Assembly: GCA_964016885.1 (NCBI GenBank) | Contig: OZ024743.1 | Coordinates: 118,234,001 to 118,298,000, forward strand | DNA from: Eledone cirrhosa | Taxonomy: Eukaryota | Length of the DNA: 64,000 bases | Direction: 5' to 3' | Shown here: positions 1-64,000 of the stretch, piece after piece | How the letters are laid out: each line of letters starts with the position of its first letter | Position numbering within the stretch: position 1 is the first letter of the stretch | Translations under genes and position numbers: made by a program | The notes under the pieces: generated by a model | What the model saw: only the letters and a program-made list of their open reading frames with translations | Databases searched by the model: none | What the model was told of the DNA's origin: nothing

Positions 1-309
1 GATATTTTGCGTGCGTTTGTATTTAGCAACTATCTGTATATGTATATTTTAATGTATATTTAGGAACGTGTGAGTATGTGTCTCTAAGCGTGTGTGTATA
101 TATGTGTTTATGTATATGTCCGTATGGCTATGTATGTTTGAGTGTGTGGTTGTGGGTGTCTTTCCGTTTGTAATTTTTTTTAATTCTCTGATTGATAACT
201 CTCTGGAGAAATTGTGTTTAGTTATTAATCTAATTGATGTTTTTATATTATAAAGAGAAGTCTGTTTTTGAAAATATAAAGAAAAATACAACATATAAAC
301 AAATAATTA

Positions 310-444
310 GATTATATATATATATATGTATATATTGTGTCTGTGTTTATGTATATATATATATATATGTATGTATAAATATATATATATAATATAAGTA
401 TACATACATACATATATATATATATGTGTGTGTGTATATATCTC

Positions 445-508
<64 letters not shown>

Positions 509-661
509 GCTAGAGCGATAGATAGATACATACATACATGCATACATACTAATATACGTTCTTTCAGAATCGGGTAGATGGAAAATGTGGTGTGGGAGTA
601 ACATTTATAAACAAGCAAAAAATAATCACTAATACATACATATATATGCATACATACAAAC

Positions 662-752
<91 letters not shown>

Positions 753-860
753 TTACATATATATATACATTTATATATAAACAAATATATATATATACAT
801 ACATATATATATATATATACATTCATATATATATTTATGTATGTATATATATATATAAAT
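310..860. repeat. Compound (TA)n/(CA)n microsatellite field
   Basis: Long TA runs interspersed with CA/TG; ORFs here are YI/IY translations. Confidence 0.95.
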
Positions 861-2809
861 AAATCTACTAAAACAACAACATATCAATGATATTAATGAA
901 ATCCTTCATGTATTCTATTGTAGAAATGGATTGTAAATGTATTAATACACCGGCAGATTACCACCTGATGGCTTTTGTACTAATATTAATTTTACCACGC
1001 ATTGTGATCATATGAATATTTACAACATTAATTTCGCGTTTTAAAATATCTAAGTGTTTCACAATCGACTTAGATATTAGATCGATGAAAATACTCCCCC
1101 AACACGCACACATATGCGCCCGCGTATATATATATATATATATACATACTCACACAGGTACAGAGACCTCATGAAATTGATGAAATTGTTAATTTGAAAT
1201 TCATTAAAAATCATATCAAACATCTGTATTCAGATTAATCCTAATCAGCAGTATCCTTTAATGAGATATTATTAGGCATAGTGAATTTAAATATGTGTGA
1301 TATTGAAGATGTGATATTCATGAGTAAACCCGAAAGCTTTTCTTTGTCACTCTGTCAAAAAGCACGACCGATATTATTTTAGAATTAGTTACGTCGGCAT
1401 AATGCTCGTTCTCTTAAGCCCCTTCATCTTTATTGACATTTTCAGATTCCATCTAACTATCGAACTTCTACCTGTTTGCTCTGCATATGTATATATATGC
1501 TGCGGAATGTTTCTCATATCACTCATATTGAAAATACATTAGATAATGTGGCTCTTGTTGAAATCTTTATAAAAATAAAAAACAATCAGCATAAAACAAA
1601 TTGACGTAAGTGTCACTGATGGCTTGTCTTTGAACATTATTCTTCAGCAGGACTTAGGACAGGCTGCGCAATAAAGAAAAAAACCCATCAGTTTACAATA
1701 TGGCTGCCTGTTTTGTTTGTACTCCACAATCTCAGATATACGTCATCTTGTTCTTGATAATGAATGTCTATATTTTCAATTTTCATTACCTGTCTGGTTT
1801 GTTATACTTCTATTGTACCTTTTAAATTATCAAGAATTGTTTGTGATAGCGTGACAAAAACGGTATTGCAGAAAAATAAAAACATAAGTAATTTCCATTA
1901 CTAGGTGGGTTTAAATTTAACATGGCATTGACTTTCCATATTGAAATACAGTGTTTGACAAATATGTGCACGCTGTAATCGACTCTATCCATTCCTATAA
2001 ACTTGTGGCGATGAGCTTATGTGAAAAAAACAATATTATTATAATTTTTCCACCAGTATTTAATGCACTGCCAGATACCCCAGCCAAATTCTGAGGTGAC
2101 ATCGGCATTTTCCTATGGAAAGGTAGAGATATGTTTTGAATATTGCATTTGTTTTGCATTGTATGATTTGCTTTTTGTTTCTGGTGTCATTTTAGTTGTT
2201 TCCTGTGAAGTGTAGCGTATGAACAGTGTAAATAATCTTACACGTGTTTCTGATGTTATGTATTTTAATGTCGGGTGGTGGTTAGGTAGAGTATATGTTT
2301 TGTAGTTTCCGTTACTTTATTGACTGGGCATTGCGTAGAATGTGAATTAGGCTATTGAATTGAATCGGTCTCAAACTGGATGTGGGTTGTGTGTAGCATT
2401 GTTATATTTTGGATAAAATATATACCAGTAAAATATTTTGTTATGTATAATTATCTTCTTTCCACCACAAATGCATCTAATTTAAAAACTATTATATAAC
2501 AGGTGGGAATTGGCTGAATCGTTCGAGCTAGGGCTAATTGCTTTTCGGAATTTCGGTATTTGTTCCATCTCTTAAGATTCTTAATTGGAAGAGACTATGT
2601 AGCCGGTAAAGAGAGTCAGACACCATGAGTTGCGGCCCGAGTTAAGACAATTGTTAAACAATTATTAAGAAAATTTGAAATATTTTCCACCATCAATTGT
2701 TTAAAAAAAAGTTCAAATCATTTAGTTGTCATTCCTAACGTACATTATACTTTAGTTACATACACACACATCAACACATAAATACATAAACAGATACAGA
2801 CAACGGAAG

Positions 2810-3022
2810 GAATGTGCTGGTGAAATGCTATAGTGATGTGTGTTGTGTCCCTTTAGAGTTTACCGGCTACATAGTCTATTAGAATCCACCGAGACCATCC
2901 TTGCCTTCCATCCTTCCAGTGTAACTAAAATAAAGTACAGGTCAAGTATTGAGGGCGTCGTTCCTCTCGAAAATATTGCTGAACAAGTTTCAAAATTAGA
3001 AACCATTATTATCATTAAAATG
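2810..3022 (+). mobile_element. Old degenerate tRNA-type SINE copy
   Basis: Diverged core ttgccttccatccttccagtgtaactaaaataaagtac and tail attagaaaccattattatc match the younger SINE copies. Confidence 0.65.
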
Positions 3023-3257
3023 AAGGCGGTGGATTGGCAGTATCGGTAGAGGGTCGGACGTCATGCGTTGCAGCATAGAGTTACGGTCCTTTAAGAACTG
3101 AGTTCAAATCCGGCCGAGGGTAACTTTGCCTTTCATCCTTACAGGGTCGATAAAATTAAGTACCAGTTACGCCTTGGGGTCGATTTAATCGACATTACCC
3201 TCCTCCAAAATTGCTGGCCTTCTGCCTATATAAGAAACCATTATTATCATTAAAATG
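3023..3257 (+). mobile_element. tRNA-derived SINE, long subfamily, with 18-bp target-site duplication
   Basis: A-box-like TGGCAGTATCGG, B-box GAGTTCAAATCC, core tttgcctttcatcctt...gtcgataaaattaagtaccag; attattatcattaaaatg on both sides (3005-3022, 3240-3257). Confidence 0.9.
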
Positions 3258-3719
3258 TTTAACACAATGTAGTTTTTAAGGTAGAAATATAGGATGAAAA
3301 AAGCCTGCTATATATGTATCTCTAACAAGCTCTATTTTTACAACAAATCCATTCATTGGTAAGTACTATAGTGAAAGTGTGAACCAGTAATACATTAGAC
3401 AAGAATGTTTCCGTATTATAGATGTCTCACAATACAGGTGTAATAAGAAGATATGAAAACTTCCAGCGGATGCTCTTGCGATTCATAATATTCTTACCAA
3501 CGAACACCAGTATTTTTTCCCTGACGAGTCAATATCCCGAGACGTTTCACGTTTGAAATTTCTTTTAATCTAACTCTACTCTTACCACACACAGAAGTCA
3601 ATTCTCTCTATTCTCTTTTCTATTTTCCCCTTTGTTTGTGCGTATCATCTCAATGACACACACCCTATCTTAAACACACATTGACACGTACGAAATTCAT
3701 GGACATATAAACAAATAAA

Positions 3720-3809
3720 TATAAATAGATATTTGCGTATATGTGTGTCTATGGATATATATGCATGTATGTATTACACACACACACATACACATACACA
3801 CACACACAC

Positions 3810-3880
<71 letters not shown>

Positions 3881-3951
3881 CATATATCTACACACACACT
3901 CACACACACATATTAATTTATATATATATATATATATACACATAGATATGC

Positions 3952-3982
<31 letters not shown>

Positions 3983-4004
3983 TATATACATATATATATA
4001 CACG

Positions 4005-4052
<48 letters not shown>

Positions 4053-4068
4053 CATATATATATACACG

Positions 4069-4148
<80 letters not shown>

Positions 4149-4667
4149 TATATATATATATATGGCCAGGGTGGGGCAATGTGTCTTACTTGTTATTGTT
4201 TATTTTTATTTTTCATCAGTATTTCATTGGATTGTTTTATGAATTATATATTTCTGTCGAAGATACGTTATTTTTACACCCATCTTCTGTACAAACTGTC
4301 ATTTTTAGGTTTTATGAATATGTGGCCTTACAGTTTGCAGCGAACACTATTTATATATGTTATTTATGAATGTTTGGCCTTTTTTATCTCTTTTTCTCTC
4401 TCCTGCCAGGCAACGAAGGAAGGGAAATAGATCCAATACTTTTTGAAGTCGTGTCTCACGGCCGAATGCATCTTCTTAATGCCAATCATTCTATCTTGAA
4501 CTGTACAACACATTCACGTGCGCACATTCACATACACATACATACACGCCCACAGACACACACATACACACATATATACACATATATATATATGTATATA
4601 TGTATATATGTGTTTCTGAGTGTGTGTGTGTGTGTATATACGTTATATCTATGTGTATATATATATG

Positions 4668-4700
<33 letters not shown>

Positions 4701-4702
4701 GT

Positions 4703-4755
<53 letters not shown>

Positions 4756-4974
4756 TGAGTTTGCATGTATTGTGTCTGTGCCTATGTGTTTCTGTGTTGG
4801 AATGTGTTTATGTATGTGTGTGTGTTAGTGTACATCCATATATATATATATATATTTATACATACACATATACATACAGAGATACACAAACACACACATA
4901 TATATATATACATATATGTATACATACGTATGCAACATGCACACGTACGCACAAATACATGCGTATATGTATCA

Positions 4975-5025
<51 letters not shown>

Positions 5026-5043
5026 CAAATATATATACATATA

Positions 5044-5106
<63 letters not shown>

Positions 5107-5167
5107 TGTATATATATATACTGTATATATATGTGTGTGTGTGTATATACAAATATATATACATATA

Positions 5168-5228
<61 letters not shown>

Positions 5229-5330
5229 TGCATATATATATATATATATGTGTGTGTGTGTATGCGTATATACATATGCGTGTGTGTATATATATATGTA
5301 TATGTATATATATATTAATGTGTGTGTGTT
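3720..5330. repeat. Compound (TA)n/(CA)n/(TG)n microsatellite field
   Basis: Seen directly; includes an imperfect direct repeat ttgagtttgcatgtattgtgtctg...ttagtgtacatcca near 4755 and 5330. Confidence 0.9.
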
Positions 5331-5953
5331 TGAGTTTGCATGTATTGTGTCTGCGCCTATGTGTTTATGTCTATGTGTGTCTTAGTGTACATCCAGATAT
5401 ATGGATACCAAAAATGAAACACTTGTAATAATTTGTCATATTCTTACTCACTATACACAGCATCTTGCAATATTTTATACCATGTGTGGAATATTGGTAA
5501 AAATCGATAAATATATGATTACTATGTACTAAACAGAACAGAATCATATTTACGTAGAAAAGGTTTAAGCTTTGTCCGTAAACGAAATATACTATTTGTA
5601 TCGTAAAAATATTTATAAATGAAATTTAGCTTCCTTTCCTTGAATATTTCATCAAAACTATATAGAGCTTATTTCAGTTTTTCTTCGCAATATCATAGTT
5701 TTATTTACAAACATTATTTGATTAGGGTTGTTTGTGTTCTGTTGTTCTTGTTATTATTGTGATTATTTTGTTTAGCCCTGAACTCAAATTTAGATTACAT
5801 AGGACGGTATTTCGTTGATTGTTTAGCAAGTTCAACGATCTTTTAAAGTTTCCCCTGTTTATTTGTATTTATTTCAAGGGGAAGTGAGTCTGATAAAAAC
5901 TGTAAAGCATTAGATTATAGACGGGACACTATTTATTATTTTCTATCAGTAGT

Positions 5954-6165
5954 GTGGTGGATTGGCAGTATCGGTAGAGTCGGACAACATGCTTTGCCAC
6001 TAAGAGTTACGGTCCTTTACGGTCTTATTTCAAATGCTGCCGCGATTAACTTTGCCTTTCATCCTTACGGGGTCGATAAAATAAAGCACGTACTGGGGTC
6101 GATTTAATCGACTTTCCCCTCACCCCAAATTACTGGCCTTGTGCCTATACTAGAAATCATTATTT
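5954..6165 (+). mobile_element. tRNA-derived SINE, long subfamily
   Basis: Same head, core and tail as 3023; degenerate TSD attattttctatcagtagt / attattttccatctgtatt. Confidence 0.88.
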
Positions 6166-6299
6166 TCCATCTGTATTTGAAAAGTCGAGTGAAATACGAA
6201 CTTCCTACACAGTCACTAATCCACCAACAAAATCTACTTCAATCACACGTTTCAATTAAAAAAAAACATAACATTGGACAATGCCATCCTCTAATTGAG

Positions 6300-6380
6300 A
6301 AAAGACTGTATGGTCTCCGTTGGATTGTCTTTGATCATAGATAGGCCTGCTCGATCAAGTCTGACTTGAGGCTAAACAAC
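6300..6380 (-). repeat. Second short interspersed repeat family, partial copy
   Basis: Minus-strand gatcgagcaggcctatctatgatcaaagacaatccaacggagacc resembles 61303-61345 (gattgagcagaatctatgatcaaatgcgttccagtggtgact) and 50828-50880. Confidence 0.45.
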
Positions 6381-7867
6381 TCTTTCACGATTTAATTATA
6401 TTGTAATCTTAGAATACTATAAAAGGGTTAATCTTACGTTCAAACATTACACAGGTTAACTTTACCTGTCATACATTCGAGATCGATAAATATCACATCA
6501 TTTCAAGCTGTAGGTAGACCACAAAGTCTTGATCAAACATGTATCATCCACATCGTCTCGTACGCGTCACCTATTCCTTTAATTAGCACAGATTTTAAAA
6601 CTTCCTCTTTTAGAATTATCATTAAATCAACTTAGCTAGGTTTAATTCATCGAAATACCACAAAGGCCACAGTGAATATGGAAGCCTCTTTGCATGTGAC
6701 ATCCATGCTTTTGATTGATGGGATGATTCTTTATTTTAAACTTTTTCTTTTTTTCCCCGACAGATTTCCACTTCAACTCGAATCACTGTGAATGGTGGTA
6801 CCGCCCTCTTTCTTCTTCTGGTAATAATTACTCCAGGTTGCTATCAGGGGTATATCAACTAGACCATCTTCCTGTCTGATTAAAGGACGAGGGATATGCT
6901 TGTAGTCCGCAGAATTTAGAAGACATTGACGTCAATACGTGCACCATAAGTACACGTCTTGTAGCGTTTCACCTTCAATTTACCACATGCTAGCTCTCTG
7001 TGTTACAAATGTTACGTCACAATCAATATCATTCGTCACGGCACATGCATTTTCCCCGTTATTCTAGAGTACGTGTCTGTGGACATTTATGTGGGACTAA
7101 CTCTGCCTGCCTCCTGACTTCATCCTGGGTCTTAAAGATGAGCCCCATGCTTTTATATGTTCAGCACTGAGAGATGGAGAAAACAACCTGCCAGAATCAA
7201 GGTCTGGCGTCCTTCAAGCTTATGGAAACTTAATTGTTATTTATTTTTAGAAAAATATGTATGTCCGCTTATCCTCACTTCCATCAGATAAAGGCACTCT
7301 CTCTCTCGACAAATCTCATCTCCGCTTGTCACATTCATCAAGAATTGACCGATGTCCTTATTTTTTTGACATACAATGAATTGCCGGTGCTTTTGTTAAT
7401 GTCATATGAGTTAGCATTTTTATTTGTCAAATTTGTTGTAAATGTCAACGATTATAACTGCGTTTGTTTGACTAATTTCCATTTTATCGGGGTATTTAAT
7501 TTTTTAGGCCACTCAAAGTTTAAAAGCACGAAAATGTATTTTCCTGCTTTTAAATGTTTGGGTGGTGTATTCCTTAGTACAGCATTTTTGGCTAGCAGTT
7601 CATAGGGCTACTGTAGTTTGCGCCATTTTGAATCACTTCAAAAAGAAAGCAAAATGAAGGTTTGCAAAAAATATTTATACAATAAAGAACGCCTCAAAAC
7701 GAATTTTCTTTCCTTCTTCGTTGTAATGGGTTAAACTTTTAAATGTTCCAATGCCCTTTGTTAGAAAAAGGAATAAAAACTTCTTTCAAGACAATGCTGG
7801 AAAATGCATTTTCCAAGTGAAGCCCTGTAGAAAGCATGCATAGCAACAAAACCTTGATGGAGAGGAT

Positions 7868-7953
7868 GAAGAAGAAGAAGAAGAAGAAGAAGAAGAAGAA
7901 GAAGAAGAAGAAGAAGAAGAAGAAGAAGAAGAAGAAGAAGAAGAAGAAGAAGA
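7868..7953. repeat. (GAA)n microsatellite
   Basis: Perfect GAA run. Confidence 0.98.
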
Positions 7954-9042
7954 ATCAACAAAATCAATAATAATTGAAGAATATAAATATAAATGTATGA
8001 TTGGGAATGATTTCAGTGATGTAATATTCGGTTGATCTTATGCAAGAAACAAAAATTTAAAATAATAATAAAATTACAAATAGCGTAAAGAAATACATAT
8101 TATGAAAGAGCTGAAACCGAAAATTAGCCGCCTTGTTTTGCACAAATGCTTTAACATTCATCAACTATAGTTAACTCTTTCTTCCCTAAGTTACACCCAC
8201 TTGGGCCTTCCATTACATTTGCAGCTTGATCTCATTCAAAGCGATTGTTGTTACCCTATTATTAGTTTATTTATATTATTATCTTTTCATTTAAATGAAC
8301 GAACTTCGAATAACAGGCATCTTTGATAGTCGATCCATGGATTGAGAATCCCATTATGTCAACTTCCCTCCTTCTTCTCTCAATATAACCACCTTTATTT
8401 CACTTTGGTTTTCCATAAAATACATCAGAGATTCTTCCAACAAACATTTATTTGAATCGAACGTCTTTATTCAATAAATTTGTCTGTGTTTTTATCTTGT
8501 TATTTTTTTCCATTGTATGTGTTTCGCTCACTTTCTAATTTGTTATTGTTGTTAACATTTGCTTTTGATTTTCTTTCCTGATATTTCGTCCAAGAATGCA
8601 TGTTTACTTTAAAATGATTTCTTTCTTCTCAAAGACGTCTCTCTCTCTGCATTTGTTCCCAAACGCTATAAATGTTGACATTCCACTGCTTCCGTCTTTT
8701 TTCGGAGGAGAAGGAGGTGTGATCTCTCATTGTTTTTGCCTCAGCAGCCAAACATAACAGAGCACTAAAAAGGTTTTTAGATGTAATCACTAGCGGAAGT
8801 TAGTGATGATGTGAACAATAACTTTCACATAGCGCATTGTCTTTAGTGGCTTCTCCGCCTCTTTCATGGACCCTAAAAGTAAGAGATTTAAATATCTCTC
8901 CCTCTATCAATTCGCCTCTTCATACGACATGCAGCTTTTCTTCAATGCAGTTTATAGTCTGTCAATGTTTTTACATTGCTTCTCTTCAATCAGTGGCACG
9001 TTTCATGAAATATACACGCTCATAAAATCACTTAATTCCACT

Positions 9043-9260
<218 letters not shown>

Positions 9261-9369
9261 CGCACAAGCATGGGCATATGCATCTATGTGTGTGTGCTGC
9301 TCACGTTGGGCTCTACTGCAATGACTCAAAAATTAAATTCATCTCAACAGAATCTCATGTGAGCATAGT

Positions 9370-9870
9370 CAAAGCAAACAGGAAATTTTAAAGTAAGTAC
9401 AATCCTTTATAATATACTGAGAAAAGGACTTCCAAATATGTACAGCCCCGACCTAGAATGCATTTCATTAGTTGGATCAAATTTGAAAATCCAACGTACC
9501 AAACAAACTTAAAATCAGCCTGTTTAGAATAACAGTAGAGACTACCCTTCTATATGGTTCTGAGGCTTGGACATTGCACTCCCATCTACGGAGATGTTTA
9601 TTTTGATGTTACACAGCTCTCAGAAGATTCTCAAATGTAAGTGCACAACTGACTGAACGTTGTACTAGGTTTGTTGGTGACTGCTTCAACACAAAGGATG
9701 AGATAGTTTTAGACCTCTTGATGTGGGAGACCTCAACCAGAAATCCAAATACCATCATACATCAGCAAAAGACTCTGCAATTGATAAGGAATACCTACAC
9801 ACTTTGATGGGAAATAGAGACTGTTGGCGAGAATTTGTGCTTGCTGATTCGCCTAATGGTGATGGAGAGA
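9370..9870 (+). pseudogene. Degraded RTE-like LINE 3' fragment
   Basis: About 9520-9577 translates to LFRITVETTLLYGSEAWTL (LINE RT C-terminal motif), followed by NRDCWREFV typical of RTE-like C-termini. Confidence 0.7.
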
Positions 9871-10199
9871 ATATGATGTGTGTATGTATGTATATGTGTG
9901 GATGTGCGTGGTGTTGGTAGGTGTGTAGATATGGCAATTCAAAAAGACGGCTAACACGTTTACAGAAACATCTAACATTAAGGATTACAAGATTGCAAAT
10001 CTTATTTATATTGTACTACTGAAATCTGTACAACCCCCTCCCTTCAAATTAATATATTTGCTTTTGATTTCTTAGTTTGAATAGACATCGGTTGTTGCTT
10101 CTTGTTGTTCTTGTTTAACATCAAGTTGATTATGATTTAAAAATAGATAATTATTGAACAATTTTAGGGGTGCGGTGGAAAATATGTTGTAACTATGAT

Positions 10200-10920
10200 T
10201 AATTATACTCATGTTTTGAACACTGCCACTTTAAACGAGAATTCATCTGACATTTATAGATATATATGATACATGGATCAGAGAAATTTATCCCACGATG
10301 TGGCATTTGTAGAACGAGTACTTGTATTCGGGATGATTGACTGAACAACAGTGAAAATCTGTCCATTGTTATCAACTCCAGCAAGATACTGATATCAAAA
10401 GAAAGCTTTCACAGAGATGATATAATTAAACACCATTTCAGGAGAAACAACGGTGGGAGGGGCATTAGATCAGTTCAAGCTCGGAATGTTGTATAGGATC
10501 ACATAGAAAGCAAAATAAAAAAAAGATAAATAAAATACAACGAAAGGAAAGAATTGAGAGGTGCAATATTCTACCAAATGGGAGTGAAATTCCAGGAAGC
10601 ATATTCTTCCAGAAGATGTTAGGGACAACAACAGACATTATGAGATGAATGTACTGAACAAATATCTTAGAAGAACCATTGCATATCATCAAATAGTTAC
10701 TTAACTAATGTTTACTGGAAAATTATTCTAATGTTGACAGCACGTGTAACATTTCTAGTTCTTGTGACCGTTAGATCAGGTCATATTCCCAAGGTTTTGA
10801 TTTCGCAAGAGATATCTATTAAATAGCACGCGAACAAAAGAGATTGTGAATCGCTGAAACCATGAAGTGTCGATCCAACATGTCGGATATGTAACACGCC
10901 TGTGAAACATTTTATTTAAT
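10200..10920 (+). pseudogene. Highly degraded R4/Dong-like LINE fragment
   Basis: KILISKESFH..FRRNNGGRGI parallels RKLLTIYNMFH..LRRSEGGRGL of the intact element; DPTCRICN zinc-finger remnant near 10870-10895. Confidence 0.55.
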
Positions 10921-11387
10921 TTGGAAAGGAAAATAACTTTATTGCTGAACTACTTCGAAATAACTTCAGTCCTCAGCTTTACGTTTGCATACATAACCAT
11001 TGGAAAACTCGGCTATTAAAGTAATAATCTAGAAAAGATGGGTGATTGAAAGACACCATATACGTATTCTATGAAACCTGTAAGCCGAACGATGGATATA
11101 TGCAACATGTATGTTTACACATAATTTAATATGAATGCCGTTACTTGTAAATTCCATGGATGGTGTTTTGTTTATTAGATGTCTTTCCTTTGAAAGAGAA
11201 ATTTATCTCCTTGCTCTTTCTATATATACATCTCACTATCTATTTATACGTATATATATATATATAATACAGAATTAGAAATAGAAGCCAGGGTTATCCA
11301 TCATCAGTGGTATTTCTCCGCATTACAGACCACATACCTGCGGCTAGGGCAATACAATAACTAAATTAAGTTATTGGGATAAAAAGA

Positions 11388-11972
11388 GTTTGTTTACAAA
11401 CAAACCGAGCATTATAATAAATGTTCGGTAAACCCATACGTGCATATATATATATGTGTGTGCATGTATATACATCTTTATACATATATGTATGTACGTA
11501 TACATACTTATATTTAAGTATCAGCCGTACTAAGAGTGAGAAATGAAATTTCATTTTGTTCCATTTCTCGTTTTTGGTACCCGGTCGATTAACTCACTTC
11601 ATATGCAAATTAGGCTGCTCAACTATTAATATGCATAAGGAAAGTATATACTTTCAAAAGTTCAATCGACTGACAGGAAGGTATACGGTGCTGATGACAG
11701 CTAATAAGCTAGAAACTAGTTCATTGTTCCTTTGTCAGTGTTGAACAAAAAAGCAACGATGGTTGCCGAACACTGTACGGCTAATAATTCGGGCTGTTTG
11801 TTTACAAACAAACTGAGCATTATAATAAATGTTCGGTAAACCCATACATATATATATATGTGCATGTATGTATATATATACATACTACTGTACGTCTGTA
11901 TACATATATGTATGTACATATACATACTTATATTTAAGTATCAGTGATGAATGAAATTTCATTTTTTTCCAT
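11388..11972 (+). mobile_element. Non-coding element with about 170-bp terminal direct repeats (period 408 bp) carrying an HHR motif
   Basis: gtttgtttacaaacaaa...atttaagtatcag...atgaaatttcatttt at 11388 and 11796; ends in ttccat followed by (TA)n. Confidence 0.6.
11686..11726 (+). ncRNA. Minimal type I hammerhead ribozyme motif
   Basis: cggtg-CTGATGA-c agct aata agct a-GAAA-CTAG-TT-cattg; stem I with two G.U pairs, palindromic stem III ACTAGT, C.A mismatch closing stem II. Confidence 0.65.
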
Positions 11973-11987
11973 ATATATATATGTGTG

Positions 11988-12070
11988 TGAGAGAGAGAGA
12001 GAGATAGATAGAGAGAGAGAGAGAGGGGGAGAGAGAGAGAGATAACGAGTGAGAGAGAGGGAAAGAGAGA
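11988..12070. repeat. (GA)n microsatellite
   Basis: Imperfect GA run. Confidence 0.9.
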
Positions 12071-12523
12071 CTGGGGAGATAACGAAATATTATTAAACTC
12101 TACTTCAATATTGAGTATTTATTCTCGCGCCCGTCATCATCACACGTATAACACTGAATATCGCACTCCCATATGTGCTGATACCCATCGATTCCCGTTC
12201 AGTGGGTTTATATGCTCCGTTATTAAGATTACTTTATGTAGCCAAATGATACGGCGAAGCCTTCTATTTCTATTTCAATTCTCAAACGTTGGTCGCCGCT
12301 TCCTAAACATACTTCCATATTACGTGATTGAATATGTTATGCTTGCATGTTTTATTTAGTTTTAATTGTGGTTCACGTTCGAGTGTATTTGATATTATGT
12401 TTATTTTATATTAATAAGGACACTGAGATTTATTCCATTTGTGTCGCCTTTTTGGTTATATTTTCTGATATCATATTTATATTTTTCTCTCATGGATTCA
12501 TTTTGCTTATTTCTTAATAAATT

Positions 12524-12752
12524 TTAATGTAACAGTTATAGAGTTTTTAAAATAGAATCAATAGAGAGGGTATGAGTAAGAAAAACATTGCTTTCATATA
12601 ACAGTTATAGAGTTTTTAAAATAGAATCAATAGAGAAGGTATGAGTAAGAAAAACATTGCTTTAATGTAACAGTTATAGAGTTTCTAAAACTCTATAACT
12701 GTTACATTAAAGCAATGTTTTTCTTACTCATACCTTCTCTATTGATTCTATT
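12524..12752. repeat. 69-bp tandem repeat merging into a 65-bp-arm palindrome
   Basis: aacagttatagagttt at 12531, 12600, 12669; inverted arms 12620-12684 and 12688-12752. Confidence 0.9.
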
Positions 12753-12869
12753 ACGTTTTCGCATGTTCTCATTATTAGGGTATAAATGTTGAGTTTTGTC
12801 ATAAGTTAATTACTACCTTGATTAAATCTTAACGATTTAACATCTCAGGGTATGTCATGTATCATTTTA

Positions 12870-12920
12870 TTTTATCTGATGAGGACGTACTGTTGTACCT
12901 CTGAATTATGTATAATAAAA
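12870..12920 (+). ncRNA. Degenerate minimal hammerhead ribozyme motif (Penelope-type)
   Basis: ttttat-CTGATGA-ggacgtactgttgtacctct-GAAt-TATGTA-TA-ataaaa; one core substitution (GAAA>GAAT). Confidence 0.55.
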
Positions 12921-13059
12921 TTTAATTGATCACAAGAACATCTATTTTATTAATATTTGTATATTAATATTAATAATTCTGGAAAAATTTAACTGTAGAG
13001 TGCTTCCAATCTACTGTAAAACTCATTATTTGATGTACTCATTGAATCTTGTTTAACTC

Positions 13060-13180
<121 letters not shown>

Positions 13181-16100
13181 TTCGAAAGCTATGCTGCATA
13201 GATATTTATATCTTTGTTCAAAAGAAGTTTTGAAGAAAGAAAAAATTTCTTTGTGTGCAATAGCAATAATTAAAACACTTTGGACAACAAATTTAATTTA
13301 CGAACTCTTCCTAATTTAATATAATTTTAACATTATTGATTTCTTTTTCTCACAGGGTATAATATAGTTTGGGTCTTTCTAGTTTTACTTTGTGTTGTAG
13401 CAAAGAAAGTAAAAATTCGAATTGGTAGTTGAAACTGTAATAGAAGCAACGTTCGTCAGTTCACTCTCGAAATAAATACATTATTGATGTTTTTAAAACT
13501 ACAAACAAGTTGCTATAGTATTGACGAAAAAAGAGCTTGGCGTGATGACATTGAAATGTATTGTGTGTTTAAGAAACTGCTCCAATAAGTCTAGAAACTC
13601 AAGTCATTAATAGCCAACCTCTAGCCCGACTGAGGAATACGAAAGCTTATAGCATCCTATGCTAAAGAATATATTGCAGAAGCAGGAAATTGACGGAAAC
13701 GGCATAATGTTAAAATGAATGCCTTACAATATTTAATGTAATTCTTCTATGTCTAGAATTCAAACCTCATCGGAGTCAATATTTCTTGTATCACTTATCT
13801 ACCAGTCAACCAGTGATATCAATTCAATTGAATTTATCATCCCTGTATATCGCTGATTATTTATTCGAAACTGAAAAATATAATTATCAATAAAAGTAGT
13901 GCCTGCAAGTTATAAGTAATATTGGGGAGAAAAGAAACAATACATTATGTATCACTCTAATTTAATGGATCAATGTGCTTTTGTGTTTCAATGAGAAACC
14001 AATACAGGCTTTCAGTGCAATGAGGTGCTAAAGGCAGTTACGCATTAGATTAAAAGCTTACAATAGCAGTAATATATAGTTAAACTTCTGCCTTGTCAAA
14101 GAGAATAAATACTTTTCTACTGTACCAAAAGTAGCAACTTAGTTACATGCAAGCATTCTGGAGAATCTCTATATTATACCTCAATCTGCTAGAAATCACA
14201 GTTAAATATTCTTTAAGTTACATCCAATGCCAATTTACGAAGGCTATTTGTTGTTAATATCCCTTCCGTATTAGCCCACATTACTGCGCTTTAGAAACAA
14301 TGGCGCGTTTTGCTCCAATGACGCAGTCGCTAAACACATCAAGAAAATATTATCATACACCCCTAGTTTAAGCACAACTAAAAACCTAGTTTTCTACAAA
14401 CAGTAATCATCTGAAACACTGATAACTTTTCTGGTAAAAGTGTGTCATCAACGTGACACACACTGATTTTTCTCTCCAGAAAAGTCTAATATTTTCATCA
14501 AAACTACTAACCCTATATAAATAGAGTATCTGAGATCATGCTGCTGCTACACTGCTACACACAGACATTCTCAGACACTTCCAAAATAAAGGTCATTCGA
14601 CTCATTGGTACGAAGTCCTTCACCAACATCACAAATGTCGTGTCTCTTCTACTTGCTTTTTTCTACTGATACTACAGTGATTGCTGTGAATTACTTGTTA
14701 ATTCTTTTCTAGTTCCCCATACTGTGTCCATTCCACAAGATCAAATACATCAGTCCCCTGGAGTTCCATCCCTATATATATTTTCCTGTAGCCTCCGACC
14801 TCAAGTAGCCGTGTAAATCTCATCGGATCAAACACGAAAGAATAATACAATATAAAATGTAGACCCTTAATATGAAATAATTGAATTGGCATGACTAGAG
14901 CACTTTTAAGTGGTGACTTGAGGTGAAATGAAAACAACAAACAAATATTCAGAGAAATCTATTCAGTAAAATATTGAAAGTTGTTAACAAGAGCATGACT
15001 ATAATGTTGCTGAGGATTTCCATTGCGTTTTTGCGCAGTTGACATAAATATCCAATAAAAGTAAGTACTCCTATAAAACAAGAATAAAACGTCTTTGAAA
15101 TTTCCTTAGAAGTAACAAAAGATAACAAAACAAAACAAAAATAAGAAGTATAAAAAGACGCTTATATTTACTTGAAAAAAAAATGATAAATACAGAAATT
15201 GTCTGAGAGGCGGCAGATTTAGTAACTCTCTTTCCTATCATCGTAAAACAGATGTGGTGCGAATTATGCTAAATGTCATTCTTTAACATCATTTATCTCA
15301 TGCTGAAGTGTAAGTAATTTGTGATAAATTTACCGACCATCGATGGATATGTGCAAAAAAAAAAAAAAGTGACTAAAAAATGGGAAAAAATATCGTAAAA
15401 AGTCATCGGCTGATATTTACATACGTTTGGTAACAACTAAAACATCAGTTATTTTAAATGAGTAACTTAAAAGATTAAGAAGACATTATCTTTCTTAAAT
15501 ATGATTTATTTTCTTGTTTATTTTAAGAAGAATAGTCATTGAATTCAACTTATCCTATGCTTTAGTGCAGCATAAGCCGTTAACGTCTATGTCTAAAGTA
15601 GTTTAAAATGTAATATCTCTTGACAATTCCTTTAAATATTATGATTTATGTGTATTCCCAACATCTCACGCAATGAAGTAAAAAAGAAAACACTCATACA
15701 TCATCAAAAGACATTAAACTGTTAAGTAAAAGTAATCATTTTTGCAGCTTCAAATGCTGAACTGTTACTCATAATATGCCATATGTCTGAATCTGAATTC
15801 ATGATATGCTAGTCTGAGTAAAGTCTATTTATCAAAGACACGTAATGTGTATGTATGTACACATACAATCTAAAAACAAATATAAATTTTTTTCTGAGAA
15901 TACTTTATATAGTAAATTCAAAATATTGTTGATTAAAGTTCTATTTTAAATAACATTCATCAATACTTCCAGTTTAGTATATGTTCTTCTCATTTATAGA
16001 ACCATGAATTGTTTCAGAAGTAATTTGTTTTCTAATACCACTTAAGATATTTGTTTGAGGGGGGAAATTCTTGTAAATGTTGTCATCCTTCAGAGCCTAC

Positions 16101-19100
16101 AGTGATGTTCTTGCAAACACCTAATTGTAATGTTCATCAAAGAACTAGTAATATTTCTCTTGCTTTTATTCTCTGAAGATCTCTTTCTTGGATATTATAT
16201 CTATTAAATATATATAAAACATCGTTATAATTCCGGAATATATAAACATAAAATAAAATCTTTGTAACTCAACACGACAGGAAGTATCGTTGATTATAGT
16301 TCTTATTTAACCTTTAATTTCACTCATTTAATGATGTTTCACCGAAGATTTAATGTATGTTGTATTTCGAGTTTTCTGAATTGTCGAGTTGAGAGACAGT
16401 CTTATGGCCATTAAGATCTTTACAAATGAAACAAGAGACGCAAAATCTTCTAATTCGACATCTTGTCATATCTAATAATTTAAATTAAATTTAGATGCAG
16501 AAAGCTTCGTATTTAATACATCAAATATATTAATGCAGTTAAACCAAGCGTGCAGTACTTAATTCACTGATGGAAAAGATTTGAATGTATTGGAAATTTT
16601 ATTTGTTCTTAATATTAGTAATTACACTACGAAATGTACTGGGCTTTTAAAATATTTAACAATTAAACTATATCTATAACTGATCTCACGTTCTAAGATA
16701 CGTTGCTAACTACCTTATATTTGTTCCTCCTCCCAATTTCCCATATATGAAAACTGAATTGCATTAGTACCTCTCGCTGTATATTTTGATCCTATTATTT
16801 CTTTTAAATCTTTAAGTTACTAGATAGAAATGAACATAATATATATAATACGTCCGAAACATAAACAGATCTAAGGCATATACCCCAATTTATATGTATA
16901 TATATACATTTACTTTTTTATTATTGTACTGGTTTGATACATATATATACATTTACTTTTTTATTATTGTACTGGTTTGATACACTAGACAACGGGTATG
17001 CTGCGGCATCATATATATATATATATTCCTGATGATTTCTCAAGAATGAGACAGTTCTAGTCCTGTAGAATCTCATCTATATTAAAACTATATATATATA
17101 TATATCCGCCTGGAGCTAGCTATTGAAACGTCAAGCGCTCAGTCATCGGCTCCCGAATCTTTCTAATAAATATTTTGTGCTGTTTACCAATGACTAGAAC
17201 TGGTCATTCCGATTAGTAAACGATGATGCAATAAATTAAATCATACGAATCATCCATCGCAGATATGGTATCACGTGGATGGTGCAGGAACGGAATAGAA
17301 TATTCATTCAAAAACAAAAGAAGGCCGGATTTTAACATTATTTAATGTTTTAATTTTGCGAAAACACTATACGTATTTCAGTGGCCGAGTTTGATCATCT
17401 GATCATGATGCGAGACTTAGCCGATTTTATTAGCTGTTGATTGCGTCGAACACAAACAACGAATAGAAGATAGATTTGGTTCAAGAATTGCTCACCAATT
17501 CGGTGTTATTGTAACTACAAAGCATCCCGGATGTCAGGGGCATAGCCATACTCACTATGTTAGGCCGATTATTATTGCTGCTGTTTAACCCATATTTGGT
17601 GGGAATGGCCGTTGATACTGAGAGGTTCATCCGTCCCTTGAATGCGTCTTGTTTCATATGCTGCTAGGGTCCCATAAACACTTCTCACCAGACCAAAGTC
17701 TTGTGGGGGAGCCAGTTTAGTCACCTACAACTTGACCAAGAAGCAGGCTGTACTGGATTACATGTTAACAGTAGCTGTCAGAAAATTGAACTGACCATAT
17801 GTATATATATATTTATATTATATGAATAATATCTCAATTCAAATGCATGCTATGTAAAGTTTTAAACTTCAACCAGCTTTAAGCTTCAACCATAGGTATT
17901 ATATGTCCACTAGTTTAGTTTTGCTCCATGATAACTAAACTAGCAGACATATAATAACTATATCCTATGCTGGGTGAATTTTGAAACCTTAGGTAACATG
18001 CATTTCTGTTAAGATTTAATTCATATAATATATTTTATCACTGTACATTACATAGAGCGCTTTATTCTTTGATCTATTTCTTCGGAAACACTTGGCATTA
18101 TATATACATACATAGTTACATACATACATACACACATATATATATATATCGTCAAATTATTTCCTAGTAATAACTTCTGTTATTACATTTTTTTACGTTT
18201 TCCTCAGTCTGTCTCAGAAATATGATATCCTTCATGTTAACTTAATCTTTCAATGTAAGTGGCATCGTTATATTTTTCCTCATTTTCGTCTTGAAATATT
18301 TTTTCCATTTTTTTTCATCTTCCTCTACTCTTTGATCTGAAGTAACACTTTCAATTATTATTAGTACCCTTATTACTTTTGTTTTTCATTTGGCAAATGA
18401 AATCTTTTATTCTTTCTGTAAGTTTTCGTACGCCCTACACTCCTATTTGAATGATATTCTACGACCGGAATGCTTATCACTACTTCATATTTTATTATAT
18501 ACAAGCACAGGATTACAAAATATCTTTTGGTGCAACCTATAATAAATGTAGCTTGTGTTATCTTCATCACTTCAGATAACAGAGAATATCATGAAAACAG
18601 AGTTATGTTGCGGATTTGAACGGAGAACATTAAACAAATAAAACACACAATCACAAGTAAATCCAAATATAGATACTCACACCACCATCCAACACAAGCA
18701 TGCATTTACATACGTGTGTGCGCAGGCACAGACATACGCACATGTATAATATAGGTGAAGTACTCATTGTTGTAATCAGGATTAAAATGATATATTCACT
18801 ATAACCAAGAAGAAAAACTTTTCTTTCTCTCCCGAAACAGGAGTTCAAATGAAAAGGATATGTATATATACACACAAACTAATAAGACACACACACAGAT
18901 ACATAAATATATGTGTGTTATATCCCGCCTTGACCAGATTTGCTGAATGGCCGAACAAGTTAAAATAAACAGAATAATTAAAATAATAATCTAATCAGAG
19001 CTTTTGATCAAATATAAATGGGAGGAAAGAATATACAAATAATTACCTACTTGTTCTTCAAAGTTCCTGGAGAAACTGGAGTTTCATCGATTTGTTTGCA

Positions 19101-19766
19101 GCAATGATGCACCGGAGAAGTGTACCAGTGTTGTGAGGCTGTTGAATCATACAGGTGTTCAATTCTAAAAGCGCCAATCAAGAGAGAAAACTCTTACAAT
19201 ATCAGTTGATTCAATTTTGTTTGACAGTTTTCAATGGGTTTTGTCAATGCTAAATAGAAAAATCCACATGCTTCGATTTTGTGAGACTTCCTCAGCAACA
19301 CATTCATTTATCATGATGCGGATTATCGATTTATATACAAGAAAAGAGAATAAAATTTTACGTGGACTTTCGTACTAAAAATGGGCTAAGTAAAACATTT
19401 GGGGCGTGCGTTCCTTACAATGAATATATATGCAGTAGAGATGTTAAATACGAGCATTAGAAAAACTCTAATAAACTGAGGCCATTCCTGAAATTTAAAA
19501 ATCAAAACTCCCTTAAGGGTTCCTCTAATGTAAAATATGAAAGCAGTAAGTACCTGTCACTGCAAAACTTAGTTGTGGTTCGCAATTTGCGTTTGCAATA
19601 TATTTGGACGTTGGAGAAAGCAAAGCAGATAAAGCACATGACGTCAAGCCAATCTTTTCTGGAATACCTCATACACACAAGAATTTGTTTGACAGGTGGA
19701 GATAACTGCAGCAGATCGACTGTGTGTGTCTTAAAACGTGAGAAGACTTAAAACTATGACGTATAT

Positions 19767-19827
19767 ATAAAATAAAGTACCAGTAATGTGCTGAGTAAAT
19801 GCTGGCCTTGTGCCAAAAGTAGAAACA

Positions 19828-19871
<44 letters not shown>

Positions 19872-20283
19872 AGGGCGGTAGATTGGCAGTATCGGTAGAG
19901 TGTCTGACGCCATGCTTTGACGCGTAGAGTTACGGCCCTTGCCATTCTGAGTTCAAATCCCGCCGAGGTTAAATTTGCCTTTCATCCTTACGGAGTCGAT
20001 AAAATAAAGTACCAGTAATGCACTGGGTTATTTGCTGCCCTTGTGCCTAACGTAGAAACAATTATTATTATTAATATTAGGGCGGTGAATTGGCAGTATC
20101 GGTAGAGGGTCGGACGCCATGCTTTGACGCATAGAGTTACGGCCCTTGCCATTCTGAGTTCAAATCCCGCCGAGGTTAACTTTGCCTTTCATCCTTACGG
20201 GGTCGATAAAATAAAGTACCAGTAATGCACTGGGTAATTGCTGGCCTTGTGCCAATAGTAGAAACAATTATTATTATTATTAT
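19767..20283 (+). mobile_element. Tandem SINE array: 3' fragment (19767-19827) plus two full copies (19872-20060, 20080-20266), each followed by (ATT)n
   Basis: A/B boxes, conserved core and gccttgtgcc..agaaaca(att)n tails; short subfamily lacking the gtcgatttaatcgac segment. Confidence 0.92.
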
Positions 20284-21722
20284 CATTTTTGTTTTCTTTC
20301 ACTATTATTTCTGAGATATATGCCGAATGTCTTCTTGACACCTAGGGCAAATAAATTCACAGTAAGCCAGTTAATACAGCACATTGATTATAATAAAAAA
20401 AAAAACAGTATACATATATACACATGTGCATATGCATATGTAAATACAAGGAGGGATATCAATCTTACACAGATAGTGCTCTTCTCAATACGTGTGCAGT
20501 ACCAGTCAAAACAACTTTTTGCACCTCGTGCAGAGAGGGTAAACCAGGAATCATTCGCAAATATTGTTCTGTTCCTTTCTTGATCATTCCCAGTCCTTCC
20601 ACAATCACTGGTATTGTAACGGCCTTGAGGTGCCACATTTTCTCAATTTCAATAAGCAGATCTTTATATTTTCGTAGCTTGTCAAATTCTTTTGCTGCGA
20701 TATTGTGATCACATGGGATGCTCATATCTATCAACAAACAGACCTTGTTATGTTGATCTTTTACAATGATGCCAGGTCTATTTGCTTTTGTGGTCCCGTC
20801 AGTATGTATAGGAAAGTCCCAGAAAATTGTTACTTTTTCTCCTTCAGTTACAGCCTCAGGGTGATGGTTGTACCACTTGTCTTCAGCTTTGATTTTGTAA
20901 TGCCGACATATTACCCAGTGTAGATATTGGCCAACTCTGTCATGTCTATATTTGTGTCCTACTGGAGCTAAAACTTTACATCCAGAGAATAAGTGATCCA
21001 CTATTTCAACCTCAGCATTGCAGAATCGGCACTTTGGGTTTATTCCGTTTCTCATCACATAAGCCTGGTAATTACGAGTCAATAAGCTTTGATCTTGAGC
21101 AGCTAAGATGAAGCCTTCACTTTCCGCCTTTAGTTCTGAACTACGTAGCCACTGATGGGTGTGCTTTTGGTCAACATCATCTTGTTTGCTACGGCCCACA
21201 TATTTGCCATGCAGAGGTGACTGCTCCCAATTTGATGCTAATTGTCCCTGCCCTTTTGCTTTTGCCAGTGAGATGATGTGCTTAGCAGCATCAGTTGCAA
21301 CAGTTTCTTTAGTCTGTCCAGCCTGGGTATCAAGCATGAGATCAGCAGCATATTTTTTGCTCTCCTTCAAGATAGAATGAAGCTTCTTACTTCTTTCATG
21401 CTTTTCAACAAGTTTCAGCATACAGTCGTTAGTTGTTTCAAGGTATTTGGCCAGTCCAATGATGGTGGTCTTGTAAGCAAGTTCAAATTGGATCAGGCCA
21501 CGGCCTCCCTGAGTTCTAGGAAGGTAAAGACGATCCATATCTGCTTTTGGGTGGTGCATCCTATTACAGGTCAGTAGCTTACGAACTTTGGTGTCGATTC
21601 TTTTGACTTCACTCATATTCCAGTTCAACACACCGAAGCTATAAGTCACAACTGGGACTGCCAAGGAATTTATGACTAGCACCTTGTTACGAGCGTTTAG
21701 TTCTGTTCTCAGAACTGCACGT
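20284..21722 (-). mobile_element. 5'-truncated R4/Dong-like non-LTR retrotransposon (ORF 20465-21682)
   Basis: 405-aa ORF with RT C-terminus (LYLPRTQGGRGL), CRFC..H..SGC zinc knuckle, RHD and RLE motif (RPG..D..LIDM..KLRKY); both ends abut (ATT)n. Confidence 0.9.
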
Positions 21723-21735
21723 TTTTATTATTATT

Positions 21736-22519
21736 CAGTGCTACCGGGGAGCGTTGCCGGTTCGAGATAAGCTCTACAGGCGCGGAAGTGCCGTCAGCCG
21801 AGCCTGTCCGTGATGCGCGCAGAGCGATGAAACCGTTGTGCACGCACTCGTTCAGTGCTCTAGCATTACTGACTTGTGGAGCTATGTCGAACAGTTGCTG
21901 TTGCGTGTATGACTGATCCGGTTATCGACTGAGTCTATTGTGCAGATGGTCTCGCCGACTTCCTTCGAGGAGGAAGGGCAGGCGGTTTTCATCTCCCTAG
22001 TGGCCATGGCGAAAGAGATTGTGTGGTGGACAATTGAAAGGTTTAAAGACAGACACTTTCCTCTTCGGCGAGTCCCTAATTAACTTTTTCAAGTTTCACT
22101 TGAAGAGGAAAATCAGGGTGGAGAGGCAAGTGCCGCCTTCTAGTAAGTTTGTTGAAAGGTGGGTGAATGTAACGAGAATGGTCCGAGTGAACGGGACCGG
22201 TCTGAATATACGCCTGTAGTTTGAGAAATGGAAAAATGGAGAGAGGGCGCTTGCCCTGGGGGTCAGGGTGGCCGTGGTCTTTTGTGTGGGTTTCGCCACA
22301 TGTAACCCTCGGAAGTTTCCCCCCTATTGGGGAATTTTTCATTGTTTCAATTTTCATTTTTATTGTTTATATATATATATATGTTTCTATGTCTTTTTCT
22401 TTTTCTTTTCTTTACACGAAAATCTTTACACGAACAAAACCCACATCGTACCGCCCTGACCCGTCCTGTGCCGTCTGTAATGTTTTTCTTGATGTCAACC
22501 CTTGTGGCCAATAAAGAAA

Positions 22520-22521
<2 letters not shown>
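21736..22521 (+). mobile_element. 5'-truncated Tx1/L1-like LINE fragment with 3' UTR
   Basis: Homologous to 27863-28588; ends ccttgtggccaataaagaaatc then (ATT)n; (ATT)n also at the 5' side. Confidence 0.88.
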
Positions 22522-22554
<33 letters not shown>

Positions 22555-22769
22555 GAATGCTATGGTTGACGGAGGCTCGGCTCTGTAAGGTATTGTAAAT
22601 TTTGACCGCTATAACAATTGTAAATTGTTTAAAACTTTAAGCGACCTGTAGACAAAAACACCCTCCTCCTCGTGAGAAGGGTCTTTCTGCCCGTTATTTG
22701 GCCCTTCGGGGTTAACTAACTGCTTATTGGGGTTTTGTGCCCAATATTTATTTTAAACAAAAAAACAAC

Positions 22770-24918
22770 ATGGCTACGAAAAAGAATTTTCATAGGTCAC
22801 TCCCACTCATTCCATCTTCTTCTTCCTCAACCGTCACTATAGCAGAGAGAAGATTGTCTCTCTCTCCCTTCTTTAAATGTGTCTCTCTCCCGCCCTTCTC
22901 TTTCGCAAGCGACGACAGAAAAGAAAAATCTCGTGCAAAGCGTGCAAGATTTCTCCACGACGACGACGACAACGACGAAACAGGTGTGCGGGAAATACGA
23001 AAACCCATTTCATTCGTCTGACGTCAGGAATAATAACAGTAGCAGCCGTAATAACAACAGCAACAGTGACAATGAAAACAACAGTAGCAGCGGCAACAGA
23101 ATCAGCAGCAGCATAAATAACAACAGCATTAGCAGCAACAACAACAGCAGCAGCAGCAGCAGCAACAACAACAACAACCACAGCAACAGCGGCGCCGGCA
23201 GTAGTCGTAGTACCTGCAGCAACAACAAAAGTAACAGCAGCTCTGACGACAACAACAACAACGACAGCAGCAAAGAAAACAATCTCGTTTGCAGGTATCG
23301 CAAAGAACCTGGAAACCATCCTCATAACAAATGAGGAATTAGAGGAAGCGAAGAAGATGGTGACAAATCTGGACACCGAGCAATCTGCAAGGCAGCCGAA
23401 AAATTTTTCGAAACCCAACAGCGCTGTACGGTCACGTACCGTAGAGTAAGTACAAAATCCCGTAGGGTTGAAAGAGCCATAGAGGCTCAAATACAAAAAG
23501 CCTTGGGGTCTGTGTGGCAGCGGAATACGCACATCACCCGAGGCTAGAAATATGCCACCGTAGACGTACTTTTTGCCACAGCCCAGGAGGCAAAGGATCA
23601 ATCCTTAGTGACCCTAAGGAGCAAGGAAAAGGTGTTGGTGCCCTCCTACTGCGGGCAAAAAATTGTGAGGGTCAAAGTGACCCACCCCCCCGGGGGGATG
23701 TCCCCTTCTTGGCGGGCCGCGTCTGTCCTCGTCGGAATCGCGGACAAAACAACTGTACTGAAAGTACAGAAAAAAGTAAGAGAAGATTGGGTCGGCACCT
23801 CCATTGAGATGTTAATCCAAACCAACCAGGAGTGCATCGAAGCTATCCCGGATGTGATAGACTTCGATAACGGCACTCAATTGCCCATAAGTGTTGAGGG
23901 AAAATGCCCGAAATGCTTTCGCTGTGGATCGAAGACTCACCTCAGGGCCTTCTGCAACGAGAAGACCCGAGAAAGGAGAAAACCCCCCTCCTTCCGAAAC
24001 CCGCTCCACGGCTACCAGCAACAGGAAAAGCGGCAACCAGGACCGATAGGTTCGTGGCGCCTATACCCACGCCACGGAAATCAAAAACAGCAGCAGCAGT
24101 GGAAGTATTAACAACAACAACAGCAATACCAAATGCAGCTGCAACAGAGACTCCAGTACAAACATCACCAACAACAACAAGTGAAAGAGTGGAGCTGGTA
24201 CCCCTCCCCGACCTCACATAATCAGACATGGAGTGTGAGGTGGGAGAGGGATGGCAAAAGGTCGTAAGAAGGCAGAAACGCAGAAGCAGCGCATCGTCGC
24301 CTTCGAAAAGGGAGGAAAGAAATGAAAAAAGGGTAAAGGCTACTGCAAGGGAGACTCACAGCAGCAACACCACCAACACCATCACCACCCACACTAGCAC
24401 CACGATCACCACCGGCGACAACCCCACCGCCAACAACAACAACACCTTCAACACCACCACCACAAGCACCAACAAAACACACACACCCAGCAACAACGAC
24501 AACAAAATAGCAGAACCACACCCCACCCCCAGAAAAACAAATGCTCAGCAATAAATACACACAACAAGAAACTAATGACTTACATAATTGAACACACAGA
24601 CATTTCAGAACACGACTACATAATACCAGCACCAATCAAAACGCCAACTAACATAAGACTGCTAAAAATAGCACAGAAACAATACACAAACATTAAAACG
24701 AAATTCCCCAACGCAGTAGGTGATTTCAGAGACATAGGAGGGACTCTCAATCGAAGAGTATATTCGGACATACTCATAGAATAGCCGACGACCAGCCGAA
24801 GGGACGATTCAACGGTCCCTTCACCAGTCGATCAAGTGAAAAGGGATGGAAAAACCATCCCTCCTCTACGAAAAGTACGGTAAGTGGACTTTCCCATCTT
24901 TTCCACTCTATTTTAAAC
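22770..24918 (+). pseudogene. Tx1-like ORF1 (gag-like), disrupted
   Basis: ATG at 22770; AAC/AGC low-complexity stretch; CCHC knuckle CFRCGSKTHLRAFC near 23914-23955; stops and frameshifts; 3' end uncertain. Confidence 0.75.
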
Positions 24919-27900
24919 ATGACCTCACTCAGAATAGGCAGCATAAATGCGCGTGGCTTGGGGTCGTCATGGAAGCAGGGCCACCTGCTCAACGACCTCA
25001 GGTCACTAAACATAGATGTAGTGGCCATCAGCGAGACCAGAATCTCCGAAGCACGGGCCTTCGCACCGATCTTCGGCGGCTACGATGTGTACGCATCTCC
25101 CAGCCGTCCTGGATCGGTGGTGGTGGTGGGGGGGAGTTGCTGTGCTTTTTCGGAGAGGTTTGGATCTCACCATACGAGCCATCTTCCTGGACCCAGAGGG
25201 TAGTTGGTGGTGCTGGACGTGACCAGCGGAGACGGGCAAGCTTTCAGGCTAGTGGCCGTCTATGCGCCGACAGGAGCAGGGCGGCCTGATTTCTTCCGGC
25301 GTCTGGAGACCTTTCTTGGAACGTCCCGCTCTTTAGTGTTAGTGGGCGACTGGAACGGGATCTTAGATGCACGCTTGGACTGTGTGGGATTAGCTGATAG
25401 GGGTGGAGGGTGAAAGCGCCTCACCAACCTGCTCAGGCGTTTTGAACTGTCTGACAGGTACCGATTGGATTTCCCGAATGTGCCAATGTGAACTTGGACA
25501 AATCGCATAGGGTCATCCAGTTCATATCTAGATAGAGTATTTTGTAGGGAAATAGATAGGTCTAGCATAGGCTGTCCACAATTCAAGATAGTCAGCTACA
25601 CGGACCACAAATTTGTGATCTGTGTGCTTGACTTAGATAGGCTTCATAGACGAGGACCCGGCTACTGGAAGCTAAACGCGTCCTTACCAGCGCGCAAGGC
25701 CTACAGTGACCGGATTAGCGAACTAGTTAAGCGGGCGTTGACGGGGCCCATCGTCAACAACAAGTCGTGGTTTGCTCTGAAAAGAACGATTAGAACAGAA
25801 TCCATTAGGTTTAGTAATGCTTTAGCAATAGAGAAAAATAGAGCAGAGGGAGAACTAGTTAGAAAATTAGACGAGGCGCTTAGCAAAGGCATTGCGACCG
25901 ACGTGCTTGCGGCGAAATTGGCCCTTGACCAATTCTTCAATGCAAAGCACGAAGGCTGCGTTGTCAGAGCTAGGGTGCGTGCTCTCAGACACGAGGGTAC
26001 GAAAGCCGTTCAATGGGCCCGAGTGGCGGAGGCGCGTCGTAGCAACAAAGCCACGATCCGGTCTTTGGTGGACCACGACGGGCGCATGCTACTCGATCCC
26101 GGGAAAATGTGTGAAGATTTTCAGCGACACTTCACTCAGCTGTTCGGGGGAAGCGGTGGGCCGGGTCGAGGGATGGACTTTAGTGTCTACCTCGACGGAC
26201 TGCCGCGGCTCTCGGCCACTGAGGCAGAGTGTTGCGAAAAGCCGATAACAGCCGCTGAAGTAAGGGAGGCAATGACTGGCTGCACAAGGGGTAAATCGCC
26301 TGGTTTGGATGGTCTTCCCTATGAACTTTACGTACAGATGCCATACTTGTTCGGAGGCCTCTTGGCGGACGTCTACTGCAACTGGCAACAGAACGGGAGA
26401 ATTCCCAGTTCTGTGAGCTGAGGAGCGGTGTCACTGCTGAGAAAGGATCCGAACAAGTGGGATAACTTAGATAATTTCAGGCCCATAACTCTGCTGAAGA
26501 CACAGTTCAAGATTTTGGCCAAGGTGCTAGCAAACAGGTTGGCGATTGTCGTTGGTGGTCGGGTTGGAGAGGCGCAGTCATGCACCATTCCAGACAGATC
26601 CACCCACGACAACCTCCATCTCATTCGATATATCGTAGAGAGGGTAGCTAGGGAACCTGGCACGAGTGGGTTCTTTGATCAATTTGGATCATTCGTAAGC
26701 TTTGGATAGGGTCGACCATCGTTATCTAGCGGCAGTCTTGAGGGCGGCTTGCTTTGGGCCCGTCTTTAGAGGCTGGATCGCTGCCATGCACAGCGACATC
26801 TGCTTTGTGGTGTGAGTGAATGATCACCTTTCGGAACCGTTCAACATCATGCGCTCGGTCCGCCAATGATGTCCCCTCTCGTTCCTCTCGTACGTATGGA
26901 CTCTGGAGCCATTACTGCACAAACTGGAGAGGTTGAGGGGCGTCCCGCGCGAATTAGGATGCGGAAGATCCGTGTCAGCATATGCGGACGATGTCACCGT
27001 AGTGGTGTCGAACGCCAAACACATCAGGGCGATCGGCACTACACTAAGAGAATACGAAGCGGTGACAGGAGCAATGATCAACCAGGAAAAGTCAGTGGGC
27101 CTGCAGCTCGGCACCTGGAGAGGCAGGCCCATGCCGTCCAACAGCGTCGTCGGACGCTGGACGGACGGACCGGTTAAATTGCTAGGTCTCTGGTTCGGTC
27201 CGGACCTCCAGACGGACAAAAACTGGGACAAGGTGAAGAGCAGGGTGGCTTCTCTCACCCAGAAATGGGCGGAGAGGAAGCTATCCCTGAAAGGTCGAGC
27301 TGAGGTGGATAACGCGTACAACGCGTCTGTCATCTGCTACCGCCTGACCGTCGTACCTTGTCCTAAGCCCCGCCTGACTGCGCTGGAGCGTTTGCTCTTT
27401 CGCTTTTTGTGGAAGGGACGCGCTGCCGATGGTCAGGCGGTCCATCTGCTTTCAACACCCGCTACGTGGAGCGCTGGGAATGCCGTGGCTGATGATGCGC
27501 AGACACGCGCTCAGGCTACGACATCTCCACCTCTTCCTCGACAGTGATCAGGTGTGGTCGCCGTTTGCTAGACACGTATTTCCCCAGCTCGTTTCCTTGA
27601 CGGAGCTGCAGTCCTGGGTCAAGCGAAGATCGAGAGGGAGCGCCTGGAGACTGGAATGTCTTCAGGCGCTCACAGCCCTCGACCAATCGGGCAATGTGAT
27701 CGGTGGAATCTCCACCTCGGCGTTCTATAGGGGATTAGTGGAGGGGAAGAGCGACGACGTACTTGGGGAAACTCTAGGCGTCGACGAAAATCAACTAGCC
27801 AATCTCTTCGGAAGAACTTTCGAGCCGGGACCTATGGACAACTTCCAGAAATCTCTGGCCTGGCAGTGCTACCGAGGAGCCTTGCCAGTTCGGGATAAAC

Positions 27901-28346
27901 TCTACAGGCATGGAGGTGCCGTCAGCCGTGCATGTCTGAGATGCGCGCAGGGCGACGAAACCGTCATGCACGCACTCGTCCAGTGTCCGAAAATTGCTGA
28001 CTTGTGGGTTTATGTCGAACACCTGCTGTCGCGTGTAGGACTGATCCGGCTATCATCTGAGTCCATCGTGAGGATTGCCCCGCCCTCTTCCTTTGGCGGA
28101 CTGAGCGCAGTATTTATCTGTCTGGTGGCCATGGCGAAAGAGATAGTATGGTGGACACGTTTGAAAGGGCTGAAGACGAGCACTTACCTCTTCGGTGATG
28201 CCCTGATTAACTTTTTCAAATTTCATTTGAAAAGGAAAATCAGGGTAGAGAGGGAAGTGCTCTCTTCCAAGCATTTTGTTGAAAGATGGGTGAGAGAAGC
28301 AAGAATGGCCCGAGTGAATGGACCTACTCTGAGTACGTATCTGTAA
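24919..28346 (+). pseudogene. Tx1-like ORF2 (APE endonuclease, reverse transcriptase, C-terminal zinc motif), disrupted
   Basis: MTSLRIGSINARGL, SET, GDWN, DH (APE); KSPGLDGLP, FRPITLL, YADD (RT); CLRC..ETVMHALVQC; split over several frames. Confidence 0.92.
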
Positions 28347-28587
28347 ATTAAAGGTGGAAAACTGGGAGAGGGCACTTGCCTTGGTGGTCAGGGTTACTGT
28401 GGCCTTTTACTGGGCTTTCTCCACAAATGTCCCTCGGAAGTCTCCCCCCTATTAGGGAATTTTTCTTTGTTATTTTATTACATCCTCTGTTTTTTACACG
28501 CAGAAATGCACATTTGTACCGTCCTGTATTGTCCTGTACTGTCCTTAATGTCTACTTTATGTAAACCCTTGTGGTTAATAAAGAAAA

Positions 28588-28624
<37 letters not shown>

Positions 28625-31600
28625 GTTCTTTGACTCTATGTCATTGACGCTATTTAACTGGAAAGTTTGTTGAAATGAATATCAAGCCACTACATGCAGC
28701 CTCAAATATTCAGGACGTATCGCAGGGTTCTTGCTGTTCCCAGCAAGCATGCCTTTTGGAGTGTTCCAAAAAGCGGGGAGGGACCAATTTTCTTTAACCA
28801 TCCTTGGAAAATCTTTGAGATAGTACCTAGTGCGCCTATGACAATCGGGACCACTTTGACCTCATGGCTGTTCCAAATTCTTTTTACCTCCCACTTTAAG
28901 TCCTGGTATCGGTTAATTTTCTCCCTCTCCTTCTCTTGCACTCTCGTGTCGAATGGGCAGGCTACATCCACAATCAGGCACGATCAGTTTTCCCTTGTCC
29001 AAAACCACCAGGTCAGGTCTATTGTGTTCCAGTTTCTTGTCCGTCTGTATCCTAAAATCCCACAGCACCTTCACCTGATCGTTATCCATCACCCACTCTG
29101 GCTTATGCTCATACCACTTCTCAGAATGTGGTAAATTGTTTACTTTGCATAGGTGCCAGTGGATCACCCTGCTCATCACATCATGACTCCAGCCTTTATA
29201 GTGGGTCTGGGCTAGGTGTTTACACTCAGATACAATGTGAGCCACAGACTCCTCTCTCTCCACAGATCCTACACAGTGGGCTAGCTTCCGCCTTGTAAAT
29301 ATGGTGTTTCAGCCACTTCGTTTTGAGGGCCTGCTCTTACGCAGCCATTAGCATTCCTTCTGTAGCCTTTTTAAGGTCTCCTCTATTCAACCAGTTCCAT
29401 GTCTGTGGATCTCTAAATTCAGTTTTCTCAAAGAAGGTACTATGAAGGGATTTTTCATGAAGGTTGCTCTTTCTCCTCGTTGTTATTTCCTCCTTGGACA
29501 TCCCCTGGTCTATTGTCCTCTCCTTCAGTACAATTCTGTGCATTGGCTCCCTACTATCAGTCACGTTTTTGTGTAGGTTGTTTTTCTCCATCTAAACACA
29601 GTCACCTCTGCTGATAAGACCTCTTCCACCTTCAGATCTCCTTAAGTAGAGTCTATCGACATCACTCCTCTTGTGGAACATGTTGTAGATAGTCAATAGC
29701 TTCCTAGTATTCCTATCCTTTTCTTTTTGTTCAGCAACATTCCATCTCAGAATTCCCGCACTGTACCTAATAATAGACACATCTCGGGAATTTATTGCAC
29801 TTATGGCATTCCTACTGTTCAGATGTGACTTTAACACGCTCCTTACTCTCCGAATATATTCAGATCTTATCAATTCCTTCATTTTTTTGTTCTTGATGTC
29901 ATCAGCCTCCAGAACACCCGAATACTTGTATCCTTCTTCGGTATGAATTTCCTTTATCATCTCACCTGTTGGTACCTGGATTCCGTTGCCTCTGCTCAAT
30001 TTATCCCTCTTCATCACAAGGACTCCACACTTACTAATACCAAATTGCATACATATATCATTGCTGAAAATACGGACAGTGTCAACAAGCACATCCAACT
30101 CCTTCTCACTGTTCCCGAAGAGCTTAAGATCGTCCATGAAGAGGAGGTGATTGATGGTAAGCTCTCCTTTCCCAACTTGTATCCTGCTCTCACTTTTCGC
30201 AGTATAATGGTCAGGGCGATCAAAGCAAGGACAAACAACAGAGTGAACAAACTATCTCCCTGGAAGATACCTCTCTTGATCTTCACGCCTCCTAAGGATT
30301 CTCGGCCCGATGTTAACTCTGTTTTCCAGGACTTCATACTTTTGCTCAACAACTGTCTGATGTTATCTGCCAGCCTGAAGATCTCTAGGCTTTTGGTTAT
30401 CCAAGAATGAGGTACCATGTTGAATGCCTTTTTGTAGTCTATCCATCCCATGGCAAGACCAGTGTGTCTCCTCCTGCAATTCCTCATTACCATCTTATCA
30501 ATAAGTAACTGGTCCTTTGTACCACGGGACTTTTTTCGGCATCCTTTCTGTTCGTCCGGTAACAAGTTGTTTATTTCGAGGTGATGGTAGATTTCCTCAG
30601 ACACAATGCTTGTTAACAGTTTCCTCATTGCGGACAGACATGTGATAGGTCTATAGTTGGTAACATCATTACCCTTGGTTCGGTCTTTTATTACCAGAAC
30701 TGTGGTACCTTTAGTCAATCACTCTGGTACCTCACCTGACATCAAGCAGTCATTGAACATGGTTATCAGTTTCGGGTGGAGGGATGTTATATTTTTAATC
30801 CAAAACCCCTGCACACCATCTGGACCTGGTGATTTCTAGTTGGTTAGTTTTCTGGCCTGCCCCTTAAGAGTTTCAACTGTGATACTCAAATCAGTTTGTT
30901 GGTGTTCCTCTTCACTAATCTTCTTTTGTACTGTCTCAATGCACACTGCCTGATCATTATGTTCACATCCTGCTCCCTTATTCCTCTCCAGAATGTCTTA
31001 GTTTGTTCCGCCTCACGGATCAAGTCGTTGCCTCTTTCTTTCCCTTCAAGCTGTCCAAACAACATCTGGTTGTTGTCAAACATGCGGTTCTGTCTATACT
31101 GACTGACTCTGCTCTCGTATCACCTAATCGTTCACTCTTTGCTACAATGCGTTGTTTCAGTTCCTTTATGATAATATTTAGATTTTTCCTCCTAGTTTTG
31201 TACTTTATTTCCAGTCTATTTTTAGTTTTGTGGTGTCCCATTCAGTAGGGACACCAATGTCATTTCCCATTTCCCTGATTTGACAATTCAGTCGTTTCTT
31301 CCACCAAGGTTCTGATCTTTCTTGTTTGTTGTTTCCTCTCGCTTTTATGCCAAGTATTTTCCTCACCGCATTTGCTGTTGCTTTGAGGGTATGTTTGCAC
31401 TGGTGAAGGTTCCTCGCCTCAAAGTATGGGATGACTTTGTTTACATTAGCTGTTGTTTCTTTTAACTTTTTCCTGTCTACAAATCTTAGGTTCATAGGTT
31501 TCCCACTATCTTTGTTCATTTCATCTACCACTAAGTTTAGGATATCAACCAAATCTTGTTCTAGCCCGTCAGCATTCATTTCCTCAATGGCCGTATCTTT

Positions 31601-33157
31601 GTTCCAGATATTATTTATTTCAGCATTCAGATCATTGTCTGCTTCGGATGCTTCCTCCGTTCTCTCAACCTCTTCACCTTCATCTGCCACTGGCTCGTTT
31701 GCCTGGCATACTCCACTTTCCATTTCCAATCTAATCTCTCTGCTGAGTTCCTCCAGTTCCAGCTCGCTTATCCACCCATTAGTTCTTATTACCCGAGCCT
31801 GCCCGACCAATTTTTGTTCATCTAATTTAAATAGACCAATCTCATTCCAGATGCTATGCATCCGTTTCCTATAGCCTTTTTCCTTGGGGTTACTCTTCGG
31901 GTAACATTGCATAACAGTTCTATTCAATTCTTTCGTCCAGTTGGTTCTGGTCCCTTTCCTTCTTCTTCTTCCTCCAACACCAGCAGTATTTGGATGACAG
32001 CCAGGTACCTGCTGCTGGGTCAGGGAGCACCTGCTGGATGAGAGTCTGTCACATAACATTCCAGTCTCCACTTCACCGTTATTCGAACTGTTTACGTTCG
32101 TCATTTAAACACTGATATCGAGGATTGGTGAATATATGGTTACATAACCACCGGTGATTTCATCACCCCCAGTGATTTGATCACCCCCGGTGATTTTAGC
32201 GTGGCACTATCACGCTGTAGACGAACATAAATAAATAAACAAATAAATAGGTAAAAACCTAAAAAAATAAGCATCAGTTTCATTGTAATGTAATTTTGAA
32301 TGTCTGACTTAGTTTTTTTCGTTTGTTTGTTTGTTTGTTTGTTTGTTTGTTTTTCTTTTCTTTTTTCTTTTCTTTACGTTTTTCGTTGCTGCTGTGCTGT
32401 TTTGATTTTGATTTTTGATGTTTTGATTTTTTGACCGGGTCATCAAATCAGTCTATTTATATCTTTTGATACCTTCCTCACTTAGTGGGAATACTACGAT
32501 CCCTCTGTCTTAGCAGGAGGTAGTGGGAGAGAATAGCGGCGGTAGCGATAATGTGGCAGTGGTCGTGGTGGTGATGTGATAGTAGTACTTAGCAGGAGGT
32601 AGTGGGGGAGAATAGCGGCGGTAGCGATAATGAGGCAGTGGTGGTGGTGGTGATGTGATCGTAGTACTGTAGTGATGGTGTTGAAGTTGAAGTAGAAATA
32701 GAAGTTGAAGTATCAGTTGGCTTGGCTAGATGTTTTTGTCTGGGAGTGGTGATGTGATCGTTGGCTTGGCTAGATTTTTTTTGGTGGTGGTGGTGATGTG
32801 ATCGTAGTACTGTAGTGATGGTGTTGAAGTTGAAGTAACAGTTGGCTTGGCTAGATTTTTTTTGTGGTAGTGGTGATGGTGGCGGTGGTGGTGTTGGTGG
32901 TGAAATTGTTTGACTGTCTGTCCACGTAGCGATTTTCCTCTTTTTTGACTATAACATTTCTGATCCAAAATTAAAAATGAAATGTTGCGGCCCTATGCCA
33001 TAATGTGATGCGTTGTCCCTTGCTGAGAGTGAAATACTGTAATCTTATGTTTCATTTGTAATAAGAATTATTCTATCACAGTTGTTTTAAATATGTAAAA
33101 ATCAAAAACTTGCGGTAGCGATTCCATAACACTATATCCACCAGAGGGTCGGACGGC
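28625..33157 (-). mobile_element. Full-length but decayed R4/Dong-like retrotransposon (copy 1; ORF remnants 28702-32104)
   Basis: ORF pieces are colinear with and highly similar to the 1130-aa ORF; about 1-kb 5' UTR whose end is homologous to copy 2; flanked by (ATT)n. Confidence 0.92.
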
Positions 33158-33172
33158 ATTATTATTATTATT

Positions 33173-33355
33173 GCGGTGGATTGGCAGTATCGGTAGAGGG
33201 TTGGACGCCATGCTTTCCAGCATAGCTACGTCCCTTTACGATCTGAGTTCAAATCCCGCCGAGGTTGACTTTGCCTTTCATCCTTACGGGGTCGATAAAA
33301 TAAAGTACCAGTAATACACTGGGTAATTGCTGGCCTTGTGCCTAAATTAGAAACA

Positions 33356-33397
<42 letters not shown>

Positions 33398-33409
33398 GTT
33401 ATTGTTATT
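33173..33409 (+). mobile_element. tRNA-derived SINE, short subfamily, with (ATT)n tail
   Basis: Head, core and tail as in other copies; lies between two Dong-like elements. Confidence 0.92.
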
Positions 33410-33483
33410 CCTTGAATCTCAGTCATTGATGTTGGTTAACTGGAAAGTCCGTTGGATTGAATATCAAGCCACTACCTGCAGCC

Positions 33484-36400
33484 TCAGATATTCAGGACGT
33501 ATCGGAGGGTTCTTGCCGTTCCAAGCAAGCATGCCTTTTGAAGCGTTCCAAAAAGCGTGAAGGGGCCGATTTTCTTTAACCATCCCTGGAAACCTTTGGA
33601 GATAGTCCCCAGTGCGCCTATGACAATCGGGATCACTTTGACTTCATGGCAGTTCCAAATCCTTTTCACCTCCCACTTTAGGTCCTGGTATCGGTTAATT
33701 TTCTCCCTCTCCTTCTCTTGCACTCTCGTGTCGAACGGGCAGGCCACATCCACAATCAGGCACGATCTTTTTTCTTTGTCCACAACCACCAGGTCAGGTC
33801 TATTGTGTTCCAGTTTTTTGTCCGTCTGTATCCTAAAATCCCACAGCACCTTCACCTGACTGTTCTCCATCACCGCCTCTGGCCTATGCTCATACCATTT
33901 CTCAGAATGTGGTAGATTGTTTACTTTGCACAGGTGCCAGTGGATCACCCTGCACATCACATCGTGTCTCCAGCCCTTATAGTGGGTCTGGGCTAGGTGT
34001 TTACACTCGGACACAATGTGAGCCACAGTCTCCTCTCTTTCTCCACAGATCCTGCACAGTGGGCTAGCCTCCTCCTTGTAGATATGGTGCTTCAACCACT
34101 TCGTTTTGAGGGCCTGCTCCTGCGCAGCCATTAGCATTCCTTCTGTAGCCTTTTTGAGGTCTCCTCTTCTCAACCAGTTCCATGTCTGTGGATCTCTAAA
34201 TTCAGTTTTCTCAAAGAAGGTACTATGAAGGGATTTTCCCTTAAGGCTGCTCTTCCTCCTTGATGTTATTTCCTCCTTGGGTATCCCCTGGCCTACTGTC
34301 CCCTCCTTCAGTACAGCTCTGAGCATTGGCTCCTTACTATAGGTCACGTATTTGTATAGGTTGTTTTTCTCCATCTGAACACAGTCATCTATGCTGATAA
34401 GACCTCTTCCACCCTCAGATCTCCTTAGGTAGAGTCTATCGACATCACTCCTCTTGTGGAACATGTTGTAGATAGTCAATAGCTTCCTAGTATTCCTATC
34501 CATTTCTTTTTGTTCAGCAACATTCCATCTCAGAATTCCCGCACTGTACCTAATAATAGACACAGCTCGGGAATTTACTGCGCTTATGGCATTTCTGCTG
34601 TTCAGATGTGACTTCAATACGCTCCTTACTCTCCGAATGTATTCAGTTCTTAACAATTCCTTCATTTTTTTGTTCTTTATGCCATCACCCTCCAGAACGC
34701 CCAAATACTTGTATCCTTCCTCAGAGTCAATTTCCTTTATCATCTCACCTGTTGGCATCTGGATCCCGTTACTTCTGCTCAACCTACCCCTCCTCATCAC
34801 AATGACTCCACATTTACCAATACCAAACTGCATACATATATCACTGCTGAAAATACGGACAGTGTCAACAAGCACATCCAACTCCTTCTCACTTTTCCCG
34901 AAGAGCTTAAGATCGTCCATGAAGAGGAGGTGATTGATGGTAAGCTCTCCCCTTCCCAACTTGTATCCTGCTCTCACTTTTCGCAGCATAATGGTCAAGG
35001 GCATCAGGGCAAGGACAAACAACAGAGGGGACAGGCTATCTCCCTGGAAGATACCTCTCTTGATCTTCACGCTTCCCAAGGATACTCCAGTTGATGTCAA
35101 CTCTGTCTCCCAGGACCCCATACTCCTGCCCAGCAACTGTCTGATGTTATCTGCCACCCTGAAGATCTCCAGGCTTTTGGTGATCCAGGAATGAGGCACC
35201 ATGTCAAATGCCTTTCTGTAGTCTATCCATCCCATGGCAAGATCAGTGTGTCTCCTCCTGCAATTCCCCATTACCATCTTATCAATAAGCAACTGGTCCT
35301 TTGTACCACGTGACTTCTTTCGGCATCCTTTCTGTTCGTCCGGCAACAAGTTGTTTGTGTGGAGGTGATGGTAGATTTCCTCAGACACAATGCTCGTCAA
35401 CAGTTTCCACATTACGGGCAGACATGTGATAGGTCTATAGTTGGTAACATCATTACCCTTGATTCGGTCTTTCATTATCAGAACTGTGGTACCTTTTGTC
35501 AACCACTCTGGCACCTCACCCGACACCAAGCAGTCATTGAACATGGCCGTCAGCTTCGGGTGGAGGGATGTTAAATGTTTAATCCAATACCCCTGCACAC
35601 CATCTGGGCCTGGTGATTTCCAGTTGGTTAGTTTTTTGGCTTGCCCCTTAAGAGTTTCAACTGTGATACTCAAATCAGTCTGTTGCTGTGCCTGCTCACC
35701 GATCTCCCTCTGTACTGTCTCAATCCACCCTGCCTGGGCATTGTGTCTAACATCCTGCTCCCATATTCCTCTCCAGAATGTTTTAGCTTGTTCCGCCCCA
35801 GGGATCAAGTCGTTGCCTCTTTCTTTCCCCTCAAGCTGTCCAAACAGCATCTTCTGGTTGTTGTCGAACATGCGGTTCTGTTTATACTGACTGACTCTGT
35901 TCTCGTATCGCCTGATTTTGGCACTCTTTGCTACAATGCGTTGCTTCAATTCCTCTATGATAATATTTAGCTTTTTACTCCTAGTTTTGTATTTTATTTC
36001 CAGTCTATTTTTAGTGCCTATGTTTTTTAGTGTCCCATTCAGTAGTGACTCAAGCTTTCCTATGTCATTTCTCATTTCCCCGATTTGCCCACTCAGTCGC
36101 TTCTTCCACCACGGCTCTGCTCTTTCTTGTCTGTTGTTTCCTCTCGTTTTTATACCAAGTAGTTTCCTCGCCGTATTTGCTGTTGCTTTGAGGATATTGT
36201 TGCACTGGTGAAGACTCCTCGCCTCAAGGTATGGGATGACTTTGTTTACCTTAGCTGTTGTTTCTTTTAACTTTTTCCTGTCTACAAATCTTAGGTTCAT
36301 AGGTCTCCCACTATCATTGTTCAACTCATCTACCACTAAATTTAGGATGTCAACCGAATCTTGTCCTAGCCCGTCAGCATTCATCTCCTCAGTGGCCGTA

Positions 36401-36876
36401 TCTCTGTTCCAGGTATTATTTATCTCAGTATTCAGATCATTGTCTGCTTCGGGTGGTTCCTCCGTTCTCAGGACCTCCTCACCTTCATTTCCCGCCGGCT
36501 CGCTTGTCTGGCATACTACACCCGCCATCTCCAAGCCATTCTCTCTGCTCAGTTCCTCCAGTTCCAGCTCGCTTATCCACCCATTAGTTCTTATTACCCG
36601 AGCCTGCCCGGCCAATTTTTGTTCATCTAATTTAAATAAACCAATCTCGTTCCAGATGTTATGCATCCGTCTCCTGTAGCCCCTCTCCTTGGGGTTACTT
36701 TTCAGGTAGCATTGCATAACAGTTCTATTCAATTCTTTCGTCCAGTTGGTTCTGGCCCCTTTCCTTCTTCTTCTTCCTCCAACATCAGCAGTATTTGGTT
36801 GACAGTCAGGTTCCTGCTGCTGAGCCAGGGGGCACCTGTTGGGTGAGAGTCTGTCACATGACGTTCTAGTCTCCAT
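33484..36876 (-). CDS. R4/Dong-clade polyprotein: N-terminal Myb-like region, reverse transcriptase, zinc knuckle, restriction-like endonuclease (1130 aa)
   Basis: KSPGPDG, YRPITCL, DYRKAFD, QGDSLSPLLF, FMDD, YKYLG; CRICGEREETVAHIVSEC; RHD; RPDLVVVD..IVDV..EKINRY; no internal stops. Confidence 0.95.
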   Translation of the reverse strand: METRTSCDRLSPNRCPLAQQQEPDCQPNTADVGGRRRRKGARTNWTKELNRTVMQCYLKSNPKERGYRRRMHNIWNEIGLFKLDEQKLAGQARVIRTNGWISELELEELSRENGLEMAGVVCQTSEPAGNEGEEVLRTEEPPEADNDLNTEINNTWNRDTATEEMNADGLGQDSVDILNLVVDELNNDSGRPMNLRFVDRKKLKETTAKVNKVIPYLEARSLHQCNNILKATANTARKLLGIKTRGNNRQERAEPWWKKRLSGQIGEMRNDIGKLESLLNGTLKNIGTKNRLEIKYKTRSKKLNIIIEELKQRIVAKSAKIRRYENRVSQYKQNRMFDNNQKMLFGQLEGKERGNDLIPGAEQAKTFWRGIWEQDVRHNAQAGWIETVQREIGEQAQQQTDLSITVETLKGQAKKLTNWKSPGPDGVQGYWIKHLTSLHPKLTAMFNDCLVSGEVPEWLTKGTTVLIMKDRIKGNDVTNYRPITCLPVMWKLLTSIVSEEIYHHLHTNNLLPDEQKGCRKKSRGTKDQLLIDKMVMGNCRRRHTDLAMGWIDYRKAFDMVPHSWITKSLEIFRVADNIRQLLGRSMGSWETELTSTGVSLGSVKIKRGIFQGDSLSPLLFVLALMPLTIMLRKVRAGYKLGRGELTINHLLFMDDLKLFGKSEKELDVLVDTVRIFSSDICMQFGIGKCGVIVMRRGRLSRSNGIQMPTGEMIKEIDSEEGYKYLGVLEGDGIKNKKMKELLRTEYIRRVRSVLKSHLNSRNAISAVNSRAVSIIRYSAGILRWNVAEQKEMDRNTRKLLTIYNMFHKRSDVDRLYLRRSEGGRGLISIDDCVQMEKNNLYKYVTYSKEPMLRAVLKEGTVGQGIPKEEITSRRKSSLKGKSLHSTFFEKTEFRDPQTWNWLRRGDLKKATEGMLMAAQEQALKTKWLKHHIYKEEASPLCRICGEREETVAHIVSECKHLAQTHYKGWRHDVMCRVIHWHLCKVNNLPHSEKWYEHRPEAVMENSQVKVLWDFRIQTDKKLEHNRPDLVVVDKEKRSCLIVDVACPFDTRVQEKEREKINRYQDLKWEVKRIWNCHEVKVIPIVIGALGTISKGFQGWLKKIGPFTLFGTLQKACLLGTARTLRYVLNI

Positions 36877-37445
36877 TTCACCGTTATTCGAACTGTTTAT
36901 GTTCGATATTTAAACACTCTTATCGAGGATTGGCGAATGTATGTTTACATAGCCATCTGTGGATCCGCCATCCCACTTGGCCCTTGTGTGGCATTATCAC
37001 CACGCTGTATACGGACACACATAAACAAACAAACACACGGGCAGAAAGGGCCCCAAAAATGAATAAGCATAAGTTTCATTGTAATGTAGTATTCGAATGT
37101 CTGACTTAGTTTTTGTTTTTTAAGTTTTACTTTTTCCCCCCTCTTCTCTGTCCGTCCGCCTGCTTCTCTCTTCATTCTTATTTTCTTTACGTTTTGGGGG
37201 TTTCTTTTTTTGTTTTTGTTTTTCTCTGTTTTTCTCGTTTTTTACTGTTGTTGCTGTGCTGCTTTTGTTGTTTGTTTTTTCTTTTTTCTTTTGAGTCTAT
37301 CTATATATTTTGATGCCTTACACTTTGTTAGTAGTAGGAATTCTATAATGTGGAAGTGGTAGCCAGCAGAGACTGGCGGCGTTGGCGATACTGAGACAGT
37401 GGTGGTGGTGATGTCGATACCGAGGCAGTGGTGGCGGTGATGCGA

Positions 37446-39385
37446 CCGTATTACTGTAGTGATGGTGCTGTAGCGGTGGCAGCAGCAGTGAAGGAGTCAG
37501 GGGGTGGTGGCGGCGGTGATGGGATAGTGGTGGTAATGATGGCCGTAGTGAGCGGTGGCGGTGAAGGTGAAAATGCTGTTGTGTTTAGTGTACACAGATG
37601 ATGGGGTGGGTGGTGTATCTAGTTTCTGGTGTTGGTGAGTTTCGCTGTCCTATATAGTGTAGCCAGAGGAGAGGAGGGGGGGGGGGGGTTCTTCTTCTTC
37701 CATTTATAGCCATTTTATTTTTTTTTTGGATATACAGTGTACAATACAAAGTTGAATATTTGAATATTTGAGCCGTATTACTGTAGTGATGGTGCTGTAG
37801 CGGTGGCAGCAGCAGTGAAGGAGTCAAGGGGTGGTGGCGGCGGTGATGGGATAGTGGTGGTAATGATGGCCGTAGTGAGCGGTGGCGGTGAAGGTGAAAA
37901 TGCTGTTGTGTTTAGTGTACACAGATGATGGGGTGGGTGGTGTATCTAGTTTCTGGTGTTGCTGAGTTTCGCTGTCCTATATAGTGTAGCCAGAGGAGAG
38001 GAGGGGGGGGGGTTCTTCTTCTTCCATTTATAGCCATTTTATTTTTTTTTTGGATATACAGTGTACAATACAAAGTTGAATATTTGAATATTTGAGCCGT
38101 ATTACTGTAGTGATGGTGCTGTAGCGGTGGCAGCAGCAGTGAAGGAGTCAAGGGGTGGTGGCGGCGGTGATGGGATAGTGGTGGTAATGATGGCCGTAGT
38201 GAGCGGTGGCGGTGAAGGTGAAAATGCTGTTGTGTTTAGTGTACACAGATGATGGGGTGGGTGGTGTATCTAGTTTCTGGTGTTGGTGAGTTTCGCTGTC
38301 CTATATAGTGTAGCCAGAGGAGAGGAGGGGGGGGGGGGGTTCTTCTTCTTCCATTTATAGCCATTTTATTTTTTTTTTGGATATACAGTGTACAATACAA
38401 AGTTGAATATTTGAATATTTGAGCCGTATTACTGTAGTGATGGTGCTGTAGCGGTGGCAGCAGCAGTGAAGGAGTCAAGGGGTGGTGGCGGCGGTGATGG
38501 GATAGTGGTGGTAATGATGGCCGTAGTGAGCGGTGGCGGTGAAGGTGAAAATGCTGTTGTGTTTAGTGTACACAGATGATGGGGTGGGTGGTGTATCTAG
38601 TTTCTGGTGTTGCTGAGTTTCGCTGTCCTATATAGTGTAGCCAGAGGAGAGGAGGGGGGGGGGTTCTTCTTCTTCCATTTATAGCCATTTTATTTTTTTT
38701 TTGGATATACAGTGTACAATACAAAGTTGAATATTTGAATATTTGAGCCGTATTACTGTAGTGATGGTGCTGTAGCGGTGGCAGCAGCAGTGAAGGAGTC
38801 AAGGGGTGGTGGCGGCGGTGATGGGATAGTGGTGGTAATGATGGCCGTAGTGAGCGGTGGCGGTGAAGGTGAAAATGCTGTTGTGTTTAGTGTACACAGA
38901 TGATGGGGTGGGTGGTGTATCTAGTTTCTGGTGTTGGTGAGTTTCGCTGTCCTATATAGTGTAGCCAGAGGAGAGGAGGGGGGGGGGGGGTTCTTCTTCT
39001 TCCATTTATAGCCATTTTATTTTTTTTTGGATATACAGTGTACAATACAAAGTTGAATATTTGAATATTTGAGCCGTACTACTGTAGTGATGGTGCTGTA
39101 GCGGTGGCAGCAGCAGTGAAAGAGTCAAGGGGTGGTGGCGGCGGTGATGGGATAGTGGTGGTAATGATGGCCGTAGTGAGCGGTGGCGGTGAAGGTGAAA
39201 ATGCTGTTGTGTTTAGTGTACACAGATGATGGGGTGGGTGGTGTATCTAGTTTCTGGTGTTGGTGAGTTTAGCTGTCCTATATAGTGTAGCCAGAGGAGG
39301 GGGGGTTCTTCTTCTTCCATTTATAGCCATTTTTTTTTGGATATACAGTGTACAATACAAAGTTGAATATTTGAATATTTGAGCC
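37446..39385. repeat. Six tandem copies of an about 325-bp unit in the Dong-like 5' UTR
   Basis: Unit starts at 37446, 37773, 38097, 38424, 38748, 39074. Confidence 0.95.
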
Positions 39386-39573
39386 TTATAACAATATATT
39401 TTGGGTCCGAATTTTTTTGGGGCTCAAGCCGGGTGCTTTACGTAGCATTTGTACTAAGAGTTGTTATTTCACAAATGATTTAAATATGTTAAAAATTCAA
39501 AACTTACGGGAGCGATTTCATGACCTCCGTCACCTCGTGCGTCTTCTTCCCTTATTATTATTATTATTATTAA

Positions 39574-39607
<34 letters not shown>

Positions 39608-42600
39608 GGCGACCTACGTAGAAAATCGTATTATCGTGAGCTCCGCAAAGGTTTGTTATTTTCAAATTGCCAGTTATGGAAAATGTTTGTTGTTAAGTGT
39701 TTATAAGTTCACATATATTGCTTTCTGAAAGGGACAATCAAAAAGATTGGGACCTTGAGCCCCAAATTTAAACTTTTATAATTATCAAACAAAAACTTTC
39801 TTTTAAAAAAAACATGGACACTTTACAGCCACACGAAGCTGACAGCCTTCCTCACAAACTAACACCTCACACCAACACCACAATTGTAAATTTCCCGCCA
39901 TTACCAATAACTGCAGGTGTTAAAGCCGCTACCCCCACCACCACCACAGCGACAACAGAAAAATAAAAAAAATTATTATCTCGTGACATCGAAATGGATT
40001 TACCCAGAATCGACTCTTCCACGCCGAACACCACTGACGCCACCAGCAGCAGCACCACCACCACCACCACAACTGAAATTAAAATTACAATAACAAAAAA
40101 AAACAATAACAACAACAGCAACAACAACAATGAAAATAACAACAACAACATTAACACCAGCGCAAAACAAAATGTGTCTTTTGCCAAAGCAGCAAAGATA
40201 AGCGAAACAATCGAGGTAAGCCAGGATGAATTAAATGAATCCAAGAGAATGGTAAAAAAAGATGGGTCAGCCTCCCCCCCCCCCCCCACCACCACCACCA
40301 CCACCTAATAAAATGGAGCATCGGCGCCTATGTATCGTGTCATATCGGGCGATAAACACAAAATCACGCCGAATGGAACGGGCATCCGAGTCCAAAATAC
40401 AAAAAGCTTTGGGACATGTGTGGGCGAAAAAAACCAACATCAGACGTGGGCAGAAATATGGAACCGTGGACGTGTTCTTTGGAACACCACAGGAAGCCAG
40501 AGAGCACTCCATGGTCCCATTAAGAAGTGACGACTTCACACACGTCCCAAGCTATTGTGGCCAGAGACTTGTGAAGATCAGGGTGACCCACGTTCCACCG
40601 GCCATCGAAATTCCCTGGATAATGGCTGCCGTCCTCGCCGGCATCGAGGCCAACACGAAAATATTTGAAGTAACAAAAGAAAAGCAGGAGAACTGGTCCG
40701 GATCTGGGATGGAGCTCCTGAGCCAAGCGGACCAAAAAAACATTGAGGAAATTCCAGAGGCGATAGACTTCAATGTCGTAACCACCTCACCGTATTCGTT
40801 GAGGGTAGAAAGTTGAGGTCACCTCTGTTACCCACCCTAGTAACTCAGCCATCAACACCACCAGCTGCAGAAATGGCAGCAACAACTGCAGCAACAAGAA
40901 CAGAAGCAACTGTAGCAGCAACAACCCCAGCAACAGTAGCAAAACTAACACCACCACCACCCACCGCGCCTGAATTAGCACCAGCGCCTCCACAATCCAC
41001 CGCGCCACAACCAAATCCAACGCCTGTGAAGGATTTTCCACTCTCCGACCTATCGCAACTGGAGACAGATTGTGACGACGAGGATTGGGAAACTGTATCA
41101 GGAAAAAAGAAAAAATGAAAAAGAACCCAAAAAAGAAACAATTCTCTTCCTTCCCCCTCCAAAAACAAAATGCAGGGTGAAACAAATAAACAAACAAACA
41201 AAAAAGTTAAGACAGCTATGCCACCATCCACACCAGCATCACCAACCCCGTTCACCACAAACACCAACACCATCACCATCATTAACCCCAACACCATCAT
41301 CACCAACACCACAAAGTCACCAAAAAGCGAAACAAACCCACAACAAACGCAAAAAAAACAAAACAACCAAAACGATACACTCTACACAGCATTAAATTGG
41401 CAGTATAGGTAGAGGGTTGGACACCATGCTTTGACGCATAGAGTTACGTCCCTTGTCATTCTGAGTTCAAATCCCGCCGAGGTTAACTTTGCCTTTCATC
41501 CTTACGGGGTCGATAAAATAATAAAGTACCAGTAATACACTGGCATAATTGCTGACCTTGTGCCAAAAGTAGAAACAATTAAATATGAACAACAAGGAAT
41601 TATTACACTACATCCAACACAACACCAGCATCACATAAAAATACTACACAACACCCCAAAAATTCACACCACCTCCACACATACAAATCACTCGCATCAC
41701 ACAGAAAACGTACACGACACTAAAGCAAAGGTTCCCCAAGGACGTCGGAGACTTCCGACAAACACTCTCCAGGAGGATTTATAAAGACATCCTTCCGGAG
41801 GAGGCCACAAGCAGTGAGAAGGATGGAAAAACAATCCTCCCCCTACGAGAAGTGAGGTAAGTGGTCTTTCCCATCTTTTTCCAATCCTTTTCAACATGAC
41901 CTCACTCAGAATAGGCAGCATAAATCCGCGTGGCCTTGGTTCGTCATGGAAGCAGGGCCACCTGCTCAACGACCTCAGGTCACTAAACATAGATGTAGTG
42001 GCCATCAGCGCGACCAGAATCTCCGAAACACGGGGCTTCGCACCGATCATCGGCGGCTACGATGTGTACGCATCTCCCAGCCGTCCTGGATCGGTGGGTG
42101 GATTTGCTGTGCTCTTTTGGAGAGTTTGGGTCTCGCCATACGGGCTATCTTGCTGGACCTAGAAGGTAAGTTGGTGGTGTTGGACGTGACCAGCGGAGAT
42201 GGGCAAGCTTTCAGGCTAGTGGCTGTCTATGCGCCGAAAGGAGCAGGGCGGCCTGATGTCTTCCGGCGTCTGGAGACCTTTCTTGGAACGTCCCGCTCTT
42301 TAGTATTACTTGACTGGAACGGGATCTTAGATGCACGCTGGGACTGTGTGCGATTAGCGGATAGGGGAGGAGGGTGTAAAAGCCTCGCAAACCTGCTCCG
42401 GCAATTTCAACTATCTGACAGGTACCGTCTGGATTTCCCGCATGTGCCAATGTGGACATGGACAAACCGCATCGGGTCATCCAGATCATATCTAAATAGA
42501 GTATTTTGTAGGGAAATAGATAGGTATAGTATAGTCTGTCCACATTTCAAAATAGTCGACTACACGGACCACAAATTCGTGATCTGTGAATTTGACTTAG

Positions 42601-45509
42601 ATAAGTTTCACAGACAGCGCGCAAGGCCTACAGAAACCAGATTAGTGAACTAGTTAAGCGGGCGTTGACGGGGACCATCGTCACAACAAATGGTGGTTTG
42701 CTCTGAAAAGAGCGATTAGAATAGAATCCATTAGGTTTAGTAAGGCTTTAGCAATAGAGAAAAATAGAGCAGTGGGAGAACTAATTAGAAAATTAGACGA
42801 GGCGCTTAGCAAAGGCATCGCGACCGACGTACTTGCGGCGAAATTGGCATTTGACCAATTCTTCAATGCAAAGAACGAAGGCTGCGTTGTCAGAGCTAGG
42901 GTGCGTGCTCTCAGACACGAGGGTACGAAAGCCGTTCAATGGGCCCGAGTGTCGGAGGCACGTCGTGTCAACAAAGCCACGGTCCGGTCTTTGGTGGACC
43001 ACGACGGGCGCATGCTACTCGATCCCAGGCAAATGTGTGAAGTTTTTTAGCGACACTTCACTCAGCTGTTCGGAGGCAGCGGCGCGCCGGATCGAGGGAT
43101 GGACTTTAGTGCCTACCTCGAAGGATTGCTGCGGCTCTCGCCCACGGAGGCGGAGTGTTGCGATAAGCCGATAACAGCTGCTGAAGTACGGGAGGCAATG
43201 ACTGGCTTCACGAGGGTAAATCGCTTGGTTTGGATGGTCTGCCCTATGAACTTTACGTACAGATTCCAGACTTGTTCCGACGCCTCTTGGCGGACGTCTA
43301 CTGCAACTGGCAACAGAACGGGAGAATTCCCAGCTCTGTGAGCCGGGGAGCGGTGGTGCTATTGAGAAAGGATCCGAACAAGGGGGATAACATAGATAAT
43401 TTCAGGGCCATGACTCTGCTAAAGACAGAGTTCAAGATTTTGGCCAAGGTGCTAGCAAAGAGTTTGGCGGTTATCGTTGGTGGTCTGGTGGGAGAGGCGC
43501 AGACATGCGCCATTCCCGACAGATCCATCTACGACAATCTCCACCTCATGCGATACATCGTAGAGAGGGTAGCTAGGGAACCTGGCACGGGTGGGTCCTT
43601 GATCAATTTAGATCAGTCGAAAGCTTCCAATAGGGTCGACCATCATTATCTGGCGGCAGTCCTGAAGGCGGCTAGCTTTGGGCCCGTCTTCAGTGGCTGG
43701 ATCGCTGCCATGCACAGCGACATCTGCTTTGTGGTGAGAGTGAACGATCACCTTTCGGAACCGTTCAACATCATGCACTCGGTCCGCCAAGGATGTCCCC
43801 TCTCGTCCCTCTTGTACGCATTGACTCTCGAGCCATTACTGCACAAACTGGAGACGTTGAGAGGGGTCGCACTTGAACTAGGATGCGGAAGATCCGTGTC
43901 AGCATATGCGGACGATGTCACCGTAGTGGTGTCGAACGCCAAGTACATCGAGGCGATCGGCACTACACTAAGAGAATACGAAGCGGTGACAGGAGCAATG
44001 ATCAACCAGGAAAAGTCGGTGGGCCTGCAACTCTTGTACCTGGAGAGGCAGATCCATGCCGTCCAACAGCGTCGTCAGGCGCTGGATGGATGGACAGGTT
44101 AAATTGCTAGGGGTCTGGTTCAGTCCGGACCTCCAGACGGACAAAATCTGGGACGAGGTGAGGATCAGGCTGGCTTCTCTCAGAGAGGAAGCTATCCCTG
44201 AAAGGTCGAGCGGAGGTGGTGAATGCGTACATCGCGTCCGTCATCTACCACCGCCTAAGTAACGTGCTTTGTCCTAAGCCTTGCCTGACTGCGCTGGAGC
44301 GTTTGCTCTTTCGCTTTTTATGGAAGGGACGCGCTCCGATCGTCAGGCCGTCCATCTGCTGTCAACACCCGCTACGTGGAGGGCTAGGCATGCCGTGGCT
44401 GATGATTCGCAGACACGCGCTCAGGCTACGACATCTCCACCTCTTCCTCGACGGTGATCAGGTGTGGTCGCCGTTTGCTAGATGCGTCTTCCCCAGCTCG
44501 TCTTCTTCGCGGAGCTGCAGTCCTGGGTGAAGCGAAGACCAAGAGGGAGCGCTTGGAGACTGGAATGTTTGAGGCGCTCACAGCCCTCAACCAATCGGGC
44601 AATGTGATCGGTGGAAACTCCACCTTGGCGTTCTATAGAGGATTAGTGGAGGGGAAGAGCGACGACGTACTTGGGGAAACTCTAGGCGTCGACGAAAATC
44701 AACTAGCCAATCTCTTCGGAAGAATTTTTGGGCCGGGGCCTATGGACAACTTCCATAAATCCTTGGCCTGGCAGTGCTACCGAGGAGCTTTGCCACTTCG
44801 GGATAAACTCTACAGGCGTAGAGGTGCCGTCACCCGGGCATGTCAGAGATGCGCGCAGGGAGACGAAACAGTCCTGCACGCACTCGTCCAGTGTCCGAGC
44901 ATTGCTGAGTTGTGTGTTTATGTCGAACACCTGCTGTCACGTGTAGGACGGATCCGGCTTTCATCGTGAGGATTGCCCCGCCCTCCTCATTTAGCCGGGA
45001 AGGGCAGGCAATTTTTATCTGCCTGCTGGCCATGGCGAAAGAGATAGTATGATGGACGCGTTTGAAAGGGCTGAAGACGAGCACTTACCTCTTCGATGAT
45101 GCCCTGATTAACTTTTTCAAATTTCCTTTAAACCGGAAAATGAGTGTAGAGAGAAAAGTGCTCTCTTCCCAGTATTTTGTTGAAAGATGGGTGAGAGAGG
45201 CAAGAATGGCCCGTGTGAATGAGCCTACTCTGAGTATGTGCCTGTAAATTGAAGGTGGAAAACTGGGAGAGGGCATTTGCCCTGGTGGTAAGGGTCACCG
45301 AGGCTTTTTTTTAATGGGCTTTCTCCACGATGGCCCTCGGAAGTCCCCCCGCTATTGGGGAATTTTTCATTGTTTCTTTTTTTGTTACTTCCTCTGTTTG
45401 TTTTTTTTTCACGCAGAAATTCCCATTTGTACCGTCCTGTATTGTCCTGTATTGTACTGTACTGTCCTTAATGTCTACTTTGTGAAAACCCTTGTGGTTA
45501 ATAAAGAAA
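39608..45509 (+). mobile_element. Decayed Tx1/L1-clade LINE (copy 2) with divergent 5' UTR/ORF1
   Basis: ORF1 remnants (KYGTVDVFF, PSYCGQ); ORF2 from 41896 (MTSLRIGSIN) with QGCPLS and YADD, ending 45247; 3' UTR and AATAAA. Confidence 0.9.
41396..41584 (+). mobile_element. SINE inserted within Tx1 copy 2
   Basis: Slightly 5'-truncated short-subfamily SINE; candidate TSD attaaat (41391-41397, 41578-41584). Confidence 0.9.
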
Positions 45510-48192
45510 GGTATAGTAATTTTTAACCGCTATAACAATTGTAAATTGTTTAAAACTTTAACAAAATTGTAGATAAAAACACCCTGCTCCTCCTGAGAAG
45601 GGTGTTTCTGCCCGTTATTTGGCCCTTCAGGGTTAAATAACTGCTTATTGGGGTTTTGTGCCCAATATTCATTTTAAACCAAAAAAAAAAACATGGCTAC
45701 AAAAAAGAATGTTCACAAGTCACTCCCACTCATTCCGTATTCTTCTTCCTCAATCGTCACTACATCAGAGAGAAGATTGTCTCTCTCCCTCCCCTCTAGA
45801 AATGTGGTGTCGCAGCAACAACAAAAGTAACAGCAACTCTGACGACAACAACAACAACATCAAGAAAGAAAAACCAATCTCGTTTGCAGGTATCGCAAAG
45901 AACATGGAAACCATCCTTATAACAAATGAGGAATTATAGGAAGCAAAGAAAATGGTGACAAAAACCGAACACCGAGCAATCTGCAAGGCAGCCGAAACAT
46001 TTTTCGAAACCCAACAGCACTGTACGGTCACGTACCGTACAGTAAGCACAAAATCACGTAGGGTTGAAAGAGCCACAGAGGTCTGTGTGGCAGCGGAAAA
46101 GGCATATCACCCGAGGCAAGAAATATGCCACCGTGGACGTGCTTTTTGCCACAACCCAGGAGGCAGAGGCTCAATCCTTAGTGACCCCAAGGAGCGAGGA
46201 AATGGTGTTGGTGCCCTCCTACTGCGGGCAAAAAATTGTGAGGGTCAAATTGTCCCACGTCCCCCCCCCCCCCCCGGGATGGTCCCTTTGTGGCTGGCTA
46301 CGTCTGTCCTCGTCGGAATCAAGGACAAAACAACGGTACTGCAAGTACAGAAAAAAGTACGAGAAGATTGGGTCGGCTTCTCCATTGAGATATTAATCCA
46401 AACCAACCAGGAGTGCTTCGAAGCTATCCCGGATGTGATAGACTTCGATAACGGCACTCAACTGCCCATAAGTGTTGAGGGCAAACTGCCGAAATGCTTT
46501 CGCTGTGGATCGAAGACTCACCTCAGGGCCTTCTGCAATGAGAAGACCCTGAGAAAGGAGAAAACCCCCCTTCTTCCGAAACCCGTTCCACTGCTACCAG
46601 CAACAGGACAGGCGGCAAGCAGGGAGGATAGATCCGTGGCACCCATACCCACGCCACGGAAATCAAAAACAGCAGTAGCAGTGGAAGTAGTAACAACAAC
46701 AACAGCAATACCAACTGCAGCTGCAGCAGAGACTCCACTGCAAACATCACCAACAACAAGTGAAAGAGTGGAATGGTACCCCTCCCCGACCTCACAGAAT
46801 CGGACATGGAGTGTGAGGTGGGAGAGGAATGGCAAATGGTCGCAAGAAGGCACACACGCAGAAGCAGCGCATCGTCGCCTTCGAAAAGGGAGGAAAGAAA
46901 TGAAAAAAGGGTAAAGGCTACTGCAAAAAGACTTACAGCAGCAACACCACCAACACCATCACCACGCACACTAGCACCACCATCGCCACCGCAAACAACA
47001 ACAACACCTTCAACACCACCACCATAAGCACCAACATCGCAAACACAACAAACAAAACACACACACCCAGCAACAACGACAGAAAATACCCCACCCCACC
47101 CCCAGAAAAACAAATGCACAGCAATAAATACACACAACAAGAAACTAATGACAGACATAATTGAACACACAGACATTTCACAAGACGACTACATAATACC
47201 AGCACCAATAAAAACACCAACGAACATAAGACTGGTAAGAATAGCACAGAAACAATACACAAACATTGAGTATATCCGAATATACTCTCCGGTTGAGTGT
47301 CCCCTAGGGGGGACACTCAACCGGAGAGTATATTCGGATATACTCACAGAAGAGCCGACGTCTAGCCGAAGGGACGATTCAACGGTCCCTTCACCAGACG
47401 ATCAAGTGAAAAGGGATGGAGAAACCATCCTTCCTCTACGAGAAGTAAGGTAAGTGGTCTTTCCCATCTTTTCCACTCCATTTCAACATGACCTCACTCA
47501 GAATAGGCAGCATAAATGCGCGTGGCTTGGGTCGTCATGGAAGCAGGGCCACCTGCTCAACGACCTCAGGTCACTAAACATAGATGTAGTGGCCATCAGC
47601 GAGACCAGAATCTCCGAAGCACGGGCCTTCGCACCGATCTTCGGTGGCTACGATGTGTACGCATCTCGCAGCCGTCCTGGATCGGGGGGGTGGGGGGGTT
47701 GCTGTGCTTTTTCGGAGATGTTTGGATCTGGCCATACGGGCTATCTTCCTGGACCCAGAAGGTAAGTTGGTGGTGCTGGACGTGACCAGCGGAGACGGGA
47801 AAGTTTTCAGGCTAGTGGCCGTCTATGCCCCGACATGAGCAGGGCGGCCTGATTTCTTCCGGCGTCTGGAGACCTTTCTAGGAACGCCTAGTGTTAATGG
47901 GCGACTGGAACGGGATCTTAGATGCACTCTGGGACTGTTTGGGATTAGCGGATAGGGGAGGAGGGTGCAAGAGCCTCACCAACCTGCTCAGGCGTTTTGA
48001 ACTGTCTGACCGGTACCGATTGGATTTCCCGAATGTGCCAATGTGGACTTGGACAAACCGTATCGGGTCATGCAGATCATATCTAGATAGAGTATTTTGT
48101 AGGGAAATAGATGCCCATTTGTACCGTCATGTATTGTTCTGTACTGTCCTTAATGTCTACTTTATGTAAACCCTTGTGGTTAATAAAAAAAG
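45508..48192 (+). mobile_element. Internally deleted Tx1-like element (copy 3): ORF1, partial APE and 3' UTR, no RT
   Basis: Colinear with copy 1 from 22587 to 25557, then jumps to its 3' UTR (28506); (ATT)n tail 48193-48225. Confidence 0.9.
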
Positions 48193-48509
48193 TATTATTA
48201 TTATTATTATTATTAATATTATTATGTGTTATTATTGTTATAAGGATCAAGTTGATGATGATGACGATGATAATGAGGATGATGATAGTGTCGCTATATC
48301 AGGAAAGAATCGAAGTGTTTGCCGCATAGTGAATTTAGAGAACATGAAAAGATTTGACAGCAATAACAGCAATAATTTCAAGTCAAACATTCATATATAT
48401 ATAAATATATACATACATAAATATGCTCGCACATACATATACACCCACACACCTACACCCACACACACACAGCCACACCCACACCCACACATATATCTAG
48501 AAGATGACT

Positions 48510-48744
48510 GAGTTGGTGTCATTGGTTAGCATTCCAGAAAATAATGATAATCAATGTAGTGGTGTGTGTGATTGAAAGGGTGTTTGTAAATACACACACA
48601 CATATACATATATATATATATATATGTGTGTGCGTGTGTGTGTGCTGTGTGTTAGTGTTTGTATGTATAAACAGTCGTTCAATGACACACACCACTACAT
48701 TGATTTGCATTATTTTCTGGAATGTTAACCACTCGCACCACCTC
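48510..48744. mobile_element. Foldback/MITE-like inverted repeat with a microsatellite centre
   Basis: tggttagcattccagaaaataatg..aatcaatgtagtggtgtgtgt..ttgaa is mirrored at about 48677-48731. Confidence 0.65.
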
Positions 48745-49289
48745 TGTTATCTTCCATTTTGTTGAGAGCCGAAAATGTTGATCCTGTCAGACAGCTAAAC
48801 GTAATTATACCATGAAGATTCCCATTTGAATGGGCATATTATTTCCTCGAAAATGTAGAGATTGTTTTTATCTTTTCAAAAGAAGGATGAGCGATATCTT
48901 AATTTTCTCGTAGTTGTTACTGCTGTTATTATAACCATTATTGTCGTTGCCGTTGTTTCTCAAGTTTTACAGGCCACCTGTAAAGAAGCACGTCTTCTTA
49001 CATTGCTAGTGAGATAGATGTGTGCATATATGTGTTCGTGTAACTCCTATAGAAATATATTTTTCTTTCCTTTTTTCATACAAACAAAAGAGGTATTCAA
49101 TCATTTGAATCCATTTGAACAATATAGTAAGATATTTTAGATATTTGCTTCTTTGATAGATATGTCTGAAATACGTACGAAAGAAGGATATATACGCAGA
49201 AAACATGCGTATATATATATCCAGCGAATTTCGGACCGTTAAGTTGTGATTTCCATGGGTATGTCATTATTTATAAAACAAATTTTGTA

Positions 49290-49350
49290 TTTTATCTGAT
49301 GTAAGCGCACCAAGATGGGGTTGGTCGCCCTTGAAATATATATAATAAAA
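49290..49350 (+). ncRNA. Degenerate minimal hammerhead ribozyme motif (same family as 12870)
   Basis: ttttat-CTGATGt-aagcgcaccaa...ttggtcgccctt-GAAA-TATATA-TA-ataaaa; upstream gggtatgtcat is shared with the 12870 copy. Confidence 0.55.
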
Positions 49351-49518
49351 TAAATATGGTTTTATAAATATAGTTTCCATTTATTATCTTGGAATATTTG
49401 CTCCAGTAACTTGTTGAGCGCTCTATATTAGTTATAAACATCTATGTTTGTCTGAATTCCAACAAATTAAATATAACTCCTACATATATATATATATATA
49501 TATAGGAGTTGTATTTAA

Positions 49519-49643
<125 letters not shown>

Positions 49644-49736
49644 ACGTACATCTATGGGTGCGCGAAAACAAGTACGTGTATACATGTATACATACTGTCA
49701 TTATTGTTTTTGTTGTCGTTATTACTATCATTACAA

Positions 49737-49809
49737 GGGTGGTGGATTGGCAGTATCGGTAGAGAGTCGGAAACCATGCTTTGAAGCATAGAGTTACGGT
49801 CCTTTACGG
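49737..49809 (+). mobile_element. SINE 5' head only, ending before the B box
   Basis: gggtggtggattggcagtatcggtagag...gagttacggtcctttacg. Confidence 0.85.
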
Positions 49810-50260
49810 GCAGAGGAAAGGAATATAAACAAACACAGGGGATTGTCCAACCACTTCCTCTTGGCAGTGGTCACCCTCGAGACCTCAGGCGTATTGGATC
49901 CCGTACTGCCGAGCTCCTCCGCAAAATCGGAACGTCAGCAGCCCGACTGAGGAAGGAACCCCGCAAAGTGGGGTGGCTGTTACAGTGAGTGTCACTGGCC
50001 ATTGTACGCGGGAATGCTTTCGCGGTTTTGTCCGCCTGACACAGCCCCAATAACGCCGTGCCCTAGGCTAAGAGCCCATAGCCCTCCACCTTACCCCATT
50101 CTTCTGTGTCACTAGAGCCTTTCCTTTCCCTTCCTTTTCTGTTCTTATATCTGCTTAATTAACATTCCATTCTTTCTTCTCAATCTATTTTTTTCTTTTT
50201 CTATTAAATTGTATTTACTATTATAAGCATAAATACGGAAGCACTATATTAGAAAAAAAA
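49810..50260 (+). mobile_element. 3' fragment of a CRE-like RLE non-LTR retrotransposon
   Basis: Translates (one frameshift, one stop) to AEERNINKH..F..V.LETSG..LLRKIG...EPR..WLLQ*VSLAIVRGNA, matching the CRE-clade C-terminal pattern ET.G...QR.S.A..RGNA; pyrimidine-rich 3' UTR; 3' limit uncertain. Confidence 0.65.
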
Positions 50261-50411
50261 TGTCCAGCTCACATACCAACACATACACACGCACACGCAT
50301 GAATGGATACACGCTCATGAAAATACGTGTATATGTACGCAGAGAAGTAACCTTCGGATGCATTCAAACAGTTACATACACCCACATACACGAAAAAATA
50401 AGGGCATTGCT

Positions 50412-50458
<47 letters not shown>

Positions 50459-50460
<2 letters not shown>

Positions 50461-51175
50461 CTACTTTTCCCATCTTGACGTTATAGTCGCATATATGTTA
50501 TAGAATGCCGTTAGCTTCTTGCTAAAACAATCTCTATACCTCTCATTTATATTTATACTCGGATTCTTTTCCTAGAGTGCTTAAACTATCTGTGACTAAT
50601 CTCGGTTTTTTTCATAAAAACTGTGATAATTACTGCTATTTTGCTGAACTCCTTTGTAGAGTTTTTTTTTCAGAATGTATTTGACTGCTATTTCTTGTAA
50701 ATAAACATTCACTTCCATCCTGACGTCACTAGCCCCGTTTTTTCCTCATGTGCTTTTTCATAAATACACATGAAGGCGAACTAGCCAGTTTTAGAATTCC
50801 CTTTTTCGGATTATATTACTGTGAGAGCCCTGGTTTCTGTTGAGCTCTGCTGATGAATGAAATTCCAACCGTGACCATCTCCACTGAAAGTTTTCATGAA
50901 ATAGTCTTTTAAGACTATACAGAGCATTTGATGTTATTCCAAATTGAAGGATAAGTGTTTCAAACTTTATTTTATCATGAGTTAAAGGTCTATAGATTTT
51001 TCCCTGGATTTTACTAAATTCTGTGGATGAATTTATATCCTGATTCTCTTTTGAGATGAGTTTGAGTTATTTTTCCTAAATCTTTCGTTAACTACTTTTC
51101 CCATCTTGACGTTATAGTCGCATATATGTTATAGAATGCCGTTAGCTTCTTGCTAAAACAATCTCTATACCTCTC

Positions 51176-51181
<6 letters not shown>
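50459..51181 (+). mobile_element. Non-coding element with identical about 90-bp terminal direct repeats, embedded in (TA)n
   Basis: ctacttttcccatcttgacg...atacctctcatttatat at 50461 and 51092; (TA)n immediately on both sides. Confidence 0.7.
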
Positions 51182-51221
<40 letters not shown>

Positions 51222-51569
51222 GCATTACAAATCACAATAAACATTATATATTTTGTTGAATCGCTAGAGCATAACGATAATGGAGTCGGTTGCATAACTT
51301 ATATGGTTGACCCTGAACCAATACTCTGCGAACCGCGCGTAAGAGGTCGATAATCACAAAAAAAACTCAATAAATGTAAACGAATGTTCATCGTTTTTCT
51401 TAATATCTAACTAGGTAAATATGTATGCTTGTGTGTGTTTGCTTGTGTGCATGTATGGATATTATTGTATGTGTGGATTTCTTATGCTTTGAGTTATATG
51501 TGTGCACGTGCATATGTTTTGTATCTATATATGCAGTTATTATATTCAGAATCTTTGGAATGGTTTAAA

Positions 51570-53540
51570 TATTTTTACATTTATATTAATGGACTTGTAA
51601 TTTCCTAACTACTCATGTTCTTTCTGGTTCTGTGAAGCCTAGCGCCTCAGGATTTGTATTAAGGCAATTAGTGACATATCCCAGAGCCCCAATAATCGCA
51701 GATATATATCTGAAGGCATAGCTATGGTGGAGTATCTGCAGATTACTCATTACTTCTGCATATATGTTCTAGCTAATCTCTGATATTATATTGGCATCTG
51801 TTGTGTGGATGACGTCCCTTTCCTACATCAGTATATTTGTTCTGTTATGCTTGCATTTTATTAAGCTTTTGACTGGAACATTCCACCAGTAATCTTTCAT
51901 ATTATGTATGTGTCTTCCACATACTGCAACTTTTAATATGTTTATTGTCGGGGCGATCTTTTATACGGATTGCATTGTATAGTGTTTTGACCACTACACC
52001 ATGCCTCATAGGTAAATAGTACCGTAATGACATCTTTTGACAGCTGTTTATGAAAGGGTGACATCTTCGATGGTAATTCTGCAGAGTCAACATTTGTTGT
52101 CGCATCTATGTGTTTCGCCTGAATCCCTATCTCTTTTGTGAATCAGGTATTTTGTCTTATATCATTCAAAGTGAGAGCCAATATTGCCGTTATTGGTCCA
52201 AGATATACTATGTTTATCTATATTACTCTCACTCTGGAGTCTTCGGGCAACATATCCATGAATAATGATTTGTTAAGCAAGCAGTTTTTCATCCTATTTC
52301 CCTATGTATGAGTTTTTGATTATGATACAGGGTGTATTTCTTAAGGAGTTCCTTCCCAGCTCTCATTATCATATCTGCCTCGTGTAGACAGACTTGCTCA
52401 AACAAATGGGCTCTTACCCTTGGTGGTTCGTTGATGTTGTCGGGGGGATATGATTCTTCAATCAAATGCTGCAGGACTGATGTTAGGCATCTACCTCCAT
52501 ATTTACATTTCATGTAGACATCGTCTATGTCACTGTTGATGTGGAAGTTGCCGATGTTGTTTCGGATTTTTCGGGTTTTAACATAAATATCCCCGATTTC
52601 ATCTATCATCCAATCGATTATTCCAAATGTTGGTGTAAGGACAGGCATATCAAACACACTGTGAGCCACTGTATTATTACGCAGAGAATTCAGATTACCC
52701 TATTTGTTTTAGTCGGATGAAATATTCCCTGGTTACGCGTTTCTTGATACAAATATCATCATAAGATATATTCACATCTATCCTTTGATATCTGTAGCAG
52801 TTCTCGTTCGATATCCGTGAATGGGGCCATTGATACAAATTTTGCTAAATTGGTTTGTAGTTTTCCCCCCATTACAATCATATCATTTATCCTGACCAAT
52901 CTACATTCCTCTCTCTTTCGAGTTCGTTGTAACCAGTTCAATGTTTTTCTTCAACCCATTTATGTTCTTGGCATAACGTTTCAGGTCATCCAAAGTTATG
53001 TGTTAGGTTTGTATTCCTGTTTTCTTCTGATTCAATTATGTATCCCGTATAGTTCTTGAACGGAAAGGACAACGGATTTAATGACAGAATAAATAGTGGG
53101 ACAATTTTTCTTGTAAATATACCCCTGTCCTATTATATGTTATCGGGGAAAAGTCCCCATTTCTCTGTTTTTAACTTTAGAACAGTAGTACAAGAAGAAG
53201 ATATATTCTCTATGGCTTTGATAATAATGTCTGGGGTTTTAGCAAGTCGGAGTGCCTCTATCATCCAAGAGTAGGGACAAGAATCGAATGCTTTCCTGCA
53301 GTCCAGTCAGACTGTAAACAAATTCCCCCTATGTTGTCGCACCTGTGACATCGCGGTTTTCTTAATTAGGAGTTGTTCAGCACACCACCAAACGAATTTC
53401 TTCCCAGCTCTTTCCTCATCTACGATGGTGTTATTACTGTCACGTTGATCTTTGAGAAATAGGTTCAGGCATGCTGTATACATTTTACACGTTAGATTCA
53501 GGCATGCAAAAGGTCGGTAGTTTTTTTGCCAAGTGGGTGT
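51570..53540 (-). pseudogene. Old, heavily mutated R4/NeSL-like RLE LINE
   Basis: Minus-strand NYRPFACLN, LDCRKAFDSCPYSW, FHINSDIDDVY..YGGRCL, MRHGVV, IIGALGYV motifs in the expected order. Confidence 0.8.
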
Positions 53541-53924
53541 CTTTGTTCTTGTGGGCCAATAGTGTTTCTGTTAATCCCCCCCCCCCCCTGGTATATGTAC
53601 ATCGCACTTGAGAGCCTGCTGGTAGAGGCTGATAAAATACATCCGATAAAATGTCATTTTTTTTTTGTATCAGTAGCCGACAATCACATTACTTCCTGGT
53701 GTTTTCTTATCTTTGAGTTTTCTATAAGAGTCGAGTATATATGTATGTATGTACGTATACTATTTTGTCTAGTAATCTGGCTACCTAATTACTAATTAAG
53801 TTAAATATCTATCGATAAATCTATCTATGTATCCCTCTTTCCAAAGAGAAACACCCTCACAATCATTCTTGCACATACATATATGCATGTATGTATGTAT
53901 ATATGTCTGTCTGTATGTATGTAA

Positions 53925-55765
53925 TTTTGCGAAGCTGGCGAGAGCACTTTGATGAACTTTTCAATCAGCCGTCTGTCGTCAATGAAGATTTTCTCAATCT
54001 CATTCCTGAACAACCTGTGAAAGTAGCTCTCGCAGAACCTCCGACGCTTGTGGAGGTTGCAGTAGCTATCTCGAAGCTGAACAGTGGAATGTCTCCTGGT
54101 ATGGATGGAATACATGCAGAGCTCTGGTGAGAGACATCTGCAACATCTTCACTCTTTGTTTGGCAGGATATGGGCTAGTTAATCCGTACCTGAGGACTGG
54201 AGAGATGCAGTAACGGTGATCTCGTACAAGGGAAAGGGTAACAAGAATGATTGTTGAAACTACAGAGGTATATCATTGCTTTCTGTCGTAGGAAAAAATT
54301 TATGTAGCGTGATTCTGGACCGTCTGCTGACACACATTGCAGATTGTGTTCTTCCTGAAAGTCAATCTGGTTTTCGTGCTGGACGCGGCACTACTGATAT
54401 GATCTTCTCAGCTAGACAGCTCCAACAGAAGTGCATGGAACAAGGTTTGGATCTGTATCAGGTTTTTGTCGATCTCACAAAAGCTTTCGATATTATTAAC
54501 AGAAATGCATTGTGGAAGGTTCTCCAGAAACTTGGTTGCCCTGATAAGTTCCTTGCTTTGGTTAGGTCTTTCCATGACAACATGAAGGCTTGGATTAATG
54601 TCAGAGGTAACATGTCGGAGCCTATTTCAGTAAAAAATGGAGTGAAACAGGGGGATATTCCAGCACCGACCCTGTTTGTCATATACTTTGCAATGGTTTT
54701 CTATATTGCATTCAGGAATTGCGAGCTTGGTATTTACATCCAATATAGAATCTCAGGCAGCATATTTAACATCAGGCGCTTTGCTGCAAAAACAAAAGTA
54801 TTTGCATCAATCATAATAGACCTCTTGTATGCAGATGAATGTGATCTTGTCGCACACAGAGAGTGATATGCAGCACAATTTGAATGCATTTTCTGATGCT
54901 TACACTGACCTAGGATTGACTGTCAGTCTCAAGAAAACCGTCGTCATGAACCAACCTGCCCATGGTAAGCAGTACAGTGAGCCAAATATCTATGTGTATG
55001 GTAAACGACTAGGATGGTTGATCAGTTTGTCTACCTGAGAAGCACTGTCAATCAATACAGCAACCTTGATAATGAAATTCCACTCAGGATTAGGAAAGCA
55101 AGTTAGTTAAAGGAAAACGACCTCCACATAAACCAAAAAAGATGTATAAGGATTCGTTGAAAGACTCTTTAAAATACGCTAACAAATCTGCTGATACATG
55201 GGGAAATGTTGCTCCTGGTCGTAATAAATGGAGAAAGACTGTATATGAGGGAAAAGTTGCCTTTCAGGCATATCAAATCGCATACGAGAAGGTAAAGATG
55301 GATGTGAGGAAGGGCATTGCTGTTGCATTTCCAGACAGCGAAGGCCCTCCTATGGCGCTGACATGCAGCGTCTGTGCGAGACTCTGCCTCAGCAAAACTG
55401 GACTCGAAAGTCATCTTCGCAGTCATAAGGTGAGACCAGTGGTTGCCTACCAGGCTGCTGTTGGAGATGCTACTCATTATGCTTGCCAAGCATGTGGTAG
55501 AGAATGTAAATCAACAGTAGGGCTCAAACGACATAAAAAAAGTACATGAACTCCAACCACAGCTGACTATTCCCAGTGAATGTTTTGTTTGCCAACTCTG
55601 TGCAAGACATTTTAGATCATTGGCTGGGCTAAAAAGCCACATTTCGTTCCTTTGTTCTTTTTCACTAATATTTCTGCTCTGCGTATACGCATAGAGCTTA
55701 ACTAGCTACCGTCACATAGTTGGTAAGTCAGACGTGATCATCGCGATTCACATACGACCTACCAT
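53925..55765 (+). pseudogene. 5'-truncated RTE (BovB-like) LINE with internal deletion and C-terminal C2H2-like fingers
   Basis: WREHFDELFN, SPGMDGI, PESQSGFR, FVDLTKAFD, GVKQGD..APTLF, LLYADE; CSVC..SHLRSH, CQAC..RH. Confidence 0.88.
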
Positions 55766-55771
55766 ACATCT

Positions 55772-56842
<1,071 letters not shown>

Positions 56843-58093
56843 CGTTATTATGTTTTTTCGTGCAATGGCCATACTCGATAACGAGGGGTCAGCCATCATA
56901 TATGTATATATATATGTGTGGGTGTGTGTGTGTGCGTGTGTGTGTTTGTATGTGTGTCTGTGTGTTTCTTTGTCTGTGTGTGTATATATATATATATATA
57001 TACACGCACGCACACACATAACAAACAATCTAACCAACTTGCTAGGTAACTAATTAACTTCGTAATTACCTATCTACCTACTTACCTACCTACTTACCTG
57101 CTTGCCTTCATATCTATCTATCTAGTTTGTAATACAGGTAATATTTTGGCTTTCTCTATAACATTTCATTAATATTAGCTATTGAGCCACAGTTTTCAGT
57201 ATTGCGGCTCTCGCTCTAAAACTCTATTTTTTAAATGACACCTTTTATGTTCCTCCCCTCCACATTTATATCGGCCTGGTTCTTTGTACAACAGTCTATC
57301 ACTTGAATGGCAATTGCGCCTGTATGTCGGCACCTTACCGTACTAACTAGAGCAGAAAATGGCCGTCAATGAAATCTCATGAGAATTGAATAAAGATATA
57401 AAAACAAACAAAACAGAAAGCTTGTTACATCTAAGACATCTAAGATATACTTACAACGACGTATATATATTATATACATATATATATACGTGAGTTTGTG
57501 CGTGTGTCTGTATGCATATATATATATACACACACATATATATATACGTATACATTTTTTGTTTATGCCACGAAACTACGTAGTCGAGGAATTTAGGAAC
57601 AGTTTAGGTATGATACATTTTATTACTAATTATATCTAAATGTTTCTTCTCTCTTCATAATGTATTTTTAACTCTGATACTGGTTCAGTCTGGTTCAAAC
57701 TGAATTGGTCTGTCCCAGTCATTCATTGAGCAACATCGGTGAAGTTGGCACCCTTAACTCACAGTTGGGTGCGGATGCATTCATGTATATATGTGTGTGT
57801 CCGCATGTATCTGTGTGTTTTTAAATATATTAATAACTCCCTCTGGTCGAGCAATCTTTGAAGTGTGGGGACAACTGGAAAGCTTCCATTACTCATACTT
57901 CTCGCCTTCTTCACTACCTCTTCTACGGCCTCGATATGAATACCCCCTCCGCCTCCGTGGTATTTTCTTCGTGGTTATAAGAGGCTTAGCTCTGTTTCTC
58001 GACCGTTATATCGCGTGACTATCTCCCCCTCCGCCTTTTGGGATTCTTTCTCACGTCGTGTAGACGCGTTCTTGAGACTAGTAAAATGAGGTA

Positions 58094-58181
58094 TCCTCTT
58101 GATAAGTTGGCAGACCTCGCAAGGACTCTATATCTTTGATATATTGTTTTTGTTTATGCCACGAAACTACGTAGTCGAGGA
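58094..58181 (+). ncRNA. Type I hammerhead ribozyme, U3-A8 core variant (copy 1)
   Basis: tcctc-TTGATAA-gttggca..tgccac-GAAA-CTACGTAG-TC-gagga; predicted cleavage after C58176. Confidence 0.75.
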
Positions 58182-58684
58182 ATTTAGGAACAGTTTAGGT
58201 ATGATACATTTTATTACTAATTATATCTAAATGTTTCTTCTCTCTTCATAATGTATTTTTAACTCTGATACTGGTTCAGTCTGGTTCAAACTGAATTGGT
58301 CTGTCCCAGTCATTCATTGAGCAACATCGGTGAAGTTGGCACCCTTAACTCACAGTTGGGTGCGGATGCATTCATGTATATATGTGTGTGTCCGCATGTA
58401 TCTGTGTGTTTTTAAATATATTAATAACTCCCTCTGGTCGAGCAATCTTTGAAGTGTGGGGACAACTGGAAAGCTTCCATTACTCATACTTCTCGCCTTC
58501 TTCACTACCTCTTCTACGGCCTCGATATGAATACCCCCTCCGCCTCCGTGGTATTTTCTTCGTGGTTATAAGAGGCTTAGCTCTGTTTCTCGACCGTTAT
58601 ATCGCGTGACTATCTCCCCCTCCGCCTTTTGGGATTCTTTCTCACGTCGTGTAGACGCGTTCTTGAGACTAGTAAAATGAGGTA

Positions 58685-58772
58685 TCCTCTTGATAAGTTG
58701 GCAGACCTCGCAAGGACTCTATATCTTTGATATATTGTTTTTGTTTATGCCACGAAACTACGTAGTCGAGGA
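58685..58772 (+). ncRNA. Type I hammerhead ribozyme, U3-A8 core variant (copy 2)
   Basis: Identical motif 591 bp downstream; predicted cleavage after C58767. Confidence 0.75.
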
Positions 58773-58841
58773 ATTTAGGAACAGTTTAGGTATGATACAT
58801 TTTATTACTAATTATATCTAAATGTTTCTTCTCTCTTCATA

Positions 58842-58875
<34 letters not shown>

Positions 58876-58954
58876 CGAAGGAAATGTGGTAAGGAACCAG
58901 ATGGACCATAACGCACCAAAATACTCAATACTTAGGGTAGTAGAGTGGGTAATG

Positions 58955-59054
58955 GGAACAAGTAGGACCCCGACGGCTGAGCTCAAGCTGTTTTGACGGC
59001 TAATTCTGGACGTCGAAACGGCTTGAGCTCAGCCGTTGGGGTCCTACTTGTTCC
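58955..59054. repeat. 44-bp-arm inverted repeat (12-nt loop) between (TA)n tracts
   Basis: Arms 58955-58998 and 59011-59054 with three mismatches. Confidence 0.92.
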
Positions 59055-60149
59055 TATATATATATATATATATACTCATATATAGATGTGTGTGTGTGGG
59101 AATATACTTATACAAACACAACAACACAGACAAAACACACACGCATAAACGATAGGTTTTGAGCAGCGCATAAGAACAATCATTTAGAAATACTTATTTC
59201 AAAACCTCTATCGAACACCTGTACGCACACACAAATGCTATATCAGTTCTATAAAACGATGCTTAGACACAACCACACACATTCATACAGATACATGAAC
59301 ATACATAAACCATAAGCAAGTACTGATATTTCTTTAAAGGCTACCTACTTTCATGTATGTTTGAGAATTTTAATTACTGAATCCTTGTGAAAAACGTGAC
59401 CATTACGGATCTCCATTTATCTTTATTTATAATTATATATACAAGATAAGTACATAAAACATTAAAGTAGTATGTTATTCGAAGGTTGCATCAATGCAAA
59501 TCGGACGGTGGATTTGGGGAAAAAATTGCAGGCAACGACGATATTAGAGTGTTGCCTGTCCGGGAATGTGGAAAGTATAGACTTGAGTATTTGGGAAAAG
59601 AACCAGGAGATATTGTAGAGGGTTCGTTTTATACTTGAGATATTGGGCCTACACTTACTTTAACTCCCAACACGACTCCTACAAACAAACATCATGTCTA
59701 CCCATGGGATGCAGTCCCGCAACCCAGCTAAACATCACACACACACAGCATTATACACATATCAGTCCACACACGACCTCATCAAGTAATTACTAAGATG
59801 GTATGTCTATAACAACAAAAGCACAAAGCTTCGAACTAGTTTCTTAATGTAATCTTATGAGAAATGGTTTTTAGTCCTGAAATATTAAAACAGATAAATA
59901 ACAGGCGTAACACTAACATCTTCGTAGCCATAGTACTTTATGCCCCACTATAATGCTCCAAGAAAATTACAAAAACTGCATATAAAACTTAGTGGAAAGA
60001 GGGGAAGGGTTGCAAGCCTACGGAAAATTGGGTCTAAATTTTGATTCCCTCCTGCACAATTACTGTTCCTATTCAATGTATGGACAGACGAGCATTATAG
60101 AAACTTAGTATTTTACCAGTAACGCAGCGAGATTCAGAATAGAGCCATA

Positions 60150-60392
60150 TATGAAAGCGTGGAACAAACTACCTGCATCAGTTGTTAGCTGCTGGGACAC
60201 TGAATCCTTTAAAACCTCCTTGCTTCCTGAAATTCGCCAACACTACACCTGATATTTCCCTCCATACACACGCAGACATGTATATCACGACTCATACACT
60301 GTTCACTTTCCTGATATTTGTACATTATTCTATGTACTATGCATGCAACTTTGATGAGTTGTAGTGCACCTGAGCAGTACATAATAATTTCC
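60150..60392 (+). mobile_element. CR1/L2-like LINE 3' fragment
   Basis: AWNKLPASVVSCWDTESFKTSL matches the WN.LP..VV......FK..L C-terminal motif, followed by a putative 3' UTR. Confidence 0.65.
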
Positions 60393-61227
60393 TTATATAT
60401 ATTTTTCCTTTCAAGAATTTAATGATTTTTATCCATCTTTAGTGACGTTTACTCACACAATACTGAGATAAATAAGGTATCGGATTATTTAAATGTGTTG
60501 CAAATAGTACATCGAGTGAAATGTTCAATTACATATAATGCAAACTTGACGAACTCTCATGAATTAGAATTAGCCTTAACACAGCAGGATTCAAAATAGA
60601 GGCGTGTATGAAATCATATAGAATATGTTTATATACTATATACATATATTGATACACACAGCAAAACTGTGAGTATTTTAAGCTTGGTAAACTTGTGATT
60701 AAGCCAAATTAAAGATTAATCTTGAAAGCAATACTTTTGTTGCAATTTGGCTTCAAGATGGCAGCCATATAAGCAATATAGACCTGAACTCATAATTTAC
60801 GTTGTGTTTATCTCATGGTCAAGTGTAAGATTCATATTAGTTTAGGAAGGCCATAGCATGCTTGCGAAGTAAGAAAAACTGAATATGATTTCATAATATG
60901 CATATGCTTAAAATAAAATAAGCATTAAAAATAAAACTAAATCATTCCTTATGATGAGAATGTAAGGAAGTGCAAATGTCTATAAAATTATTCGTTATTC
61001 GTTATTCCAAACGAGCCGTAGAGACCACATAGTGAAATAGGATGAAATGAAAGCAGTTTTGATATGAACATCAGCAATAGCAACTATAACAAACATAGGC
61101 TTGTATGTGTGAGTGTGTATGTGTTGTGAACGTGTGAGTATATGTATGAGTGTATGTATTTGCGTAAGTCTGTATGTATGCGCACGAAAATTCTAATACA
61201 TGTGGAAGAAGCAATAGAGAAATGGCA

Positions 61228-61278
<51 letters not shown>

Positions 61279-62489
61279 CAGCAGCAGCAGTGATTACTTT
61301 TGATTGAGCAGAATCTATGATCAAATGCGTTCCAGTGGTGACTGTAATCATTGTTTTGATCTTTAGGTTTTGTATCTAACTCATGTAGTCAATTATGGCT
61401 TTCCGCAAAGAAGACTGAGGGGTGTGATTCGCGAGTGAAGTGTCTACTTTTTCAAGCAATCAACAATCACACATAACCGCCCTCACAAGCAGTTGGTCAG
61501 ATATTTATGATATATTGTTCAACAAAGCAGTGAAAGATGTATAAAACGTGAACTTACTTTTTTGAGTATTTGTTCAAGTAGTTCATCATTTGCAATTATG
61601 TTAAATAGAAAATAAAAAGACTACAAATATACATCTAAGAAAAAAATCTTTTTCCCCGTGCAATGCAGGGTCAATAAGTGAAAAGTTTAAGTATATTCAG
61701 AAAAAAAAAAATATATATATATATATACGATATTAAATAAATGGAAACTATATTTATAAAACCATATTTATTTCATTATATATATTTCAGGGATATCATA
61801 TTAACAATATGCTATGCCTTCCTCAGACAAAATACAATATAGACAGTTTTATAGATAAATAGATTTGACATACCGTTCAACATCGACTTGTATTTGAAAA
61901 GTTGATTTGGCAGTGAAAAAAAATTGTAAATATACTCCAAATACTTGTCGAGTGCTTTTATATCAGTTATAAATATTTACTAGTTGTAACCCAACAATTT
62001 AAATATAACTTTCCATATATATATATATATATATATGAATAACCTGAAACTATGATAAAGCAAAGCCAATATTTTGAGCAAAGCATAACAAAAATGAAAT
62101 AAATATGCAAAACCTGTTTTTTTTTTAATCTAATTAAACTAATTTCACCCCTGGGTTATCTCTTCCCTTCAATTATATACAGATATTTCTTAAATATATT
62201 CCAAAGGAATGTTTATATATAAAATATATACTCATGCAATACATGATACCATCAATTTATACATATCGAATACGTGCGTAGAAAGAATAACCTGGCTACA
62301 TTTGACATGTTCTAAATTTTTATCATTTTATATCTAAAACTTTTTCTTCGAATACTCACTTGTAAAATAATAACTGGTGGTCATTTTAAGGTCAAAGTAG
62401 CACACGTTTTTATACATATGCATATTTTTACATGTCAGTAAGTGGTTTTGATCTTAAAATATCTATCAATCTTCCCCACCTCTCTCTCT

Positions 62490-62519
62490 CAATATACATG
62501 TATGTGTGTGTATGTGTAT

Positions 62520-62583
<64 letters not shown>

Positions 62584-62634
62584 ATACTTGTATGTGTATG
62601 TGTGTATAGATATTTACATATTCATGAATACACG

Positions 62635-62727
<93 letters not shown>

Positions 62728-62750
62728 TGTGTGTGTGTGTGTGTGTATAC
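62490..62750. repeat. Compound TA/TG/GA microsatellite
   Basis: Seen directly. Confidence 0.95.
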
Positions 62751-63092
62751 AAATACAAATTTCTATTTCCTCTGTTATTGTTTATATCTTAAATTTATAT
62801 TTTCCCTCCTATTCCCTTTTATCCTTTATTCTATCTTGTTCCTTATTTGATAAAACCTTTGTGATGTAGATAAGACATTTAGATGAATTTCAATAGAGCT
62901 TATTGATAAACCTTTCTTTTTTTTTGTATATTCCTTTTAGAGAGTCATTTGTGTTTTAGAATAACATGGTTAATAAACCTGAAAGCAATCACATTAGTTG
63001 TCGAGGTAAGGCTATGCCCATGTAAATGCGACAACTCACTTTGATTGCCAATTAAAAGGAAGTTCCATTATTTATCGCTCTGAATATAGCAT

Positions 63093-63343
63093 GTTAAATA
63101 ATTGTTTCTACTTTTGACACAAAGCCAGTAAATACCCAGTACATTACTGGTACTTTATTTTATCGACCCCGTAAGGATGAAAGGCAACGTTAACCTCGGC
63201 GGGATTTGAACTCAGAATGGCAAGGCCGTAACTCTATACGTCAAAGCATGGTGTCCGACCCTCTACCGATACTGCCAAGTTAAATAATTGTTTCTACTTT
63301 TGGCACAAGGCCAGCAATTACCCAGTGTATTACTGGTACTTTA
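63093..63343 (-). mobile_element. SINE (63097-63279) adjoining the tail of a SINE 3' fragment (63283-63343)
   Basis: Reverse complement of the short-subfamily SINE; gttaaataatt duplicated at 63093 and 63280. Confidence 0.9.
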
Positions 63344-63602
63344 TATGAAACCAAAATTGAAGCAAATCTGATTTGCAATTCGTTAGTTTTGAGGAAAAAT
63401 TTCCTGTGGGCTTTAGAATTAACATTGAACGTCAGAAGAAATAAGTGGTCAAAAGGATATATTCTTTCCTATAATGAGTTAACAAGTTCGATGAAAATAT
63501 TGTACCATATCTTCAGCTCGAGCAGAGACTCGTGCCTGAAATTGAATTAACAGAAACCATCATATTGCGGGTATTATAATTTAAGAGGCCAGCTTTATGA
63601 CA

Positions 63603-63965
63603 TACTACCAGTGGTACCCGGCGTTGCACGGATAAGGTATTGTGAAATATATAACCGCCTTAGCTAAGCTTAGTATTGCCACAACCACGGCTGGCAAACA
63701 AGTAAGGGTATGGTGGTACGTAAGTAAGCAACACTGGCTTAAAACGTGAGGAAGAAGTTGTGTGCACTTACCAACTGTTTGGGGATTGAGTGTGAGATTT
63801 GTCTTGAGCAAGGGTGGCAGAATAACCGGACGCAGCAGACAGCCAGACATACAGACAGATATTATAAGGGCGCGTTCTGGACGCAGAGCGAATTGTAGGA
63901 AGTGACGTAATGCAGACAGCCAGGCATACAGACATATTGTAAAAGGGCGCGACGTTATATGTATG
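63603..63965 (+). mobile_element. Possible non-autonomous Helitron/Helentron-like (DINE-1/Lep1-style) element
   Basis: 5' tactaccagtggtacccggcgttgcacgg with a short subterminal hairpin; CAGA-rich repeats near the 3' end. Confidence 0.45.
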
Positions 63966-64000
63966 TATCTATCTAAAAAGGGAAATACTAAGAATTATAG

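What the first reader, a model, noticed from the sequence alone, without database searches (positions are those of the whole stretch)
19767..48225. 28-kb chain of retroelements from three lineages all docked in (ATT)n/(TAA)n, with strict strand polarity
Seen: eleven consecutive insertions (SINE fragment, SINE, SINE, Dong fragment, Tx1 fragment, Tx1, Dong, SINE, Dong, Tx1, Tx1). They are separated by (ATT)n at 19828, 20061, 20267, 21725, 22522, 28589, 33158, 33356, 39552 and 48193; the only exception is 45508. All Tx1 and SINE copies are on +, all RLE elements on -. Even 5'-truncated ends abut ATT. Established: Dong elements of the R4 clade target TAA repeats, and some Tx1 families target other microsatellites. 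Inference: an APE-type Tx1 family and RLE-type Dong families converged on the same microsatellite via opposite strands. Each insertion regenerates the target, giving a self-extending safe-harbour array probably seeded by a SINE tail.
Basis: partly seen in the sequence, partly recalled or inferred. Interest (0 to 1): 0.8.

Follow-up and report, generated by a model that had tools for sequence, protein, structure and literature searches.

The report
Rival retrotransposons stacking in one microsatellite
In this probably octopod genome, two unrelated kinds of jumping gene sit by the thousand in ATT microsatellites facing opposite ways and pile up into mixed 20-30 kb chains such as this one, likely because each cuts a different strand and each insertion copies the landing site, and their front ends look alike, as if a promoter had been swapped between them.

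Summary
The chain is real. Eleven elements span 19767-48193, with (ATT)n at nine of the ten inner junctions and at the right end; a twelfth, a SINE, is nested at 41392. It is one example of a genome-wide system. Of 2,278 Tx1-like 5' termini, 2,122 sit directly behind (ATT)3. At tract edges, 167 of 168 Tx1-like ends read ATT and 260 of 264 restriction-like-endonuclease (RLE, Dong/R4-like) ends read TAA. Similar 21-32 kb arrays occur elsewhere, and members differ in age.

Corrections: the SINE prefers a short ATTA(T) motif, not the microsatellite (5 of 30 in ATT tracts). It has no ATT tail of its own, so seeding by a SINE tail is unsupported. 'Safe harbour' was not tested.

Two additions: the SINE shares a covarying 3' hairpin and its target signature with Tx1, so Tx1 likely mobilises it. 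The first ~230 nt of the RLE elements are collinear with Tx1 5' UTRs (14 of 15 pairs beat all genomic controls; profile searches were weaker).

Precedents exist: Dong/TAA, Kibi/Koshi, TRAS/SART, Keno/Utopia. Clade names rest on domain architecture, and no long read confirmed the array. Verdict: new variant of a known kind.

The parts
19767..19827 (+). SINE 3' fragment; its 5' end has no ATT
19828..19869 (+). (ATT)14
19870..20060 (+). full SINE (about 185 nt)
20061..20077 (+). (ATT)4, degenerate end
20078..20266 (+). full SINE, 98.9% to its nearest sampled copy
20267..20287 (+). (ATT)5, degenerate end; tail-to-tail junction
20288..21726 (-). 5'-truncated RLE element, lineage A; 419-codon frame with CCHC and a decayed RLE motif
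21727..21735 (+). (ATT)3 between two 5'-truncated ends (head-to-head)
21736..22521 (+). 5'-truncated Tx1-like fragment, subfamily d
22522..22554 (+). (ATT)11
22555..28588 (+). full-length Tx1-like element, 5' type a; ORF1 and APE-RT-CCHC ORF2 broken by stops and frameshifts; 5' UTR about 22555-22770; 3' hairpin about 28564-28576
28589..28624 (+). (ATT)12; tail-to-tail junction
28625..33157 (-). near full-length RLE element, type B, ORF broken; its 5' ~230 nt (about 32930-33157) are collinear with Tx1 5' UTRs
33158..33172 (+). (ATT)5, head-to-head junction
33173..33355 (+). full SINE
33356..33397 (+). (ATT)14; tail-to-tail junction
33398..39553 (-). full-length young RLE element, type C; open 1141-codon frame 33484-36909 (RT, CCHC, RLE motif); 99.6% to other copies; 324-bp unit x6 in the 5' UTR (37446-39389)
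39554..39607 (+). (ATT)6 + (ATT)11, head-to-head junction of two full-length 5' ends
39608..45508 (+). full-length Tx1-like element, 5' type b, ORFs broken; 5' UTR about 39608-39815
41392..41576 (+). SINE nested in Tx1 ORF1 at an ATTA site with a short duplication; other Tx1b copies show the empty site
45509..48193 (+). Tx1-like type a copy lacking its first ~33 nt, joined to the previous element without ATT; most of ORF2 deleted at about 48111
48194..48290 (+). (ATT)7 running into degenerate ATT and GAT repeats; likely remnant of the original microsatellite
   Evidence: origin inferred

Best explanation
The array is a stack of insertions of different ages by APE-type Tx1-like LINEs, RLE-type Dong/R4-like LINEs and a SINE, which sit in one ATT/TAA microsatellite with Tx1 and SINE reading ATT and RLE elements reading TAA, likely because the two enzymes make their first nick on opposite strands and each insertion duplicates the tract, leaving new landing sites. 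Shown: the target and polarity genome-wide, the fixed 3' junction before ATTA for Tx1 and SINE, target duplications of about 12-21 nt, clustering, and mixed ages. Inferred: by target-primed reverse transcription the Tx1 enzyme would nick the AAT strand and the RLE enzyme the ATT strand, each at or next to a T/A step; slippage would lengthen the duplicated tracts; long fresh tracts would then be hit again, so arrays grow by a rich-get-richer process from a pre-existing microsatellite. The SINE is likely moved by Tx1 proteins (about 75%). The RLE families likely took their 5' UTR from a Tx1 lineage by template switching and then passed it between RLE lineages (about 65% for common origin, about 50% for that direction).
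For: Genome-wide exact counts, reversed-pattern controls 0: RLE 3' motif 8,171; Tx1 3' motif 6,537; 2,122 of 2,278 Tx1b 5' termini directly behind (ATT)3; 272 tail-to-tail Tx1/RLE junctions for one motif pair and one tract-length window. Full-length 5' ends in fetched loci: Tx1a 17 of 17 and Tx1b 19 of 20 behind ATT; RLE 36 of 46 behind AAT, 5 behind AAG, 5 neither. Truncated 5' ends: RLE 41 of 64 AAT against 1 ATT; Tx1 16 of 40 ATT against 2 AAT; background 44 ATT and 42 AAT of 36,280 positions. Polarity at unmixed tracts of 5 or more units in L001-L250: RLE 260 of 264, Tx1 167 of 168, SINE 38 of 39. Clustering: 10 of 96 Tx1 3' ends have an RLE 3' motif within 250 bp, against a mean of 0.07 and a maximum of 2 in 1,000 circular shifts. 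Four arrays of 21-32 kb with 8-9 members in 200 kb picked for match density. Nearest-copy identity of window members runs from 88.9% to 99.6%. Domains. SINE-Tx1 hairpin. Shared 5' UTR.
Against: 19 of 40 truncated Tx1 ends and 18 of 64 truncated RLE ends scored 'other'; some are library or chaining artefacts or short decayed duplications, others are real off-tract or nested sites, and I did not re-sort them all. Clear target duplications for Tx1 could be read in only 8 of 62 copies, because pure tracts hide them, and none is convincing for RLE (5 weak of 85). Most loci were the first matches on C1 and neighbours in arrays are not independent. One array holds a repeated RLE-fragment plus Tx1 unit, so duplication also contributes. 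Profile tests of the 5' UTR homology were weak: the Tx1b profile hit 0 of 53 main-type RLE ends at E<1e-3; the pooled Tx1 profile hit 2 of 56 at E<0.01; the 30-copy B-type profile hit no Tx1 end at E<1e-3; no ORF1 protein relic was found in RLE UTRs (best E 0.08). No nicking data and no long reads.
Confidence: 0.85

Rival explanations
1. ATT is only the elements' 3' tail and the chain is a chance pile-up in a gene-poor region.
For: Six of the nine ATT-bearing inner junctions touch at least one 3' end. Repeats are dense in octopus genomes (PMC13282606, passages).
Against: Three head-to-head junctions carry ATT; 93% of Tx1b 5' termini sit on (ATT)3; truncated RLE 5' ends abut AAT in 41 of 64; where the site is not a pure tract the 3' flank copies the 5' flank.
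Confidence: 0.02
2. Arrays grow mainly by tandem duplication or unequal crossing-over at the ATT tracts, or are collapsed or expanded by the assembler.
For: An array on C1 has five Tx1a copies and a twice-repeated 813-bp RLE fragment plus Tx1a unit. The window has a 324-bp x6 repeat and a 100%-identical 591-bp duplication. No spanning read.
Against: In this window like elements are only 73-89% identical over their long alignments, have different 5' types and different truncation points, and differ in age.
Confidence: 0.07
3. The endonucleases are only loosely specific (ATTA or TAA cores); the apparent microsatellite targeting and clustering come from slippage expansion after insertion and from selection removing copies elsewhere.
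For: The SINE, likely using the Tx1 enzyme, mostly lands in non-repeat ATTA(T) sites. A few Tx1 copies sit in ACT tracts, a minisatellite or inside other elements.
Against: Full-length Tx1 and RLE copies, including young ones at 97-99% identity, lie in long tracts on both sides, whereas most SINE sites have not expanded. Selection would not create strand polarity.
Confidence: 0.2
4. The 5' likeness between Tx1 and RLE elements is convergence of AT-rich leaders, not shared descent.
For: Cross-clade identity is only 45-53% in a gapped alignment; profile E-values are weak or absent for most pairs; lengths and scoring were chosen after the likeness was seen.
Against: 12 of 15 pairs beat all 300 dinucleotide shuffles and 14 of 15 beat all 636 AT-matched genomic tiles. 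The RLE profile hit 16 Tx1a/f ends, none of 270 reversed ends, and among 600 tiles only a true RLE 5' end. The match runs from the terminus to an aligned ATGG(C/T)T at 205-225 nt.
Confidence: 0.3

Closest known systems
Dong (R4 clade), B. mori, A. gambiae, snail B. glabrata
   Same: Targets TAA microsatellites (PMC3812793, passages); single RT-CCHC-RLE frame. Dong-R4 is reported active in O. vulgaris (PMC13282606, passages).
   Different: B. mori Dong has a self-cleaving HDV-like ribozyme at its 5' end (PMC3774820, passages); none was found here (inconclusive). Here the 5' end resembles a Tx1 5' UTR and the UTR is 1.1-1.6 kb.
Kibi (TC)n, Koshi (TTC)n and crocodilian (TTCC)n/(TTTC)n Tx1 families
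   Same: APE-type Tx1-clade LINEs targeting microsatellites (PMC4494074, passages).
   Different: Target here is (ATT)n; I found no Tx1 with that target in the searches run, but figures, that paper's supplements and Repbase were not visible.
TRAS and SART in B. mori telomeric repeats
   Same: Two families insert into one short repeat in opposite orientation and form arrays (PMC10088271, passages).
   Different: Both are R1-clade APE elements at telomeres; here an APE and an RLE clade share a dispersed microsatellite at thousands of sites.
Keno (Tx1, APE) and Utopia (RLE) in U2 snRNA genes
   Same: APE and RLE elements evolved the same target in parallel (PMC4640811, passages).
   Different: Same site with identical 3' flank, so same polarity, in a low-copy gene; no mixed self-extending arrays described in the passages read.
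SINEU and Tx1-Mar in crocodilians
   Same: SINE likely mobilised in trans by Tx1 with shared target preference (PMC4494074, passages).
   Different: This SINE has a tRNA-like head (A- and B-box-like motifs, consensus recalled), at least 134,382 copies and a loose ATTA(T) target.
Shared LINE 5' ends: Nimb/I/RTE 70-bp head, ingi/L1Tc 77-bp, L1 5' UTR recruitment
   Same: 5' modules shared or swapped between LINE families, attributed to template switching (PMC4758252, section 10 read).
   Different: Those cases are among clades that, from my recall, are APE-type; here about 230 nt would be shared across the APE/RLE divide, and about 490 nt at 83-88% between RLE lineages only 40% alike in protein.

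Membership tests
Tx1 clade | Two ORFs; ORF2 with APE, RT and C-terminal zinc motif | tested here: met
   Intact copy L080: ORF1 690 aa with a CCHC knuckle, ORF2 1139 aa with Exo_endo_phos, RVT_1, zf-RVT; best solved relative is L1 ORF2p, E 1.5e-51.
Tx1 clade | RT phylogeny places it with Tx1, not other L1-group lineages | not testable with these tools
   No named Tx1 reference among 115 hits, cluster members or atlas rows. The label rests on architecture and on L1-Tx1 being reported in octopus.
Tx1 clade | Sequence-specific insertion into a repeat, with target duplication | tested here: met
   2,122 of 2,278; 15-20 nt duplications readable in 8 of 62 copies.
R4 clade / Dong | Single ORF with RT, CCHC and PD-(D/E)xK-type endonuclease motif | tested here: met
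   1141-codon frame; RVT_1; CCHC at 952; RPD...D...P.D at 1037; best solved relative is R2, E 9.4e-30.
R4 clade / Dong | No R2-type N-terminal C2H2 fingers | tested here: met
   No C2H2 pattern in the first 400 aa and no Pfam hit there; pattern test only, Myb not tested separately.
R4 clade / Dong | RT phylogeny with R4 and Dong rather than NeSL or HERO | not testable with these tools
   No named reference among the 120 listed hits, cluster members or atlas rows.
R4 clade / Dong | Flanked by (TAA)n in the sense orientation | tested here: met
   260 of 264 tract-edge ends.
R4 clade / Dong | 5' HDV-like ribozyme | tested here: inconclusive
   No Rfam ribozyme hit in 19000-49000; home-made descriptor 0 of 15 RLE ends, but it gave implausible hits in 16 of 30 Tx1 ends and had no positive control.
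Tx1-partnered SINE | 3' end shared with the partner LINE | tested here: met
   Common CTTGT loop, 4-pair stem and A-rich end over about 30 nt; 34 of 40 cells paired, 3 of 4 pairs changed on both sides, 0 of 500 shuffles reached the covariation score. Structure was derived from these same related sequences.
Tx1-partnered SINE | Same insertion signature as the LINE | tested here: met
   3' junction before ATTA in both; duplications mostly 12-21 nt; same polarity, 38 of 39. The SINE is far less tract-bound (5 of 30).
Tx1-partnered SINE | Mobilisation in trans by the LINE protein | not testable with these tools
   Needs a retrotransposition assay; other LINEs with a closer 3' end were not excluded.

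The most novel reading that the evidence does not exclude
Shared microsatellite arrays are exchange hubs: RLE-type R4/Dong elements captured the 5' promoter module of APE-type Tx1 neighbours across the deepest split in non-LTR retrotransposons, replacing the ancestral ribozyme, then spread it among their own lineages, while an (ATT)n-specific Tx1 enzyme also drives a SINE of over 130,000 copies.
Probability: 0.4. Interest if true: 0.78.

Novelty: new variant of a known kind. Interest (0 to 1): 0.58.

Why it matters
It gives a mechanism for the uneven clustering of active Dong-R4 and L1-Tx1 elements reported, without target analysis in the passages I read, in O. vulgaris (PMC13282606). It adds (ATT)n to the Tx1 target list and names a likely motor for an abundant octopod SINE. 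Intact, young copies of both enzymes exist, so strand choice on one symmetric target can be compared directly for an APE and an RLE nuclease. If the 5' module really crossed the APE/RLE divide, it shows how RLE elements outside rDNA gain their own promoter.

Tried and rejected
DNA-mode search of the own genome found nothing, not even the query itself; patterns were used instead. The first junction tally was discarded because a reference was empty and subfamily switches were scored as truncations; it was redone, and RLE full-length ends again by terminal motif because one reference lacked its first ~15 nt. The SINE hairpin pattern failed (2 hits) and was redone. Rfam gave only low-complexity hits below threshold. 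The HDV descriptor is unreliable. No ORF over about 110 codons recurs as an ORF1 in RLE 5' UTRs, and tblastn with Tx1 ORF1 found no relic. All 30 fetched of 50 B-type leaders matched RLE sequence; none led into a Tx1 ORF1. (TTC)n as a second Tx1 target was considered; those copies have ATT at the 3' side, so they look like edges of compound tracts. Public contigs could not span the array or show an empty site; one covers the left flank into the first SINE by 30 bases. No RNA holder listed. No relative in viral contigs; 55 metagenome relatives are distant and show no ATT/TAA run of 5 or more units, which says little. The contig look-up for homologous proteins was closed, so flanks of close relatives in other animals were not seen. 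Kojima and Fujiwara 2004 and Xiong and Eickbush 1993 were not held and are cited only through other papers. Supplements of PMC4494074 were unavailable and may list further Tx1 targets. No earlier scan findings.
Full report
Setting. The window is C4:118,234,001-118,298,000 of a 3.0-Gb assembly. It is probably an octopod: the only named close protein hit is from Argonauta hians, 74% identical over 41% of the query. Labels such as Tx1a/b/d/e/f and RLE A/B/C/D are mine.

Observation. Additions are a nested twelfth element, a left end without ATT, a deleted last Tx1 and a second RLE lineage. The plus-strand LINEs have ORF1 plus an APE-RT-zinc ORF2; an intact copy elsewhere scores best against L1 ORF2p. 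The minus-strand LINEs have one RT-CCHC-RLE frame, open for 1141 codons at 33484-36909, and score best against R2. No named Tx1, R4 or Dong reference was available, so the clade names are by architecture and target.

Target or tail. Genome-wide, 2,122 of 2,278 Tx1b 5' termini lie directly behind (ATT)3 in one phase. In fetched loci, full-length 5' ends were behind the tract in 17 of 17 Tx1a, 19 of 20 Tx1b and 36 of 46 RLE cases, with 5 more RLE ends behind AAG. Truncated ends gave 41 of 64 for RLE and 16 of 40 for Tx1, against about 0.12% background; 18 and 19 were scored 'other', a mix of artefacts, decayed sites and true exceptions. At tracts of five or more units, 260 of 264 RLE ends read AAT, 167 of 168 Tx1 ends and 38 of 39 SINE ends read ATT (mixed tracts left out). 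These loci are mostly the first matches on C1 and are not independent.

Arrays are general. Ten of 96 Tx1 3' ends have an RLE 3' motif within 250 bp (shift mean 0.07, maximum 2; 96 of the 100 listed Tx1 places fell in the span of the 100 listed RLE places). One motif pair alone gives 272 tail-to-tail junctions. Two regions picked for match density hold arrays of 22.7, 23.6, 21.2 and 32.4 kb with 8-9 members. Window members are 88.9-99.6% identical to their nearest sampled copies, so the chain grew over time. Twenty evenly spaced 10-kb stretches held 10 tracts of four or more units. Extrapolated, free targets far outnumber the LINE counts, so chains of 8-12 need preferential re-insertion (inference from a small sample).

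Mechanism. Tx1 and SINE 3' ends join before ATTA in every listed junction class (50 of 59 Tx1a/b and 53 of 76 SINE ends listed). Duplications of about 12-21 nt are readable where the site is not a pure tract. By standard target-primed reverse transcription (established knowledge) that implies a first nick on the AAT strand for Tx1 and on the ATT strand for RLE; the RLE position is ambiguous by a base or more. Duplication plus slippage would renew the target. None of this was assayed. Duplication of whole units also occurs in one other array.

The SINE. At least 134,382 exact tails exist. In the first 30, 5 have an ATT tract 5' and 21 have a duplication starting ATT, so it has no ATT tail of its own and a looser target. 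Its last 30 nt align with Tx1 3' ends around a CTTGT loop whose stem pairs differ between families yet stay paired. Tx1 is the likely motor; a closer partner LINE was not excluded.

Shared 5' module. The first ~230 nt of RLE elements align with all three Tx1 5' UTR types from the terminus to an ATGG(C/T)T that starts ORF1 in Tx1. Twelve of 15 pairs beat all 300 dinucleotide shuffles; 14 of 15 beat all 636 AT-matched tiles. Profile searches are weaker: E 5e-6 for Tx1b against the window's B-type end but 0 of 53 main-type ends; 16 Tx1a/f rows at E 0.001-0.55 with no reversed-control hit; 2 of 56 at E<0.01; none at E<1e-3. No ORF1 protein relic survives. Separately, RLE lineages only 40% alike in protein share about 490 nt of 5' UTR at 83-88%, which is direct evidence of a recent swap among RLE elements. 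Promoter function is inferred from position only.

Comparison. Dong targets TAA (PMC3812793, passages) and has a 5' ribozyme (PMC3774820, passages). Tx1 families target TC, TTC, TTCC and TTTC, and likely mobilise SINEU (PMC4494074, passages; supplements unavailable). TRAS and SART insert in opposite orientation in telomeric repeats (PMC10088271, passages). Keno and Utopia are an APE/RLE pair on one U2 site (PMC4640811, passages). Shared LINE 5' ends are discussed in PMC4758252 (passages and section 10). Octopus repeat papers list Dong-R4 and L1-Tx1 without target analysis in the passages read (PMC13282606, PMC8967140). PMC3747384 and PMC5035012 (passages) added nothing specific. Ten searches found no (ATT)n Tx1, no Tx1/Dong mixed array and no APE-RLE 5' UTR exchange; Repbase and subscription journals were not searchable, so prior description is possible.

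Verdict. A real, genome-wide and well-supported pattern built from known kinds of parts in a combination I did not find described. New variant of a known kind; interest 0.58.

Noticed in passing
window 56451-56840: A second, single 306-bp Tx1-like 3' fragment (subfamily e) with (ATT)19 before and (ATT)9 after, next to a TA run.
   Followed up: partly
window 37446-39389: Six 324-bp tandem copies (about 97% alike) in the RLE C 5' UTR; the unit holds the ATGG-containing end of the shared 5' module. Other type C copies are about 1.3 kb shorter.
   Followed up: partly
window 57556-58847: 591-bp tandem duplication at 100% identity; very recent or an assembly artefact.
   Followed up: no
window 54258-54866: Fragment of another RT-coding LINE (RVT_1, E 6e-21), not matching the array's families and not ATT-flanked.
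   Followed up: no
window 33138-33157: The 5' tip of RLE B is replaced by about 15 nt resembling the SINE head, in SINE orientation.
   Followed up: no
L179, L180, L192, L193, L197: Chains of 3-5 SINEs piled at an internal site about 730 nt into the B-type RLE 5' UTR, opposite to the host element.
   Followed up: partly
L114, L126, L149 (RLE D 5' UTR, about nt 860-930): A 46-nt SINE 3' end is fixed in the RLE D 5' UTR in the element's own orientation.
   Followed up: no
5' UTRs of RLE B/C/D and Tx1a/f, about nt 30-55: A conserved GTAAG(T), which looks like a splice-donor motif, lies in the best-kept block of the shared module.
   Followed up: no
L089, L094, L107, L109, L112: (TTC)n runs often lie between RLE 5' ends and the ATT tract; the element's own first bases contain a short GAAGAAG that may seed them.
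   Followed up: partly
L070, L137, L140: Short inverted SINE pairs next to ATT tracts account for some polarity exceptions.
   Followed up: no
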